Translations under genes and position numbers: made by a program
Shown: in pieces, positions 1-64,000 of the stretch
Layout of the letters: each line of letters begins with the position of its first letter
Numbering within the stretch: position 1 is the first letter of the stretch
Notes under the pieces: model-generated
The model's database searches: none
Seen by the model: the letters and a program-made list of their open reading frames with translations, nothing else
What the model was told of the DNA's origin: nothing
Assembly (NCBI GenBank): GCA_963714995.1
Contig: CAVQQP010000003.1
Location: 3,425-67,424, forward strand
Length of the DNA stretch: 64,000 nucleotides
DNA from: an uncultured Actinomycetes bacterium
GTDB lineage: Bacteria; Actinomycetota; Actinomycetes; S36-B12; CAIYMF01
Reading direction: 5' to 3'

Positions 1-563
1 TCCTCTGCATCCCCGCGCGATGCCACTCAAGACGTGGGCCAACCGCCTGGCGTGACCCGCGCGTTTCGCGGCGGGATGCATCTCGAGTGTGCCGTCGACA
101 GGCGCGGCTCGTGGACGGGGGCAGAGCCCGTGGTCACCCGTCCCAGCCGTAGAACCGGCCGAATGCCCCGAGTATGGCCACCAGGCAGAAGAACGTCACG
201 AACGCGGACAGCAGACCGCGACCGGCCGCCCCCGGTCGCCACCCATGCATCACGCAGGACGTTGCCGCTGCGCTCGGTCCCGGAGCAGCAGCCCCACAGC
301 GAGCAGGCCGTAGCCGACGACGACACCGCCCAGACCACAGCGCCGAACGTGGGCCCGATGGCAGCCAGCGCCGCCAAACCCGAACCCACTGCGCAGATGA
401 ACCGCGCTGCCGGGATGCTCTGATCCCTAGGATCCCGGTACCGAGCGGGCACAGCCGCTGGTCGGCCCGCCATCACCCGGCCCTCCCCTCGATGCCCCAG
501 CCCGTCCTCCATTCCAGAATCGCCCTGGGCGCGCGTCGCCCGGAAGGGCCGAACGACACACGC

Positions 564-1637
564 TCAGGCCACCACAGTCCCCCGCAGCACCACCCGCGCG
601 GGCTGGTGGAGCACCCCGAGGTCCGCCAACGGGTCGGCGTCGAACACGACGAAGTCGGCGGGGTCGCCCTCCCCCAGCCCGGCGTTCCATCCGAGCCAGT
701 CACGAGCCCGCCACGACGCCGCACCGAGCGCGTAGTCCGCGGACATGCCGAGTTCGGCCATCGCGATCACCTCACCGGCGATGTTCCCGTGCCGGGCAAC
801 CCCGCCGCCGTCGGTACCGGCATACAGCGCCACGCCGGCGTCGTGCGCAGCCATGATCGTGGCCCGCCGACGCGCGTACAGGTCGGTCATCGTCGCCGAG
901 TAGTCAGGGAACTTCGCCCTGCCGGCCTCCGCGTAATCGGGGAACTTGTCCAGCTGCATCACCGTCGGCACGAGCGCGACACCACGCGCCGCCATCGACT
1001 CGATCAGTCCCTCGGTCAGTCCCGTCCCGTGCTCGATGCAGTCGATGCCGGCGTCGATGAGCCCCGGGAGCACGTCGTGGCCGAAGCAGTGCGCGGTGAC
1101 CCTCGCTCCAAGCTCGTGGGCCACCGCGATGGCCTGCGCGAACACCTCGGCGGGGAAGGACGGCGCGAGATCGCCCTCCTCCCGGGAGATCCAGTCGCCC
1201 ACCAGCTTCACCCAGCCGTCGCCGCGCAGCGCCTCGCGTGCGACGGCAGCGGACAGCTCAGCGGGCTCGACCTCGTCGGCGTAGTTGCGCAGGTAGCGCC
1301 TCGTCCGGGCGATGTGGCGCCCGGCCCGGATCAGCCGGGGCAGGTCCGCCCGCTCGTGCATCCAGGAGGTGTCCAGCGGGGATCCCGCGTCGCGGATCAG
1401 GAGGGCGCCGGCGTCGCGATCGAGGATCGCCTGGGCCTCGGCCTCCTCATCGGTGAGGGCCCCACCCTCGCCGAGACCAAGGTGGCAGTGGGCGTCAACG
1501 AGCCCCGGGACGATCCAGCCCTCGGCCGCCGTCTCCGCGCCGATCGGCCGCTCGTAGGTGATGCGGCCGCCCACCACGTACACATCACGCACCTGCCCAT
1601 CGGGAAGCACGGGTCCGGAGAACCGCAATGCAGTCAT
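564..1637 (-). CDS. amidohydrolase-superfamily metal-dependent hydrolase
   Basis: ORF 564..1685. 'GLVDAHCHLGL' HxH metal motif, 'DCIEHGTG' and 'YAGTDGG' fit the amidohydrolase fold. Start placed at the second Met (MTALRF, cat at 1635-1637). The upstream Met at 1685 is also possible. Confidence 0.8.
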   Translation of the reverse strand: MTALRFSGPVLPDGQVRDVYVVGGRITYERPIGAETAAEGWIVPGLVDAHCHLGLGEGGALTDEEAEAQAILDRDAGALLIRDAGSPLDTSWMHERADLPRLIRAGRHIARTRRYLRNYADEVEPAELSAAVAREALRGDGWVKLVGDWISREEGDLAPSFPAEVFAQAIAVAHELGARVTAHCFGHDVLPGLIDAGIDCIEHGTGLTEGLIESMAARGVALVPTVMQLDKFPDYAEAGRAKFPDYSATMTDLYARRRATIMAAHDAGVALYAGTDGGGVARHGNIAGEVIAMAELGMSADYALGAASWRARDWLGWNAGLGEGDPADFVVFDADPLADLGVLHQPARVVLRGTVVA

Positions 1638-1733
1638 GCACCGGACGTTACTTGGCGGCCGGTCACTCCAATGCCCAGAGGTCATCGACGATCAGCGGGA
1701 TCCTGGTCCCGTCGGCGCCGACGAGGTGCGCGG

Positions 1734-2444
1734 TCAGGATGCGGCGGCGATCAGCAGCTCGGCGACACGCGCGGGCTGTTCGCGGAAGAGCCCGTGGTCG
1801 GCTGCGATCTCGAGGACTTCAGCACCGACTGAGGCAGCCATCACCCGCTGGGTCTCCGGCGGCACCAGGGTGTCGGCGGTCGTCAGGATGTAGGTGCGGC
1901 GGCGGGAGGTCGGCAGTTCCCCGCGCCACTTCTCGCGTAACGCAGCGATGCCCTGCGGACGCTGAGTGCGCTCCAGGTAGGTCCGCACCGCGTCCCGCTC
2001 GGCAGGGTCAGCTGCCGCGACGTACAGGTCGATGTTCAGGGCGCACAGGCCAGGGCCGGAGCTGAGTACCAGTCCGTCGAAGGCGGCGAATCCGGCCTCT
2101 TCGCCGGCCTCGAACGGGTCGCCGCCGGCGAAGAGGTCGAGCACGGAGGATCCATCCCGCGGGATCCACGCCGCGACGTAGACCACCGGCACGTCGGGGT
2201 GGTCCACGGCGATCCTGGAGGCGGTGAAGCCTCCGAACGAGTAGCCGACCAGCACGACGTGTCTCAGGTCATCGGGGAGCACGGCGCGCACGGCATTGGC
2301 GTACTCCTCCAAGCTCGCGTCAGGGCTCCCACACGGCAGGTCAACGACGATCACGTCGTGGCCAGCCGAACCCAACGGCTCGATCACAGGCTCCAGGGTC
2401 GCGGGTGTATCCCATGCGCCCGGAACGATGACGAACGTGGCCAT
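1734..2444 (-). CDS. alpha/beta hydrolase
   Basis: Within ORF 1734..2618. 'MATFVIVPGAWD' start and nucleophile elbow 'VGYSFGG'. ATG at 2442-2444 is preceded by GAGGAGGA (revcomp of 2451-2459). The upstream 58 codons are R/S-rich and look non-coding. Confidence 0.75.
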   Translation of the reverse strand: MATFVIVPGAWDTPATLEPVIEPLGSAGHDVIVVDLPCGSPDASLEEYANAVRAVLPDDLRHVVLVGYSFGGFTASRIAVDHPDVPVVYVAAWIPRDGSSVLDLFAGGDPFEAGEEAGFAAFDGLVLSSGPGLCALNIDLYVAAADPAERDAVRTYLERTQRPQGIAALREKWRGELPTSRRRTYILTTADTLVPPETQRVMAASVGAEVLEIAADHGLFREQPARVAELLIAAAS

Positions 2445-2649
2445 CAGCAGATCCTCCTCGGGCACAGCGCCGCTCGGTGCTGGGCTCGCAGGTGAGCCTG
2501 CGCGCCCCTTCGCCGCTGACGATCGCGTCGAAGCGAAAAGCATCGCTGATCTGGTTGGGCGTGTCCATGAGTTGTCGGAGGGGCCGCTCCGGGATGGACG
2601 GCGGATCGCCTTCGTCACTGCCGGTCCGCGACGTCCTCCACCGGGCCGA

Positions 2650-3459
2650 TCAGGTACGAAACAGGGCGTCCACGTTGGGGAGCTGCTCGAACCGGGCGAA
2701 CGTTCCCGTCCCGGCGATCTCCCGTGCGGACTCCAAGAAGCCCGCCCATGCGGTGCGTGCCAGGGTCCCCCCGACGCTGATCCGCCGGACTCCCAGATCA
2801 GCCGCCTGCGCGACGGTCATGAACGGGGCGTTGATCAGCAGGTTCACCGGCTTGGGTGACACGGCGTCGACAATCGCGGCGACCTGCTCGACTGTGTCGA
2901 TCCGCGGAGCGTAGAGGCAGTCTGCCCCTGCTTCGGCGTACGCGCACAGCCGTCGGATCGTCTCATCGAGGTCGGGCCGGCCAACGACGAACCCCTCGGA
3001 GCGGCCGGTGAGAAGGATGCCCGTACCACTCTCGTCGATCGCGCGTCGAGCGGCCCGAACACGCTCGACGGCGAGATCGAACCGATACAGCGGGTCAGCC
3101 TCATCGCCGCTGGCGTCTTCGATGGACAGCCCGGCGATCCCCGTGGCCGCAGCACGTGTGACGTTGTCGGCGACGTGCTGGGGGTCGACGGCGAACCCAC
3201 CCTCGAAGTCCGCGCTCACGGGCACGTTCACGGCAACCGCGATCGCGCGCAGATGTGCCAAGGCCTCCTCGAGGGTGGCGGCGCGATTATCGGCACGACC
3301 CAACGTCCAGGCGAAGCCTGCGCTGGTCGTCGCCAGGGCCCGGAATCCGAGCCGTTCAAGGGCCCGCGCGCTGCCCGCATCCCACGGATTGGGCATCACG
3401 AAGCAGCCAGACGAGTGCAGGCGATGAAACTCAGCGACCCGATCTTCCTGCACGGTCAT
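2650..3459 (-). CDS. isocitrate lyase / PEP mutase family protein (2-methylisocitrate lyase or phosphorylmutase-like)
   Basis: 'FVMPNPWDAGSARALERLGFRALATTSAGFA' and 'GLSIEDA' are family hallmarks. Start at MTVQEDR (cat 3457-3459). Confidence 0.8.
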   Translation of the reverse strand: MTVQEDRVAEFHRLHSSGCFVMPNPWDAGSARALERLGFRALATTSAGFAWTLGRADNRAATLEEALAHLRAIAVAVNVPVSADFEGGFAVDPQHVADNVTRAAATGIAGLSIEDASGDEADPLYRFDLAVERVRAARRAIDESGTGILLTGRSEGFVVGRPDLDETIRRLCAYAEAGADCLYAPRIDTVEQVAAIVDAVSPKPVNLLINAPFMTVAQAADLGVRRISVGGTLARTAWAGFLESAREIAGTGTFARFEQLPNVDALFRT

Positions 3460-3846
3460 GCCACACCTCATCGTGTTGAGCCGTCTCTGCCGGGCGTGGC
3501 CGCCTACAACCGTCGCGCCGTGCGTGTTCGGGTCGCTGACCGGGTCCTGGCGCGGCCGATGAGGCTGCCTCACGCTCCCTCATCCAGACACCATAGCCCC
3601 GAGCACGCGCGCGTGGATAGGACAGACTTACCTGAGGCTTGACGGCCCTCGTCTGCCCGTGGTGCAGGCCGGTCGGGTTGCCCAGCGGGTCGGCGTCAGC
3701 GACCGCCACGGCGGATCCGAACACCAGGATGACGCCCTTGTGCTGGGGCACGGCAGCTACGTAGGTGGACCGCTCCCGGGGCCGCCACCCCGAGGTCGGG
3801 TGGATCAGCACTTGCACCGCGAGCGTCGTGGCTGTGGACTGGCAGC

Positions 3847-4107
3847 ATGCCCACGATCACCCAGGTCAAGGACCGCACGACCGGCAGCTGCACCGGCATG
3901 ACCCTGGCGGCGCTCGAAGTCCTCGCCGTCGACGGGGAGCGGACCCACGAGTATCGGATCCGCGAATGGGCCTACAAGGGCGTGTGGCAACTCCAGGAGC
4001 TCAAGGACGGCGCCACCGGCATGACCGACACCGACTACATCGACCTCGGCGAATTCCCGACCCAGGAATCGGCCCTGGCTCACATCGAGCGGCCCACACA
4101 GCCATAG
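3847..4107 (+). CDS. hypothetical small protein (86 aa)
   Basis: Clean GC3-rich codon usage over the whole ORF. No recognisable motif. Confidence 0.5.
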   Translation: MPTITQVKDRTTGSCTGMTLAALEVLAVDGERTHEYRIREWAYKGVWQLQELKDGATGMTDTDYIDLGEFPTQESALAHIERPTQP

Positions 4108-4143
4108 GCATCACTCGCATCGGCAGTGCCGCGGCGTGCACGA

Positions 4144-4629
4144 CTACCCGGCGGCCTGTTCGCTGAGCCAGTCGCGCAGGCTCGGAATGTCGAACCCGCT
4201 GAGGGCCCCGGTCTCCTTGAGGCTGGACAGGCTGGTGTCGGTGGACGTGTCCGCCGGGATGCCGAAGCGCTCGTACAGAGCTGACTTGCTCACGGGGAAG
4301 GCATCGAGCACCTGCTGGATCGTCATCCAGCCCTTGACATCGTCCGGGACTGCGCCCGCCGCGGGTGCCACATGCTCACCTGACTCGGTGCCCTGGCCCG
4401 TGGCGGAGCCTTGCGCCTCGGCGGCACTGAGCGATGCGCCCCGACCGGTCGTGGCGAACCAGCCGAGGTCACGGGCCAGGAGGATGCTCCCGGCGAAGAC
4501 CGCGACGATGACCAGCGCGTACGCCCAGTTCGGGACCTTCGCGCTGCGCAGCCGTGGCGTCGTGGGCGCGGGGTGGGCACTGCGCGGGATGCGCAGCATC
4601 GGGATCGCGGTGATCTGCTGATCGGTCAT
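4144..4629 (-). CDS. hypothetical single-pass membrane protein
   Basis: One hydrophobic helix 'WAYALVIVAVFAGSILLA'. Its start overlaps the stop of the upstream 4Fe-4S gene (ATGA at 4626-4629), suggesting translational coupling. Confidence 0.55.
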   Translation of the reverse strand: MTDQQITAIPMLRIPRSAHPAPTTPRLRSAKVPNWAYALVIVAVFAGSILLARDLGWFATTGRGASLSAAEAQGSATGQGTESGEHVAPAAGAVPDDVKGWMTIQQVLDAFPVSKSALYERFGIPADTSTDTSLSSLKETGALSGFDIPSLRDWLSEQAAG

Positions 4630-5576
4630 CGCAGGGCTCCTTCAGGCGCTCCGGTCGTCGTGGTGGCCATGGTGACGGCATCATCGTCGACGGTGGGTGG
4701 CACAGCCCGCACCGATGGGAAGGGCAGGCTCACGGTGACAGCGAGCGCGTCACGGCTGGGGCAGGCCGCCACACACTCGAGGCACCCGATGCATTGCGCA
4801 TCCGTGACGCGGGTGACGGAGTTGACCTGCAGCCCCATGGGGCAGGCGCGGTTGCACAGGTCGCAGCCGAGGCAGGCTGAGGCGTCGCGCTGCACGGCGA
4901 CGGGGCTGGCCTTTCCAACGATTCCGATGACCGCTCCGAGGGGGCAGGCGTACCGGCAGAAGGGACGCTCGATGACCAGTGCCATCACCAGCATGATGAC
5001 GAGGACGACGAACGCGGTGGTCAGCTCGAACTCCACCACGGACAGCAGCGCGCTCCACGGGTCGTACTCGCGGAAGACCATGACACCGGTGACTGCGGCC
5101 CCACCCACGGCCCAGACGAGCACCACGTAGCGGCCGTAGCGGGCGATGTGGTCGACCCGGGCCAGCCAGGTGGCGTTGGTTGAGATCCGCCGGCGTGAGC
5201 GGCGCAGCGGGGGGATGCGGTTGGCCACCGCGTCCCCGATGCCGTGAACAGCCTCCTGGATCGCACCGAGCGGGCAGAGCCATCCGCAGAACGCCCCGCG
5301 GGCTGCCAGCGTCAGGAGCACGACGGCTCCGGCCAGGGCGAGGTTCGCTGTGTGGACGTGGGACACGGTGCGCCCGGTCGTCACCCAGGTGAAGAGCGTC
5401 TCGAAGCCCCCGAACGGGCAGAAGGCCTCACCGGAGGGCGCACCAGGGGCACCCGTTGCCTTGGCCCAGACGGTGTAGGCGATGAACGCCACGACCACGG
5501 TCTGCATCGCGTGCCGCGTCCAGCGGATTCCACGGATCGATCCGGGGCTGCGCCGGGGCACCATTCGCACGGACAT
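4626..5576 (-). CDS. NapH/MauN-like polytopic 4Fe-4S binding membrane protein
   Basis: Motifs 'CPFGGFE', 'CGWLCPLGAIQE', 'FCRYACPLG', 'CLGCDLCNRACP', 'CIGCLECVAACP' plus several hydrophobic helices. Start chosen at MSVRM, 6 nt after AGGAGGA (revcomp of 5583-5590). Confidence 0.8.
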   Translation of the reverse strand: MSVRMVPRRSPGSIRGIRWTRHAMQTVVVAFIAYTVWAKATGAPGAPSGEAFCPFGGFETLFTWVTTGRTVSHVHTANLALAGAVVLLTLAARGAFCGWLCPLGAIQEAVHGIGDAVANRIPPLRRSRRRISTNATWLARVDHIARYGRYVVLVWAVGGAAVTGVMVFREYDPWSALLSVVEFELTTAFVVLVIMLVMALVIERPFCRYACPLGAVIGIVGKASPVAVQRDASACLGCDLCNRACPMGLQVNSVTRVTDAQCIGCLECVAACPSRDALAVTVSLPFPSVRAVPPTVDDDAVTMATTTTGAPEGALR

Positions 5577-5986
5577 CGTCATTCCTCCTGCAGCGTTCGA
5601 TCGTGGGCTGGCCACCCGTCATCGTGCCGATCGTGGGTGCAGGTCAGGGGGACGGTTCCGGGCGGTTGTCTGCAGATCAGGTCAGGCGCTGGTAAGGCGC
5701 TGTCACGGTCGCACGGTCAGGCGCTGCGCAGAAACGTGCGACCTCGGACTCGCCGGGCATGGACACGCCCCGCGGGACTGGGGTTGGACCAGGTTCGCGC
5801 GGGGCTGCGTCGTTGACGCTAGCGTTGAGACGGTCATGGGTGGGTGTTGTGGCTGTCAAGATCCGGTAACGCGCACCGGGCGACGGACGAGGGGGTGCGT
5901 GCCGAGAAACGGGGCTGCCCCCCGCTAGTGCAGGTCCACGGACGAGGGGGCCCAACAGGTGTCGGCGTGGCGGGAGAATCAGGCGC

Positions 5987-6778
5987 ATGGATCGACATGC
6001 GGCAGCCCGGATCGTCGTCGAGATCAGTGACCCCGCCATGCTCGCCCTTCAAGTCGCACTGGCGCAGGGCCACGTGGTGAGCGAATCCCTCGAGGTGAGC
6101 ATTGCCGGCCGAGGCGTGCGCGGGCGTTGGGTGGGCGCGGAGCACGGCACTCGGATCCACGTCGTCGATGCGAGGCCCGGGATCATGGTGCTGGACTACT
6201 CGGCCCGGGTGTCAGGCCCGTGCACCCCGTCGGTCACGACCGAGGCGGACCTGCTGCGCTACTTGCGACCGAGCCGGTACTGCGAGTCCGACTCGCTGGC
6301 CCCCACCGCCCGCGCAGAGTTCGGTGGGCTCGCGGGTGCGGACCTCCTCGCCGCAGTCAGCTCCTGGGTGGGGACCCGCCTGACCTATGTCCCGGGCTCG
6401 AGCCTGCCCACCGACGGGGCCGTGCGCACCCTGCTCGCGCGTCAGGGAGTGTGTCGCGACTACGCGCACCTGGTCGTGGCCCTGCTTCGGGCGCTGCATG
6501 TGCCCGCGCGAGTGGCCGCCGTCTACGCGCCCGGTCTGGACCCGATGGACTTCCACGCGGTGGCCGAGGCCTACGTCGAGGGGGACTGGTACGTCGTCGA
6601 TGCGACCACGCTGGCCCCGCGCGGGACCCTGTTGCGCATCGCCACCGGACGCGACGCCTCCGACACCGCGTTCCTCAGCGCCTACGGCGGCGTCGCCACC
6701 CTGCTGGAGCTCGAGGTCTCCGCTGTCGCGGACACGCTGCCCGGCGACGATGTGCGGGACCTGGCACGTCTCTCCTGA
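5987..6778 (+). CDS. transglutaminase-like family protein
   Basis: Core 'GVCRDYAHLVVALLRALHVPARVAAVY...FHAVAEAYVEGDWYVVDAT' carries a Cys-His-Asp arrangement. Confidence 0.8.
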   Translation: MDRHAAARIVVEISDPAMLALQVALAQGHVVSESLEVSIAGRGVRGRWVGAEHGTRIHVVDARPGIMVLDYSARVSGPCTPSVTTEADLLRYLRPSRYCESDSLAPTARAEFGGLAGADLLAAVSSWVGTRLTYVPGSSLPTDGAVRTLLARQGVCRDYAHLVVALLRALHVPARVAAVYAPGLDPMDFHAVAEAYVEGDWYVVDATTLAPRGTLLRIATGRDASDTAFLSAYGGVATLLELEVSAVADTLPGDDVRDLARLS

Positions 6779-6947
6779 TGGGTGCCGCCCGCCGGCCCGG
6801 ATCTCGCCGAAGGGCTGACCGGTCAGGTACCCACCGCTGACCGACCGGGTCAGGGATCCCATCCAGCCCGCTGGATCCCGGATGGCTTCAGGCTGCCGGA
6901 TACCTTGGCACCATGAGCGAGGAACAGGCCACCGGCAGGGGGATCCG

Positions 6948-7973
6948 GTGACGCCCGGGTCCGCCCTCAAGGGCGTCCTCGCGGTCGGGGCAGCTGCCGG
7001 CGCTGCGATGGCCGCCCGGGTGGTGCTGGAACGACGACGGTTGATGGGCCCGGTCCTGCCCGAGCTGCGTCATCCGCTGCTCCTCGTGCCGGTGCACTTC
7101 GGACCGATGACGCTGCGACTGATCCGCAAGGCACCGATCCCCCCCGGGGCCATCGCGCCCGGGATCGACGTCGAGCGGCGCACCATCCCCGCTGGTGAGA
7201 ACCACCCCGAGGTCGCGGTGTTCGTCTACGACCGACCCACCCGGCCCCGCCCGTCCGGGGCCTTGCTCTGGATCCACGGCGGCGGGTACGTCATGGGGCA
7301 TCCCGTGACCTACCACGAGCTGTGCAGCCGGTTCGCCGATGACCTGGGCATCGTGGTCGTCAGCGTCGACTACCGCCTGGCCCCGGAGCACCCCTTCCCG
7401 GCCGGGCTCGAGGACTGCTACGCCGCGCTGCGATGGGTGCATGACCATGCGGACGAGCTGGGTGTGGACCGGGACCGGATCGCTGTCGGCGGGGACAGCG
7501 CCGGCGGCGGCCTGGCCGCTTCCCTGGCCCAACTCGCCCTTGACCGGGGAGAGGTTCCGGTGTGCTTCCAGCTGTTGGTCTACCCGATGCTCGACGACCG
7601 GACCGCCTCGCGCACTGATCATGCAGGCACGGGCTCGTTCGTCTGGACCCCGACCAGCAATGCGTTCGGGTGGACGTCCTACCTCGGGCACCCGCCCCGT
7701 GACGATGAGGACCGGCCGTACGCGGTCCCAGCGCGGCGTGCGGACTTGACCGGCCTTCCCCCAGCCTGGATCGGCGTCGGGGACCTGGACCTGTTCCACG
7801 CCGAGGACCTCGCCTACGCCGAGCGCCTCCAGGCCGCCGGGGTCCCCTGCCAGGTCGAGGTCGTCGCGGGCATGTTCCACGGGGCAGACGCCTTGTTCCG
7901 CACGTCCCCAGCGATGAACGCGTTCCGGGCCGCGCGCAGGGACGCGCTCAGCGCCGCCCTCAGAGGCACCTGA
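6948..7973 (+). CDS. alpha/beta hydrolase fold-3 esterase/lipase (HSL family)
   Basis: Oxyanion 'WIHGGGYVMG', nucleophile 'GGDSAGGGLA', 'VEVVAGMFHG'. GTG at 6948 follows GGGGGA. The ORF track starts at 6882, so the start is uncertain. Confidence 0.8.
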   Translation: MTPGSALKGVLAVGAAAGAAMAARVVLERRRLMGPVLPELRHPLLLVPVHFGPMTLRLIRKAPIPPGAIAPGIDVERRTIPAGENHPEVAVFVYDRPTRPRPSGALLWIHGGGYVMGHPVTYHELCSRFADDLGIVVVSVDYRLAPEHPFPAGLEDCYAALRWVHDHADELGVDRDRIAVGGDSAGGGLAASLAQLALDRGEVPVCFQLLVYPMLDDRTASRTDHAGTGSFVWTPTSNAFGWTSYLGHPPRDDEDRPYAVPARRADLTGLPPAWIGVGDLDLFHAEDLAYAERLQAAGVPCQVEVVAGMFHGADALFRTSPAMNAFRAARRDALSAALRGT

Positions 7974-8046
7974 CCTGGTGGCCCGCGTCGCCCAGTCGAG
8001 GTGACCTGCGAGCGAGCCGTTGTCACAGACGCGGGCGCCGGGTCTG

Positions 8047-8409
8047 TCAGTAGGTGGGGGCGGTCCGGCGCAGCAGGGCGTGGATCCGGGCCCGCAGCTC
8101 GGCGATCGCGAACGGCTTGGTCAGGTAGTCGTCGGCGCCGGCCTCGAGCCCGACGACCTTCTCGACCTCAGCGGCCCGGGCGGTGACCATGATGATCGGC
8201 ACGTTCGAGGTGCGCCGGATGGTGCGGCAGACCTCGAGCCCGTTGAGCCCGGGGAGCATCAGGTCCAGCAGGATCAGGTCCGGTTCCAGGGTCTGGAACG
8301 CGCGGAGGCCGGCCGGGCCGGTGTGCGCGATGACCACGTCGAAGCCGTCGCCGCGCAGCAGGTAGGCGATGGTCTCGGCGATGCTCGGCTCGTCCTCGAC
8401 GATCAGCAC
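8047..8409 (-). CDS. receiver-domain-only response regulator (OmpR-type REC, no output domain)
   Basis: 'VLIVEDEPSIAE...DLILLDLMLPGLNG...IIMVTA...GADDYLTKPF...ELRARIHALLRR' then a stop. Only about 70 nt remain before the next gene. The N-terminal 145 aa of ORF 8047..8850 are R/P-rich junk. GTG at 8407-8409 is the first in-frame start. Confidence 0.7.
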   Translation of the reverse strand: MLIVEDEPSIAETIAYLLRGDGFDVVIAHTGPAGLRAFQTLEPDLILLDLMLPGLNGLEVCRTIRRTSNVPIIMVTARAAEVEKVVGLEAGADDYLTKPFAIAELRARIHALLRRTAPTY

Positions 8410-8480
8410 AGTGGTGCGACCCGGCGACGGCCGGCGGGCCGGGCCCTCCCGCGGCGTTGGGGGGGTGGGTGGGCACCGGG

Positions 8481-9323
8481 TCACATCCCGTCGGAGATGT
8501 CGCCCGGGTCCCGGGAGGTGGCGGGTGTGGCGGTGTTCGCTGAGACGATGATGTCCACCGCTTCGCGCGGGTCGTCGGTGACGTGGACGAGGTCGAGGTC
8601 GCGCATCGAGATCCGCCCGGTGGTGGCCATGGTCGACCACAGCCACGCGAGCAGGCCCGACCAGTACTCGCGGCCCATCAGGACGACCGGGAAGCCGGTG
8701 ACCTTGGAGGTCTGGACGAGGGTGAGTGCCTCGAAGAGCTCGTCGAGGGTGCCGAACCCGCCGGGCAGGACCACGAAGCCCTGGGAGTACTTGACGAACA
8801 TGGTCTTGCGGGCGAAGAAGTAGCGGAAGTTGATGCCGAGGTCGACCCATTCGTTGAGGCCCTGCTCGAAGGGCAGCTCGATGCCCAGGCCGATGGACAC
8901 GCCGCCGGCCTGGCAGGCGCCCTTGTTGCCGGCTTCCATGATCCCCGGCCCGCCGCCGGTGATCACCGCGTAGCCGGCGTCGGCGAGCCGCGCTGCGACC
9001 TGTTCAGCCAGGGCGTAGTGCGGGTCGGAGGGCTCGGTCCGGGCGGACCCGAAGATGCTCACGGCGGGACCGATGGCGGCCAGCGCACCGAACCCCTCGA
9101 CGAACTCGGCCTGGATGCGCAGCACCCGCCACGGGTCGGTGTGCACCCAGTCGCCGGAGTCGTGGGTGTCCAGCAGCCGCTGGTCGGTGGTGGTGGCCTG
9201 GACCTGGCCGCGGCGCAGCAGGACCGGGCCCTTGTGCTTGGTCACACCGGCATCCCGCGGTCGCTGCTGCGGGTCGGGTCCTCGGCGTTGGTCGGGGATG
9301 ATCTCTATGGTCATGCCCTGCAC
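8481..9323 (-). CDS. LOG family (TIGR00730) nucleotide phosphoribohydrolase
   Basis: 'VITGGGPGIMEAGNKGA' and 'VVLPGGFGTLDELFEALTLVQT' (PGGxGTxxE motif). Confidence 0.85.
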   Translation of the reverse strand: MQGMTIEIIPDQRRGPDPQQRPRDAGVTKHKGPVLLRRGQVQATTTDQRLLDTHDSGDWVHTDPWRVLRIQAEFVEGFGALAAIGPAVSIFGSARTEPSDPHYALAEQVAARLADAGYAVITGGGPGIMEAGNKGACQAGGVSIGLGIELPFEQGLNEWVDLGINFRYFFARKTMFVKYSQGFVVLPGGFGTLDELFEALTLVQTSKVTGFPVVLMGREYWSGLLAWLWSTMATTGRISMRDLDLVHVTDDPREAVDIIVSANTATPATSRDPGDISDGM

Positions 9324-9487
9324 GGTAGGTTCGCCCGGCAGACCTGCGGGGGTCCGGCGGAGGTCGTGTTGGCCAACCCTGGGCGAAGTCCTGGCGACCG
9401 AGGGCCCTCCCGGGCCTGTTGAGCACCCAGCCGGGCGTTCCGCGTCACGTCACTACCTGTTCATCTTCGACCCGTATGGTGCGCACC

Positions 9488-9685
9488 ATGGCTGAGTCAG
9501 GCAAGGCGGACAAGCTCTACAGCGACTGGCGTGCGGCGGAAGCCCAGTACGCCGAGGTGCTGGCCGCGTTCGGTGGTGACGGCCCGCCGGCGAAGGTCAA
9601 GAAGGAGTCCGCCCTGGTCCTGTCCAAGGCGCGCAACAAGGCCGACCAGGCGCGGGACAAGTACTTCAAGCGGGTGCTGAAGTAA
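9488..9685 (+). CDS. hypothetical small charged protein (65 aa)
   Basis: MAESGKADKLY...KYFKRVLK. Coding-like codon usage. Start is one of two nearby Met codons. Confidence 0.45.
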   Translation: MAESGKADKLYSDWRAAEAQYAEVLAAFGGDGPPAKVKKESALVLSKARNKADQARDKYFKRVLK

Positions 9686-9702
9686 CCGACCCGCAAGGGC
9701 AG

Positions 9703-10344
9703 TCAGCGCACCAGGCCCACGACGTCCCAGTCCCAGGAGTGGTGCTGGTAGGTCATCTGCATTCCGTCCGCCTCGGCCGCGGCGATCATGGCCGCAGGGG
9801 CGTGGACGTAGCCGCGGAACGTGTTGCCCCGGAGTCGGTGGGCGAGGTTCTCCGACCAGGTCACCGTCCTGGTCACCGGGTTGTCCGGCGGGTGGCTGTA
9901 CACGAGCAGCCGGGTGGCGTGCTGCGCGGCTGCGTTGAGCAGCCCGAGGTAGTCGGGGTAGCAGCACACGACGCGGTGCAGGATCACGACGTCGGCGGAC
10001 TGGACCCGGTGCGGTTCCCGGGCGATGTCGAGGAAGCGCCGGTCCACCCGCCCGGCGAGGCCGGAGTCGGCCAGCAGCCGAGCCGCCTCGTCCTCGTACT
10101 GTGTGGACAGCTCCAGGTTCGTGATGTGCGACGCTCCGCGGCGCAGCAGCTCGACCTGGATCTGACCGACGCCGCCACCGATCTCCAGGACCGAGGCGCC
10201 CTGCACCCCCTGGTCGGTCACGAACTGGACGATCCGGGTCGCCGCTGGGGTCAGCCCGTGGGTCCGATACCGCTTCGCGGTCCGTCGGGCGAACCGGCGC
10301 GTGAAGACCGATTGGAGGTCGTCGGGATCGCAGCAGTCCGCCAT
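9703..10344 (-). CDS. class I SAM-dependent methyltransferase
   Basis: Motif I 'VLEIGGGVGQIQVELL', 'ADVVILHRVVC'. Confidence 0.8.
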   Translation of the reverse strand: MADCCDPDDLQSVFTRRFARRTAKRYRTHGLTPAATRIVQFVTDQGVQGASVLEIGGGVGQIQVELLRRGASHITNLELSTQYEDEAARLLADSGLAGRVDRRFLDIAREPHRVQSADVVILHRVVCCYPDYLGLLNAAAQHATRLLVYSHPPDNPVTRTVTWSENLAHRLRGNTFRGYVHAPAAMIAAAEADGMQMTYQHHSWDWDVVGLVR

Positions 10345-10509
10345 GCCAGCAGTATCAGCCCGGGAGGGCCGAGATCAACCAGGGAGGGAATGCGACCCGT
10401 CGGTGAACGTTGGGCGAACTCCGCTGTCGGGGGCCCGTCCTTGGACGGAACGCCGGTCAATAGCGTTGTAGTTTCTGCTGATCACCGGCTCCGAGTGTGA
10501 AGGACAGTC

Positions 10510-10911
10510 ATGAGTCACCCGACCCCCCAGGACCTCCTCCGTGTGCCCTTGTTCGCCGACCTGCCGGCTGAGTCGGCAGAGGTGCTCGCGCCCCGGTTCG
10601 ACATCGAGGAGTACGACTCGGGGCGACGGGTGGTGCTCGAGGGAACTTCGGGGTACGCCTTCTACGTTCTGGACGCGGGGCAGGTCTCAGTCACTCATGA
10701 GGGCCAGGAGCTGCGGACACTTGGCGCGGGGGACTTCTTCGGCGAGATCGCCATCCTCGGTGGGGGGCGACGTACGGCGACCGTGACGGTCACCGAGCCA
10801 GCCACGGTGTGGAAGATGTTCGGCACCGCGTTCCGTGAGCTGGAGAAGATCCGTCCGGATGTGAGCGCCGCGCTCCAGGAAGCGATGCGTCAGCGGCTGG
10901 CCACGGGGTAG
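10510..10911 (+). CDS. stand-alone cyclic-nucleotide-binding domain protein
   Basis: 'GDFFGEIAILGGGRRTATVTV' phosphate-binding cassette. ATG is preceded by GAAGGA. Confidence 0.8.
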   Translation: MSHPTPQDLLRVPLFADLPAESAEVLAPRFDIEEYDSGRRVVLEGTSGYAFYVLDAGQVSVTHEGQELRTLGAGDFFGEIAILGGGRRTATVTVTEPATVWKMFGTAFRELEKIRPDVSAALQEAMRQRLATG

Positions 10912-10955
10912 TCGCCGCCGTTGATGGAGGGCCTGATGCCGCCGGTGCCGGAGCC

Positions 10956-12566
10956 TCACCCGTTGTCAGGGTCGGGCTGGCACACCGTTCCCTCTGCCGG
11001 CAGCGTGCCCTCCAGGAAGTAGGCGTCCACGGCCCTGTCGATGCAGGTCGACCCGCTCATGTAGGCCAGATGCCCATCGCCGTCGTAGCTGAGCAGCGTG
11101 GCGGTGTCGAGCTCGCCGGCCACCTGTACGCCCCACTCGTACGGCGTGGCGGGGTCGTACTTCGTGCTCACGACAAGGATCGGTGCCGAGCCCTCGGCCC
11201 GGAACACCGGTGGCTCGCCGGCCGCCTCAGCTGTTCCCGCCCCCATCGGGTACTGCCAGCAGGGCAGGTTGCCCCACGCCATGTACGGACCGAACACCGG
11301 CGCTTCCGCCGCCCACTGCTCGGCAAGCTCAGCCGCGTGGTCCACGCCTCCCACACCCGGCCGGTCCAGGCAGTTCACGGCGTAGATGGCCTCGTTGCCG
11401 TTGTTGGCGAATGTCCCATCCGGGTTGCGGTCCGTCCGGTAGTCCATCATCTCCATCAGCACGCTTCCGTCGCCTGCGAAGGCCGCGTCGAGGCCGAACC
11501 TCAGCACCTCCCAGTCGATGGGCGGGGCGTAGAGGTAGCTCGGATGGCGAACGTCCCGAGCGCTTCGGTGAGCACGCGATCGCCCATGCCGGGCAGTGGG
11601 CTCTGGTCGAGATCGGCCAGGAACTGCTGGATCCGCGCCACCCCGGCGTCCACATCGCGCGGTAGCGGGCAGTCCTCCTGCGTGATGCAGTCCTCGACGA
11701 ACCTCCTGAGCGCGAGATCGAAGCCCTTGGCCTGGCCGAATGTTGATCTCGTCGGAGTCCAGCGAGCTGGGCAGCACACCGTCGAGGACGACCCTGCCGA
11801 CCCGCTCCGGGAACAGTTCCGCGTACTGGGCGCCCAGGAAGGTGCCGTAGCTCTTGCCCAGGTAGGTCAGCTTCTCGTCACCGAGGACCGCGCGAAGGAT
11901 GTCCATGTCGCGCGCCGCGGACTCGGTGTCCATGTGAGGGGCGATCCCGGGCGACCTCGCCTTGCAGCCCATGCCGATCAGTTTCGACTGTGCGGCCAGG
12001 TCGGTGACCTCCTGCGGCGTGTCCGGCGTCCCGTCCGTGGCCATGTACGTGTCGAGCTGGGGGTCATCGAGGCAGTCCACCGGGTCCGAGCGCACCACTC
12101 CACGTGGGTCGAATCCGACCACGTCGTACGCGCTGTAGAGCGGGCGAGTGAGGACCCCCCGCGCGGCACGTGCGTAGTCCACACCCGATGCTCCTGGCCC
12201 GCCCGGGTTGAGGATCAGGGAGCCCCGCGGGTTCTTCACCGTGCGTCGCAGGACCGAGAGCTCGGTGCTGCCGTCACCGGGCTTCGCGTAGTCCAGGGGG
12301 ACTCTGATCGTGGCGCACTCGAACGTCTCCTTGCTCTGCTCGGAGAACTCGTCGTCGGTGGGGCACCCCTCCCAGCGGACCTCCTGGCCGTAGAAGGAGG
12401 CGAGGTCGTCGTCGGATGATGCCGATGCGGAGGAGGTCGGCGTCGCACTGACCGCCGGCGGCGGTTCGGGATCCGACGTGCAGGCGGCGAGCGCGACGAG
12501 GGCCGCTGCGCCGGCGGCCAACACCCGGGCTGGACGTGACACCACAGGATCCTCCCTGACCTTCAT
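10956..12566 (-). pseudogene. secreted Hip1/CaeA-like (tripeptidyl-aminopeptidase family) alpha/beta hydrolase lipoprotein, with an internal compensated frameshift
   Basis: Lipobox 'LVALAACTS', 'NPGGPGASG', 'YLGKSYGTFLG', C-terminal 'VVSTKYDPATPYEWG'. Codons between about 11741 and 11550 are out of frame. The conserved 'GQAKGFDLALRRFVEDC..DCPLP...LTEALGTFAI' is read only in the frame of ORF 11501..11779. Confidence 0.75.
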
Positions 12567-12630
12567 CCTGACGGATCCGTCGTTGGTCGGCAATGGTCGG
12601 AGCTCTCGGGGCGTCGTGGTCGCCTTCCGC

Positions 12631-13245
12631 CTACATCCGGTCCATGTCGAAGCCGGTGACGGGATCCCCGGCGCGTTCGTAGACCAGCCAGGTGGCGCCC
12701 TTCGGGAACCCCTGCGGCGGCTGTGCGCGGCGGAACGCGGCCGGCACGCCGGTGCCGTCGGCGAAGAGTCGTTTGCCTGACCCGAACGTCAGCGGGTAGA
12801 GGAAGAGGTTGAGCCGGTCGACGAGGTCGGCCTCGAGCAGGGACCGGACGAGGTGGCCGCTGCCGATCACATGGATCTCGTCGAAGCGGTCCTTGAGGGC
12901 CCGCACCTGGGTGACCTCGGCCAGTGCGGTGGTGCCCTCCCACGCCGGGTCGGTCACCGAGCGCGAGACGACGAACTTCGGCACGGCGTTGAGCTTCGCC
13001 GCGATGGGGAAGGTGTCGCCCTTGGTCGGCCAGTAGCCCGCGAAGATGTCGTAGGTCCTGCGTCCGAGCAGCAGGGCGTCCATCCGGTCGATGCCGGCGC
13101 TGATCGCCGCGCCGGACTCCTCGTCGGTGTACGGGCCCTGCCAGCCGCCGAACGCGAAGCCACCCTCGCGGTCCTCGTCGGGCCCGCCGGGCGCCTGGTA
13201 CACGCCGTCGAGGGTGATGAACAGGTCGGCAGAGATGATTCCCAT
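12631..13245 (-). CDS. dihydrofolate reductase family protein (RibD C-terminal domain)
   Basis: 'MGIISADLFITLDGV...LLLGRRTYDIFAGYWP...IHVIGSGHLVRSLL'. This is only the last 204 codons of the 677-aa ORF; the rest is shadow ORF. Confidence 0.8.
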   Translation of the reverse strand: MGIISADLFITLDGVYQAPGGPDEDREGGFAFGGWQGPYTDEESGAAISAGIDRMDALLLGRRTYDIFAGYWPTKGDTFPIAAKLNAVPKFVVSRSVTDPAWEGTTALAEVTQVRALKDRFDEIHVIGSGHLVRSLLEADLVDRLNLFLYPLTFGSGKRLFADGTGVPAAFRRAQPPQGFPKGATWLVYERAGDPVTGFDMDRM

Positions 13246-13271
13246 GCGTGCTCCTTCGCCTTCTTGGTACC

Positions 13272-13733
13272 TCAGTCCTCGATGACGTCGAGACCTTGTT
13301 CGCGCAGCTGCGCCAGGTGGTCGAGCATGGTCCTGAGCGCCTCGGGGTCGTGGCCCTGCCACTCGACGAGCTCGGCGATGATGCGCAGCGGGTGACGGGT
13401 CCGGTAGGACTGCGTCGGGTTTCCCGGGAATCGCTTGTTGGTCACGTTGGGATCGTCCTCGAACGGGCCGAGGGGCTCGACGACGTAGATGTGCCCCCGT
13501 TCGCTGCTGCCCGCAAGCGCAGTGGCCAGCTCGGCTCCCCAGGCCGCGGTCTCCACCAGCGCGGTGAAGTAGATGTTGTTGGACACCCGGCCCCCCTGGT
13601 AGTTGGAGCCGTACCCGGCAACCAGTTCCTCGCCGACCTGCAGGGCGGTCTTCGTGCCGTGGTAGAACGGGCCCTCGATGTGGGCGCAGTTGTCGTGGGT
13701 GACCGGGATGTGGGTGTCGGCGGGCTCGCCCAT
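13272..13733 (-). CDS. arr: NAD+--rifampin ADP-ribosyltransferase
   Basis: Near-colinear with the Arr family: 'HDNCAHIEGPFYHGTK', 'NIYFTAL.E.A.WGAELA', 'YVVEP.GPFEDDPNVTNKRFPGNPTQSYRT', C-terminal 'GLDVIED'. Confidence 0.9.
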   Translation of the reverse strand: MGEPADTHIPVTHDNCAHIEGPFYHGTKTALQVGEELVAGYGSNYQGGRVSNNIYFTALVETAAWGAELATALAGSSERGHIYVVEPLGPFEDDPNVTNKRFPGNPTQSYRTRHPLRIIAELVEWQGHDPEALRTMLDHLAQLREQGLDVIED

Positions 13734-14031
13734 GGCTGTCGCTCCTCGTTCGTCCGCGACTGCCGGGATCAGCCACGTCGGCGGCTTGCTGCCGCAGCGT
13801 AGCGCCCCCGGTGAGCGGGACGGCTGCCGCGCCGGCAAGGGCCCCGTGTGACCGCGGCAGGCTCAGGCGCGCCGCAGCAGGCGGCTGACGGTCTGGCGCC
13901 CGTTGGTCATGGGCTGCTGCCCGAACGTGACGAGCGGGTGCTGTTGGAGGCTGCGGATCGAGTGTCTCCCGTGCGAGGCCAAGGGAATCGTGGGCGCGAC
14001 ACCCCTGCCGTCGCGGCGCACACTCTGCGAC

Positions 14032-14991
14032 ATGGCACTGCCGACGGGGATGACGCTGCGCCAGCAGACTACTTCCGACATCGCGGCGATGGTCGGGCTC
14101 GTCGATGAGGTGTGGTCGGTCCTGTACGGGCGAACCGGCTACTACACGGCTGATGGTATGGCGCTGGGGCTGGCGCGTCCTCTGCGGGATCCCGAGCGGG
14201 ACAACCCCGCCATCTTCGCCGGCGACCGGATGATTGCATGGGCCGCACTGCAGGCGTGGCCACCGATGAGCGAGGTCGTCTGCCCGATCGTTGTCGACCT
14301 GGCTCTGTCCCCGCGTGACCGATCCGCAGCGATCGATGCCCTGACGATGGCCCTCCAGGATGCCGCCCGCGCCCGTCTCGCGGATGCGGATCCGCACCTC
14401 GAGAGGGTGTTCGGCGTGAGCGTCCCCACCCGCGACACGGGGTTGCGCGACCATGTGAGCGCGCTGGGGTGGACGCTGCTGCGCACCTACTTCGAGCTGG
14501 AGATCGACCTGACCGATGGCTCGTTCCCGGAGATCGAATGGCCCGCGGGCATGACGGTCCGGACGTTCGCCGACGCCGCGGTCGTCGAGCCGACGATCGC
14601 CGTGATGTGCGACGCATTCGCCGACCACCACGGTGACAGCCCGCCGCCGGATGAGTGGCGTCACATGCTGACCGCCCCGATGGTCCTGGCCGACGTCAGC
14701 TACCTGCTCAGTGACTCCGACGGGCCGGTGGCGGGCCTGGTCAGCTCCGACCTCGGAGACGGTGAGGGCTACATCGGAGCCGTCGGCGTGCGCCGCCGGG
14801 GCCGAGGGCGGGGGGCGGCAACGGCCATGCTGCGCCAGTCATTCCACGACCTGGCCGCTGCCGGGTTCCCCACCGCCAAGCTGGATGTCGATGGTGAGAG
14901 CGCAACCGGCGCCCTCGGGCTCTACGAGCGGGCCGGGATGTCGGTGCGTGTCGCCCAGGAGGCCTGGGTGACACCCCTGCACCTGGCGTAG
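14032..14991 (+). CDS. two-domain GNAT acetyltransferase (mycothiol synthase MshD-like)
   Basis: Two GNAT halves. The C-terminal half has 'IGAVGVRRRGRGRGAATAML' (Q/RxxGxG/A) and 'LDVDGESATGALGLYERAGM'. Start at MALPTGM (14032). Confidence 0.7.
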   Translation: MALPTGMTLRQQTTSDIAAMVGLVDEVWSVLYGRTGYYTADGMALGLARPLRDPERDNPAIFAGDRMIAWAALQAWPPMSEVVCPIVVDLALSPRDRSAAIDALTMALQDAARARLADADPHLERVFGVSVPTRDTGLRDHVSALGWTLLRTYFELEIDLTDGSFPEIEWPAGMTVRTFADAAVVEPTIAVMCDAFADHHGDSPPPDEWRHMLTAPMVLADVSYLLSDSDGPVAGLVSSDLGDGEGYIGAVGVRRRGRGRGAATAMLRQSFHDLAAAGFPTAKLDVDGESATGALGLYERAGMSVRVAQEAWVTPLHLA

Positions 14992-15101
14992 CCGCGACGA
15001 GGTGGCGCCCGGGACGTCCAGCCCTGCCGCTGCACCCACCTCGCTGGCACGCTTGAGGTGTGGGCGGAGCCCCCTGCCTCGGGCGACTTCACCCGAACTG
15101 A

Positions 15102-15884
15102 GTGGGGATGGTGGTGATGATCAGGCGCCGAGGAGTCCACGCGGCAGTCACGATCTGCGTCGCGCTCATGGCGGTCGCGGGGTGCGCCACCGGGGACGGC
15201 GGCAGCGGGACGACTCCGATGCCCAGCGCGCTGGCGACGGTGTCCGCGGCCGAGTGGGCGATCGCCAGCCTGCTGCCCGCCGCGGCGGTCCCACCGGCGC
15301 CCCCTGGTGACACCCTCGTCGACGCGCTGGAGCCCGCCGAGGTCACGGGGGTGATCGGTGAACCTTCCCGCCAGGTGATGACCTGCACGCCCCTGGAGTT
15401 GTTGATGGATGATCCGGGTCCAGCTGAGCCCGCCGCGGCCGGTGCGGCATCGTCGGGGTTTGTGACCGGGGTGGCCCAAGTGGACCAGTACGCGGTCGTG
15501 TACACCGACGAGGCCGCGGCGCAGCGGGCGGTGGCCCGGTCCCAAGTCGGTGCGCAGGACTGCCAGGCAGCGTTCGCGGTGCACTCACCAGACGCGGACG
15601 CCGAGGCGATCATCCTCACGGCACCGGCAGCGGTCGACGGCTTCCGCGTGCACGCGATCTACACCTACCAGGACACCGGCTACACCTCGGACGAAGTCAG
15701 CGCGGTGCTGCGGTCCGGGGCGACGGTCCTGTACCTGCGGGCCAACGAGGCGGGCGCGCCGGAGGGCGCGACCTGGGAGACCGACGGCATCCTCGACCCC
15801 ACATGGTCCGACCAGCTGGTCGCGGCGGCGGCCGAGCACCTCGTTGACTGCTGCTCGCCGCCCGACAGGGGTGCCACGTCGTAG
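15102..15884 (+). CDS. putative secreted lipoprotein, unknown function
   Basis: Signal plus lipobox 'VTICVALMAVAGCATG'. No catalytic motif seen. Confidence 0.6.
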   Translation: MGMVVMIRRRGVHAAVTICVALMAVAGCATGDGGSGTTPMPSALATVSAAEWAIASLLPAAAVPPAPPGDTLVDALEPAEVTGVIGEPSRQVMTCTPLELLMDDPGPAEPAAAGAASSGFVTGVAQVDQYAVVYTDEAAAQRAVARSQVGAQDCQAAFAVHSPDADAEAIILTAPAAVDGFRVHAIYTYQDTGYTSDEVSAVLRSGATVLYLRANEAGAPEGATWETDGILDPTWSDQLVAAAAEHLVDCCSPPDRGATS

Positions 15885-16069
15885 GGCCCGGGCGGCTCGG
15901 TCGAACGACGCCTCCGGGGCGCATGCGATCAGCGCCACCGCGAACCGGGTGTCCATTTCCACGCGGATGCACCTTCCACATCCCTGTGCTGCGGGGGGTG
16001 ATGCAGCACCAACGCGTGATAGGATTCGAACACCAGTTCGAACAAGGGGAGCGATCAAAGGGGGAGCGG

Positions 16070-17608
16070 ATGCAGGTCGATGGTTCGTCGACCACCCGCA
16101 CGTGGGCTGTCGCACCGGCGGCTGAGGGACAGCTGGATCCGGAGGCTCACGCGGCGCGCGAGGCGCGGTTCAGTGCGCTGATGCGCGCATGGTGGCTCGA
16201 CGAGCGCCCGGGGTGGACCGAGCCCGACTGGTGGGACGTCTCGATGCGTGACGACGTGCGCGGCCTGCTCTGGCTTCCTGCCGGTCCGCAGCTGGCGCAG
16301 AGCCTCGACGTCATCGGGCGCGTCGCGCTGTGCAGCGGCCCGCACCCGGACGAGCCTGGGGTCCCGACTCCGACCCCCGGCCGGCGCCCGGGGTGGCCCT
16401 GCGCCTGCATGGTGGTGCTGGCGGCCGCGTGGGAGGCCTGCGGCGCCTGGGCGGCAGCGGGAGCAGCGTGCGCCCTGGTCGACTGTGCAGGGCCCCAGGA
16501 GGTCGTCTTCAGCGTCCCGGAGATCGGCCTGCGCGTCAGCGACCCAGCCCGGGAGGAGCTCGCCAGCGCCTTGCGCACCTCGTTGGGCTCGGCGGCCAAT
16601 CGGATTGCGGGTGCCCGCGACCTGGTGGCCCACCCGCGCCTGGTGGAGTTGGTCTCGTCAGCGACGATCTCCGCGTGGGCTGCTCGCCTGGTCGTCCGCG
16701 AGGTGGAAGCCCTCGACGACGACCAGGCGGCGGAGGTGGTCGAGCACGTGTGCGCCCAGGTGCTCCAGCGTCGTGACTCGGGGCGGCGCTCGTGGACGTC
16801 GGCCGAGGTCGGCCGGGCGGCGCGCCGGGCCCGGCTGCGGGTGTGCCCCGACGCCGATCAGGAGGTCAGGCGCAGGGCCTTCGCGGGTCGGCGCGTTCAG
16901 ATCCTTCCGGATCGCGATGGAATGGCCACGCTCGTCGCGGACCTCGATGCCACGGACGCCCACCGCATCCATCGTCGGCTGTCGGCGATCGCCACCGGCC
17001 TGTCCGACCCCACCGACTCCCGGACCCGAGACCAGGTCCGCGCTGACGTCCTGGTCGACCTCCTCCTCGGAGCGCCCGTGGGACGACGGAATGGTTCGGC
17101 GGGGGAGGAGCCCGCCCCCATCGGGAGCCAGACCCGCCCCGAGATCTCAGTCGTCATTGCGCTGTCGGACCTCCTCGGCGTGACCCACCATCCCGCCCAC
17201 GTCCCGGGCTTGGGGCCGATCCCTGCAGATCTCGCCAGAGCACTGGCCGCCGATGCCACCTGGCGTGCCTGGATCACGGATGCGTCCGGAGCGGTGGTCG
17301 CCACGGGCACGCGCAACTACGTCCCCTCGGCCGCTCTCGCCCGGCTGGTCCGAGCACGCGAGCCGGTGTGTCGGATGCCCGGCTGTCGTCAGGCTGCGAG
17401 CCGATGCGACCTGGACCACACGGTGCCCTTCCCGGCCGGTTCGACGTCTGCAGCGAACCTCGGCCCGCTGTGCCGGCGCCACCACGTGCTGAAGACCCAT
17501 GTCGGGTGGACCCTCGATCCGGAGGACCCAGGCGCCTGGCGGTGGCGGACCCCGGCGGGGTTCACCATCCGGGACCATCCCGATCCGCCGCTCGAGGGTG
17601 ATCCCTGA
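16070..17608 (+). CDS. DUF222 / HNH endonuclease domain protein (13E12-repeat type)
   Basis: C-terminal 'CRMPGCRQAASRCDLDHTVPFP...GPLCRRHHVLKTHVGW' HNH motif. N-terminal start is uncertain (16001 or 16070). Confidence 0.8.
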   Translation: MQVDGSSTTRTWAVAPAAEGQLDPEAHAAREARFSALMRAWWLDERPGWTEPDWWDVSMRDDVRGLLWLPAGPQLAQSLDVIGRVALCSGPHPDEPGVPTPTPGRRPGWPCACMVVLAAAWEACGAWAAAGAACALVDCAGPQEVVFSVPEIGLRVSDPAREELASALRTSLGSAANRIAGARDLVAHPRLVELVSSATISAWAARLVVREVEALDDDQAAEVVEHVCAQVLQRRDSGRRSWTSAEVGRAARRARLRVCPDADQEVRRRAFAGRRVQILPDRDGMATLVADLDATDAHRIHRRLSAIATGLSDPTDSRTRDQVRADVLVDLLLGAPVGRRNGSAGEEPAPIGSQTRPEISVVIALSDLLGVTHHPAHVPGLGPIPADLARALAADATWRAWITDASGAVVATGTRNYVPSAALARLVRAREPVCRMPGCRQAASRCDLDHTVPFPAGSTSAANLGPLCRRHHVLKTHVGWTLDPEDPGAWRWRTPAGFTIRDHPDPPLEGDP

Positions 17609-17645
17609 GTGCGCCGGCACCCCGAGCCTGGCCGGCGACACCGTC

Positions 17646-17701
17646 GGGGTCAGGTGCCCGGGGTCAGGTGTCCGGGGTCACGTGTCCGGGGTCACGTGTC
17701 C
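17646..17701. repeat. 4 x 14-nt tandem repeat GGGGTCA(G/C)GTG(C/T)CC
   Basis: Read directly: ggggtcaggtgccc / ggggtcaggtgtcc / ggggtcacgtgtcc / ggggtcacgtgtcc. It lies between convergent genes and overlaps the last codons of the SDR gene. Confidence 0.9.
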
Positions 17702-18555
17702 GGACGCAGGATTGCCGGGGCCTCCGCGAGGTGGAATCCCTCGAACGCCTGGTTCGGTCCGCTGCCCACCATCGGCCAGACGCGCTTGGCGTTCGGCGCG
17801 GCCCCGTCCACCCGCAGGCAGGCGCCCGAGACGAACGCGGCTGCTGGCGAGAGCAGGAACACGATCGCGGCCGAGACCTCGCTCTCGGTGCCGAACCGGT
17901 TCAGCGGCACGCTCTTGGGCAGGCCCATGATCAGTGGCTTCATCTCGGGCGGGTAGTTGTCCATCCCGCTGGAGGCGATCCACCCGGGCGCCACGGCGTT
18001 GACCCGTACCGGCGCCCACTCCAGCGACGCGGTCTCGGTGAAGTTCAGCATCCCCGCGCGAGCTGCCCCGGAGTGACCCATGCCCGGCATGCCGTTCCAC
18101 ATGTCGGCGATGATGTTGACGATCGCCCCGCCGTGGCTGAGCATCCACTGCGTGTAGCACTCGCGTGCCACCAGGAAGCCGCCGGTGAGGTTCGTGCGCA
18201 CCACGGCGTCCCAGCCCTTGGCGCTGATCGCGGCCAGGGGTGCGGGGAACTGCCCACCGGCGTTGTTGACCAGGCCGTCGAGGCGCCCATGGGCCGACAG
18301 CGTGTCGGCGACGGTGGTCCTGACCTGTGCCTCGTCGCGGATGTCGCACTCGTGGATGCTGGCGGTGCCGCCCTCCGCCTCGATCTCGTCCCGGACCCTC
18401 TCGAGCTTGCCCCGCGCTCGCCCGACCAGCGCGACCGCGGCGCCCAGGGAGGCCAGCTCATGTGCTGTGCACCGACCGATCCCCGAGCCGGCCCCGGTCA
18501 CCAGCACGACCTGATCGGTGAAGAGCCCCTCGCGGTAGATCGACCCGTACCCCAT
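17692..18555 (-). CDS. SDR family oxidoreductase
   Basis: 'VVLVTGAGSGIGR' Rossmann motif, 'LVNNAGG'. Confidence 0.85.
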   Translation of the reverse strand: MGYGSIYREGLFTDQVVLVTGAGSGIGRCTAHELASLGAAVALVGRARGKLERVRDEIEAEGGTASIHECDIRDEAQVRTTVADTLSAHGRLDGLVNNAGGQFPAPLAAISAKGWDAVVRTNLTGGFLVARECYTQWMLSHGGAIVNIIADMWNGMPGMGHSGAARAGMLNFTETASLEWAPVRVNAVAPGWIASSGMDNYPPEMKPLIMGLPKSVPLNRFGTESEVSAAIVFLLSPAAAFVSGACLRVDGAAPNAKRVWPMVGSGPNQAFEGFHLAEAPAILRPDT

Positions 18556-18579
18556 GTGTCCTCCTGCGCCGCCGGTCCG

Positions 18580-19488
18580 TCAGGCGGATCGTAGCGGTGC
18601 GCCGTCGGCCTGCAGCTCGCCTGCCAGTCGGCGCTCGCCCGCCATCCGGGCGGGGGAGGCCACCAGGGCGACCCGCAGCACCCGCAGCGCGGCATCGGCT
18701 CCCGCGACATCCAGCCCACCGAAGCGGGGAGTCGACCCGAGCATCCCCAGAGCCCAGTCCGGCTGGGTCGCCCACGCAGCGCGCGCCAGCACCCGGTAGC
18801 CGGGACGCAGGGCGAGGGGGAGGGGCGCATTGGTCACGAAGTCGTGGGTCCGGCCCACCAGGTCATCGACGCGCAGCTCCGGCTGGAAGCCGGCGAAGCA
18901 CTCCGCGAGCTCGGCCTGGGTCCGGGGCGGCCGCACCACGCCCATCCGCTCGCCGACCACCGCCATGTCGGACACGTACGCATCGGGGTCGATCGCCCCC
19001 TCCCGGCCCAGGTGCAGGTAGGCCGACAGCATCGAGTCGACCAGGGCGATGTGCACCCACTCGAGCAGGCGCGGGTCCCCGGCGGAGTAGGGGCGACCGT
19101 CCGAGGCGGTGCCCTGCACGCGTCGGTGCATCACGCGGACGGCGTCGACCGTCTGCTGGGCGAGGTCCGCCGACCCGTAGGTCGTGGCGGCCAGGAAGGC
19201 GCCCGTGCGCTGCAGCCGTCCGAAGGGATCCTCGCGGTAGGTCGAGTGCCGATCGACACCGGCGAGGGCCAGCGGGTGCAGTGCCTGCAGGTACAGGCTG
19301 CGGATCCCGCCGACGAATGTGGCCACCGATCCGTGGACGGTCCAGATCGCATCGCCGGGCGCGAACCACCCCGGCGCACCGGGGGGCCGGGCGATGGCGC
19401 GGGCGATGTCGGACTGGCCGTCGGCGCGCCCGGACAGCACCTCACGCACGGATGCGGCCAAGGGGCTCAGGAGGGTGCTGGTGGGCAT
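18580..19488 (-). CDS. MpaB/DUF2236-type oxygenase family protein
   Basis: Family-like pattern 'LALAGVDRHSTYREDPFGRLQRTGAFL...RVMHRRVQG...YSAGDPRLLEWVH'. This is a recollection-level match. Confidence 0.65.
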   Translation of the reverse strand: MPTSTLLSPLAASVREVLSGRADGQSDIARAIARPPGAPGWFAPGDAIWTVHGSVATFVGGIRSLYLQALHPLALAGVDRHSTYREDPFGRLQRTGAFLAATTYGSADLAQQTVDAVRVMHRRVQGTASDGRPYSAGDPRLLEWVHIALVDSMLSAYLHLGREGAIDPDAYVSDMAVVGERMGVVRPPRTQAELAECFAGFQPELRVDDLVGRTHDFVTNAPLPLALRPGYRVLARAAWATQPDWALGMLGSTPRFGGLDVAGADAALRVLRVALVASPARMAGERRLAGELQADGAPLRSA

Positions 19489-19614
19489 GGGACAAGGGTG
19501 CGGCAGGAGCCCGCGGGTCGCATCTGCGGGCAGGTGCAGGAGTCAGGGACCGGGTCGCCCGACGGGAGCGCCGACGGGAGGGCGCCCGGCCCGCGCACGT
19601 GCCACCATGGAGCC

Positions 19615-19935
19615 ATGAGCCAGCCCGATGACATCGAGAGGTTGCTCCGCGAGATCGACGCGATGAACGCCGGTTCCGGCCAGGGGGCTGCCCTTCCCGC
19701 ACCCGCGCAGAACAAGGCGATCGAGCCCGCACCGGCCTCCGGATCAGGTGGGGGTGGGCGGGTCGCCTGGGCTGGCGCCAGCGCGATCGGCGGGCTGCTG
19801 GTCGGCGGCGTCACCGGGACCATCCTGACGTTCCTGCCGTCGGTGAGCACCGTGTCAACAGCCGTCGGTGCCGCGCTGGGCGCAGCGGTGGCCGGCTTCG
19901 TCAGCGGGCCGCCGGACTGGTTCCGCCGGGGCTGA
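19615..19935 (+). CDS. hypothetical small membrane protein
   Basis: MSQPDDIERLLREID..., then two Gly/Ala-rich hydrophobic segments. Confidence 0.5.
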   Translation: MSQPDDIERLLREIDAMNAGSGQGAALPAPAQNKAIEPAPASGSGGGGRVAWAGASAIGGLLVGGVTGTILTFLPSVSTVSTAVGAALGAAVAGFVSGPPDWFRRG

Positions 19936-19952
19936 GCCGACCGCGACCGACG

Positions 19953-20987
19953 TCAGACCGGGGGAAGGTCCCGCCACGCGGGCAGCCAGAGGTCGTCCCG
20001 CCGGAGGCCCTCGGCGGCCCGGACGGCCCGGAGCACCGCCCGCGCGGTGACCTCGGCGGCCATCACGGACAGCAGGAGGCCGAGCAGCTCAGGTGCGATC
20101 GCGGACTGGACCTCAGGGTCCACCGTGCCCGTCGCTGCGGCGAAGAGCGTGTCGCCGTCCATCGGCGTGTGCACCGGGCGGATGGTCCGAGCCAACCCGT
20201 CGTGGGCGACCTGGGCCAACCGGGTGGCCTGGGCCTTGGTCAGCTGCGCATCGGTGATCACGACCCCGATCGTCGTGTTCGCGGCCGTCGCCGCTCCCTG
20301 GTCGCGGGCCCCTCCCAGGATTGAGTCGACGGAGCCGGCCAGGGCCAGGGAGTCGGGGGCCAGTCGCGCCCCCGCCAGGATCGCCCCGGTCCCGGGATCC
20401 ACGACATCGCCGACGGCGTTGACGACCACGACAGCGGCCATGGTGATCCCGTGCGCCTCGAGGGTGGCGATCCCGAGCCCGCCGCGCATCGCCCGATCGG
20501 GTCCGAGCAGCTTGCCCACCGAGGCCCCGGCGCCGGCGCCCACGTTCCCCTCGGTGGCCTCAGCCACCGGCACCGCTGCGGCACACGCGCGTGCCCCGCT
20601 CCGGGCGTCAGGGCGGACGGCGTGATCGCCCACGCCGAGGTCGAAGATCACGGCTGCGGCCACCAGCGGCACACGGGCCGGTCCCACCGCGACGCCGCGG
20701 CCCTGTGCCTCGAGCCAGTGCATCACGCCCCCGGCGGCGTCGAGGCCGAAGGCGCTGCCGCCGGCGAGGACGATGGCGTGCACGCCCGCCATGGTGTTGA
20801 CCGGATCCAGCAGGTCGGTCTCACGGGTGCCGGGGGCGGCGCCGCGCACGTCGACCCCGGCGGTGGCCCCGTCGGGCAGCAGGACGACGGTGACCCCTGT
20901 CGGGCGGCGCTCGTCGGTGTCGTGCCCGATCAGCACGCCGGGGAGTGCTCCAGGAACCAGAGGGGAGTCATGCATGACGTCATCCAA
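19953..20987 (-). CDS. P1 (S58, DmpA-type) family peptidase
   Basis: 'GVTVVL...GVDVRGAAPGTRETDLL', 'IVLAGGSAFGLDAA', 'NTTIGVVITDA' self-processing site region. Confidence 0.8.
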   Translation of the reverse strand: MDDVMHDSPLVPGALPGVLIGHDTDERRPTGVTVVLLPDGATAGVDVRGAAPGTRETDLLDPVNTMAGVHAIVLAGGSAFGLDAAGGVMHWLEAQGRGVAVGPARVPLVAAAVIFDLGVGDHAVRPDARSGARACAAAVPVAEATEGNVGAGAGASVGKLLGPDRAMRGGLGIATLEAHGITMAAVVVVNAVGDVVDPGTGAILAGARLAPDSLALAGSVDSILGGARDQGAATAANTTIGVVITDAQLTKAQATRLAQVAHDGLARTIRPVHTPMDGDTLFAAATGTVDPEVQSAIAPELLGLLLSVMAAEVTARAVLRAVRAAEGLRRDDLWLPAWRDLPPV

Positions 20988-21082
20988 CCCCGCCGCACCG
21001 GGGCATGCCGGGCTGGGCAGGAGCGAGTGGGAGGACGCGTCGGGGGCTGCGCGTGCCGCGACGCCCCCCTAGGCTCGGTCCC

Positions 21083-21754
21083 ATGGGACCTGACCTTGGA
21101 CGTCCTGCCCCGCACGCCGTCGTCGTGGGCGTCGGCCCCGGCCTCGGAGCCAGCCTCGCGCGCACATTCGCCGCAGCCGGCTACGACCTGACGCTGGTGG
21201 CACGGACGTCGGCGAGCCTCACGCCCGTTGCCGAGGAGGTCCGGGCCACTGGTCGCACCGTGCGCGAGGAGCTGCTCGACGTCAGCGACCCTGACGCCGT
21301 CCGCGACGCGGTTCGCCGGGCGGACGAGTGGCGCGTGATCTCGCTGCTGCACCACAACGCGTCCATGCACGCCGGGGGGCTGCTCGACTCCGACCCCGCC
21401 ACGCTGCGGGCGAGCGTGGAGATCAATGCCCTGGCGGCGATCGTGGCGGTCCAGGCGGCGCTGCCCGGCCTCGTGGCCACCGGCGGCCGGGTGACCTGGA
21501 CCGGCGGGGGCGTTGCCCTGAGCCCGACCGGGGAGTACGGCGTGCTGGCGCTGGGCAAGGCGGCGATGCGCGCTGCTGGCTTCGCGCTGGCGCAGGAGCT
21601 CGCACCCCGCGGCGTCACGCTGCGGATGCTCACCATCAAGGGCTTCATCCGCCCGGGTGGCCGGTTCGACCCCGACCGGATCGCCGAGGCCTTCTGGGCG
21701 TTCGCCCAGGAGCCCGACGCGGACGTCGAGCGCCTCTACGACGGGCGGTCCTGA
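21083..21754 (+). CDS. SDR family oxidoreductase
   Basis: 'AVVVGVGPGLGASLARTFAAAGYDLTLVAR'. Start at MGPDLG (21083). Confidence 0.75.
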   Translation: MGPDLGRPAPHAVVVGVGPGLGASLARTFAAAGYDLTLVARTSASLTPVAEEVRATGRTVREELLDVSDPDAVRDAVRRADEWRVISLLHHNASMHAGGLLDSDPATLRASVEINALAAIVAVQAALPGLVATGGRVTWTGGGVALSPTGEYGVLALGKAAMRAAGFALAQELAPRGVTLRMLTIKGFIRPGGRFDPDRIAEAFWAFAQEPDADVERLYDGRS

Positions 21755-21906
21755 TGGCCGGTCCGGCCCTGCGCGAGGTGCCGGCCCACTTCCTGCGCGG
21801 GATGGCCATGGGCAGCGCCGACATCGTGCCCGGCCACGAGATCGAGGAGCTCCAGGCGAGCTAGCGATCGGCGGCCGCCTCACGCAGGCGAGGCTATCCT
21901 TATCGC

Positions 21907-23316
21907 ATGCCCGAACAGGAGCCCCTCCCGAGCCAGCCCCGCCATGTCCGGCCCGCCGGTGACCGGCATCGCGTCGTCGTCATCGGATCCGGGTTCGGCG
22001 GGTTGTTCGCCGCGAAGGCGCTCAAGCGCGCCGACTGCGAGGTGACCCTGATCTCGAGGACCACGACCCACCTGTTCCAGCCGCTGCTCTACCAGGTGGC
22101 CACGGGGATCCTGTCGATGGGCGAGATCGCTCCTGCCACACGGGAGATCCTCCGGAGCCAGAAGAACGCCACGGTGCTGCTCGGCGAGGTCACCGACATC
22201 GACCTCGACGCGCGCACCGTCACCTCGCAGGCGGCCCCCGGTCCCCTGGTCACCCCCTACGACAGCCTGATCGTGGCTGCCGGCGCCGGCCAGTCCTACT
22301 TCGGCAACGACCAGTTCGCCGAGTTCGCGCCGGGCATGAAGTCCATCGACGACGCCCTGGAGCTGCGGGGTCGGATCTTCGGCTCGTTCGAGCTGGCCGA
22401 ACGGGCCACCGACCCACAGGACGTCCAGCGCTTCCTGACGTTCGTGGTCATCGGGGCCGGCCCGACGGGGGTGGAGATGGCCGGCCAGATCTCCGAGCTG
22501 TGCAACCGCGCGCTCAAGCGCGACTTCCGCCGGATCGACACCACGTCGGCGCGGATCGTGCTGCTGGACGCGGCCCCGGCTGTCCTGGGCCCCTTCGGCC
22601 CGAAGCTCTCGGCCGAGGCCGAGCGGATCCTGACGGACGTGGGCGTCGAGGTCCTGCTCAACGCCAAGGTCGTGGGCCTCGACGCCGAGGGCGTCACCTA
22701 CGAGACCACCGACGGGGAGCGGACCTTCATCCCCGCCGCCTGCAAGGTCTGGGCAGCAGGTGTCTCCGCCTCGCCGCTGGGCGCCCTGCTGGCAGAGCGT
22801 GCGGGGGCCGAGGTCGATCGGGCTGGCAGGGTCCTGGTCGAGCCCGACCTCACCCTTCCCGGGCACCCGGAGGTCTTCGTCGTCGGCGACATGATCGCCC
22901 TGGACAACCTCCCCGGCGTTGCGCAGGTGGCGATCCAGGGAGGGCGCCACGCCGCATCGACCATCCGTTCGCGGATCGACGGTCGCCCGGGTCCGGGGCC
23001 CTTCGAGTACCACGACAAGGGCAGCATGGCGACCATCACGCGGTTCAGTGCCGTGGCCAGCGTCGGCCGGATCCGGACAGCCGGCTTCACGGCGTGGCTG
23101 CTCTGGCTCGTCGTGCACCTGATGTACATCGTGGGGTTCAAGAGCCGCCTGACGACGCTGGTCAACTGGTCGGTGAGCTTCGTCGGCCGCAACCGCTCCG
23201 AGCGGACGACCTCGGCCCAGCAGGTGGTCGCCCGCACCCGGCTGCGCCGCGACCCGGACGCGCCGCCGATCTGGCCGGGTGCCGTCGGGGAGCGGCCCAC
23301 GTCGACGCCGGGGTGA
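21907..23316 (+). CDS. ndh: type II NADH:quinone oxidoreductase (NDH-2)
   Basis: 'VVVIGSGFGGL', 'FQPLLYQVATG', second dinucleotide fold 'FVVIGAGPTGVEMAG', 'VFVVGDM'. Confidence 0.85.
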   Translation: MPEQEPLPSQPRHVRPAGDRHRVVVIGSGFGGLFAAKALKRADCEVTLISRTTTHLFQPLLYQVATGILSMGEIAPATREILRSQKNATVLLGEVTDIDLDARTVTSQAAPGPLVTPYDSLIVAAGAGQSYFGNDQFAEFAPGMKSIDDALELRGRIFGSFELAERATDPQDVQRFLTFVVIGAGPTGVEMAGQISELCNRALKRDFRRIDTTSARIVLLDAAPAVLGPFGPKLSAEAERILTDVGVEVLLNAKVVGLDAEGVTYETTDGERTFIPAACKVWAAGVSASPLGALLAERAGAEVDRAGRVLVEPDLTLPGHPEVFVVGDMIALDNLPGVAQVAIQGGRHAASTIRSRIDGRPGPGPFEYHDKGSMATITRFSAVASVGRIRTAGFTAWLLWLVVHLMYIVGFKSRLTTLVNWSVSFVGRNRSERTTSAQQVVARTRLRRDPDAPPIWPGAVGERPTSTPG

Positions 23317-23354
23317 CGCCCCGGCGGTCGTCCGGTGAACGGCCGATGACCGAC

Positions 23355-23398
23355 GGGTGACCCGGGGATGACCCCCGGGTGACTCCCGGGTGACGCGT
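23355..23398. repeat. 4 x 11-nt tandem GG(G/A)TGAC-containing repeat upstream of the SulP gene
   Basis: gggtgacccgg / ggatgaccccc / gggtgactccc / gggtgacgcgt, 54-97 nt upstream of the GTG at 23452. The period is about one helical turn. Confidence 0.8.
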
Positions 23399-23451
23399 CG
23401 TCGGGACTCGTGCTCGGTGCCGGGGCTAGCCTCGACCCAGGAGGCGGCCCC

Positions 23452-25373
23452 GTGACGAACAAGCCCCCCAAGAAGCTCCCGCTCGGCGAGCAACCGCGCG
23501 AGTGGCTGCCTGCCCGCAAGTGGATGCCCAAGTACCAGAGGCGGTGGCTCAAGGGAGATATCACCGCCGGTGCGGTCGTCGCGGCGCTGGCCCTGCCGCA
23601 GGCCCTCGGCTACGCGACCATCGCCGGCCTGCCGGTCCAGGTGGGCCTCTACTCGCTGCCGACGGTGCTGGTCTGCTACGCCATCCTCGGCACGTCGAGG
23701 TTGCTCATCGTCGGCCCGGTGTCCACGGTCGCCGTCCTCACCGGGTCGCTGATCAAGGGGTTCGCCCCGGCGAGCGAGGCCGAGGCCATCGCGATCGCCG
23801 CGGGGATGGCCATCGCCGCCGGGATCATCCTGATGATCGCCAGCGTGCTGCACGTCGGCTGGGTGGCCGAGTTCCTGTCCAAGCCCATCGTGACCGGGAT
23901 TCGTGCTGGGCCTGACGATCCTGGTCGTCATCGGTGAGCTGCCCAACATCCTGGGCATCCCGGTGCCGCCGGGCGACGTGCTGGAGCGGATCCAGGACCT
24001 CGTCACCGGACTCGACGAGATCCAGACGCAGACCGCGGTCGTGGGCATCTCCGCCCTGGCCGTCATGTTCGTCGGGTCGCGCCTGGCCCCGCGGGTGCCC
24101 TGGGCGCTGGTGACCCTGGTCGCAGGGTTGGTCATCTCGGGCGCGCTGGACCTCGCCTCGAAGGGAGTCGCCGTGGTCGGCGAGGTCCCCCAGGGGCTGC
24201 CCACCCCATCGGTGCCCGACGTGCCGCTGGACCAGATGTCCGCGATCTTCGTGGCCGGGGCGGCGATCGCGTTCGTCGGCCTGGCTGAGGGGCTCAGTGC
24301 CGCCCGGCTGTTCGCGACCCAGGGCGGGGACCGGATCGACGCCAACCAGGACCTGCTGGCGTTCGGGGCCGGCAACGTCAGCTCGGGTCTCTTCGGCGGG
24401 TTCGGGGTGGCCGGCAGCCTGTCGAAGACCGCGGCAGCCGACCGGTCGGGAGGGCGCTCCCAGGTGACGTCGCTGACGACGGCGGTCCTGGCGGTCGCGA
24501 CCATCGTCTTCCTGGCGCCCCTGCTGTCCGACCTGCCCAAGGCCGTGCTGTCGGCGATCGTCATCCACGCGGTCTGGGGTCTCATGGACTTCGCAGGCCA
24601 TGCGCCGCTACGCCTACCTGCGGCGCAACGACATCATCGCGGCGGTGATGGCCGCGTTCGGCGTCCTCGCCTTCGGGCCGCTGCAGGGCCTGCTCCTGGC
24701 GATCCTGCTCTCGGTGTTCGGCCTGGTCTACCGCTCCAGTCGGGTGGACGTCGAGGTGATGGCGCGCATCCCGGGCGAGAAGGCCGCGTGGGGCAGCCTG
24801 CGCAACCATCCGGAGCGGCACCCGGTCGACGGGATCCTCGTCCTGCGTGTCGACGTCCCGCTGTTCTGGGTGAATGCGGCCGCGATCAAGGATGCGATCC
24901 TGGCCCGGGTGGACGGCACCACGCAGTGGACCGACAAGGAGATCGTGGCCCTCGTCCTGGACATCGAGGGCACGAACCAGCTCGACACCACGACTGTCGA
25001 CATGCTCGACTCCCTGCTCGCCGCCCTGCGCGAGCGGTGCGTCGACCTCTACATGGTGCGGGTGATGTACCCGGTGCGCATCCTGCTGCGCCACGCCGGC
25101 TTCGTCGCGAAGATCGGCGAGGACCACATGTGGCACTCGATCAGCCAGGGCGTGCGCCAGGCCCGGCTGCACTACGGGCTCAAGGAGGGTGTGGCCGACG
25201 TGGCCGGCGGCTACGACAGCTCCGCCGAGGAGCACGAGGAGCGGATCGTCCCGACGTACTTCACGAACGCAGCGACCCCCGCCGAGACGCAGGCCGAGGA
25301 CGAGGCCCGCAGCGAGGCCCAGGTTGACGAGGAGGTCCGAGAGGCGCCCGTCAGCCGGCCTGACGGGGCCTGA
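23452..25373 (+). pseudogene. SulP-family anion permease with C-terminal STAS domain, 2 frameshifts
   Basis: Three frames must be joined. 'ALPQALGYATIAGLP...KPIVTG' | 'FVLGLTILVVIGELP...AIVIHAVWGLMDF' | 'AMRRYAYLRRND...STAS'. The breaks are an extra a at about 23899 and an extra base at about 24595. AGGAGG lies 7 nt before the GTG at 23452. Confidence 0.8.
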
Positions 25374-25465
25374 GTGGGGCGAACGGGTCGGACGTGCTTC
25401 GATGATCCCTGCGTCCCCCGCGCGACCAGCCGGCGAGGACGCGCCACTCATGCAAGGAGCCGCAC

Positions 25466-27235
25466 GTGCCCACCTCCCCGGTGATCCCGGAGACCACCCT
25501 CGCGCCCGACCCCAGCCCCGCTGACCCGACCGTGAGCCCGCCCCTCCGGCCGGTCGGCACGTCAGCACCCGTCGCCAGCGAGGTTCCCGCGCGCTACATC
25601 CGTCCCCTGGCCGGGCATCAGATCCGTGGGTTGGCCTGGGCCGGCGACGACCTCCTGGTCCTCGACGCCCCCACCGGTCGGCTGGCCCTCGTGGACCCGG
25701 AGACGGACGACACGCGCGTCGTCAACGACGGGATGACCGAGGTGTTCGTGGGGGCGGGAGGGTTGGCGCTCGTCGACGGCGTCCTGTGGTTCACCACGGC
25801 CGCGGGCCTTCATCGGGCACCGTGGTCGGGACCGGGCTCGGCCCCCGAGCCCGCCCGACTGGGGCGCCCCGAGCTCGTCCTGGCCCTGGCGGGGGCCACG
25901 GCCGTGGCGGTATCGGGAGACCGGGTCCACCTCGTGCGCGGGCGGACCCTCGAGGTCCGGGCAGCGTCGGAACCCGCGGAGGTGCTGGCCCGGGTGGAGC
26001 TGTCCGGCATCGGCGTCAAGGGGATCGCGGCGACGCCGGATGCGCTGTGGCTCTCCGACGACCTGGAGCAGACCGTCTACTGCCTGGACCCGATCACCCT
26101 GGCCACCCGGTTCATGGTGGTCACCCCGCTGGAGCGGCCCACGGCCATCGCTGCCCGTCGCCTGCCCGGCGAGTCCAGCGACACCCTGCACGTGGCCTAC
26201 TACGAGAACGAGCCGTACCTCAAGGACGACCCGTGGGTCGACCCGTCGTGGGTGGTCCGCTACCGCGACCGGGCCCTGATCCACCAGCTGCGCGTGCACC
26301 ACGACCCCGAGGCCCGGCTGGCGTGGTCCACAGGCCACCGCATCGAGATGCACTACTACGTCGACCTCGAGCCCGACGCCGACGTCGAGCCGCTGCGCGA
26401 CGTGCAGTGGCGGATGAGCCTGCCCATCGAGAGCGCGCGCCAGCGCATGGTGGCGGTGGAGCCGATCGGACTGCCGTTCGAGATCGTCGAGGAGGACGGC
26501 CAACCCGTGGCCGTGTTCACGATCCCGCAGGTCGATTCCGGGACCCGGCTGATCCTGGGGTGGCGGGCGACGCTCGAGGTCTTCGGCATCAAGCACCTGC
26601 TGACCGCCGAGGACCTCGCCGACGCCCCGGCGCTGAGCCCCGAGATGGCCGCGCGCTACCTGGTCGACGACGAGGACCTCGACCTGGACTCCCCGGAGAT
26701 CGCCGAGGCGACGGAGATCGCCCTGGGAGACGAGTCGAACCTGCTGGAGCAGGCGCGGCGCCTGCGCAGCTACGTCTACGACCGGCTGGAGTACGAGATG
26801 GGCAACGCCGACTCCCCGATCGGGGTGCTGGCGCGAGGGACCGGATCCTGCGGGGAGCACGTGGGAACGATCATGGCCCTCTACCGCCGCGCCGGCCTGG
26901 CCTGTCGGGTGGCGGGGCGCTACAAGAGCCCGTACCACCCGTGGAGCGGGGGGCCGCTGTACCCGGACTTCAACCACGTCTGGGTCGACCTGTACCTGCC
27001 CGGGTACGGCTGGGTCCCGGTCGAGAGCAACCCGGACGGCGACGTCGTGGACGTCGGGCCGTACCCCGACCGGTTCTTCCTCGGCCTGCCCTGGCGCCAC
27101 GTCGAGGTCGGCAAGGACATCTCGTTCGAGAAGGTCACCTACTCCGCCGGCGACCGCCGTCGGCGGATCGGCGCGCGTCGCCTGAGCAGCAACCACATCC
27201 GGTTCGACATCCTCGCCGAGCTCGCCCCGAACTGA
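25466..27235 (+). CDS. transglutaminase-domain protein with a large N-terminal domain
   Basis: C-terminal core '[29 protein letters not shown]...[25 protein letters not shown]'. GTG start lies 7 nt after AAGGAG. The ORF is intact. Confidence 0.8.
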
Positions 27236-27300
27236 CCGCCCCGCCCCGCCCCTCGCCGCCCCTGATCGGTCCGCTTTCGCGCGGCTCGATCCGGGTTCAT

Positions 27301-27334
27301 CCGGATCTGCGAGCATCGGCGCGCGCAGATCCGG
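27301..27334. terminator. 11-bp perfect stem hairpin between convergent genes
   Basis: ccggatctgcg (27301-27311) pairs with cgcagatccgg (27324-27334), with a 12-nt loop. There is no U-tract, so function is only inferred. Confidence 0.4.
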
Positions 27335-27350
27335 ATCGATCGCGGACGAC

Positions 27351-28930
27351 TCAGGCGGTGGCCATCGGCCAGCGGTGACCTCGAGGGTTGCGGGGGCGTC
27401 GGTGACGTCGAGGCACAGCAGGTCGTCGCCCTCCACGGGGTAGATCCGGGCGCTCATCGCCAGCCGGCCGCCATCGACGAACACCTCGATCGAGGAGTGG
27501 TCGAGCAGGATCCGCGCATCCACGCGGGCGCCCGGGCGGAACGCACCGGTGTGCACCCCGCCCTCGCCGGTGCCCAGCCGAGTCCGGTCCAGCGTCGCGG
27601 TCCCGGCGTGCGGGTCGAGGGTGAGGACCACCGGCCGCCCTGCATCACCGTCGCGCAGGCGGAGGCCGACCGTGCCCTCGGGTTCGCAGGTCGCCGACAG
27701 CGCGATGTCCAGGGCGGTTCCGGAGGCGCCGTGGACGGCCACCGAGGTGTCCGCCTCGACCCGCCCCTCGGCCATCACGATCGGATCCCCGCGCAGCCCC
27801 TCGAGCTCGGCGACCGGCCACTGCACGAGCGCATCGCCCTCCAGGCTCAGCACCCGCGGGACGGTCAGGCAGTGCACCCACCCGTTGGCCACGGTCGGGT
27901 GCTTCTCGGCCAGCGTCGGCTGGCCGTCGTGGTCGGGCATGCCCATCCAGCCGACCATGATCGTCCGGCCTGAGTCGTCGATGAGGGTCTGCGGGGCGTA
28001 GAAGTCCGGGCCGGCATCCACCCGCCGGTAGTCCCCCTCACGGGTGAAGGCGGGTGCACCGACGTCCAGGGTCCCCACGGCGTAGACCGAGATGTCCTCC
28101 CAGCGCCCGGTGCCCGCCGCCTCACCGTGGTCGAGCTGGGGGGAGATCACCAGCACGTCGTGGCCGTCGAGGTGCACCAGGTCGGGGCACTCCCACATGT
28201 AGCCGTACGGGTCGCCGGCCCCACCGGCGATCTGGCCGAGGTACTCCCAGTCGACGAGGTCGTCGGAGCGCAGCAGCAGGGCCGTGCCGAACAGGTCCTC
28301 GGTCTGGGCGCCGAGCACCATCCAGTGGTGGCCGTCCCGGGACCAGACCTTCGGGTCGCGCACGTGCGCGGTGCAGCCGGGGATCGCCCCGACGAGCGGG
28401 TTCGCCCGGTGCTTGATCACCCGGCCCGCCGGGTCCACCGTGGCCAGGTTCTGGAAGGGCGTGCGACCACCGTCGGGGGTGCGCACGTTGCCGGTGTAGA
28501 GGAACCGGACCGCGTCCTCGTGGACGATCCCGCTGCCGGAGTAGCAGCCGTGGCTCTCGTAGTCGTGGCTCGGCGCGAGTGCGATCGGCTGCTCGGTCCA
28601 GTGCACGAGGTCCGTGCTGGTCAGGTGCGCCCAGAACTTCAGCGCATGCCTGGCGGCGAACGGGTGCCACTGGTAGCACAGGTGGTAGGTGCCCCGGTGC
28701 GCGACCAGTCCGTTCGGGTCGTTGAGCAGCCCGACCGGCGGCTGGACGTGGAAGGCCTGGCGCCACGGGTCCGCGTCGATGGAGGCCGGTCGCTCCTCGA
28801 CGGCCCGGTGCGCGAACGCGCGCAGCTCCCCGTCCAGGGCGAACGCGTCGATCGTGGCGGGGGCGCCCACCGTCTCGGCGCCTCCCCCCGGCCAGGGGGC
28901 GTCCGGGGGTCGGGCGGGGTCGGTGGTCAT
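27351..28930 (-). pseudogene. GH32 sucrose-6-phosphate hydrolase / beta-fructofuranosidase; native stop not in frame
   Basis: '[15 protein letters not shown]', 'YHLCYQWHP', 'CYSGSG', 'RDPKV', 'WECPDL'. The ATG overlaps the ROK stop (ATGA at 28927-28930). The reading frame runs on without a stop to 25562, antisense through the neighbouring gene. A TGA at 27351-27353 in another frame would give '...[11 protein letters not shown]'-type ends. Confidence 0.75.
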
Positions 28931-29837
28931 GTCGCGGCGGCGAGCGCGAGCTGCCCCAGCGCGATGCACCCCGAGACTCCGGCCCGGTTGCCCAGGCCCG
29001 GTGGGACGATGAACTCGTCGATCCGCTCGAGGATCTCGGGTGCCTGGACGTAGCCGTTGAGCATCTCGACCGTCCGGGTCCGGATCCGCGGGAACAGGTG
29101 CAGCTGCTCCATGACCCCGCCCCCGAGGACGATGCGCTGCGGGGACAGCGTGCACACCAGGTTGCGGCAGGCCTCGGCGAGGTAGTGCGCCTCGAGGTCC
29201 CACGCCGGATGCTCGGGTCCGAGCTCGGCGGCGGGCAGCTGCCCACCGCTCCCCGATCGCCGGCCCGGCGGCCAGGCCCTCGAGGCAGTCGCCGTGGAAG
29301 GGGCAGCGACCGGGGTAGGGGTCCACGGCCGGGTCCCGGCGCATGGCGACGTGGCCGGCCTCGGGGTGGATCAGGCCGTGCAGGATGCGGCCGTTGACGA
29401 TGATCCCGCCGCCGATGCCGGTGCCGATCGTCAGGTACACGAACGTGTCGACGTCCTGGGCCGCACCCCACAGGTGCTCGCCGAGGGCGGCACCGTTGAC
29501 GTCGGTGTCGAACCCGATCGGGATGCCGAACGCGGCCCTGCAGCGGCCCCACGACGTCGGTGTCGGTCCAGCCGGGCTTGGGGGTCTTGGTGACCCACCC
29601 GTAGGTGGGGGAGTCCGGGTGCGGGTCGCAGGGCCCGAAGGTCCCGTACCCGATGGCGGCGATCTGCTCGCCGTGCTCGGCCTGCCAGGTCGTGAAGTAG
29701 TCGATGACCTGCGGCAGGCACTCGTCGGGGGAGCTCGTGGGGAACCGGACCTCGTCGCGCAGGTCGTCGGGTCCCGTTCCCACCGCGCAGACCATCTTGG
29801 TCCCGCCGGCCTCGACGGCTCCGATCAGTGGCTTCAT
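28927..29837 (-). pseudogene. ROK-family fructokinase, at least 2 frameshifts
   Basis: '[20 protein letters not shown]...[11 protein letters not shown]' | '[19 protein letters not shown]...[11 protein letters not shown]...HPEAGH...[14 protein letters not shown]' | '[16 protein letters not shown]...[16 protein letters not shown]'. Breaks near 29545 and 29240. Confidence 0.75.
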
Positions 29838-30025
29838 GTGCCGGTCCCTTCCTGTGGTGTTCGGTGCACCCATCCAACTCCGGGTGCGGGTCTCGAGGCC
29901 TGCCCACGGGGGCACGGGATCCGATCAACCGTGCCCCCGTGGGGGCGGGTGGTGCACCCCCGACTCGGCAAGGGCCGGGGGTGCACCGGTCTGGTGGCCC
30001 GGACGGAGCGTCCGGTCCGGTGGCC

Positions 30026-31538
30026 TCAGGCCAGGGCGTCGAGCTCCTTGGCCTTGGGCAGGGCCACGGCCTCGATCTCCTCCTCGGTCATCTCCTCCTC
30101 GGCCTCCTTGGCGAAGCCGCGGGCCTTGGTGATCGCGAACGTCGCGACCATCGCGACGCTGATGGAGATGGCCATGCCGACGAAGTACATCGGGATCTTC
30201 TCCGGGGTGACCAGGGCGGTGCCGGGCAGCGCCGGTGGCGCCGATGCTGGTCATCGTCACGTCCGTGGCCACCACGAAGGCGCCCGGCGCACCCGCCGCC
30301 GAGCAGGGCGCCGAGGAACGGTGTGAGCAGGCGCAGGTTCACCCCGAAGATCGCCGGTTCGGTGATGCCCGAGGAAGGCCGACACCGCCGACGGGATCGC
30401 GATGTCCTTGATCTTGGTCTTCCGGTGGCGGATCAGGAAGTACGCCGCCAGCGCGGCACCACCCTGGGCGACGTTGGACATCGACCAGATCGGCAGCAGC
30501 GGGTTGGCCATGACGCCGGGTCGGCCAGCAGGCCGAGCTCGACGGCGTGGAACGAGTGGTGCACGCCGGTGATCACCAGCAGCGAGTAGGTCGCGCCCAT
30601 GATGAACCCGGCGACGGGTCCACCGAAGTCGAGCAGGTTGACGAAGAAGTCCGAGATCAGCTCGCCGACCCAGCGCATGACCGGGCCGATGACCAGGATC
30701 GTCGCGAAGCCGGTGGCGATCACGGCGAACAGCGGGGTGAACAGCATGTCCAGCACGGTCGGCATCCGCTTGCGCAGCCACTTCTCCACGATCGCCAGGA
30801 ACCAGACCGCGAACAGGACCGGCAGCACCGTGCCCTGGTAGCCGATCTGCTCGATCTCCCAGCCGAACAGCGTCCAGGTCGGGATCTCGCCGGAGAGGGC
30901 AGCCTGGCCCTGGGCCCAGGCGTTGAGCATGTCCGGGTGGACCATGATCATGCCGATCACGCGCACCGAGGTACTGGTTGGCCCCGAACACCTTCGCGGC
31001 GCTGAAGCCGATCAGGACCGGCAGGAACACGAAGGCGGCGTTGGCGAACATGTTGATCATCGACGCGAGGTCGGCGATCGCCGGCCATTGGCCGATCAGT
31101 TCTCGTCGTCCCGAGCCACGGCCAGAGACCGGGCTGGGCCAGCAGGTTGTACAGGCCCATCATCAGGCCGGAGGCGACCAGGGCCGGGATCAGCGGGACG
31201 AAGATGTCCGAGAGCGTCTTGACCGCGCGCTGCGCAGGGTTCATGTGCGCGGCAGCGGCCTTCTTGACCTCCTCCATGCTGGCTTCCTGGATGTTGGTCA
31301 GCTTGGCCAGCTCGTCGTGGACCTTGTTGACGGTGCCCGGGCCGAGGATGATCTGGTACTGCCCGCCGGCGGTGAACGACCCGGCCACGGCCTCGATCTT
31401 CTCCACGGCCTTCTTGTCCGCCTTGGTCTCGTCGACGAGCACGAGCCGCAGCCGGGTTGCGCAGTGGGCGTAGCTGGCGATGTTCTCCGGCCCGCCCACG
31501 TCCTTCAGGATCTGTTCTGCGATCCCCTTGTAGTCCAT
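30026..31538 (-). pseudogene. PTS sucrose-type EIIBC component, at least 6 frameshifts
   Basis: EIIB 'YAHCATRLRLVL'. EIIC pieces lie in alternating frames: 'MINMFANAAFVFLPVLIGFSAAKVFGANQYLGA', 'GYQGTVLPVLFAVW...', 'MANPLLPIWSMSNVAQGGAAL', 'ITEPAIFGVNLRLLTPFLGALLGG', '...PEKIPMYFVGMAISI...KELDALA*'. Approximate breaks at 31105, 30960, 30525, 30365, 30290 and 30235. Confidence 0.8.
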
Positions 31539-31654
31539 CCCTGCACCTCTCTTGGGGTGTGGAGCCGCCCGCGTCCTGCGTGCGGTCTCACCGGCAGGTC
31601 GCCGGATCTCGTTGTGCGGCTCGTAGTCAGTATGCTACGGATCGAACCGAGAAT

Positions 31655-31788
31655 TGCAAGCGCTTACATCAAATATCTGCAGAGATGTGATGAGGAGCAC
31701 ACGTTGCACACGTTTGCACGACGCGACTAGGCGTGAGAACGGTTGCATGATAGCGTTTGCAGCATGCTCCTTCCTGACAGCGTTTGCA
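31655..31788. promoter_or_regulatory. four LacI-family operator-like 14-mers in the AT-richer divergent PTS/LacI intergenic region
   Basis: TGCAAGCGCTTACA (31655-31668), TGCACACGTTTGCA (31705-31718), TGATAGCGTTTGCA (31748-31761), TGACAGCGTTTGCA (31775-31788). All fit TGnnAnCGnTTnCA-type palindromes. Confidence 0.6.
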
Positions 31789-31798
31789 GAGGTGTCCT

Positions 31799-32895
31799 GT
31801 GTCGACTAACGGACATCTGAACCAGCGGAGGCCCGGTGCGGGTGCGGACATCGAGGCAGTTGCGCGACTGGCCGGGGTGTCGACGGCGACGGTCTCCCGG
31901 GCGCTGCGCGGCCTGCCGAACGTGTCGGCGGACACCAGGGCCCGGGTCCTGGCCGCTGCCCGGGAGCTGGACTACGTGATCTCGCCGAGCGCCTCGCGCC
32001 TGGCCAGTGGGCAGACCCACTCGATCGGGGTGGTCACGCCCTACCTCGGTCGATGGTTCTTCGGCCAGGTCCTGTCCGGTGCCGAGGAGGTGCTGCGCGC
32101 GGCCGGGTACGACGTGCTGCTGTACGCGCTGCCCGACGAGGCCAGCCGGGCGGACTTCTTCGCGCGCATGCCCCTTCGCCGCAGGGTCGATGGGGTGCTC
32201 GTCCTGACCCTGCCCATGGAGGAGTGCCGAGATCGAGCAGCTGGGCGCCCTCGGGGTGCCCATCGGATCGGTGGGGGTCCCCGGCCCGGGGGTCTCCTGC
32301 GTGTCCATCGATGATGCGGCCGCGGCCCGGGTCGCGGTCAACCACCTGGTCAACCTGGGCCACGAGCGGATTGCCCTGATCGGCGGCGGCCCGAGCGAGC
32401 CGATCCACTTCACGGTGCCCCACGACCGACTCGCCGGCTACCGGGGGGCCATGGCCGACGCGGGCCTTCCGGTGCCCTGACGGGTACGAGGCCGACGGGG
32501 CCTTCACCTTCGCCGGGGGGGAGGCGGCGATGGCCGACCTGCTCTCGCTGCCGAACCCGCCGACCGCGGTCTTCGCGGAGTCCGACGAGATGGCCATGGG
32601 TGCCATGCGCACGATTCGGCACTCCGGGCTGCGCTGCCCCGACGACATCAGCATCGTCGGCTTCGACGACCACGAGCTGGCCGAGATGATGGACCTGACC
32701 ACGATCGCCCAGCCGGTCCACGAGCAGGGCAGGATCGCCGCGCAGCTGCTCCTCGACCGGATCGCCGGGGCCCAGGCCACGGATCGTCAGCTGCCGACCC
32801 GGATCGTCCTGCGGTCGAGCACCAGCCCACCCGGGGGCGGGCGGATCGACGCGCACTGGCAGGCCGCGCGACCTCGCGCTACCGTGAGTTGGTGA
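31799..32895 (+). pseudogene. LacI-family transcriptional regulator, 2 frameshifts
   Basis: HTH 'IEAVARLAGVSTATVSRALRG' ... 'VLVLTLPMEE' | 'AEIEQLGALGVPIGSVG...HLVNLGHERIALIGG' | 'DGYEADGAFTF...AVFAESDEMAMGAM...IVGFDD'. Apparent extra t at about 32225 and about 32478. Confidence 0.75.
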
Positions 32896-32914
32896 CCGCG
32901 TCTGGGAGCCTGGG

Positions 32915-33452
32915 ATGAGCAGGCGGTACGTGCTGTTCGCCGCCGTGTACGGGTCCGGCCCGCAGGCTCTCGAGGGGCTGCGGGTCCTCAGCTCGGCGGG
33001 CCGGGAGGAGGTTGCCGGGTCCGGCCTGCTGCACCGTGACGAGGACGGTCGCACGACGCTGGAGACGACCGGCGGGTCCTCGATCGTGCGCGCGGCCCTG
33101 CTCGGGCTCGTCGTCGGCCTCGCCGCGGGGCTGGGCACGAGGCTCATGTGGTGCCACGGCCCTGATCGGGGCGGTGATCGGGGCGCTGGTGGGCTACAAC
33201 GACCGGACGACGGAGGTCCGCGAGCTGCGCAGCCTCGTCGGCGAGCTGGTCCCAGCAGGCGGTTGCGCCATCGTGGCGGTCGCCGAGCAGGACCTCGCAG
33301 GTCGACTGTCGCAGCAGTTCGACCTCGCCCAGGCGACCCGCATGATCCCCATCTCGGGCCGACGGATGTCGGAGCTCGCACGCCGGATGGCCAGCGGGAA
33401 CGCCGACGTCCTGCGGGCCCTCGACGGTCCGGACCGCTCGACCGCCGGATGA
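32915..33452 (+). pseudogene. DUF1269-like small membrane protein, 1 frameshift
   Basis: 'MSRRYVLFAAVYGSGPQALEGLRVL...LLHRDEDGRTTLETTG' continues in another frame as 'ALIGAVIGALVGY...GGCAIVAVAEQD'. Break near 33145. The family call is from memory. Confidence 0.5.
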
Positions 33453-33516
33453 CCGGTGAGGACGCCGGGCCGTGTGCGATGATCCAGCCCAGTCGTGTCG
33501 GGAGGTGGGGAAGCGG

Positions 33517-33720
33517 ATGTCATCACCTGATGAGGTGGACCCGCGCCGGGTGAGGTGGACGTGGCAGGCGCTCGGCGGCCTGGTCCTGATCGTCGCCTAC
33601 CTGCTGCTGCTGAATCTCGTGTACCGCTCCGGCAACGAGATCCTCGCGCTGGCGCTGCTCGCCGTGGGGCTCGTGGCCCCAGGGGTCTGGCAGCTGCGCC
33701 GTAGCCGTTCCAGGGACTGA
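33517..33720 (+). CDS. hypothetical two-helix membrane peptide (67 aa)
   Basis: 'WQALGGLVLIVAYLLLLNLVY' and 'ILALALLAVGLVAPGVW'. Confidence 0.4.
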   Translation: MSSPDEVDPRRVRWTWQALGGLVLIVAYLLLLNLVYRSGNEILALALLAVGLVAPGVWQLRRSRSRD

Positions 33721-33753
33721 GGTCGCCGGCCGCCCGGCACGCCTCTGCGGGCC

Positions 33754-35222
33754 TCAGCGGCTGACCCAGATCGACACCCCGCGCCCCGCGGCAGCGGAAC
33801 TCCGCCCGACCGTGCGGCGTCGGTCGTGAGGGTCCCGCGGGACGGCCGCCGGTCGCGTCGGTGAAGTCGGCGTCGCGGGCAGCCCGGTGTCGAACACCTG
33901 CACCCCTGGCCCGCCGTTGCTCATCAGGACCACGACGACCAGCCCGGGTGCGCGACGGATCCACCCGATCACGTTGGAGTGGTCGAACGCGTCGACCTGC
34001 TCCGCGTCACCGAGGTCGCGTCGTAGTCCCAGGCAGAGGTCGAGGAAGGCCCGATGCGAGGCCATCTCCACGTCGACGGGCTCCTCGCCCCAGCGCTGCT
34101 CGGTGTAGGCAGCGCCGTAGTAGTCGGCGTGGAAGACGCACGGGAAGCCCTCGCGGCGCAGCAGGATCAGCGCGTAGGCCAGGGGCTTGAACCACGTCTC
34201 GACGGGCGACTCGAGGGCCTGCATCGGCTGCGAGTCGTGGTTGTCGACGAACGTCACTGCCATGTCGTGGCGGGCGCCGACCAGGGAGCCGTCGAAGATG
34301 CGTGCGCAGGTCGAACGCGTTCCCCTGCAGCCCGGCACGGTGGAAGGCGAAGTGCAGCGGCACATCGAACAGCATCATCCGGTCACCCACGGCGGTCAGG
34401 AACCACTGGAGGGCCCCCAGATCGGCACTCCAGTACTCGGCGACCACCGGGATCTCCCGGCCGGAGTGCGCGCGCAGGGCATCGAGGTAGATGGGCAGCA
34501 CCCAGGCCGGGATGTGCTTGACGGCATCCAGGCGCAGGCCGTCGACACCCGGTGGTGTCGAGGTACCAGGCGCCCCAGTCGATGGTCATCGCCTGGACCT
34601 CGGGGCTGGACTGGTCGACGTCGCAGCCCATCAGGTAGGCGTAGTTGCCGAACTCGTCAGCGACGTGGTCGTCGAAGGACTTGCCCTCGAACAGGTAGAT
34701 CGTGTCCCACTCGTCGGGGCGCCGCTCGTCGAAGTCCACGGCGTCGAAGTGCCGGTGGTCGAGCGTGCGGTCGTCGTAGGTGCCACCCCGACCGGCGAAG
34801 TCGAAGCGGGTCCAGACCTCCACCTCACGGGTCGGCCCGGACGGACGGCTGCGGTCGTGGGTCGAGTGCGGGGTGGCCCGGATCGCCTCGGACCCGTCGC
34901 CGCCGAGCCGGTGGTTCCAGACGATGTCGGCGTACACGGCGATGCCCGCTGCCTGCAGCGCCCGGATGGCGGCCAGGTACTGGTCCCTGGTGCCGTACTT
35001 GGTCGGGATCGTGCCCTTCTGGTCGAACTCGCCGAGGTCGTACATGTCGTAGACGCCGTAGCCCACGTCGTAGCCCCCGACATGGCCCTTGTACGCCGGC
35101 GGCAGCCAGATCGCCGTGAACCCGGCGCGGGCAAGGTCATCGGCCGCGGCCGTGACCTCCCTCCAGAGGGTCCCGCCCTGGGGCAGGTACCAGTGGAAGG
35201 CCTGCAGCATCACCCCGGTCAT
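33754..35222 (-). pseudogene. cytoplasmic GH13 alpha-amylase, at least 4 frameshifts
   Basis: 'MLQAFHWYLP', 'AIWLPPAYKG', 'VYADIVWNH', then (frame change) 'VDGLRLDAVKHIP..EYW', then 'VTFVDNHDSQP', and a C-terminal compensated pair around 33870/33790 ('RDADFTDATGGRP..HGRAEF' is read in another frame before 'GVSIWVSR*'). Confidence 0.8.
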
Positions 35223-35344
35223 GGCTGTGGCCGCCCGTCGGGACGAGCGGGGTCGCCCGACGTGGTGGTGCGGGTGCTGCGGACCATGCCTGATGGTCGC
35301 ACCTGGGGCCCGGGAAGTCGCGGACGGGCGGCTACCCTGACCGG

Positions 35345-36109
35345 ATGCAGTGGCTGGTGCGCGGTGAGGGGCAGGTGCCCACGGGTCAGGACTGGCTGGT
35401 CGGGTCCGAGGCCGCGCGGGCCGCGGGGATGCGCTTCACGAAGCGCCGCAACGAGTACCTCGTGCGCCGGTACGCCGGCAAGTGCGCGGTGGCAGCGGCG
35501 GTCGGGCTCCCGGCTGATCCGATCAGCCTGGGGCGCATCGGCGTGCTCAACCGGATGACCGGCGCGCCCTACGTCGAGGTCGACGGCCAGCCGCTCGGCC
35601 TGGACATCTCCCTGACGGATCGGGCCGGGTGGGCGGTCTGCCTGGTCGGACCCGACCTCGGCGCGGTCGGGGTCGACCTGGAGATCGTCGAGCCGCGCAG
35701 TGCCGGGTTCGTCAGCGACTTCCTGACACCCGCCGAGCAGGCGGTCGTGGCGGGCGCCGAGGGGCCCGACGGACACGACGCAGCGGCCAACCTGATCTGG
35801 TCGGCCAAGGAGAGCGCCCTGAAGGTGCTGCGCACGGGCCTGCGAGCCGACACCCGGACCGTCGAGGTGGTCCTCGAGAGCCCGGCGGGGATCACCGCCG
35901 GGGCACAGCGTGCGGACGGGTGGCAGCGCCTGGCCGTGTCCTCGGGGGCCAGCCGGTTCCCGGGCTGGTGGCGCCGCGACGGGGTGTTCCTGCTCACCAT
36001 GGTCGCCGCGGCGGGTCTGGAGGACCCGCCACTGGCGCTGCCCGGCTCGGCCGACCTGACGACGGCCGAACCGATCCACTCGTGGGTGCACCACCCCCTG
36101 GCCGACTGA
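35345..36109 (+). CDS. Sfp-type 4'-phosphopantetheinyl transferase
   Basis: 'GAPYVEVDG', 'GVDLEIVEPR', 'WSAKESALKVL' (W/KEA motif). Intact, and convergent on the carboxylase-like gene with a 9-nt gap. Confidence 0.85.
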   Translation: MQWLVRGEGQVPTGQDWLVGSEAARAAGMRFTKRRNEYLVRRYAGKCAVAAAVGLPADPISLGRIGVLNRMTGAPYVEVDGQPLGLDISLTDRAGWAVCLVGPDLGAVGVDLEIVEPRSAGFVSDFLTPAEQAVVAGAEGPDGHDAAANLIWSAKESALKVLRTGLRADTRTVEVVLESPAGITAGAQRADGWQRLAVSSGASRFPGWWRRDGVFLLTMVAAAGLEDPPLALPGSADLTTAEPIHSWVHHPLAD

Positions 36110-36118
36110 CCCCGGAAC

Positions 36119-39100
36119 CTACGCGCCCGACTCCTCCTTGGCCATGCCGCGCTCGAGGGCGTCGATGACGTAGGGCCGCAGGTCCGCGGCGGAGATGATG
36201 CGGTCCACCGAGCCCATCTCCAGGGCCCGGTCGATCGTGTGCACCGCATCGAACTCGCTGGCCGCCTCACCGAGCTTCTCCGAGCGCACCTGCTCGGTGA
36301 TCTCGGCCAGCCGCGCACGTCGCTCGGTCGCCTCGGCCCCCGTGGTGCCGGCCAGCAGCTTCTTGGCCGCGACCACGCGGGGATCGGCGTCCACGCGCCC
36401 GCGGACCTCACGGGCGAAGACCGTGGCCGCCGCCGGGGCGCCACCGATCACCGACGCGTACGAGCCCTCGACGGCCACGACCTCCATCTGCGGGTTCAGG
36501 GCCTTGGAGAACACCACGAACGCACCACCGTGGTAGCGCGAGATGACCACGAACACGATCGGGCCCTTGAAGTTGGTGACCGCACGCCCGATCTCGGCGC
36601 CGTACTCCAGCTGCCAGTGCCGCATCGACTCCGGCGACCCGTCGAACCCGGACAGGTTCGCCAGCACGACCAGGGGCCGGTTGCCGCTCGCGGACGTCAC
36701 TGCGCGCGCGGTCTTGCGCGAGGCCTGCGGGAACAGCGTGCCCGAGGTCCAGGACGGCGGGCCGTCGGCCGGGACGAACCCACGGCGGGGGATGGGTCGG
36801 GACTCCAGGCCGAGCATGCAGACACTGATCCCGCCGACGCGCGCATCCCAGACCACGGAGTTCTCGCCCCCGCGCCAGCGCTTCCAGCGCTCCAGCGGCT
36901 CGCAGTCCTGGTCGGTGACCGAGCGCATCACCGAGCGCACGTCGAAGGGCTTCTTGCGCTCCGGGTTGTGCTCGGCAGAGAAGATGTCGCCCACGACCGT
37001 GAAGTCGCAGTCCGGCACCGCGGCGTGCGGGAACGGCCGCACGTCCCTGTTGAGGGGGTCGGTTGTCGCGATCCGGCGCGGGAACCGCTCGCCGGGCTTC
37101 ACGTACGTGTACTCGTAGTGGTGCAGGAGCAGCTGGCACGCGTCCGCCAACGACGGGGCCCAGTACTGCGCCTGCCCGTTGGGGCCCATCACGCGCTCGT
37201 AGCCGCCGATGCCGAAGTTGTCGTCGGCGGACACGCCCCCGGAGAAGTCCAGGGCCTGCTTGCCGGTGAGCACCATGGAGCTGCCCGGGGTCATGATCAG
37301 GATGCCCCGGGTGTGCAGCAGCATCGTGGCCTCGGCGTTCCAGTACGGCTGGCCGCCGACGTTGATGCCGGTCACGACGATGTTGATCTCGCCGCCGGCC
37401 TGGGTGAACTCGATGATCCTGCGCAGCGTGAGCGCGATCCAGTCCATGTTCTCGGTGCCGGACTCCATCGAGATCAGCGCGCCGGAGGAGACCGCGAACC
37501 ACTCGACGGGCACGCCCATCTGCGCGGCCAGGGCCAGGGCCGCGTTGACGATGCGGCACTCCGGCTCGGCGAGGTTGCCCAGGCCGCGGGTCGGGTCGGA
37601 CAGCATGATCACCCGGGTCATGCCCTCGGGGTAGGCCTCGGTGTAGGTGGTGAGCAGCCCGACGACGAGGTTCGAGCTGTTGAGGCCCGGCTCCCGCTCG
37701 ACCGGGATGAGGACCTCGCCGGACTCATCGAGGTCGTGCTCGACGAAGTGGGCGGGCAGGAACTTGCCGACCGTCCCCGGCTGCGGGGCGAACATCCGCA
37801 GGATCTCGAACGGGTAGGGCACCCCGAAGCGCTGGGCAGTCAGCACCTTCTGCCGGTAGCGCGTGAGCGGGCGCACGATGTCGTCGCGGACGGGCTCCTC
37901 GGTGACGGTGATGGCCCCGGTGATGATGCCGTCGACGTTGAACACCGTGGGCGTCAGGGTCCCGTCGGGCTGGGGCATCAGGGTGCGCAGGACGACCAGC
38001 TCCAGGCCGGCGCCGCCGGCGAGCGGGATCATGAGCTCGGCCAGGTCCGACCAGTGCTCCTTGGGCACCGTCCAGGGTGGGCGCACGAACAGCGTGATCC
38101 GGTTGGCCTGGGGTCGTCCCCGCTCCGGGAAGGTCGCGCGGGCGCGGCGCATGGCGATGATCGCCTGCAGGCCCATCCGCTCGAGCGTCGGATACCCGGG
38201 CTGGCCGCCGCGCGAGTCGGGGACGACCGTCATGTCGCGCACCTCGGCCAGGGCGAACAGCCGATGGTCCTTCGGGTTGTCCCGGGCGACGCCGTGGAAC
38301 AGGTAGACGTCCTCCATGGAGGGCAGCCGGGTCAGGTCGAAGTTCTCCAGGCGCCACAGCTCGAGTCGCTTGGCCAGCATCGGGTGCAGGTTGCGGTAGA
38401 AGCGGTCCTCGACCAGGTGCCCGTCCTCGCCGGTCCGGTACGTGAAGTACTGGGTCTGGTTCTCCGGGTCGATGTCGACGGCCAGGCTGGACACCGTCAC
38501 GTCCAGGCGCCAGATCGGTCGGCCGAGTCCCATCCGGCCACGTGCTCGGCGATCACCGCGGAGAGCTCGTCGCCGCTCGGGTGGCTGTCGGGGCGCCAGG
38601 TCATGACGTCGATGACCGGGTTGCGGCTCGGGTCCACGTCGGCCATGTGGGCGGCGACGGCCCGACCCACCGCGCTGATGTCCGAGAACGGCGTGAACGC
38701 CAGGACGACGTGGATCGAACGGCCCTCGAAGTCGTAGTCGGTGTGGCAGAGCATGATGCCCGCGACCTCCTCGACCTTCAGGTCGCGGATCGGGCGGGTC
38801 CGGTACCAGCGCCGGGCGCGGACCTCCAGCAGGGCCGCCTGCAGGTCCTTGTCGGTCGTGGCCATGCGCCGGCGCAGCAGCAGCTTGCGCATCGGCTGGG
38901 GGGCGTCCACCAGGGCTGCGATGCGCTCGGCGCGCTCGGGGCGGTTGGGATCCTCGGCAAGTGCGTCGAGGTGGGCCTCCATGCGGGCCTGCATCTGGGC
39001 GCGACCGGCCTCCACGACCGGCTCGTCGATGAACCGGAACCGTGCGTCCCGGGCGAGGTCGGCCACGGCCTCGAGCTGACCCTGGGTGGAGGCGGTCAGG

Positions 39101-40996
39101 CGGTCGTAGCGGATCCGAGCCGAGTCGTCGACGAACGGCAGGATCCGGTCGCGGTAGCGCAGGCGTCGCTCGAGGATCCCGGTCACCACCCGGGCCAGCT
39201 GCGGACGACGCGCCTGCGAGCCGAACAGCAGCACGACGGCCTGTTCCAGCTCAGGGCTGCGGTGCAGGTCGGTCACGCCGTAGCGGGCCAGGACCTTGGA
39301 CAGGCGGCGCCGCATCTGTACGGGCAGGCCGACGCGGTCCGGGTCCAGCCACTGGATGTAGCCCAGGAGGTACTCGCGGGCGGTGGTCACGACCAGGTCG
39401 GACTGGGGTCCGCTCTCCCGCTCGGACTGCCAGAGCAGGCCGAGGTCGGTGAACAGGTCCAGGAAGCCGTCCTCGGCGGCCAGCAGCTTCGTGTCGCCGG
39501 CGCTGGCGCGGTTGGCGAAGGAGCGCTGCTCGGACAGGAGTGCGGACAGGGACGCGGGGTCGAGCTCATAGCCCAGCAGGTAGCCGCGCAGCGCGGTGTA
39601 GACCCGGTCGAACGGGGGGCGACCCGACGTGTCGGACAGGGCCATGCCGGAGAAGCTGACACGGGAGCCGTTGGTCGGCTGGAGGCCCTTCTCCGCATCC
39701 CCGCGGGTCGCCGGGCGGATCAGCACCAGGGGGGCGCCGGCATCCACCTGCTCGTTGGGCAGCACCTCGACGGAGGTGACCGTGCCGGCGAACGGCGCCC
39801 GGAGGGTGGACTCCATCTTCATCGCCTCGGCGATGACCAGGGGGTCACCCTCGGCCACCTCCTGACCGGGGGCGACGGCGACCGAGACGATGAGCGCCGG
39901 CCACTGCGCACGCACGGCGATGCCCTCGTCGCGGTCGACGCGGTGGGCGATCCCGTCGATCTCCAGCAGGCAGCCGGTCCCGTGCGAGGCGATGACGACA
40001 TGCCGGTCGCGGCCCGCCGCCGTGACGGTCCACTCGAAGTCGTTCTCCCGGTCGATGGCCACCTCGGCCACGGCATCCCCGGAGTCGATGCGGTACGTGT
40101 GCGGCCCCGTCTGGAAGACCCGCAGGGCGTACTGCTGGCCGTCGTAGGTGAGGGTCGTGGACACGCCGGAGGCATCGACCGGCTCCGGGCGTCCCCGGGC
40201 GGCACGGGCATGGAACGCAGCGCGCTGGGTCTCGCGCTGGGAGTCGCTGGCCCGGACCGCCGAGACCAGGACGGCCACCGGGTCGGACTGAGGCCGGGAT
40301 GTCGCGGGGGTCCCGTCGATCTCGGCAGCGACTGCGGCAAGCAGGGCGGTGCGGTTGCAGGCCGAGCCCGCGACCACGACGGCACAGGCCTCCAGGGCAT
40401 GGCGCAGCCGGGTCAGGGCGGTGGCCCGGTCGCGGCCGTGGGCGACGATGCGCAGGGCAACGCCGGAGCCGATGGCGGCACCCACGGCCGCGCGCTCGAC
40501 CACGCGGATCCCCGGTCCCTGCGGCGGGCGCAGGTACAGGACCGGCGCGCCGTCGGGGGCATCGGCCGCGAACAGTCGTGCCTCGACCGCGTGCCCCGAG
40601 GCAGCCGGGGGCTCACCGTCGCGCAAGTGCGGCCAGGTCGATCCCCAGCAGCTCCTCAGCCAGGGCCCACCCGCCCAGGGGTGCGCCGTCCGGTTCGGCG
40701 TCCGGGGTGGCCGCAGGGGTCGGATCCGTGGTGACCGTCAACGCGATGTCGTGGTGGCCGGGACCGCGCTGCTGGGCGGCATCCCGGGCGACCTGGGCGG
40801 CCACCGCAGCGGCGGCAGGGTCCAGCGCGGGACCCTCCACGAGCGACCCCGCCATCAGCCCGGCCCCGGTGAGGGACCGGCAGGCAGGAAGGACCCACGC
40901 GCGACCGCGTGGGTCGACCACAACCGGTACTTCGACCTTCACGACCGCCACCTGCTCTGCCTCGGGTGTCCTCTTGCTCCGACGTGGTGCGCCCAT
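36119..40996 (-). pseudogene. single-chain eukaryote-like acyl-CoA carboxylase homolog: degenerate/truncated BC - BCCP - central region - carboxyltransferase; 2 frame breaks
   Basis: BC remnant 'VKVEVPVVVDPRGRAWVLP...ELLGIDLAALA' | 'RDGEPPAASGHAVEARLFAADAP...GIRVV', biotinyl 'PLVIAEAMKMESTL', central region, | CT 'NIVVTGINVGGQPYWNAEATMLLHTRGILIMT...GISVCMLGLESR...LANLSGFDGSPESMRH...ISRYHGGAFVV'. Breaks near 40620 and 38520. The ATG at 40996 lies 6 nt after the PKS stop. Confidence 0.8.
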
Positions 40997-41002
40997 GGTG
41001 CG

Positions 41003-41889
41003 TCAGTCCGCCATCACCGTGCGGATGGGTGCCTGCACATCATCGGCCAAGGGCTGGGGCAGTGTCACGGTGCGGTAGCCCTCCAGGCGGACCAGTACCG
41101 AACCCGAGGCATCGGTGACGAGGCAGTCGAACCCGTCCGGCCCCTGCTGGGCGGTGACGGTCAGCGGACCCTCGGCGGCCTCGCCCGCTGAGCCCAGCAC
41201 GACGGCACGGGTCACGTGCGTGGGCAGGGCCAGGCGGCCCGTCCCGACCGACCTCCCAGAGCCCGGCGGCCTGGAAGCACAGCTCGATCAGGCGGGGTGC
41301 GGCCTGGGTCGGCTGGTCACTCGGGACGTGGTTGGCCGGGAGGTCGGCGGCGAACTGCGCCGCCGAGCGGTCCCCGTCGCGCCACGCGGCGTCGATCACC
41401 TGGTAGGCCGGGCCGTGGAAGTACATCGCGTAGACGTCGTCCGCCGCGCACCTCCGCACCCTGCCGCGCCGGCGGGTCCTGGTGCTCGCCGTCGGGTGCC
41501 GACCTGGTGAGCCGGACGAGCCCGGTGAAGTGCGTCGTCCGGGTCGGGGCGTCGGACCCGGGCAGCTGGCGCTCGGCCTCGATCCGGCACTCGGCCAGCA
41601 GGTCGTCGCCGTCGGGACGCAGCAGGGCGGTGATCTCGATCGTGCGCGGCTCATCGCGGTAGAACTTCAGCGGGGCGAGGAAGTCGACGTCCTCGACGGC
41701 GGCCAGCGACCACTCCGGCGCCAGCAGTCGGGCCACCTCGACCATGCCCTCGATGCCCATCACGCCGGGCAGCAGGGCGGTGACGCGGTCACCTCGGTGG
41801 TCGTCGAGGAACGGCTGCTCCTTCGGGTCCAGCGTGGTGTGCACCGTGATCCCGTAGTTGACGCTGTCGCGCACGACCTCGCCGACCAT
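41003..41889 (-). other. PKS-type (double hot-dog) dehydratase domain
   Basis: '[21 protein letters not shown]' (HxxxGxxxxP), '[15 protein letters not shown]', 'LIELCFQAAGLWEVG'. It contains two of the frame breaks. Confidence 0.7.
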
Positions 41890-41990
41890 CGGGCCGGCCT
41901 GGGCGCACGCCTCGGCGAACGCTGCGGGGTCCACCCCGCCGGTCGGGTCGAACTCGGCGGCCATCATGCCCAGGGTGCCGGCCACCACGA

Positions 41991-43419
41991 CCTCGCCCGC
42001 GGGCACGCCGCTGGTGAGCTCGCGACGGATCCAGGCGATCCCCGCCTGCGGGGGCAGCATCTGGACGCCGGCGGCCTCCATGATCTTCGGGATCGACCCG
42101 CGGGTGGCCATCCCGATGCCGCCCCACGCGGTCCAGTCCAGCGCGATCGCGTGGGTGTCCGGACGGGTGCGCCGCATGCTGCTGGCGATCTTGCACAGCA
42201 GGTCGTTCGCGGCGGCGTAGTCGGTCTGGCCGGCGTTGCCGAACCGGCCGGCCACCGAGCTGAACCCGACGGTGGCGCCGATCGGCATGTCGCCGGCCGC
42301 GCTCATCAGGTTGAACCAGCCGTCGGCCTTGACGCCGAAGACGAGCTCGAACTCGGCGCGCTCCTTCTTCGCCAGGCCCTTGCTGATCTCCAGCCCGGCT
42401 GCGTGCAGCAGGACGTCGATGCGACCGTGCGCCGCGCGGATCTGCTCCACGATCGCCGCGACCGCCTCGCCGTCGCGCAGGTCGACGCAGTGGTAGTGCG
42501 CCGTCCCGCCCGCACTGGTGACGGCCTCGATCGCGGTCAGGGCGGAGGCCAGGCGCTCGAAGCGCGCCAGCTCCCGCTCGATGAGCACCGGGGTCGGCTT
42601 CTCGCCGCGGGCGGTGATCTGCTCGGCCAGGAACGGCTTCATGCTGTCCGGGTCGCTCAGGTAGCGCTGCAGCTCGGGGTCATCGGTGTCCGGGGCGGCC
42701 GCGAGGTCGAGCAGGTGGAACGTGCCCCCGGAGGCCTTCGCCAGGTCGGCGGTGATCGCCGACACGATGCTGCCGGCAGCCCCGGTGATCAGGAACACGG
42801 AGTCGCTGGTCAGCTCCATGGCGCCCGGGAGGGGCGCCTCGACGGCGGGGAACGGCTGGGTGCTCAGGCCCACGCCCCAGCGAAGGTCACCGAGGTGGCC
42901 GATCTCGACGCAGCCCGGGTCGGCCAGCGCCTCAGCGATCAGCGTGTCGGCCAGGGCCGCGGTCTTGCGGCTGGCGGGGAAGTCCACGGCCTTGACCAGG
43001 ACGTCGGCCCGCTCGCGCTTGTAGGACTTGGCGAACCCGACGACCGTTCCACCCAGCGGGGCCGTGGCGCCGGTCGCGCCGTAGCCGTGCTGCCCACCGA
43101 GGCGGGAGCCGGTGACGAGGAAGGGCTTGTCGTCGATCACCTGGTGGAACAGCGCGTGCAGCGCGACCACGCGCCGACGCAGGGCCTCGCGCCATGCGGC
43201 CAGGTCCATGGCGTCGGTCGAGCCCTCGTCGTCGAGGGCCGGCAGCCAGAACACGCCGGTCAGGGGTGACTCGGTGGTCCAGCCCGCCACGGCGGCGAGC
43301 AGGTCGTCGGTCGGCGTCTCGGCCTCCAGCGCCAGGACGTCGGCGCCCAGGCTGGTCAGCTTCTTGACCAGGGCCTTGCCCACGCCGCCCTCATCGAGGA
43401 CGACCAGGATCCGGGAGTC
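41991..43419 (-). other. ketoreductase domain (structural plus catalytic halves)
   Basis: '[15 protein letters not shown]', '[10 protein letters not shown]', '[22 protein letters not shown]'. Confidence 0.8.
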
Positions 43420-43617
43420 CGCACCGAGGGTGACCCCGGTGGCGGTGCAGGCGCCCAGGTCGGGGCGCAGGGCCGGGACCGGGACCCGCCGCGGCAGGGC
43501 GTCGACGGCCGCGAAGTCACCGACGAACGCCGGGGCGGTCGCGGCGGCGGTCGTCGCTGCCGGCGCAGCCTCGGCTGCCGGGGCGGCCTCGCCTGCCGCG
43601 GGTGCGGCGGTGGCGGG

Positions 43618-45222
43618 TTGGATGCCGGTCTTGTCGCGGACCCAGCCGATGACGTGGGTGAGGGTGGGGAAGTCGCGCAGTTGGAGGTTCTCGTCGCGTT
43701 CGACGTTGAACTTGTCGCGGACGGCGGCGAAGACCTCGGCCTGCTTGACGGTGTCGACGCCGAGGTCGGCCTCGAGGTCGAGGTCCAGGTCGAGCAGCTC
43801 GGCGGGGTAGCCGGTCATCTCGGCCACGATGGTCACGACGGCGTCGGTGACCTCGTCGGCTGCGGGGGCTGCAGGTGCAGCCGGGGCGGCGGTGGGTTGG
43901 TAGTCGATTCCGACGGTGGAGTGGTCGGTTTCGACTACCACCGCGGGGTGCGGCGGCGGTGGGTTGGATGCCGGTCTTGTCGCGGACCCAGCCGATGACG
44001 TGGGTGAGGGTGGGGAAGTCGCGCAGTTGGAGGTTCTCGTCGCGTTCGACGTTGAACTTGTCGCGGACGGCGGCGAAGACCTCGGCCTGCTTGACGGTGT
44101 CGACGCCGAGGTCGGCCTCGAGGTCGAGGTCCAGGTCGAGCAGCTCGGCGGGGTAGCCGGTCATCTCGGCCACGATGGTCACGACGGCGTCGGTGACCTC
44201 GTCGGCTGCGGGGGCGGCAGGTGCGCCGGGGCGGCGGTGCGGTTGGTGTCGATTCCGACGGTGGCAGTGGTCGGTTTCGACTAGCCGCCGCGGCGGGTGC
44301 GGCGGCGGCGGTGGGCTGGATGCCGGTCTTGTCGCGGACCCAGCCGATGACGTGGGTGAGGGTGGGGAAGTCGCGCAGTTGGAGGTTCTCGTCGCGTTCG
44401 ACGTTGAACTTGTCGCGGACGGCGGCGAAGACCTCGGCCTGCTTGACGGTGTCGACGCCGAGGTCGGCCTCGAGGTCGAGGTCCAGGTCGAGCAGCTCGG
44501 CGGGGTAGCCGGTCATCTCGGCCACGATGGTCACGACGGCGTCGGTGACCTCGTCGGCTGCGGGGGCAGCGGCGGCTGCGTGCTGTGGCGACGGGTGCCG
44601 GCAGCCGGGGCGCCGGGGCAGCGACAGCGGACGCCGCGGGTGCGGCGGCGGTCGGCTGGATGCCGGTCTTGTCGCGGACCCAGCCGATGACGTGGGTCAG
44701 GGTCGGGAAGTCGCGCAGCGCCACGTTGTCGTCGCGCTCGATGGCGAAGCGATCCCGGACGGCGGCGAAGACCTCGGCCTGCTTGACGGTGTCGACGCCG
44801 AGGTCGGCCTCGAGGTCCAGGTCGACGTCGAGGAGCTCGGCCGGGTACCCGGTCATCTCCGAGACGATCGCGATGACGGCGTCGGTGACCTCGTCGGCAG
44901 CCGGTGCAGCGGCGACGACCGGTGCCGCAACGGGTGCCGCGGCAGGGGTAGCCGGCACAGCGGCAGGGGCAGCCGTGACGGGTTGGATGCCGGTCTTGTC
45001 GCGGACCCAGCCGATGACGTGGGTCAGGGTCGGGAAGTCGCGCAGCGCCACGTTGTCGTCGCGCTCGATGTCGAACTTGTCGCGGACGGCGGCGAAGACC
45101 TCGGCCTGCTTGACGGTGTCCACGCCGAGGTCGGCCTCGAGGTCCAGGTCGACGTCGAGGAGCTCGGCCGGGTAGCCGGTCATCTCCGAGACGATCGCGA
45201 CGACGTCGGCGACCAGCGGGTC
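43618..45222 (-). repeat. five tandem carrier (ACP-like) domains; copies at 43620-43869, 43966-44215 and 44318-44567 are nucleotide-identical over 250 nt
   Basis: Each unit reads '[65 protein letters not shown]'. Period is 330-354 nt. Ala/Pro linkers. Identity of the three copies was checked by eye, base by base. Confidence 0.9.
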
Positions 45223-45575
45223 CACGACCGGGGCGCTGGGGGCTGCGGCGGGCGCGGCTGCCGGGGCCGCCACCGGGGCGGGGGCGGCGGCGGGTGCCGG
45301 AGCGGGTGCCGCGACCGGGGCAGTTGGCGGGACAGCAGCGAACGCCGCGGCAGGGGCAGCCGGAGCCACGGGGACGGCGGGCGCAGCCGGGGCGGCCGGA
45401 GCGGCGGACGGGGCGCCGGTGTCGACGATGCGCAGTCGGTGATGGTCCACCTCGAGGGTGGCGCCGGCCCGGCCGGCAGCGGCGGCCAGCCAGCGCTCCC
45501 ACGCGGCCGGGTCCACGATCCGGTAGGCATGGCCCAACTCGCTGGGGGCACGACGACGACCGTCGGGCATGGGGG

Positions 45576-47086
45576 TCCAGCGCAGCAGCGTCATGGCGAT
45601 CTGGGAGCCGAAGCCGGCGGCCAGGCGCAGCGCGTAGTTCACCGGGTAGGCGCCGCCGAGGGACAGGTTCAGGGTGCCGAGCTCCGGGTCGGGCTCCTTG
45701 TAGTTGGGCACCGGCGGGACGATGCCGGTCTCCAGGGCCTTGATCGCCACGACGTCCTCGATGCCGGCGCCCATGGCGTGGCCCGTGAAGCCCTTGGTGT
45801 TGGTGATCACGATGGAGCTCGCGGCGGCACCGAACACGCGGCGCAGCGCGTTGACCTCCGCGGCGGCCGAGCCGCCCCGGGCCGGGGTGTAGGTCTCGTG
45901 GGACACGAACACCGTCTGCGGGGCGATCTGCGTGCGGTTGATCCCGCGGGCCTCGGCGGTGCGCACGAGGCTCTCCATGACCTGGCCGACGTGGTCGACG
46001 TCCAGGCGGGTTCCGTGGAAGGCGCTGTTGGCGGTGACCGATGGCGAGCACCTCGCAGATCGGCTGCAGGCCACGCTCGCGCACGGCCTCGGCGGACTCG
46101 ACGACGAACGCCGCAGCGCCCATGCCGACGACCATCCCGTGGCGACGGCGGTCGAACGGAGTCGCCACCTCGCTGACGACGTCACCGGTGGCGGCGGCCC
46201 CGGAGGCCAGGAAGCCCGACCCGACCCAGGGCAGCAGCACGTCGCTGGTCACGTCGTCGGCGGACACCACGACCACGCGGCGGCAGCGTCCGGTGCGGAT
46301 CCAGTCCTCGGCCAGCGACACGGCCTGGGTGGTGCTGGCGCACGCGGCGTTGATCTGGGTGTTCGGCCCGCGGGCGCCGATCATCTCGGCGAACTGGGAG
46401 TGGCCCATGGCCAGGCAGCGGAAGATGAAGCGGCGGTCGTACTCGAAGCGCTCGACCTCCAGCAGGTGGCGCAGCTCGGCCAGGCGACGGTCGACCTCGG
46501 CGGCAGCCGGCTCGGTGCCGGTCATCCGGGCGCGGACGGCCTCGAGGGCCAGGACCTGCTCGCGCCGGCCCCGGTCGGTCATGTACTTCTCGATGTCGGC
46601 CGCGAACTCCCCGTATCCCGGGAACGCCGAGGCGAAGATGACGCCGGTGTCATCGCGCATCGACTCCGGCAGGCCCCACTTCTCGGGCAGCATCGTGCCC
46701 AGGGTCGTGGACCGGTAGTGCATGACCAGGGGGATGCCCGCGTCGCGCAGGGCGTCGAGCCCCGCTCCGAGCGCCAGGCGGGTGGTGCGGTCCAGGGCAG
46801 CGTCGCGGGCCGCGTCGACGCCGAACTCCGCCACGACGTCCAGGGGTGCGCCGCGGCCAGCCAGCTTGATGACGCCGGCCTCGTCGTCGATCAGCTCGAA
46901 CACCGGGTCCTGCCCGGCCTTCTTCACCAGGCGGGTGATCCGCTTGTCGACGATCGCCTCGCGGAAGCGGTGCGGGATCACGTCGATGAACTGCTGGCCG
47001 TCGAGGATGCGCGCGAGGTTCTCGTCGTCGAACACCCGGTCGACTCCGGGCAGGCCCAGCGCGGCGCCGGTGATCGCCACCGGAGC
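45576..47086 (-). other. KS2 domain, second complete ketosynthase with a long N-terminal insertion
   Basis: 'VAITGAALGLPG', about 240 aa later 'NTQINAACASTTQAV', 'SAFHGTRLD', 'NTKGFTGHAMGAGIED', 'AAGFGSQIAM'. A frame break near 46041 falls inside it. Confidence 0.75.
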
Positions 47087-47475
47087 CGTCGAGACCTGCG
47101 TCGGCCCACCGGTGGACGCCGGCGCGCCGACGACGCCGGGCTCGCCGGAGTACACCCGAAGCCCCTGCTCCAGCACGCCGGCGAACAGCCGGCCCAGTTC
47201 CTCGTAGCGGGCGGTCGACATGGGGATCCTCGGGGTCGGGGCGGACGTGGTGACGGAAGCCGCGGGGGCGGCCGGTGCGGCCACCGGTGCGGCTGCGGCG
47301 GGAGCCGCTGGGGGAGTCGGCGCCGTGGCGGGTGCGGCGGCCGGGGACGCGACCGGCGCAAGGCCCAGCCCGGAGGCGTACAGCCCGCAGAGCGCCTGGT
47401 TGAACGACGCGATGTCGCCGAACTTCGGGTGATTGGTGAACAGTGCCAGGACGTCGTCGTGCTGGGAGCCGAGCA

Positions 47476-48364
47476 CCTCCTCGACGAAGCCGTGCAGGGC
47501 CTTCTTCGGCCCGACCTCGACGAACACGCGGGCGCCGGCCTCGTAGAGGGTGTGCAGGCCCTTGACGAACTGCACCGGCTCGGCGATCTGCCGGCCGAGG
47601 ATCTCGAGCATGTCCTCGGTGCTGGCCCGCTCCGGGTAGAACTCCCCGGTCACGTTGGCCACGATCGGCAGCTGAGGTCCGCGGACCTCGAGCCGGCGCA
47701 TGGCGACCTTCAGGGGCTCGCTGGCGCCCGCCACGATCTGCGTGTGGAAGGCGTGCGACACCGGGATCCGCATGGCGGTCATGCCCGCGGCCTGGAATGC
47801 GGCCACGGCGGACTCCACCGCGGTCGTGGCCCCACCGATGACGGCCTGGGTGTTGGAGTTGATGTTGGCGACGACGACGTAGCCCTCGACCTCGGCCACG
47901 ATCCGCTCGATGTCGGCCAGCGGGCCGAACACGGCAGCCATCGCGCCGTTGTCGGCCTGCGAGACGTGGGTCATCTCGCGGCCGCGTGCGCTGACGGCCT
48001 CGAGCGCCGCGTCGAAGGAGAGCGCGCCGGCGGCCACCAGTGCCCCGTACTCGCCGAGGCTGTGCCCCATCACCAGGTCCGGGGTGATCCCGTAGGCGGC
48101 CAGCAGCTGGGCCATGGCAGCGTCGGTGGTCAGCACCGCGGGCTGGGTGATCTCGGTCTGCAGCAGCTGGGCGTTGAGCCGCGAGACGGCCTCGGGGTCC
48201 GCGGCGTCGGCGAACACGTACTCCGACAGCGGCTTGCCCAGCAGCGGGGTCATGATCCGGTCGGCCTCGTCGTAGATGTCGCGGACGATCGGCTCGTGCG
48301 CGCGCAGCTCGGCGAGCATGTTGACGTACTGCGACCCCTGGCCGGTGAACAGGAACGCGACCTT
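47476..48364 (-). other. acyltransferase domain, malonyl-type
   Basis: 'FLFTGQGSQY', 'GHSLGEYGALVAAG', 'IPVSHAFHT' (HAFH). Confidence 0.85.
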
Positions 48365-48795
48365 CGGGGCCGGTCCGCGGCCGACGAACACGCCCTGGGA
48401 GCGCAGCAGCTTCCACATGGCCGGGTTGTTGGCGCCGAACGCGCCGATGGCCTTGTCGGCCTTCTTGGCCAGGTCGGCGGCGTCGGCGTAGTCGATCGCC
48501 ACGCGGATCGCGGCGTCGGCCAGGGCCGGGTCAGGTGCCCCCGGGGCGGGGGTCCGCCCGGCGGCGGCCTCGGCGGCCAGCGCCGTCAGCTGGGCGACCA
48601 CGTCGGCCTCGTCGCGGCCACCGACCACGGCGGCCCCGCGCAGGGGTGCCTTGCGTGCGGCGGGGGCCGCCACCACCGGAGCCGCGGCTGGCGCGGCGGG
48701 CGCGGTGGCGGCGGTGGGCGCGGTGGTCGACCCGGGGATGTCGGCGCCGGCGAACACGCGCGCGGCGTCGGGTGCGCGGTGCCGACCGGGCACGT

Positions 48796-50195
48796 ACTCC
48801 TCGAGGGCCACGTGGAAGTTCGTGCCGCCGAAGCCGAAGGCGCTGACGCCCGCGCGACGGGGATCGGACCCGGAGTGGGTCCACTCGCGCAGCTCGGTGT
48901 TGACGCGGAACGGAGTCGCGGCCCAGTCGACGTTCGGGTTGGGGTCGTTGAAGTGCAGGCTGGGGGGGAGCACCTTGTCGTTCAGGCTCATGATCGTCTT
49001 GAACAGGCCCGCCGCGCCGGCGGCCGCCTTGAGGTGACCGATGTTCGACTTGACCGACCCGAGGGCGATCGACCCGGGTGCCGCCCCGTGGGCCGCGAAG
49101 ATCTCGTCGAGGGCGCCGAGCTCGGTGGCATCGCCGACCCGGGTCGAGGTGCCGTGCGCCTCGAGCATCCCGATCGAGACCGGATCGGCTCCCGCGTTCT
49201 CCCACGCCCGGGCGACAGCGAGCTTCTGCCCGATCGGGTTGGGGGCGGTGATGCCCTTGCCCTTGCCGTCCGAGGAGCCGCCGATGCCGAGGATGACCGC
49301 GTACACGTGGTCCCCGGCCCGCTCGGCGTCCGACAGTCGCTTGAGGACGAACAGGGCCGCACCCTCGCCCATCACGAAGCCGTCGGCGCCGGCGTCGAAC
49401 GGACGGGTTCCGGTGGCCGACAGGGCGCCGATCTTGCAGAAGCGCACGAACGCCCCGGGACCCATGTTGTGGTCGATGCCGCCGGCGATGGCGGCGTCGT
49501 AGTGGTGGGCCTGCAGGCCGGCGATCGCCGCGCTCATGCCGGCCAGCGCCGACGCGCATGCGGCATCCGTGGTGAAGTTGGGCCCACGCAGGTTGAAGAG
49601 CGCGGCGACCCGGCCGGCCATGATGTTGGCCAGCTCGCCGGGCATCGTGTCCTCGGTGATGGTGGGCAGGCCGGAGACGAACCGCTCGCGGGCCTCGCTG
49701 CGGATCGCCGCCTGCACCTCCGCCGGCAGGGCCGCGAACGACGGGGACAGGGTCAGCTCGCGGTCGAACTCGGGGTAGGCGATGCGCAGCGTGGTGCGCA
49801 CGTACTTGTCCCCGCCGAGCGCGCTGCCGAGGATCACGCCGACACGGTCGGAGTCCACGTCCCAGCTGGGCCACCCGGCGTCGAGCAGGGCCGAGCGCGC
49901 AGCGCTGACCGACCACATCTGGCCCTCGTCGAAGTGCGCGCGCCACGCTCGGCGGCACGGGCAGCTTCCACGCCATCGGCTCCCACGGGAACTCCCGGAC
50001 CCAGCCGCCGATCTTCGAGTACGTCTTGTCCTCGGGGCTGTACGGGTCGGCGTCGTAGAACAGCTCCGGGTCCCACCGCTCGACGGGCACCTCGCTGATG
50101 GAGTAGCGGCCCCCACGGATGTTGGACCAGAAGTCCTGGGCGGTGGGGGCGTCGGGCATGATCGCGCTGACGCCGACGACGGCGATCGGCTCGGG
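48796..50195 (-). other. KS1 domain (PfaA-type ketosynthase)
   Basis: 'IAVVGVSAIMPDA', 'DTMPGELANIMAGRVAALFNLRGPNFTTDAACASAL', 'EAHGTSTRVGD', 'GSVKSNIGHL', 'FGFGGTNFHVALEE'. Confidence 0.85.
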
Positions 50196-50247
50196 CTGTG
50201 TCATGTCATGTCTCCTGGGGGAAGCGCGCGGGGACTGTCAGGAAGGG

Positions 50248-51912
50248 TCAGGCGTACAGCACGTCGGCCAGTGCTGTCATGTCGGAGATGAGACCTGCCT
50301 GTGCGGCGCGGATGGCGTCCAGCCGCAGGGTGCTCGGCAGGGTGGCGGTCAGGCCGAGGCTGGGGTCGGCGGAGCCGATGACCCAGCGCATGCCCTCCTC
50401 GCCGGCCTTCATCGCGGCCTCGCGGGCGAAGACCCGGGCGATGATGGCCAGGGCGTCGGCGTCGAAGCGCCGGTTGGCCTTCTCCGCCAGCGTCCCGTCG
50501 GCGGCAGCCGCGGCACGCCGGCACAGCGCACCGGCACACTCCACGTTGGCCACCAGCTCGCCGAGGCGGAACAGCACGTGCTGGTTGCGCGTGAGCCGAC
50601 CGGCCTGGCATGCCGAGAAGACCCCGGCCAGGGCCTCGAACGCCAGCGCGGAGACGTCAGCCCCGACCTTCGGGCTGCGGGCGTGCAGGGCGCTCATCTC
50701 CTGGGCGGCAGCCAGGTAGTAGCCGCCGCGGGACTTCAGGTGCTCCTGCCAGCGGTCGCGGGCGATGGTCATCTCGAGGATCTCGGAGGTGCCCTCGTAG
50801 ATCGTCGTGATCCGCACGTCGCGCTTGATCTTCTCGACCGTGTACTCGCGGGTGAACCCGTAGCCGCCGAGGGCCTGGATGGCATCCTCGGCCGCCCGGT
50901 TGCCGGACTCGGTGGCCAGGTACTTGGCGATGGCGCCCTCGGTGTTCAGCGCGCCGTCGGGGCCCTCACCGGCGTCGATGCGCGTGGAGGTCTCCTCGAT
51001 GAAGGCGCGCGCGGCCTCGAGGCGGGCGACGTGCGGGACGATCAGCTTGTGGGTGTAGCCCTGCTTCTCGGCCAGCGGTGACCCGCCGGAGATGCGCGTC
51101 TTGGAGTACTCGATCGCGCGGTCGACGGCCTCCCAGCCGCCGCCGAGGCCGAACGCGGCCACCATCACGCGGGTGTAGCCGAAGACCTGCTGGGCCTGCA
51201 CGAGGCCCTTGCCCTCGACGCCGCCGATCATGTTCTCGATCGGCACCTCGACGTTGTCCAGGTACAGCGCCGCGGTGTTCGACAGCCGGATGCCGTGCTT
51301 GTCCTCGGGCTTGGCGCTGGTGAAGCCCTCGGTGCCCTTCTCCAGGACGAACCAGGTCGGCCCGCCGGGGGCCAGGGCCAGGATCGTGGTGGCGTCGGCG
51401 ATCGTGCCGTTGGAGATCCACTGCTTGGCGCCGGTGATCCGGTAGCCGGTGACCTCGCCGTCGACCTCGATCGGGACCGCCTTGGTCTTCATCGCGCCCA
51501 GGTCGGAGCCGGCCTCGGGCTCGGTGGCGCCGTACGCGAACACCATGCCGTCCTCGGCGATCGCCCCCAGCCACTTCTCCTTCTGCTCCTCGGTCGCGCC
51601 GACCAGGATCGGGTCGCTGCCCAGGAAGGTCGCGAAGATCGCGGTGGCCAGGCCGATGTCCTTGCGGGCCATGACCTCGCAGAGCAGGTAGGAGTCGAAC
51701 GCCCCGCCGCCCATGCCGCCGTAGGCCTCAGGGACGAAGACCAGCTGGATGCCCAGGTCGGTCGACATCGCGCGCACCGTGTCCTCGGGGCAGATGTCCT
51801 CGTGGTCGAGCTCCAGCTGGCGCTCGGGCGGCAGCGCATCGGAGAGGTACTCCTTCAGGCCGTCCAACATCAGGCCGAGCGTCTCGGCGTCCAGCCCCTG
51901 ATCAGTGTTCAT
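50248..51912 (-). CDS. acyl-CoA dehydrogenase family protein with about 170-aa C-terminal extension
   Basis: 'FAYGATEPEAGSD', 'ITGAKQWISNG', 'GYGFTREYTVEKIKRDVRITTIYEGTSEI'. AGGAGG precedes the ATG. Intact. It ends 43 nt upstream of the PKS start. Confidence 0.9.
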   Translation of the reverse strand: MNTDQGLDAETLGLMLDGLKEYLSDALPPERQLELDHEDICPEDTVRAMSTDLGIQLVFVPEAYGGMGGGAFDSYLLCEVMARKDIGLATAIFATFLGSDPILVGATEEQKEKWLGAIAEDGMVFAYGATEPEAGSDLGAMKTKAVPIEVDGEVTGYRITGAKQWISNGTIADATTILALAPGGPTWFVLEKGTEGFTSAKPEDKHGIRLSNTAALYLDNVEVPIENMIGGVEGKGLVQAQQVFGYTRVMVAAFGLGGGWEAVDRAIEYSKTRISGGSPLAEKQGYTHKLIVPHVARLEAARAFIEETSTRIDAGEGPDGALNTEGAIAKYLATESGNRAAEDAIQALGGYGFTREYTVEKIKRDVRITTIYEGTSEILEMTIARDRWQEHLKSRGGYYLAAAQEMSALHARSPKVGADVSALAFEALAGVFSACQAGRLTRNQHVLFRLGELVANVECAGALCRRAAAAADGTLAEKANRRFDADALAIIARVFAREAAMKAGEEGMRWVIGSADPSLGLTATLPSTLRLDAIRAAQAGLISDMTALADVLYA

Positions 51913-52059
51913 CGTTTCCTCCTACGCGGACTTCCCGCTCAGGCTAGGGGCGCGATGGGTCGCGATGGGCGGTCGAAGTGACCCCGTTGGCGGGACCTAG
52001 GACTGTTACCGGTGGGTATCGGTCTCGGGGCGCTCAGCCCCGATGCCCGGGCCCCGGGA

Positions 52060-53511
52060 TCAGACCGGGGCAAGTCCGGCGAGCAGGTGCTCGACGACCT
52101 TGCGGGCCGGGTACGGACCTCCGCCGGACCCGTTCGAGGCCAGTGCGTGGACCGCCCGGAAGTCGTCGCCGGAGGTGACGATCGCGGGCTCGGTGGACCC
52201 GTCCGGACGTTGCTGGGGGAGGTCGGCGGCCGCGAGCAGGGCGTTGCACAGGCACTTGCGGCCCTCGGCGTTCGCAGCCCGACCCCCCTTGCGGGTGTAC
52301 ATCGCCAGCGGCTCGGCGGGGCAGCGGTAGTCGATCTCGCCGTTGGCCTTCTTGTACGGCGTGCGCAGGGCGCCGAGGTCGCACACGGCCTTGCGGGCGG
52401 CGGCGACCTCCGGGTCGCTCACCGTGCCCTCGAGCTGGATGACCCGGAACGGGAACCCGGTCGGGGAGGCCCGCCAGTCGCTGCGGACGTCCAGGGTCCC
52501 GGCCAGGACCTCGCTGAGCACCTGGCGCTTGAGCGAGTCGGCCAGCCCGGACTCCGCGCTGTAGGCGAAGGCCGTGCCGACCTGGACCCCCTGGGCGCCG
52601 GCAGCCTTGGCCTGGGCCAGGCCCTCGGGGGTGCCGTACGCGCCGGCCAGCCAGAACGGCAGCCCGACCGCCGCCACGGCGCTGAGGTCGACGGAGTCGC
52701 GCTCGTCGTAGACCGGCTGGCCGAGATCGTCCACCCGCCGGGGGCCGCGTGGCGGGGCGTTGTGCCCGCCGGCGCTCGGCCCCTCGACGATGAACCCGAA
52801 CGGGCGGGTCGCCGGGTCCCCGGCCAGGCCGGCGGCGAGGTCCACCGACGCGATGATGGCCAGGAACCGGGGCAGGGGCAGGTCGCGGCCAGCATCGCCG
52901 AGGAGCTCGGTCGGGCTGCAGCGCACCGTGACCGGGGCGTCGTCGGAGCGCAGGCCCTGGGCCCGGACGCCGAAGTCGAGGTCCTCCCCGTTGGCCAGCG
53001 AGCGGATCATGCCCGGGATCTCCGCCGGGTTCCCGGCGCCGATCAGCACGTAGTCGACGCCCGCGAGCATGGCCCCGAGCAGGCCGAAGGGCAGCGGGAT
53101 CTCGATCTTGCGCAGGAAGTTGATCCCGACCGGGCCGCTGTGCTCCTGCTTGGCCAGCCAGACCTCGCAGAACGAGCCGACGATCGTCAGCTCCTGCAGG
53201 GCCACCGGCGGGGTGATCGTGAACCGTGGGACGGCCTTGAACGCCGCGTCCGGAGCCTTGCCGCCGTGGATGTAGTACTGCTTCATCACCCGCAGGGCCA
53301 TCGCCGGGATCGGGAAGGCGGCCAGCGCCCTGCGCATGTGGCCACCGGGATCGCCGGCCTGCAGGCGCCGGGCGCACACCACGTCCAGCGCGGTGCCGGA
53401 GACCACTCCCAGCTCGCCGGCCTGGCAGACGGCCCGGGCCAGCTCCCACCCGGAGACGGCCACCCCCATCCCGCCCTGGATGATCGTGGGAAGGACGTCC
53501 TGGTCGTTCAT
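52060..53511 (-). CDS. nitronate monooxygenase-fold protein (PfaD/FabK-like trans-enoyl reductase candidate)
   Basis: 'IIQGGMGVAVSGWELARAV..AGELGVVSG', 'GAGNPAEIP', 'EGPSAGGHN', 'AGAQGVQVGTAF'. Intact. Confidence 0.8.
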   Translation of the reverse strand: MNDQDVLPTIIQGGMGVAVSGWELARAVCQAGELGVVSGTALDVVCARRLQAGDPGGHMRRALAAFPIPAMALRVMKQYYIHGGKAPDAAFKAVPRFTITPPVALQELTIVGSFCEVWLAKQEHSGPVGINFLRKIEIPLPFGLLGAMLAGVDYVLIGAGNPAEIPGMIRSLANGEDLDFGVRAQGLRSDDAPVTVRCSPTELLGDAGRDLPLPRFLAIIASVDLAAGLAGDPATRPFGFIVEGPSAGGHNAPPRGPRRVDDLGQPVYDERDSVDLSAVAAVGLPFWLAGAYGTPEGLAQAKAAGAQGVQVGTAFAYSAESGLADSLKRQVLSEVLAGTLDVRSDWRASPTGFPFRVIQLEGTVSDPEVAAARKAVCDLGALRTPYKKANGEIDYRCPAEPLAMYTRKGGRAANAEGRKCLCNALLAAADLPQQRPDGSTEPAIVTSGDDFRAVHALASNGSGGGPYPARKVVEHLLAGLAPV

Positions 53512-53551
53512 GGCACCACCTGCGGTTGATCGGCTTGGCTACGCAACCGTA

Positions 53552-53569
53552 ACCTACGCTGACGTAGGT
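53552..53569. promoter_or_regulatory. 18-bp palindrome ACCTACG-CTGA-CGTAGGT, 41-58 nt upstream of the enoyl-reductase start
   Basis: Read directly. It overlaps the stop codon of the upstream hydrolase ORF. A role as an operator is inference only. Confidence 0.3.
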
Positions 53570-55869
53570 ACGCCAGCCCCTGATCGCCGCAGGGGACGCT
53601 GCGACCGGCGCGAGGGCCGGCCCGCGAGGGGTGCGCGGGCGTGACCCGGGAGGCGTGGACCGGGAGGGATGGCCGATCCGGTGGCGTCTCTGGCGGCGGT
53701 GGTGGTGCGGGCCCGGAGTCGATCCGGGTCACCTCGACGACCGGGTGTGATGTTGGTCACATCCGGTCGTCGGTGAGGTGGGACGAGGGTGGGTGCACGG
53801 GTGGGGCGCGGGTGGGTGCGTCGCGGAGCCGTCAGCCCGAGGATCCCGACGATCCGATCCTGGCGAACAGCGCCGGAGATGTCCCCGCGGGCCAGCTTCG
53901 CGGTGGACTCGTCGTCCATGTCCACGGACTTCGGGTCCACGCCCCACTTCTGCAGCTGGCCGACCACCGAGGCCCGTGCGGAGGCGAACTTGTTGGCGAC
54001 CATCCGCCGGGCGGCCCACTCCCGCTCCCGGGCGCGCAGCGCCGCCTCGATCCGCTCGACCTGCTCCGGACTCGCCGGCAGGCCGTACGTGTGCCGGATC
54101 GCGTCGCACAGCTCGATCCGGTAGTCGTGGCCGAGGCGGACGAACTCGCCGGGCTTGGAGTTCATCCCGTTCTTCAGGTCGACCAGCGTGATGACGAACG
54201 TCGTGATCGGGCGGAACGAGGTCTCGCGGGGCACCCTGGGGGGGCGCGTCTCCGGGGGCCCCATCCACCAGGGTGCGCGCACGACGGCGTCGTAGGAGAA
54301 CTTGTTGATCGGGTCGTCGTGATGGATGACCTGCACATGCCGGACCGACGGGGCCAGGGAGGGGATCTCGTCGGCCTGGGCCACCGCGCCCAGGATCCCG
54401 GCCGGATCGGCGGCGCCGGGGTCCGCGAACCACCGGTCCCACAGCGCGGTCCGGAACGGCGTGCCCAGGTACAGCCCCCGATCCAGGCCGAGCTCGTCGA
54501 AGTGGCGAGTCCCCTCGGCCGCCACATCGAGGGCCACCTGGGCGCCCAGGCTCTCCCCGAACTGCAGCAGGCGGGGTCGGGAGCCCTCCGGCATCGCCGC
54601 GATCCGGTCGCGGATCCCCGCCAGGATCAGCGTCTGCATCCGGACCCCGGCGTCGGTCTGGTTCAGGGCCAGCGCGCTGGGGACCAGCGCGTACTGGGGC
54701 ACCACGATGGCGCAGTCGCCCCGGGTCAGGTACTCCAGCGCCTCGGCGAACGAGTAGTTCACGTAGCCGACGCCCGTGGGGGCTGCGACGACGATCACGG
54801 ACTTCTCGTAGGCCCCCAGGGCGTCGAGCTCGGAGAGGGCCAGGTCGGCCCGGGTCTCGGGGGTCCGCGCGCTCTCGAAGCCGGCAACGGCCCGGATCGG
54901 ATCGACGGCCGGTTCGCCCATGAGCTCGGCGATCTCGTCGGCGCCCAGCGTCATCAGGACGAACCGCCGGCCCTCCTTGCCGATGTCATCGAACGCGATC
55001 AGGCTCGCCGGGCCCGCGGTCACCGACCGGCTGGTCGGGGGGTCCGGGTAGGCCGCCTCCACCACGTCGTCGGCGTGCTGGATCCGCCGGCGCAGGCGGT
55101 CGAGCGCGGCGATCCCGGCCGGGACCATGAGGGCGGCGGCGATCGAGTGGCCGACGAGCGGGGTGACCCGGTCCTCGCTGCGGCCCAGGGCGCGGCTGAC
55201 CAGCGCGGTCGAGCCCTCGGCCAGGGCGTACTCGGTGCCGGCGAGGGCCATCAGGCCGGCACCGACCGATCCGCCGAGCGCCGCCGACCGGGCGATCCCC
55301 GCGGCGGTCGTGGGTCGCTGGATCTGGTGACGGTCCCCGGTCTCGCCGACGGCCAGCGCGCGTCGGTCGCGGGCGTTGACCCGGATCGCGGAGATGGTGC
55401 CGCCGATCGCGGCCGCCGTGGCCATCCCCAGCGCCGGGCCCGCGGGCCCGATCAGCCGGCGCGTGGCCTTGTCGGAGGTGATCACCAGCGCGGCTGCCGC
55501 GGCTCCACCGCCGAGGAGGCGGGCCGCGGAGTTCGCGGCAGCGACCGGCAGTGGGGTGGCGCTGGTGTTGGGCAGGAGTCGGGTCCCGGCGAATCCGACC
55601 CCGGCCACGATCACCGCGGCGATGAGCGTGCTGTTCTCCGGATCCCCGGCGCCGCGGGAGGTGGCCACCAGCTCGGCCGTTGCCTCGACCGCCGACACCG
55701 CCAGGGTGCCGATCCCGAGGCCGAGGGCGGCCGTCACCCCGGTGGCCATGGCCTGGTCGGTCGTCGAGCGCGGCAGCAGCCCGCGGGCGAACGTGTTGGA
55801 CGTGACGGCGGCAGCGGCGGTCACACCCGTGCGCAGCGCCAGGTACCGCCGTCCGGATCGAGGGGCCAT
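53554..55869 (-). CDS. polytopic membrane alpha/beta hydrolase (Abhydrolase_9-like: N-terminal membrane domain plus C-terminal hydrolase)
   Basis: Gly/Ala-rich helices over the first 300 aa or so, then 'VVAAPTGVGYVN', 'LLQFGESLGAQV' (GxSxG), 'VIHHDDPINKF'. Start at MAPRSG (55869). The last 100 codons or so are R/P-rich and may not be native. Confidence 0.7.
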   Translation of the reverse strand: MAPRSGRRYLALRTGVTAAAAVTSNTFARGLLPRSTTDQAMATGVTAALGLGIGTLAVSAVEATAELVATSRGAGDPENSTLIAAVIVAGVGFAGTRLLPNTSATPLPVAAANSAARLLGGGAAAAALVITSDKATRRLIGPAGPALGMATAAAIGGTISAIRVNARDRRALAVGETGDRHQIQRPTTAAGIARSAALGGSVGAGLMALAGTEYALAEGSTALVSRALGRSEDRVTPLVGHSIAAALMVPAGIAALDRLRRRIQHADDVVEAAYPDPPTSRSVTAGPASLIAFDDIGKEGRRFVLMTLGADEIAELMGEPAVDPIRAVAGFESARTPETRADLALSELDALGAYEKSVIVVAAPTGVGYVNYSFAEALEYLTRGDCAIVVPQYALVPSALALNQTDAGVRMQTLILAGIRDRIAAMPEGSRPRLLQFGESLGAQVALDVAAEGTRHFDELGLDRGLYLGTPFRTALWDRWFADPGAADPAGILGAVAQADEIPSLAPSVRHVQVIHHDDPINKFSYDAVVRAPWWMGPPETRPPRVPRETSFRPITTFVITLVDLKNGMNSKPGEFVRLGHDYRIELCDAIRHTYGLPASPEQVERIEAALRAREREWAARRMVANKFASARASVVGQLQKWGVDPKSVDMDDESTAKLARGDISGAVRQDRIVGILGLTAPRRTHPRPTRAPTLVPPHRRPDVTNITPGRRGDPDRLRARTTTAARDATGSAIPPGPRLPGHARAPLAGRPSRRSQRPLRRSGAGVPTSA

Positions 55870-55898
55870 GAGCGTCGCCTGCGGCGTCTCGTCGGCCG

Positions 55899-56396
55899 TC
55901 AGCCGGCGTGCCGTCGGGCCAGGACCCGTGCCTGCACCGACAGGATCCAGCCGACGAGGTCCTTGTCGATCATCGACTGGACCTTGCCCGCCAGGGGGAA
56001 GGGCAGTGACGCCTTCGTGCTCGTCGAGGTCGCCAGGGTCGAGCCGTCGTCGGCGACGAGCAGCTGCGACGTGCCCAGCGAGGTGGCCTTGGGTGAGCCG
56101 AGAAGGTGCACCTCGAGCGTGCCCTCGGAGCCCTCGTCGGTCAGCGGACCCCACTCCTGCATCCAGGACAGGCGGACCTCGCCCGGCAGCAGCTTCTGCG
56201 CCAGCTCGGGGATCCCGGGCTTGGAGGTGGAGAACCGCCACTGCATCGTCGCCACCGCGCGCTCACCGGAGCTGTCGCAGGTCAGGGAGTCGACCTCGAC
56301 GCCCACCTCCGTGGCGAAGGCGTGCAGGAAGTCCTCGCTGATCAGGTCGGCGTGCACCGTGGCGGGCGAGATGGACAGATCGAAGCTGTGTTCCAC
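55899..56396 (-). CDS. DUF2505 / SRPBCC-fold protein
   Basis: 'VEHSFDLSISPATVHADLISEDFLHAF...' fits the family length and pattern. The GTG start at 56396 is assumed; ATG at 56456 or 56552 is possible. Confidence 0.6.
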   Translation of the reverse strand: MEHSFDLSISPATVHADLISEDFLHAFATEVGVEVDSLTCDSSGERAVATMQWRFSTSKPGIPELAQKLLPGEVRLSWMQEWGPLTDEGSEGTLEVHLLGSPKATSLGTSQLLVADDGSTLATSTSTKASLPFPLAGKVQSMIDKDLVGWILSVQARVLARRHAG

Positions 56397-56523
56397 GGGG
56401 TCATTGTGGCGGGTCCGGGGCGCAGGCGGGCCACCAACACGGTCCCGGGGCTGCATGGGTGCCTGCCTCGGGCTAGCGTCGGGCGCCAAGGCAGTGCCCG
56501 CCACCAGCCGCGAAAGGGTCGCG

Positions 56524-57414
56524 ATGAGCCCCTCCGACGAGACGTCCCACACGGATCTGCCGAACTACCCGCTGAGTCTGGCCCGCGCGGTGGCACCGTG
56601 GAAGCGCTCGGCGAACGCGACCACCGTCCTGCCCGAGTCGGAGTCCATGGTCACCGGCTGGCGGCCGGACCGCGAGCGGCTCGCGGCCTACCGATCCCTG
56701 GTGGGCTCCGGTGCGGAGATCCCGATCGCCTTCCCGCAGCTGCCGATCATGGCGCTGCACATCGACCTGCTGTCCCGGTGGTCGTTCCCTGTCCGGGCAC
56801 TGGGCCTGATCCACCAGGGGGCCGTCATCGACGTCCTCGACGACGTGCCGGTCGGCGGGCCCTGGGACGTGCGGGCTGCCGTGTCGGAGGGTCGGCATGT
56901 GCGCGCGGGGCTCGAGTTCGACGTCTCCGGCGAGGTGAGCGTCGGTGGTGCCCTCTGCTGGCGCTCCACGTCGACCTACCTCTCCCGCAGCCGCTCGGCC
57001 AGCGGTGCCGAGGAGTCGGCCGTCCCGCAGCTCGACTCCTCCGGGGAGTGGGAGGCCGAGGTCGGGATCCCGGTGGCCGAGGGGACCGGGCGCGCGTTCG
57101 GCCGGGTGACCGGGGACATCAACCCCATCCACATGCACGCCGTGCCGGCCAAGGCCTTCGGGTTCCCGCGGGCGATCGCGCACGGCTGGTGGACCACCGG
57201 GCGCGCTGCCGCGGAGCTCGGCGTCGACGAGGCCGTCCCCGGCCGCCGGCTGCAGATCGCCTTCAGGCGGCCGATCGTGCTGCCGTCCACGCCCGTCCTG
57301 TGCTCGCGGTCCGCGGCGTCCGGCGGCGTCGAGTTCGCGCTGTTCCCGGTGTCGCCCGCGGCAGGCGGGGACGATCCGGTGCGGGCGCTGGTCGCGGGGA
57401 TCGTCACCGGCTGA
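56524..57414 (+). CDS. MaoC-like double hot-dog (R)-hydratase/dehydratase
   Basis: 'FGRVTGDINPIHMHAVPAKAFGFPRAIAHGWW' hydratase-2 motif in the C-terminal half. It occupies only the last 297 codons of the 1257-aa ORF 53641..57414. Confidence 0.8.
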   Translation: MSPSDETSHTDLPNYPLSLARAVAPWKRSANATTVLPESESMVTGWRPDRERLAAYRSLVGSGAEIPIAFPQLPIMALHIDLLSRWSFPVRALGLIHQGAVIDVLDDVPVGGPWDVRAAVSEGRHVRAGLEFDVSGEVSVGGALCWRSTSTYLSRSRSASGAEESAVPQLDSSGEWEAEVGIPVAEGTGRAFGRVTGDINPIHMHAVPAKAFGFPRAIAHGWWTTGRAAAELGVDEAVPGRRLQIAFRRPIVLPSTPVLCSRSAASGGVEFALFPVSPAAGGDDPVRALVAGIVTG

Positions 57415-57532
57415 GCTGGGGCGGCGGTCGGGGCCGGGTCCCGTGCGTGTCGAGCGTGCGCACCCACGCGCCCGGGAGGGCAGAATCGTCGATGTGCCTG
57501 CCGCCGATGGACCTGCCCGGGGGGCAGGTGCG

Positions 57533-58280
57533 GTGACCGCCCGCGACCCGGCACTCGAGTCGAGGCAGCGGGCAGCGGTGGAAGCGCGCCTCGGGCCCCT
57601 GACGCCGACCGCGATGGAGGCCATCCGGACGTGTCGGGGCCAGGAGTTCCAGCGCCTGGAGCTCATCGGCGACTCGATCCTCGAGGTGGTGCTCCACGCG
57701 CACTCGGTGATCACCGGCCCCAGCTGCCCGCACTGCGGCGGGCGGGCCGACACGTTCACCACCGATGCCCACCTCGGTGAGCTCGCGCGTGCGATCGATC
57801 TCGGCGACTGGCTGGACTGGAGCCCGTCGGAGCACCGACTGGCCGACATGGTCGAGGCCTGCGTGGGCGCCACGTGGGTGAGCGGTCGGTGGCCCCAGGT
57901 CGGTCTCCTTCATCGCCTCGGAGCTGCATCCCCTGCCTGCCGACGAGCAGCGCCGGCTCCTGCACGGCGGGGCCCAGGTGCACCCTGAGGCGCCGGCACG
58001 GGCCCGGGAGATCCTGGGTGCGTCCATCCTCGAGGCGGCCGCGGCGACCGCGGCGTATCGGATGCACCCGGAGGCCAACGAGGGTGGCCTGTCGAAGGTC
58101 AAGGCCCGGATGCTGTCCAGCGAGCACGTGCTGGGTCGGTGCCGCGAGTCGCGCTGGGTCCGCCGGAGCCTGCGCACCCGGCGCTTCGACCGCGACGACG
58201 TGGAACGCCATCTGGCCAACGACCTGCTCGCCCACGGACTCGCCTCGGCGACCACGATCGCATGGCCGTTGACGACCTGA
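57533..58280 (+). pseudogene. protein with two tandem RNase III-like domains, 1 frameshift
   Basis: Domain 1 'FQRLELIGDSILEVVLH ... DMVEACVGATW'. Break near 57900 (gtcggtc). Domain 2 is degenerate: 'REILGASILEAAAATAAY...GGLSKVKARMLSSEHV'. Start is uncertain (57443-57533). Confidence 0.5.
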
Positions 58281-58380
58281 GTCCCCGCCATCCACAGATG
58301 CGGCCGGGGGTCTGGTGATCCTCGGCCCGGTCGGGCAGTGTGCGGGGTGCGGCGCCGGGGGGCGTCCATCGATCGGGGGG

Positions 58381-58866
58381 ATGATGAACGAGACGATGAT
58401 GACCGTGTCGGGCAACCTGGTGTCCGACGTCGACCTCCGGGTGACCACCCGGGGCGACGCACTGGCCAGGTTCCGCGTGGCCTCCACCATCAAGCGCTAC
58501 GACCGCGCCAGCGGCCAGTGGCTCGACGGGGACACCACCTACTGGAACGTGACGGCCTGGCGGCGGGCGGCCGAGAACGCCGCGAAGTCACTGGCGAAGG
58601 GGCACCCGGTGGTGGTGCACGGCAAGGTCCGCCAGCGAACCGTGGATCGGGACGTCGCCGGGGCGCCCGGCGTCACGATGGCCGTGACGTTCACCGACCT
58701 CGAGGCCGTGAGCTTCGGGCTGGACCTCACGCGCTGCCGCGCGCAGTACCAGCGCGCCCCGATCGGCCCCCAGACCGGTGCTGCGGAGGGGGAGGTGACG
58801 GCCAGCGGCGATGCGGGGACCGTGGATGGGTCAGCACCCGACGAGCGGCGGATCGACGCCGCCTGA
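58381..58866 (+). CDS. single-stranded DNA-binding protein paralog lacking the canonical acidic tip
   Basis: OB-fold 'MTVSGNLVSDVDLRVTTRGDALARFRVAS...TTYWNVTAWRRAAENAAKSLAKGHPVVVHGKV'. The C-terminus '...PDERRIDAA' has no D-D-D-I/E-P-F type tail. Confidence 0.75.
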   Translation: MMNETMMTVSGNLVSDVDLRVTTRGDALARFRVASTIKRYDRASGQWLDGDTTYWNVTAWRRAAENAAKSLAKGHPVVVHGKVRQRTVDRDVAGAPGVTMAVTFTDLEAVSFGLDLTRCRAQYQRAPIGPQTGAAEGEVTASGDAGTVDGSAPDERRIDAA

Positions 58867-58961
58867 CGGGGTTCGGCCGGCTCGCGGGGACGGGTCCGTG
58901 GGCCGGTGCCGCCGGTTCGTGCGTGTCGGGGCATGGGCCTGCGGCCGATACCCTTGAGCGC

Positions 58962-60659
<1,698 letters not shown>

Positions 60660-60715
60660 GGGCGCCCGGGCCGGGCCCGCCCGCCCCGCCCCCGCCGCCG
60701 CTGCCCCGCCCGTCC
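60660..60715. repeat. C-rich (CCGCCCC-type) tract, inverted counterpart of the G-rich tract at 61902-62000
   Basis: gggcccgcccgccccgcccccgccgccgctgccccgcccgtcc immediately after the ettA stop. Confidence 0.7.
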
Positions 60716-60768
60716 GAGACCCTCCCATTCCGTCCAGACCCTCCCATTCCGTCCAGACCCTCCCGTCC
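60711..60768 (+). repeat. 3 direct copies of the ~19-nt unit CGTCC(G)AGACCCTCCC(ATT/GTC)C
   Basis: cgtccgagaccctcccattc / cgtccagaccctcccattc / cgtccagaccctcccgtcc. Confidence 0.85.
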
Positions 60769-60784
60769 GGACTGGAGGGTCTGG
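60753..60784. repeat. hairpin CCAGACCCTCC-N10-GGAGGGTCTGG
   Basis: 11-bp perfect stem (60753-60763 / 60774-60784). The same CAGACCCTCC/GGAGGGTCTG stem recurs at 61849-61878. Confidence 0.8.
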
Positions 60785-60804
60785 ACGCATCGGGAGGGTC
60801 TGTG

Positions 60805-61716
60805 TCATGGACCAGCGTCCAGGCGGCCCGCTCTGGCGCGGCGCAGTGCGCTGTGGACGCGTCGGCTCAGGGCTCCCTCGTCCCACAGGTGCTCCCAGGT
60901 CACGTGGAGCATCCCGTGGCCGGCCTCGACGATGCGGTCGTTCCTCAGCTTCTCCTGCCAGTGCGCCAGAGCAGGCTTGCCGTCGAGCTCGTACTTCCCC
61001 TGCCCGTCGAACTCGATGACCAGACATCCCTCGACCAGGAAGTCGACCCGGGGCCTCCCCTCAACCCACGCCATCGTGTACTGCTCCACCGGTTCAAGAC
61101 CCATCCGCTGCAGCCGCAGGCGCAGCAGGGTCTCGCCCGGACTCTCGGCCAGGGCGCTGCACAGCGAGGGGAGCGCGCGGGCCCGGGCGGATCCTCGAAG
61201 CGTGTGGATTCCGGCTGCTGTCCGCGACAGGTCGCTGGGCATCACCAGGCCCCGGTGCAGGGCCGCATCGGCCGCCGCCACCGCCCAATCGAAGTCCCGG
61301 TCCAGCAGGCGCGCACAGTCCACGACGGTGCGCATGGGGCTGGTCGCGGGCATCCCGTCGATGTCCACGGCCTCCCATTCGTGAACGTGCAGATCGTGGA
61401 CGTGGTAGCCCCGGCCGCGCTTGGGCTTTCCGAGCCGCTCGGCCGTGGGCGACACGTGGACGGTGCTCAGTCGTGACCTGGGCACCGGAAGCTCCCAGAG
61501 GACGGCTGCCGAAGTATGGCTTGCCACGACGTCCTTCAGCCGCCCCAGCTGGGCGCGTGTCCGGATGAGGTGAACCTCCTCCGGGCTGCGGAGCGCTGTG
61601 TTGGCATACACACCGACGGCCACGCGCTGCAGTCCAGCGGTGGTGCGGCGCACGTCTGCACGGCTCGCTCCGAGGCCGACGAGGTCGGCCACTCGTACGA
61701 CGGACGGCATCTCCAT
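60805..61716 (-). CDS. AbiEi_4-like N-terminal / DUF559 endonuclease-like C-terminal domain protein
   Basis: N-terminal 'VVRVADLVGLGASRADVRRTTAGLQRVAVGVYAN', C-terminal 'RPRVDFLVEGCLVIEFDGQGKYE...RNDRIVEAGHGMLHVTWE'. Confidence 0.7.
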   Translation of the reverse strand: MEMPSVVRVADLVGLGASRADVRRTTAGLQRVAVGVYANTALRSPEEVHLIRTRAQLGRLKDVVASHTSAAVLWELPVPRSRLSTVHVSPTAERLGKPKRGRGYHVHDLHVHEWEAVDIDGMPATSPMRTVVDCARLLDRDFDWAVAAADAALHRGLVMPSDLSRTAAGIHTLRGSARARALPSLCSALAESPGETLLRLRLQRMGLEPVEQYTMAWVEGRPRVDFLVEGCLVIEFDGQGKYELDGKPALAHWQEKLRNDRIVEAGHGMLHVTWEHLWDEGALSRRVHSALRRARAGRLDAGP

Positions 61717-61848
61717 GGGGGAATCGTGACCCGCAACCCGCCAGGCGAGGCCCCCTCACAACGAATCTGTGGACGACCACCCAAGGGCGACTCCGCCTGA
61801 CGGAGCCGGCGAACCGCTCGACGTGCCGGCAGACCCTCCCGATGAGTT

Positions 61849-61878
61849 CAGACCCTCCAGCCCGGACGGGAGGGTCTG
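61849..61878. repeat. hairpin CAGACCCTCC-N10-GGAGGGTCTG (second copy)
   Basis: 10-bp perfect stem. Flanked by further CAGACCCTCCC (61830-61840) and GGGAGGGT (61887-61894) motifs. Confidence 0.8.
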
Positions 61879-61901
61879 AACCCGACGGGAGGGTTTCCGT
61901 A

Positions 61902-62000
61902 GCGGGGCGGGGCGGGCGGAGCGGGGCGGAGCGGGGCGGCGGCGGAGCGGGGCGGAGCGGGGCGGCGGCGGGCTGCGGCGGGGGCGGTGCGGCGGGGGGC
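61902..62000. repeat. G-rich tandem tract (GGAGCGGGGCGGAGCGGGGCGGCGGC x2 plus GGGGCGG variants)
   Basis: Read directly. It abuts the stop (62001) of the oxidoreductase gene. Confidence 0.8.
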
Positions 62001-64000
62001 TCACCGCGTGGCGGACTCCAGGAGGAACAGGAAGCTGGCGTAGTCGTGGCCTATCGCTCTGGTCATGCCCAGTTCGCAGGTGCGGTTGGAGCACAGGTAG
62101 GCGTCGAACTGCTGGCCCTCGAGTTCGGCGGCCTGTTCGGCGCCGGCGCCGTCGGCCAGCTCCGGGTGCAGCATGCCGCGGTCGCCGGCGAAGCCGCAGC
62201 AGGTTCCGTAGACGGGGACCGTGACCTCATCGGCCAGCGCGCCGGCGACGTCGGCGAGCGCCCCGCCGAGGCCCAGGTGCGTCCCCGCGCACGTGGCGTG
62301 GATGACCGCCGAGCCGACCTTCTGCCGGACCTCGAGCCGGGGGAGCAGCTCCTCGCGAGCCCACTGGATGGAGTCGAGGATCCGCAGCGCCCGGTGCTGC
62401 TCGACGGCGGCGCCCTCGAGGTAGGGCTCCACCTCGTGCACGAGGCCGAACGTGCACGAGGTCGCATCGACGACGACGGGCAGCCGGCCGCCGTCGGTCC
62501 AGCGCCACAGGTGCTCCACGACCGCGTTGGCCATGTACCGGTTCCCGCGGTCATAGCCCTTGGAGTGCCACACGGTCCCGCAGCACAGTCCGGCGACGTC
62601 CTCCGGGATCCACACCGGAACCCCCGCCCGATCGGCGAGGGCCACCACGACCTCCGGCAGGCTCGGCCGCTCGGGCAGGGACTGCGGGTTGCCGAAGATC
62701 CGGTTGATGCAGGCCGGGAAGTACACCGCGGCCGCACCCGCGCGCGGGGTCGCCGGGAGCGTCCTCGGCGCCGAATCGGGGATCTCCGGGAGCCATCGGG
62801 GGATCAGGTCACTGCTCACGACCGTCCGACCGGCGTCGGTGACCCCGCCGATGAGGCCGTCACCGGTCACCGAGCCGACCCCGTGGGCCGTGCGCAGCGC
62901 GATCCGGCCCGCGCGCTGCATCAGCCGGTACCGCTTGGCCACGGTCAGCGCGACTGCCCTGGGCGGGACCGGGGTGGGCCTTCACCCGGAACGCCTTCAT
63001 CAGGTCACCGGTGTTGATGTCCACCGGGCAGGCAAGGGCGCATGTCCCGTCGCCGGCGCAGGTCTGCACGGCGTCGTAGGCGTAGGCGCCAGCCAGCTCC
63101 TCTGCCACGGGTGACCCCTCCGGCTGGCGCACCATCTCCCGGCGCAGGGCGATGCGCTGCCGGGGCGTGGTGGTGACCCGACGGCTCGGGCAGACGCTCT
63201 CGCAGAAGCCGCACTCGATGCAGCGGTCGGCGATCGCCTCGATGGTCGGGGCGGTCTTCAGGTGCTGGAGGTGGGCCTGCGGGTCGTCGGTGAGCACCAC
63301 GCCCGGGGACAGGACCCCGTGCGGGTCGATCAGCGCCTTGACCGCGCGCATGTGCCCGGCGATCGTCGCGCCCCACTCGGTCTCGACGAACGGTGCGATG
63401 TTGCGCCCCGTGCCGTGCTCGGCCTTGAGCGACCCGTCGAACCGCTGCGTCACCACGGCCACGACGTCGCGCAGGAAGGCGTCGAAGCGCTCCACATCCG
63501 CGGCATCGCGCAGCCACGGCGTCACCAGGAAGTGCAGGTTGCCGGCCGAGGCGTGCCCGAAGATGACTGCCTCGTACCGGTGCCGGGCGAACAGCTCCTG
63601 CAGCGCCAGGGCGCCCTCGGCCAGTCGCTCCGGCGGGAAGCAGACGTCCTCGAGGATGAACGACGTCCCCGACGGCCGCGCCCCGCCGACGCTGGCGAGC
63701 AGGCCGTTGCGGATCACCCAGTACTGGGCCGCCAACTCGTCGTCGCGGGTGAAGGTGGTCGGCTCGAGGAGCTCCACGCCGCCGAGCAGGGCCATCGCCG
63801 CGGCCTCGGACGCCGCGGACTGCTCGGCGCTCTCGTCGCGGAACTCCACGAGCAGGCCGGTCGCGGCAGCGGGCAGGTCGTCCCAGCGCGCGGGCACCCC
63901 CGGCCGACCGCGGACCGCCGCGATCGAGGCGCGGTCCATCAGCTCCACGGCAGCCGCCCCTGCGGCCACGAACGGCGCGACCGCCGAGCACGCGGACTCC
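62001..64000 (-). pseudogene. FAD-linked oxidase / 4Fe-4S / CCG-domain oxidoreductase (GlcD-GlcF-fusion, D-lactate dehydrogenase-like), 5' end outside the window, 1 frameshift
   Basis: 'GSLKAEHGTGRN', 'CIECGFCESVCP', 'CAGDGTCALACP' | 'CCGTVWHSKG', 'TCCGFAGDRG'. Break near 62975 (run gcccacccc). Confidence 0.75.

What the first reader, a model, noticed from the sequence alone, without database searches (positions are those of the whole stretch)
35345..57414. Self-contained PfaA-like secondary-lipid cluster with a non-canonical KS-AT-KS-(carrier)5-KR-DH megasynthase
An NMO/PfaD-like reductase, an acyl-CoA dehydrogenase, a 9.2 kb megasynthase and a 4.9 kb carboxylase homolog are packed head-to-tail on the minus strand, with gaps of 6 to 147 nt. 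They converge on an Sfp-type PPTase. A membrane alpha/beta hydrolase, a DUF2505/SRPBCC protein and a divergent MaoC dehydratase lie immediately upstream. KS1 ('DTMPGELANIMAGRV..TDAACAS'), the HAFH malonyl-type AT, the tandem carriers, the KR and the PKS-type DH all resemble PfaA of PUFA synthases. The order differs, though. A second complete KS (Cys 'NAACASTTQ', His 'AFHGT' and 'FTGHAMGAG') with an insertion of about 240 aa sits between the AT and the carriers. I see no CLF, no FabA-type DH pair and no PfaB/PfaC equivalents. An ACAD and an ACC-like enzyme are embedded in the operon. I do not recall a characterised synthase with this composition, so the product is more likely a non-PUFA specialised lipid.
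Basis: partly seen in the sequence, partly recalled or inferred. Interest (0 to 1): 0.8.

Follow-up and report, generated by a model that had tools for sequence, protein, structure and literature searches.

The report
Uncharacterised two-ketosynthase lipid synthase operon
This is a real copy of a widespread gene cluster for a giant fatty-acid/polyketide-type enzyme that was catalogued in 2011 but has never been studied in the lab, and all of its acyl-carrier domains carry a threonine where every known carrier has the essential serine.

Summary
The megasynthase reads KS-AT-KS-(carrier)5-KR-DH (3064 aa) only after seven single-base insertions are removed. The carboxylase homolog (1625 aa) needs two corrections. 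The indels are private to this window and also hit flanking genes. dN/dS stays at 0.09-0.15, so they are most likely assembly errors.

The architecture is not new. It matches the "Type R" secondary-lipid cluster of Shulse & Allen (2011), whose product is unknown. At least 588 species genomes carry it. The conserved core is ACAD, megasynthase, eukaryote-like ACC and PPTase. The NMO, hydrolase, DUF2505 and MaoC genes occur only in this window's clade.

KS2 keeps an invariant Cys/His/His triad and resembles FabF, so it is not a CLF. The NMO protein is not of the PfaD family. The ACC homolog lacks a working biotin carboxylase.

The best reading is a self-contained iterative FAS-like synthase that makes an unknown non-PUFA acyl lipid, with enoyl reduction supplied in trans. 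Relatives in Asgard archaea and Desulfobacter fuse a FabK-like ER and a PPTase to the same megasynthase.

One unexpected result: every carrier domain has Thr at the phosphopantetheine-Ser position. The counts are 252/252 in related loci and 298 Thr versus 9 Ser across the family.

The parts
41003..50204 (-). Megasynthase KS1-AT-KS2-(carrier)5-KR-DH. It reads as 3064 aa after seven single-base insertions are removed (49941, 46039, 44580, ~44283, 43948, 41449, 41241).
   Evidence: Pfam on the ORF pieces. tblastn of intact homologs shows the frame changes. DNA alignment to L002, L004 and L005 locates the window-private insertions. Corrected translation. Single-ORF homologs P0134 (3076 aa) and P0128 (2851 aa) have the same domain order.
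48794..50192 (-). KS1 (PfaA-like ketosynthase). Cys216, His350 and His390 are invariant.
   Evidence: Pfam ketoacyl-synt and Ketoacyl-synt_C. Best NCBIfam match is TIGR02813 PfaA, below its cut-off. Triad conserved in 93/93 sequences.
47489..48406 (-). Acyltransferase with GHSLGE and HAFH motifs (malonyl type).
   Evidence: Pfam Acyl_transf_1, E 3e-42. Ser715 is present in 93/93 sequences and His817 in 92/93. That HAFH signals malonyl specificity is established knowledge.
45568..47083 (-). KS2, a second catalytically complete ketosynthase. It is FabF-like and its N-terminal half is longer by about 88 residues.
   Evidence: Cys1288 is present in 93/93 sequences; His1396, His1475 and Lys1470 in 92/93. 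phmmer against PDB gives FabF 4ddo at E 1e-27. NCBIfam fabF scores 135 bits, aligning residues 228-498 with model positions 140-403.
43621..45228 (-). Five tandem carrier (ACP-like) domains at 44986-45228, 44659-44901, 44319-44561, 43967-44209 and 43621-43863. Each has [11 protein letters not shown], with Thr at the phosphopantetheine-Ser position. The Thr codons are at 45115-45117, 44788-44790, 44448-44450, 44096-44098 and 43750-43752.
   Evidence: TRF finds a 346-nt period with 4.7 copies. Coordinates. Alignment to solved ACPs places the Thr on the Ser. Family-wide counts.
42121..42789 (-). Ketoreductase catalytic subdomain ([13 protein letters not shown]).
   Evidence: Pfam KR, E 2.7e-27. 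Motif positions.
41006..41892 (-). PKS-type (double hot-dog) dehydratase.
   Evidence: Pfam PKS_DH_N in the window. PS-DH in the intact orthologs.
36119..40996 (-). ACC-like protein, 1625 aa after two corrections (insertion at 40623, deletion at 38526). Its parts are a vestigial BC C-terminal remnant, a BCCP with the AMKM motif, the ACC central region and a carboxyltransferase. It has no Biotin_carb_N and no ATP-grasp domain.
   Evidence: Pfam. Intact orthologs of 1630 and 1610 aa have the same domain content. L001 and L087 carry the full 1851-1862 aa version that includes BC. dN/dS is 0.135.
35345..36109 (+). Sfp-size 4'-phosphopantetheinyl transferase (254 aa), convergent with the operon.
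   Evidence: Pfam ACPS, E 2.8e-13. A homolog was detected in 37 of the 83 related loci, typically just beyond the ACC gene. In P0176, P0279 and P0161 the PPTase is fused to the megasynthase.
50248..51912 (-). Acyl-CoA dehydrogenase family flavoprotein (554 aa), 43 nt upstream of the megasynthase.
   Evidence: Pfam Acyl-CoA_dh_N, _M and _1. Present directly upstream in 70 of 70 related loci that have enough flank. Best NCBIfam match is acryloyl-CoA reductase AcrC, below its cut-off.
52060..53511 (-). NMO-family flavoprotein (483 aa), a candidate trans-acting enoyl reductase. It is an accessory found only in this clade.
   Evidence: Pfam NMO, E 3e-14. The only NCBIfam hit is FabK at 31 bits, with no PfaD family hit. 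Present in only 9 of 83 loci.
53554..55860 (-). Membrane alpha/beta hydrolase (Abhydrolase_9 with its N-terminal domain), found only in this clade. An insertion at 53872 alters its C-terminus.
   Evidence: Pfam. The L002 ortholog is 678 aa. Found in 6 of 83 loci.
55899..56458 (-). DUF2505 (SRPBCC-like) protein, found only in this clade.
   Evidence: Pfam DUF2505, E 3e-15. Synteny with L002.
56524..57414 (+). MaoC-like dehydratase, transcribed divergently, found only in this clade.
   Evidence: Pfam MaoC_dehydratas, E 2e-11. Synteny with L002.

Best explanation
The locus is a functional-type member of the widespread 'Type R' family of PfaA-like secondary-lipid synthase operons. In this assembly it is garbled by single-base errors.

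Shown here:
- One polypeptide carries two catalytically complete ketosynthases (PfaA-like KS1 and FabF-like KS2), a malonyl-type AT, five tandem carriers, a KR and a PKS-type DH.
- It is always preceded by an ACAD-family flavoprotein.
- It is almost always followed by a eukaryote-like single-chain ACC homolog. A PPTase gene was detected in 37 of 83 loci, typically just beyond the ACC gene.

Inferred:
- The enzyme works iteratively, like a type I FAS or PfaA. The AT loads malonyl units onto the carriers. KS1 and KS2 divide the condensations between them, probably by chain length as the two KS of PUFA synthases do. KR and DH process each beta-keto group.
- The enoyl intermediate is reduced in trans by a flavoenzyme. 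Across the family that would be the ACAD, which many relatives pair with EtfAB and an EtfD-like Fe-S protein. In this clade the standalone NMO/FabK-like protein is an additional candidate.
- The product is a long, mostly reduced acyl chain, not a PUFA. It may be released by the clade-specific membrane hydrolase.
- The carriers are activated by the cluster's PPTase on the invariant Thr.
- The ACC homolog of this clade has lost its biotin carboxylase. It cannot by itself make malonyl-CoA from bicarbonate and ATP, so it must either use a BC supplied in trans or act as a transcarboxylase or decarboxylase.
For: Domain calls and motifs.

Intact, collinear orthologs at 88% DNA identity.

Single-ORF family members with the same domain order.

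Synteny across 83 related loci:
- ACAD directly upstream in 70/70
- ACC carboxyltransferase downstream in 53/54
- PPTase detected in 37 loci
- EtfAB in 28/70

The literature description of Type R matches in domain order, in the PPTase and in the ACC gene of Koribacter (PMC3098273).

Rosetta-stone evidence for a complete FAS loop:
- Heimdallarchaeal and Desulfobacter members fuse a FabK-like ER at the N-terminus (107 and 73 bits to TIGR03151) and a PPTase at the C-terminus of the same KS-AT-KS-ACP-KR-DH core.
- ACC or biotin functions are linked to the megasynthase in four independent contexts.
- A PlsY-like acyltransferase lies beside the Heimdall copy.

A multidomain ACC of this type supplies malonyl-CoA for fatty acid synthesis in Saccharopolyspora (PMC6491548).

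Purifying selection on the frame-corrected genes: dN/dS 0.09-0.15, the same as for the intact neighbours.

The window-private indels also break flanking genes, an RNase III-like gene at 57902 and an alpha-amylase gene at 34547 and 34300. The closest relatives are Nanopore soil MAGs.
Against: - No member of the family has a known product, and I found no biochemical study.
- No ER domain lies in cis. Nothing shows that the ACAD or the NMO protein reduces enoyl-carrier thioesters. An ACAD coupled to an Etf/EtfD chain normally runs in the oxidative direction.
- The window's NMO protein shows no detectable similarity to the fused ER of the archaeal and Desulfobacter members.
- The carriers have Thr, and no PPTase is known to modify Thr.
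- The ACC homolog lacks BC, so 'self-contained malonyl-CoA supply' fails for this clade.
- No thioesterase domain is present.
- The nine frameshifts could be real.
Confidence: 0.6

Rival explanations
1. The cluster is a decaying pseudogene remnant. The nine frameshifts in the megasynthase and the carboxylase are real, and nothing is made.
For: Seven frame changes in the megasynthase and two in the ACC homolog are private to the window. Three of them sit at equivalent positions in successive carrier linkers, and the unit lengths are 340, 352 and 346 nt, each 1 mod 3. The public gene call P0001 (1795 aa, 100% identical) follows the broken frame, so the indels are in the deposited record.
Against: - There are no in-frame stop codons once the single bases are removed.
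- dN/dS of the corrected genes is 0.11-0.15, the same as the intact ACAD and NMO genes at 0.09-0.10.
- GC3 stays at 0.9-0.99 throughout.
- Similar single-base indels also interrupt unrelated flanking genes, at 57902, 53872, 34547 and 34300.
- The closest relatives come from Nanopore-assembled MAGs, which are prone to such errors.
Confidence: 0.12
2. The synthase works without enoyl reduction and makes a conjugated polyene or a polyhydroxy/polyene chain, as enediyne PKSE (KS-AT-ACP-KR-DH-PPTase) does. The ACAD then acts as a dehydrogenase or tailoring enzyme that passes electrons to Etf/EtfD.
For: There is no cis ER. The KS-AT-carrier-KR-DH(-PPTase) order resembles PKSE, and some members have a C-terminal PPTase. 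Etf and an EtfD-like Fe-S protein next to the ACAD point to an oxidative electron path. That PKSE products are polyenes is established knowledge.
Against: - A FabK-like ER is fused to the same core in Heimdall, Desulfobacter and other members.
- Linkage to ACC and biotin genes and to PlsY fits bulk fatty-acid supply.
- PKSE has no second KS and no tandem carriers.
- The best model match is PfaA.
Confidence: 0.15
3. KS2 is a terminal Claisen condensing domain like Pks13. The ACC-like protein carboxylates or transcarboxylates a long acyl-CoA, and KS2 joins it head-to-head with the chain built by KS1. The result would be a branched beta-keto or mycolic-like lipid, or a long ketone.
For: The two complete KS domains have very different lineages. 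The carboxyltransferase is highly conserved (57-97% identity) while BC decays in about half of the lineages, which fits a role other than plain acetyl-CoA carboxylation. The analogy with AccD4 and Pks13 is established knowledge.
Against: There is no FAAL or FadD32-like activating enzyme in the locus. The only characterised multidomain ACC of this architecture showed no activity on palmitoyl-CoA (PMC6491548). No specific evidence supports this reading; it is speculation.
Confidence: 0.07
4. It is an ordinary PUFA (EPA, DHA or ARA) synthase, or a heterocyst-glycolipid-type synthase.
For: KS1-AT and KR-DH match PfaA (TIGR02813) best. Tandem carriers are typical of PfaA and HglE.
Against: - The score is below the PfaA cut-off, 760 against 1010.
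- The locus and its relatives have no PfaB, no PfaC, no FabA-type DH pair, no PfaD-family ER and no HglC or HglD equivalents.
Confidence: 0.03

Closest known systems
'Type R' secondary-lipid synthase clusters (Shulse & Allen 2011, PLoS One 6:e20146; Koribacter, Solibacter, Elusimicrobium, Roseiflexus)
   Same: - A single pfaA homolog with KS-MAT-(second KS-like domain)-ACP(3-6)-KR.
- A PPTase gene next to it, and an ACC gene between the two in Koribacter.
- Product unknown.
- Acidobacterial relatives of the window gene (Terriglobales, Bryobacteraceae) show the same layout.
   Different: - The paper labels the second domain CLF. Here it has an invariant Cys/His/His triad.
- The paper does not report the upstream ACAD or the Etf genes, the C-terminal DH, the Thr in the carriers or the loss of BC.
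- This clade adds NMO, Abhydrolase_9, DUF2505 and MaoC genes.
- I did not compare sequences directly with the five reference genomes.
PUFA synthase PfaA/PfaC (pfaABCDE)
   Same: - KS-AT-tandem carriers-KR-DH order, as in PfaA.
- Best profile match is TIGR02813.
- Two KS activities per system. In DHA synthases the two KS have different chain-length specificities (title and abstract of PMC11962503).
   Different: - Both KS domains are on one chain, and the second is FabF-like with a full triad rather than a KS-CLF pair.
- There are no FabA-type DH domains, no PfaB and no PfaD-family ER.
- Carriers have Thr, not Ser.
- The score is below the family cut-off.
Eukaryote-like multidomain ACC of actinobacteria (SACE_4237, Livieri et al. 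2019, PMC6491548)
   Same: - BCCP, ACC central region and CT on a single chain.
- Full-length versions (1851-1862 aa) including BC lie beside the megasynthase in L001 and L087.
- Found in the same actinobacterial families.
   Different: - The window's protein (1625 aa) has no Biotin_carb_N or ATP-grasp, only a sub-threshold Biotin_carb_C remnant.
- Orthology to SACE_4237 was not tested.
- I did not establish whether SACE_4237 lies next to such a synthase.
Enediyne iterative PKS (PKSE: KS-AT-ACP-KR-DH-PPTase)
   Same: An iterative, PfaA-related core without a cis ER. Some family members carry a C-terminal PPTase.
   Different: PKSE has one KS, one carrier with Ser, and no linked ACAD or ACC. 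The phylogenetic relation was not tested.
FabK / PfaD-type FMN enoyl reductases, and ACAD-EtfAB-EtfD electron chains
   Same: The NMO fold, with FabK as its best match. The FabK-like ER fused in archaeal and Desulfobacter members covers model positions 4-266 of 307. The ACAD with EtfAB and a CCG-domain Fe-S protein resembles the mycobacterial EtfAB/EtfD system (own knowledge).
   Different: The window's NMO protein is very divergent (31 bits) and shows no detectable similarity to the fused ER. No activity is known for either flavoprotein.

Membership tests
Type R secondary-lipid synthase cluster (Shulse & Allen 2011) | One pfaA homolog with the order KS-MAT-second KS-like domain-ACP(3-6)-KR | tested here: met
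   KS1-AT-KS2-(carrier)5-KR-DH in the frame-corrected gene. Single-ORF homologs show the same order.
Type R secondary-lipid synthase cluster (Shulse & Allen 2011) | PPTase gene adjacent to the synthase, with an ACC gene between them in the Koribacter form | tested here: met
   PPTase at 35345-36109 and ACC-like at 36119-40996. The same arrangement is seen in related loci: ACC CT in 53/54 and a PPTase detected in 37 of 83.
Type R secondary-lipid synthase cluster (Shulse & Allen 2011) | Proximal KS groups with the Type R reference sequences in a KS tree | not tested
   No reference sequences from Koribacter, Solibacter, Roseiflexus or Elusimicrobium were fetched. The only support is indirect: Acidobacteriota relatives at 56-62% identity share the architecture.
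PUFA synthase (pfaABCDE) | PfaA scoring above the curated TIGR02813 cut-off | tested here: not met
   760 bits against a cut-off of 1010 for the KS-AT part, and 274 bits for the KR-DH part.
PUFA synthase (pfaABCDE) | PfaC (KS-CLF with two FabA-type DH domains) and PfaB (AT) encoded in the cluster | tested here: not met
   None in the window locus or in the syntenic loci.
PUFA synthase (pfaABCDE) | PfaD-family enoyl reductase (TIGR02814) | tested here: not met
   The window's NMO protein gives no TIGR02814 hit at E<=0.01 and only 31 bits to FabK.
Chain length factor (CLF) | A KS-like domain that has lost the active-site Cys | tested here: not met
   KS2 Cys1288 is present in 93/93 sequences, and His1396 and His1475 in 92/93. 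KS2 is therefore a complete KS, not a CLF.
Acyl carrier protein (PP-binding) | Conserved Ser in the DSL-type motif as the phosphopantetheine attachment site | tested here: not met
   All five copies have [11 protein letters not shown]. The Thr aligns with the Ser of PigH, Streptomyces and Aquifex ACPs. Counts are 252/252 Thr in related loci and 298 Thr versus 9 Ser across 150 family representatives. The fold and the rest of the motif are those of an ACP.
Biotin-dependent acetyl-CoA carboxylase (eukaryote-like single chain) | Biotin carboxylase (Biotin_carb_N plus ATP-grasp) | tested here: not met
   Only a sub-threshold Biotin_carb_C remnant is found, at 20.5 bits against a cut-off of 32.4. 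Only 6 nt separate the megasynthase stop from the ACC start, so there is no room for a BC domain. Intact orthologs of 1630 and 1610 aa lack it too.
Biotin-dependent acetyl-CoA carboxylase (eukaryote-like single chain) | BCCP with the biotinyl-Lys motif, the ACC central region and a carboxyltransferase | tested here: met
   Biotin_lipoyl at E 7.5e-14 with EAMKME, ACC_central at E 1e-12 and Carboxyl_trans at E 6e-32.
Enediyne PKSE | KS-AT-ACP-KR-DH-PPTase on one chain with a single KS and a single ACP | tested here: not met
   The window gene has a second KS, five carriers and a separate PPTase gene.

The most novel reading that the evidence does not exclude
The tandem carriers of this family are phosphopantetheinylated on threonine by their dedicated PPTase, which is adjacent in some members and fused in others. 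If so, this would be, to my knowledge, the first natural Thr-linked 4'-phosphopantetheine.

The family as a whole, (FabK-like ER)-KS-AT-KS-carrier(n)-KR-DH-(PPTase) with linked ACC functions, would then be a distinct, self-contained type of fatty acid synthase. It would be shared by soil Actinomycetota, Acidobacteriota, Desulfobacterales and Asgard and Thermoplasmatota archaea. In bacteria it would be coupled to the eukaryote-like single-chain ACC.
Probability: 0.35. Interest if true: 0.8.

Novelty: new member of a known kind. Interest (0 to 1): 0.55.

Why it matters
- This synthase family is among the most widespread large uncharacterised FAS/PKS-type enzymes of soil bacteria. At least 588 species genomes carry it. 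Fifteen years after it was catalogued it still has no known product, so any member with intact, cultured relatives is a route to finding a new lipid class.
- The invariant Thr at the carrier attachment site challenges the rule that phosphopantetheine is always attached to Ser. It can be tested directly by mass spectrometry.
- The repeated loss of the biotin carboxylase from an otherwise strongly conserved ACC homolog points to an unrecognised role for the BCCP, central and CT module.
- The same megasynthase sits beside ACC subunits and PlsY in Heimdallarchaeia, so the family may bear on how Asgard archaea make fatty acids.
- The ACC partner is of the eukaryote-like type, which bears on the origin of that enzyme.
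- For this particular window the practical message is a caution. The frameshifts are most likely assembly errors, so an intact ortholog should be used for any experiment.

Tried and rejected
- AlphaFold2 model of KS2 from a 7-sequence alignment. Mean pLDDT was 43.6, too poor for a fold search. Only a helical hairpin at KS2 residues 158-211 was confident. The size of the 'insertion' was taken from profile coordinates instead.
- GC3-phase segmentation of the whole window to count frameshifts outside the cluster. The method could not tell frameshifts from adjacent genes, so I used direct DNA alignment to three relatives.
- Similarity of the window's NMO protein to the ER fused in Heimdall and Desulfobacter megasynthases. 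There were no blastp or phmmer hits. The link holds only at Pfam-family level, so I do not claim orthology.
- CDP-alcohol phosphatidyltransferase or PlsY as general neighbours. They were found only in L001, L087 and L084, so I rejected them as a conserved feature.
- Look-up of P0001 and P0187 in the contig index gave nothing on record.
- Literature searches found no paper on later characterisation of Type R, on Thr phosphopantetheinylation or on a Heimdall megasynthase.
- L053 (Nostocoides australiense) gave no tblastn hits for any query although it was listed as a match. It is partly masked, with 4% N, and I did not pursue it.
- The reading frame of carrier linkers 3-4 and 4-5 could not be settled, because several indels lie within a roughly 40-nt segment absent from relatives. 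The linker residues of the corrected protein are approximate.

Full report
**What is in the sequence.**
The window is about 72% G+C. Codon-position GC shows continuous minus-strand coding from about 36.1 to 56.5 kb, with several frame changes. Pfam on the ORF pieces gives this order in the direction of transcription:

| Gene | Coordinates | Strand |
|---|---|---|
| DUF2505 | 55899-56458 | - |
| Abhydrolase_9 | 53554-55860 | - |
| NMO | 52060-53511 | - |
| ACAD | 50248-51912 | - |
| Megasynthase | 41003-50204 | - |
| Carboxylase homolog | 36119-40996 | - |
| PPTase (convergent) | 35345-36109 | + |
| MaoC (divergent) | 56524-57414 | + |

**Frameshifts.**
The megasynthase is spread over three frames. 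tblastn with intact homologs and DNA alignment to three collinear relatives (L002, L004, L005) locate single-base insertions private to the window at 49941, 46039, 44580, ~44283, 43948, 41449 and 41241. In the carboxylase gene there is an insertion at 40623 and a one-base deletion at 38526. Removing or restoring these bases gives uninterrupted proteins of 3064 and 1625 aa.

Comparable single-base indels also hit unrelated flanking genes. These are an RNase III-like gene at 57902, the hydrolase C-terminus at 53872, and an alpha-amylase gene at 34547 and 34300. dN/dS against L002 is 0.11-0.15 for the corrected megasynthase and 0.135 for the carboxylase homolog. The intact ACAD and NMO genes give 0.10 and 0.09. 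The closest relatives are Nanopore-assembled soil MAGs of the 'MFD' series. I therefore read the frameshifts as assembly errors, about 0.8 likely, rather than gene decay.

The carrier array has a 346-nt period, and three unit lengths are 1 mod 3. This explains the rotating frames. Linkers 3-4 and 4-5 also contain a roughly 40-nt segment that the relatives lack.

**Domain anatomy.**
- KS1-AT and KR-DH match PfaA (TIGR02813) best but fall below its cut-off, at 760 bits against 1010.
- The AT has GHSLGE and HAFH.
- KS2 has Cys1288, His1396 and His1475. Cys1288 is invariant in 93 family members and each His is present in 92 of 93.
- The C-terminal 270-320 residues of KS2 align with FabF (PDB 4ddo, E 1e-27; NCBIfam fabF, 135 bits).
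- KS2 residue 228 corresponds to FabF model position 140. The N-terminal half is therefore about 88 residues longer than in FabF, not 240.
- KS2 is thus a complete ketosynthase, not a CLF.
- The NMO protein is a divergent NMO/FabK-like flavoprotein and not a PfaD-family member.
- The carboxylase homolog has a BCCP with AMKM, the ACC central region and a CT. It has only a sub-threshold remnant of the BC C-terminal domain and no ATP-grasp. Intact orthologs of 1630 and 1610 aa show the same content.

**Relatives and synteny.**
- The KS1-AT-KS2 region has homologs at 57-91% identity over 96% of its length in Actinomycetota, Acidobacteriota, Deltaproteobacteria and others. Most are 'partial', because the carrier repeats break short-read assemblies.
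- A scan of one genome per species with a KS2 alignment found at least 588 genomes.
- A KS2 profile found 820 representative proteins at E<=1e-30.
- Single-ORF members of 2851-3076 aa have exactly KS-AT-KS-carriers-KR-DH.
- In 83 loci an ACAD lies directly upstream in 70 of 70 cases with enough flank.
- The ACC-type CT lies downstream in 53 of 54, and a PPTase homolog was detected in 37 of the 83 loci, typically just beyond the ACC gene.
- EtfB, EtfA and a CCG-domain Fe-S protein lie upstream of the ACAD in 24-28 of 70. This holds in both Actinomycetota and Acidobacteriota.
- NMO (9 loci) and Abhydrolase_9, DUF2505 and MaoC (6 loci) are confined to the window's own clade.
- The BC domain is full in 22 loci, divergent in 4 and vestigial or absent in 27. 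The CT stays 57-97% identical throughout.

**Comparison with what is known.**
Shulse & Allen 2011 (PMC3098273) defined 'Type R' secondary-lipid clusters in Koribacter, Solibacter, Elusimicrobium and Roseiflexus. The definition is one pfaA homolog, KS-MAT-CLF-ACP(3-6)-KR, followed by a PPTase, with an ACC gene in between in Koribacter. The product is uncharacterised. The window locus fits this description. Its acidobacterial relatives show both the form with ACC and the form without it (L078, L079, L081, L082). I did not compare sequences with the five reference genomes.

I found no later characterisation. The ACC partner belongs to the architecture class of SACE_4237, the eukaryote-like multidomain ACC that supplies malonyl-CoA for fatty-acid synthesis in Saccharopolyspora erythraea (PMC6491548).

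**Clues to function.**
- Members from Heimdallarchaeia (P0279, 3515 aa), Desulfobacter (P0270, 3896 aa) and at least 12 other representatives carry an N-terminal FabK-like enoyl reductase. It scores 107 and 73 bits over most of TIGR03151.
- Several members also carry a C-terminal PPTase.
- In those members the single chain therefore contains a full FAS reductive loop.
- ACC or biotin functions are linked to the megasynthase in four independent contexts:
  - a fused ACC in bacteria;
  - CT, BCCP, BC and a biotin ligase in Heimdallarchaeum, next to a PlsY-like acyltransferase;
  - BioY, BC and BCCP in a Thermoplasmatota MAG.
- The ER-fused Desulfobacter and Heimdall loci have no adjacent ACAD. 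The ER-less actinobacterial and acidobacterial forms always have one.
- This is compatible with the ACAD, often together with Etf, standing in for the ER. That remains inference only.

I conclude that the family is an iterative FAS-like synthase making a mostly reduced acyl chain of unknown structure. The polyene rival and the Pks13-like condensation rival remain open.

**An unexpected feature.**
All five carriers read [16 protein letters not shown]. phmmer against solved structures puts the Thr exactly on the phosphopantetheinyl-Ser of the PigH, Streptomyces and Aquifex ACPs. The counts are:
- every carrier in the 120 closest homologs has Thr;
- 252 of 252 motifs in 83 loci have Thr;
- among 150 diverse representatives there are 298 Thr and 9 Ser.

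At least six of the nine Ser cases are from Heimdallarchaeota (P0161 and P0210); the source organisms of the other three (P0228, P0260) were not identified. P0210 mixes Ser, Thr and Ser in one chain. The S/T interchange at this one position suggests that the Thr is the attachment residue. So does the conserved or fused PPTase: P0176 has Thr carriers and a fused PPTase. The domain calls and motif scans I ran turned up no other Ser-type carrier in the megasynthase or its neighbours. I found no report of Thr phosphopantetheinylation in the library searched. That canonical PfaA carriers use Ser is from my own knowledge.

**Verdict.**
The cluster is a new member of a catalogued but biochemically unknown family rather than a new architecture. 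Four of the genes counted as part of it are clade-specific accessories. Interest is moderate to high. It rests on the unknown product of a very widespread family, the Thr carriers, the BC-less ACC homolog and the archaeal relatives.

Noticed in passing
window 45115-45117, 44788-44790, 44448-44450, 44096-44098, 43750-43752 (minus strand): Each of the five carrier domains has Thr ([11 protein letters not shown]) at the position of the phosphopantetheinyl-Ser. The Thr is nearly invariant across the whole family: 252/252 in 83 loci, and 298 Thr versus 9 Ser in 150 representatives. At least six of the nine Ser cases are from Heimdallarchaeota.
   Followed up: yes
window 57902, 53872, 34547, 34300; also 49941, 46039, 44580, ~44283, 43948, 41449, 41241, 40623, 38526: The window carries private single-base indels relative to three collinear relatives, about one per 2 kb. 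They break not only the megasynthase and the ACC homolog but also an RNase III-like gene and an alpha-amylase gene. This looks like long-read assembly error.
   Followed up: yes
window 43900-43945 and 44240-44285 (carrier linkers 4-5 and 3-4): Both linkers contain a roughly 40-nt segment (GTCGAAACCGACCAC..GGAATCGAC..) that is absent from L002, L004 and L005. It could encode [15 protein letters not shown]. The repeat units are 340, 352 and 346 nt, each 1 mod 3. The true reading frame of these linkers is unresolved.
   Followed up: partly
window 39976-40996 (N-terminal ~340 aa of the ACC homolog); loci L002-L010, L024, L026, L039-L041 and others: The biotin carboxylase domain of the synthase-linked ACC is vestigial or absent in about half of 53 related loci from several lineages. 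The carboxyltransferase stays 57-97% identical and is under purifying selection.
   Followed up: partly
L084 (Ca. Heimdallarchaeum endolithica CP084167.1, 557389-587936): An Asgard archaeon encodes the same megasynthase family as one 3515-aa chain: FabK-like ER, KS, AT, KS, three Ser carriers, KR, DH and PPTase. It is flanked by a PlsY-like G3P acyltransferase, a biotin ligase, a carboxyltransferase, an alpha/beta hydrolase, a BCCP and a BC.
   Followed up: partly
L086 (Thermoplasmatota MAG, GCA_964365265.1) and L085 (Desulfobacter, ERZ21862645): The archaeal Thermoplasmatota copy (3055 aa, Thr carriers) is followed by BioY, BC and BCCP. The Desulfobacter copy (3896 aa) has the fused ER, a PPTase gene directly downstream, and no ACAD or ACC nearby.
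   Followed up: partly
L001, L017, L018, L021, L024, L026, L033, L036, L043, L070, L071, L076, L078, L081, L082 (upstream of the ACAD): EtfB, EtfA and a Fer4/CCG-domain (EtfD-like) oxidoreductase lie upstream of the ACAD-synthase pair in both Actinomycetota and Acidobacteriota. In the window's clade an NMO-family gene occupies that place instead.
   Followed up: partly
window 564-27235: The rest of the window encodes ordinary, unrelated functions: an amidohydrolase, an Abhydrolase_3 esterase, a LOG/lysine-decarboxylase-like protein, a GNAT, an SDR, an MpaB/Lcp-type oxygenase (18580-19542), a peptidase S58, a pyridine-nucleotide disulfide oxidoreductase, a STAS-domain protein and a transglutaminase-like protein. 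Several stretches lack clean ORFs, possibly for the same indel reason.
   Followed up: partly
L053 (Nostocoides australiense Ben110, NZ_HG764815.1): This locus was listed as a 73% match to KS2 but gave no tblastn hit for any cluster protein in my scan. The locus is 4% N. Unexplained.
   Followed up: no

Follow-up and report, generated by a model that had tools for sequence, protein, structure and literature searches.

What is to be made of a carrier protein in which the attachment residue of its cofactor is of the wrong kind? A serine acceptor is regarded as defining and invariant in carrier proteins of all kinds (acyl, peptidyl and aryl), and the PROSITE phosphopantetheine pattern demands serine at this position; however, in the stretch of 64,000 nucleotides analysed here (hereafter the window), from an uncultured Actinomycetes bacterium, all five members of a tandem array of carrier domains display a threonine in its place. 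A sequence-only reading of this DNA had left three options, namely that the threonine is modified by a product of the adjacent phosphopantetheinyl transferase (PPTase) gene, that another residue is used, or that the array is dead. The comparative data presented below favour the first of these: we infer that the five domains are probably genuine acyl carriers, with the threonine as the phosphopantetheine acceptor, served by a dedicated PPTase.

Threonine in the place of the canonical serine

The array is part of a megasynthase whose domain order is KS-AT-KS′-ACP5-KR-DH (Table 1). Its units recur in the window DNA every 346 nt or so, and the stretch TGYPAELLD(L/V) is found in the translation of each of the five. 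The threonine that had been reported at the acceptor position of all five units is indeed there, encoded each time by ACC, and the DNA strings quoted for ACP1 and ACP2 (gtggacaccgtc and gtcgacaccgtc) are correct; what had to be amended in the earlier description is that the gene lies on the minus strand and that the array is frame-broken in this assembly. The spread of the five units over three reading frames had gone unmentioned. A Pfam scan of the 1861-aa ORF returned neither ACP1 nor ACP2 because this ORF is out of frame across both.

Table 1. Positions in the window of the megasynthase, its domains and the neighbouring genes
Feature	Positions	Strand	Remarks
Sfp-type 4′-phosphopantetheinyl transferase	35345..36109	+	intact 254-aa ORF; motifs G-x-D-L-E and W-S-A-K-E kept
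Acetyl-CoA-carboxylase-like gene, single polypeptide	36119..40915	-	biotin carboxylase C-terminus, BCCP, ACC_central, carboxyltransferase
Megasynthase, KS-AT-KS′-ACPx5-KR-DH	41009..50219	-	frame-broken at least seven times relative to intact ortholog L003
PKS-type dehydratase domain	41009..41892 (approximate)	-	domain search, ortholog comparison
Ketoreductase domain	42120..42693 (approximate)	-	PF08659
Tandem array of five PP-binding (ACP) domains	43615-45228	-	all with Thr at the acceptor site
ACP5	43615..43863	-	Thr codon ACC 43750-43752; Ser-free; domain used for the AF2 model
ACP4	43961..44209	-	Thr codon ACC 44096-44098; third reading frame; Ser-free
ACP3	44313..44561	-	Thr codon ACC 44448-44450; reading frame differs from that of ACP2; Ser-free
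ACP2	44653..44901	-	Thr codon ACC 44788-44790; translation, PF00550
ACP1, carrier domain 1	44980..45228	-	Thr codon ACC 45115-45117; translation, PF00550
Second KS-like domain, "CLF" position of Type R	45690..46900 (approximate)	-	active-site Cys kept, motif NAACAST
Acyltransferase domain	47467..48355 (approximate)	-	PF00698; FabD-like
Ketosynthase domain	48790..49933 (approximate)	-	PF00109/PF02801
Acyl-CoA dehydrogenase family gene	50248..51921	-	directly upstream of the synthase; syntenic in nearly all related loci
NMO/PfaD/FabK-like enoyl reductase	52060..53538	-	only in closest relatives L001-L003 and L012

Each ACP unit matches the PF00550 profile over positions 1-66 of 67 with 30-31 bits (cut-off 20.8), and in this register the threonine falls on the acceptor position, with no shift to another, serine-containing site. 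Pairwise phmmer alignments with solved ACPs set it opposite the serine of the DSL motif in PigH (LGVDSI), the Streptomyces coelicolor ACP (LDVDSL) and the Aquifex ACP (LGADSL). In the AF2 model of ACP5 (pLDDT 82) it is the first residue of helix II; the model superposes on canonical ACPs with TM-scores of 0.83-0.88 and an rmsd of 1.3-1.8 Å, and its top Foldseek matches are all ACPs. The threonine occupies the canonical serine site by sequence and by fold alike. The domains are acyl/peptidyl carrier proteins by their PF00550 score and by a four-helix-bundle ACP fold in which helix II has the acceptor at its N-terminus, and depart from that class in the invariant serine of (D/E)LGxDS(L/I), which is threonine in 5/5 copies in the window and in 282/282 across loci. 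A mis-registered motif or an alternative serine is ruled out by the agreement of the HMM, pairwise and structural alignments and by the translations of ACP3-5, which contain no serine anywhere in the domain.

Conservation of the threonine and integrity of the gene

Relative to an intact ortholog, the frame of the megasynthase is broken near positions 49960, 46042, 44600, 44300, 43950, 41450 and 41239, three of its at least seven frameshifts falling within the ACP array, and the ACC-like gene has at least two more. Were these lesions real, the array and the whole gene would be decaying in this genome and the threonine would be irrelevant here, a reading for which the number of breaks in both genes and the scatter of the five ACPs over three frames could be cited. 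We consider it improbable. Indels aside, the gene is highly conserved, with a GC3 of 0.85-0.96 in the inferred frames, ACP copies 82-94% identical to those of L003, and neither in-frame stops nor substitutions at conserved sites. Scattered frame breaks are seen in many genes of the window and recur in many MFD-named MAGs of the same project (e.g., L001, L002, L005 and L009), which presumably derive from long-read (nanopore) sequencing, whereas isolates and many other assemblies have the synthase in one frame. Because the orthologs are intact (L003, L007, L011 and others show a single open frame), the frameshifts of the window are most likely long-read assembly errors rather than signs of decay; moreover, decay would touch this copy only and not the trait of the family.

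That trait is uniform. Across 80 genomic loci and the window the threonine is present in 282/282 ACP copies, encoded by ACC (147), ACG (130), ACA (3) and ACT (2); the pattern used for the genome scan demanded one threonine copy per locus, and only the remaining copies of each array are an unbiased sample. The unbiased survey of serine against threonine was a phmmer protein search, exhaustive over 1.84 billion representatives, which gave 6056 matches, the best 150 proteins of which hold 410 ACP copies with DLG[IV]DT[VI]KQ and 184 with serine. The threonine form is found in intact orthologs and is not confined to decayed copies. Loci with such arrays come from at least seven phyla (Actinomycetota, Acidobacteriota, Chloroflexota, Myxococcota and Gemmatimonadota, along with others) and include isolate genomes of Amycolatopsis, Planobispora and Nonomuraea, with 3-7 tandem ACPs per synthase; the family as a whole amounts to thousands of proteins in at least seven bacterial phyla and some archaeal MAGs. 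The best-conserved part of the domain is the D-T-V-K-Q site, and the invariant residues are T19, G20, Y21, E33, L36, G37, D39, T40, K42, Q43 and T69; besides the acceptor threonine itself, the alignment of family ACPs revealed no conserved residue specific to the threonine type. The threonine is invariant under purifying selection. The contention that it is no random lesion is borne out by its invariance across many phyla, by synonymous codon turnover and by the intact orthologs, and a sequencing error or lesion is ruled out by 282/282 copies with four different codons in independent assemblies, isolates included.

Serine does occur among close relatives of these proteins. In a neighbour-joining tree of the KS domains, computed without support values, the synthase P0219, which has serine in all its ACPs, is nested among threonine-type relatives; its closest relatives, 54% and 52% identical to it across some 2000 aa, are threonine-type proteins, and it bears a fused PPTase of the same type as theirs. 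In P0208 a single array reads Ser, Thr, Thr. Serine and threonine therefore interchange at the acceptor position between close orthologs.

The PPTase and the synthase in the light of known systems

The PPTase of the window is of the Sfp type by its domain (PF01648, 50.3 bits; cut-off 25) and its motifs, which align with D107/E109 and E151 of Sfp; G-x-D-L-E and W-S-x-K-E are kept in at least 85% of 65 PPTases of the family, and the family profile matches AcpS, EntD, Sfp and the human AASDHPPT. With the Sfp, HetI and EntD enzymes it shares a length of about 250 aa, PF01648 and the motifs GxD(L/I)E and WSxKE, but it diverges strongly from them, scoring 20 bits where the HetI equivalog demands 370, and its family is set apart by invariant motifs of its own, GAP and GLRxDTR, and by a presumed substrate that has threonine rather than serine. 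A PPTase lies near the synthase in 53/72 loci, most of the other loci being truncated, although L003, L018, L023 and L039 have none in the fetched flank even where the sequence extends past the ACC or the KR-DH part. In 11 representative threonine-type megasynthases the PPTase is fused at the C-terminus. From this synteny and these 11 natural fusions we infer that the threonine is actually modified, and by this enzyme. The serine-type P0219 has the same PPTase subfamily, and so the PPTase is not visibly specialised for threonine; a comparison with Sfp and the PPTase of P0219, the latter being the one close serine-type sequence, revealed no obvious residue that would discriminate threonine tolerance.

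The conserved gene order runs from the acyl-CoA dehydrogenase (ACAD) through the synthase and an optional ACC, syntenic in most related loci, to the PPTase. By its architecture and an overlap of phyla, the synthase matches the "Type R" secondary lipid synthase of Shulse and Allen (2011), a pfaA homolog with the order KS-MAT-CLF-ACP(3-6)-KR followed by a PPTase, known from Koribacter, Solibacter, Roseiflexus and Elusimicrobium and with an uncharacterised product (PMC3098273). Domain order, tandem ACPs (five here) and downstream PPTase are shared with Type R, as is, with that of Koribacter, an ACC gene between synthase and PPTase (PMC3098273), and Acidobacteriota and Chloroflexota are among the loci found here. 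The family differs in its additional C-terminal DH and conserved upstream ACAD and in its abundance in Actinomycetota, which that study filed under other types (e.g., Type M); the words "serine" and "threonine" occur nowhere in it, and the change from one to the other is absent (PMC3098273).

Among the NCBIfam models, that of the marine PUFA synthase PfaA (TIGR02813) fits the KS-AT, ACP and KR parts of the window synthase best. The synthase nonetheless falls short of that family, its best partial scores being 526.6, 168.8 and 51.4 bits where 1010.1 are required. Common to both are the KS-AT-ACPn-KR-DH layout, a KTGYP...DLGID motif in the tandem ACPs and a cluster-encoded Sfp-type PPTase (PfaE). 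However, the tandem ACPs of PfaA read LGIDSIKRVEIL, with serine as the attachment residue; PfaA has no second KS between AT and ACPs, depends on PfaB, PfaC and PfaD, and its classical representatives form a separate clade in the KS tree. A 2026 survey of PUFA synthases checked ACPs for the conserved serine as a required residue and described no threonine acceptor. For the cluster type itself a full-text literature search found nothing, and in the literature open to such a search (subscription-only papers excluded) no threonine-linked phosphopantetheine, threonine acceptor or DTVKQ motif is described.

Proposed chemistry and competing readings

Thus, we propose that the locus encodes an iterative, PUFA-synthase-like "secondary lipid" megasynthase in which the acceptor of 4′-phosphopantetheine at the N-terminus of helix II would be threonine family-wide. 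The Sfp-type PPTase would move phosphopantetheine from CoA onto the threonine hydroxyl, the ACC of the cluster would supply malonyl-CoA, and malonyl and acyl groups would be borne as thioesters on the holo-domains, for use by the KS, AT, KR and DH acting in cis. That a co-evolved Sfp-type PPTase naturally 4′-phosphopantetheinylates the widespread carrier family on threonine strikes us as rather probable, if somewhat less so than the reading of the five domains as carriers with a threonine acceptor; such modification would probably be the first natural case of this cofactor on threonine.

The precedent of E. coli AcpP, which shares the four-helix fold and whose acceptor likewise opens helix II, bears directly on this proposal. 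Its S36T variant was reported to be neither modifiable nor functional (PMC3340395), whereas here threonine is the conserved native residue; therefore the reaction on threonine would need a PPTase of different tolerance. The same precedent can be turned into an argument that the threonine domains stay unmodified and are structural or docking repeats, the synthase using a separate serine-type ACP or CoA-bound substrates. The modest Pfam scores of about 30 bits per domain, and full-length proteins such as P0121 for which no PP-binding domain is reported at strict thresholds, are compatible with this. Yet the four PP-binding domains of the intact ortholog are all of the threonine type, with no additional canonical ACP, and no stand-alone ACP was recognised among the genes of conserved synteny. 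Furthermore, a conservation peak at D-T-V-K-Q is unexpected for a mere spacer, the dedicated adjacent or fused PPTase would be left without a substrate, and serine stands in place of the threonine in the nested P0219 as well as in one of the copies of P0208. We regard domains of this unmodified kind as quite unlikely.

Slightly less probable still is a different chemistry or site, such as oxo-ester intermediates, another prosthetic group, phosphorylation, or attachment at T19 (of TGY) or T69. Both of these threonines are likewise invariant, but the TGY motif is not specific to the threonine-type family, being also present in the serine-type relatives P0219, P0253 and the serine copy of P0208. 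The co-inherited enzyme, moreover, belongs to the PPTases and has its Mg/CoA-binding and catalytic motifs intact, the acceptor threonine sits at the exact structural position that PPTases use, and KS-type Claisen chemistry in FAS and PKS depends on thioesters.

If modification of the threonine holds true, biology would gain its first O-(phosphopantetheinyl)threonine, the "invariant serine" rule would no longer hold in FAS, PKS and NRPS enzymology, and a secondary alcohol would be added to the acceptors known in PPTase chemistry. Such modification would also point to a specificity determinant in the divergent PPTase clade, and could give a carrier/PPTase pair orthogonal to the housekeeping AcpS/AcpH, possibly of use in biotechnology for tagging. 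One might speculate that the strict retention of threonine reflects such orthogonality to AcpS/AcpH-type enzymes or, alternatively, a phosphodiester more resistant to beta-elimination.

The invariant threonine would account for the weak scores or missed annotation of these domains, and the family draws notice to an abundant lipid synthase cluster of soil and wastewater, consisting of ACAD, KS-AT-KS′-ACPn-KR-DH, ACC and PPTase. No family-specific NCBIfam model reaches its cut-off for any protein of the cluster, and in the databases these proteins go under generic names, among them "SDR family NAD(P)-dependent oxidoreductase" and "acyl carrier protein".

The carrier array and its acceptor position

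The carrier array in the window comprises a 346-nt unit present in 4.7 copies (43595-45186; Tandem Repeats Finder), whose minus-strand translation yields five carrier-domain units, ACP1 to ACP5. As the sequence-only reading had it, all five bear a threonine, encoded in each by ACC, in place of the phosphopantetheine-accepting serine, with ACP1 and ACP2 as a diverged pair and ACP3-5 nearly identical. What had gone unnoticed is that the units are spread over three different reading frames; the long ORF at 44531-50116 covers ACP1 and ACP2 out of frame, and hence both were missed in the first Pfam scan.

Features of the megasynthase locus (window positions)
Feature	Position	Strand	Remarks
PPTase, 254 aa	35345-36109	plus, convergent	beyond ACC gene; PF01648, 50 bits
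ACC-like gene, single polypeptide	36119-40915	minus	downstream of synthase
Megasynthase gene	~50219-41009	minus	KS, AT, second KS-like domain, five ACPs, KR, PKS-type DH
ACP5	43615-43863	minus	Thr codon ACC 43750-43752
ACP4	43961-44209	minus	Thr codon ACC 44096-44098
ACP3	44313-44561	minus	Thr codon ACC 44448-44450
ACP2	44653-44901	minus	Thr codon ACC 44788-44790
ACP1	44980-45228	minus	Thr codon ACC 45115-45117
Acyl-CoA dehydrogenase (ACAD)	50248-51921	minus	directly upstream of synthase
PfaD/FabK-like enoyl reductase	52060-53538	minus	upstream of synthase

Three independent routes agree that this threonine sits at the attachment position. In the PF00550 register check each unit covers profile positions 1-66 of 67 and scores 30-31 bits, above the gathering score of 20.8. 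In phmmer alignments the threonine pairs with the DSL serine of solved carriers, namely PigH (LGVDSI), the Streptomyces coelicolor FAS ACP (LDVDSL) and the Aquifex ACP (LGADSL). Finally, in an AlphaFold2 model of ACP5 (44 homologs; mean pLDDT 82) helix II begins exactly at the threonine, and the top Foldseek matches are all canonical ACPs (target TM 0.83-0.88, rmsd 1.3-1.8 A).

PP-binding Pfam scores of the Thr-type domains are only ~30 bits; in the full-length representative P0121, with six copies, the PP-binding family goes unreported at E<=1e-5, and source databases name such megasynthases only ‘SDR family oxidoreductase’. Automated annotation thus probably under-calls these domains. The linkers between ACP3 and ACP4 and between ACP4 and ACP5 (44210-44312 and 43864-43960, respectively, minus strand) are not pure Ala/Pro and feature a short polar insert that repeats along with the ACP unit; in the intact ortholog locus L003 it reads HGTDQQIDDSVHTN.

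Threonine and serine across the family

A word-indexed search with one ACP gave 846 matches, with DLG[VI]DTV in 120 of the 120 matches listed. phmmer was also run exhaustively over 1.84 billion cluster representatives, a survey unbiased for threonine: 6056 proteins passed E<=1e-3, and 806 passed E<=1e-30. When the ACP copies of the best 150 proteins were typed against the query position, 410 showed threonine within the motif (E/G)(A/S)DLG(I/V)DT(V/I)KQ(A/V)E, 184 showed serine and four were odd or spurious; the serine copies belong to clearly distinct sister groups, including classical PfaA (DSIKRVEIL), a DSIKKAQLF group and a few others.

Among GTDB species, each represented by one genome, a scan uncovered at least 570 loci. 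In the window and the 80 loci retained, threonine occupies the site in 282/282 ACP copies; one copy per locus is threonine by design of the search pattern, and the unbiased evidence comes from the others. ACC encodes the residue in 147 copies, ACG in 130, ACA in 3 and ACT in 2, so there is synonymous turnover beneath an invariant amino acid. Together with intact orthologs in isolate genomes, this bears out the earlier argument that the substitution is not a random lesion. The hosts include Actinomycetota (Acidimicrobiia among them), Acidobacteriota, Chloroflexota (Kouleothrix, Oscillochloris), Myxococcota, Gemmatimonadota, Leptospiraceae and Bacteroidota. Archaeal MAGs are the source of two representatives: P0270 (Thermoplasmatota), a Thr-type megasynthase with a fused PPTase, and its all-Ser relative P0219 (Heimdallarchaeota); these records suggest that the genes were transferred into archaea or else that the bins are contaminated.

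The five ACPs of P0219 read DLGIDSVKVAEIF, and its architecture, KS-AT-KS'-ACP-KR-DH-PPTase (KS' being the second KS-like domain), is that of the Thr-type proteins. Its closest relatives within the set are Thr-type (P0262 at 54% and P0149 at 52% identity, over ~2000 residues each), and it falls inside the Thr-type group in a neighbor-joining KS tree, which is without support values. In the P0208 array, the first ACP has serine (DSIKQAEAF) and the next two threonine. Thus, serine and threonine are evolutionary alternatives at one functional position.

A comparison of 19 diverse Thr-type domains shows T19, G20, Y21, E33, L36, G37, D39, T40, K42, Q43 and T69 to be invariant. P0219 and P0253, which are Ser-type relatives, have the TGY motif too, leaving T40 and its immediate neighbors as the distinguishing conserved site. 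This bears on the proposal that the arm is carried by a different residue, or that a different prosthetic chemistry is in use: T19 and T69 are likewise invariant, but the domain sequences offer no alternative acceptor, with serine entirely missing from ACP3, ACP4 and ACP5 and restricted in ACP1 and ACP2 to one non-conserved residue each in helix I. We regard this proposal as unlikely.

The PPTase and proposed carrier modification

Comparison of the window's proteins with the 80 loci by tblastn revealed a conserved gene order of ACAD, megasynthase, ACC and PPTase. The ACC is present in most loci, and where it is absent the PPTase directly follows the megasynthase. The PPTase occurs in 53 of the 72 loci containing the KR-DH region; 15 of the 19 lacking it stop within or just past the ACC or KR-DH, and in L003, L018, L023 and L039 tblastn found none despite at least 1.2 kb of further sequence. 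Among solved structures, the PPTase family profile picks out AcpS, EntD, Sfp and human AASDHPPT, and the Sfp-type catalytic motifs are retained (G-x-D-L-E, corresponding to Sfp D107/E109, and W-S-x-K-E, to Sfp E151); no residue that would explain threonine tolerance could be identified in the enzyme. Among the 150 representatives, the PPTase is fused to the synthase C-terminus in 11 Thr-type megasynthases. As the fused synthase has Thr-type carriers only, this is strong circumstantial evidence that these are the substrate of the fused enzyme.

Hence, among modification of threonine, use of another residue and a dead array, the options originally put forward, we infer that the first is best supported and likely: the window ACPs would be working acyl carrier domains with the phosphopantetheine arm on threonine, attached by the Sfp-type PPTase that the cluster itself encodes. 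They would serve an iterative PUFA-synthase-like lipid synthase with a malonyl-CoA supply of its own, the ACC. The main obstacle is that the serine-to-threonine swap S36T is reported to make the Escherichia coli ACP unmodifiable and to abolish its function (PMC3340395). That result would sit well with unmodified pseudo-carriers assisted by an ACP in trans; set against the strict conservation of the site and the fused PPTases, we consider such an arrangement improbable. Speculatively, strict retention of threonine could provide insulation from housekeeping AcpS/AcpH or a phosphodiester more resistant to beta-elimination.

Frame changes, gene neighborhood and known systems

Alignment of the intact L003 ortholog to the window places at least seven frame changes in the synthase (about 49960, 46042, 44600, 44300, 43950, 41450 and 41239), and at least two are seen in the ACC relative to its intact ortholog (about 40628 and 38527); same-strand ORF fragments are seen in further window genes too (e.g., 53554-57662). 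A true pseudogene in this genome could present such breaks. However, coding signal and conserved residues are unbroken between the indels, the closest genomic relatives, MAGs with MFD-prefixed isolate names (which we take to be nanopore assemblies from the Microflora Danica project), in many cases show like frame-hopping in the array, and isolate genomes (Amycolatopsis, L011), like many other assemblies, have the gene in one uninterrupted frame of 2.8-3.3 thousand codons. We accordingly attribute the frameshifts to assembly error rather than decay, a pattern that fits the indel errors of long-read MAG assembly; real decay is unlikely and would touch this copy alone, not the family trait. In public gene calls, as seen in the word-indexed matches and in loci L001, L002, L005, L009 and others, the array is very often broken up into ‘proteins’ 95-145 aa long, each with a single ACP and a nonsense tail, and thus repeat-linked frame errors recur across many assemblies.

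PfaA (TIGR02813) is the best NCBIfam match for the KS-AT, ACP and KR parts, with all scores far under the cut-off, and no family-specific NCBIfam model was found for any cluster protein. Classical PfaA, the closest characterized relative, differs in having a serine acceptor, no second KS and a separate KS clade. In architecture and gene order the cluster matches the uncharacterized Type R secondary lipid synthase, KS-MAT-CLF-ACP(3-6)-KR with a downstream PPTase, which in Koribacter has an ACC gene between the two (Shulse & Allen 2011, PMC3098273); that paper makes no mention of serine or threonine at all. In the open-access full-text literature we found no report of threonine-linked phosphopantetheine or the DTVKQ motif, and no work on the ACAD-megasynthase-ACC-PPTase cluster type; in a 2026 survey covering PUFA-synthase-like clusters, ‘the conserved Ser residue’ is still held to be required. 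A carrier protein with a threonine acceptor is apparently unreported, and would be widespread.

The second KS-like domain (~45690-46900, minus strand) sits where Type R clusters have the ‘chain length factor’. Unlike classical CLFs, it keeps an active-site cysteine (window motif NAACAST; L011 motif NSACAST, at aa ~1300-1350), and may be a second active ketosynthase. The ACC is a eukaryote-style single chain with a biotin carboxylase C-terminus, BCCP, ACC_central and carboxyltransferase, and its position between synthase and PPTase is kept in most related loci across phyla. In almost all related loci the ACAD gene is the immediate upstream neighbor of the synthase. Since the latter lacks an ER domain, the ACAD may take the role of enoyl reductase or desaturase on ACP-bound intermediates. 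The PfaD/FabK-like gene is confined to the closest relatives (L001-L003 and L012).
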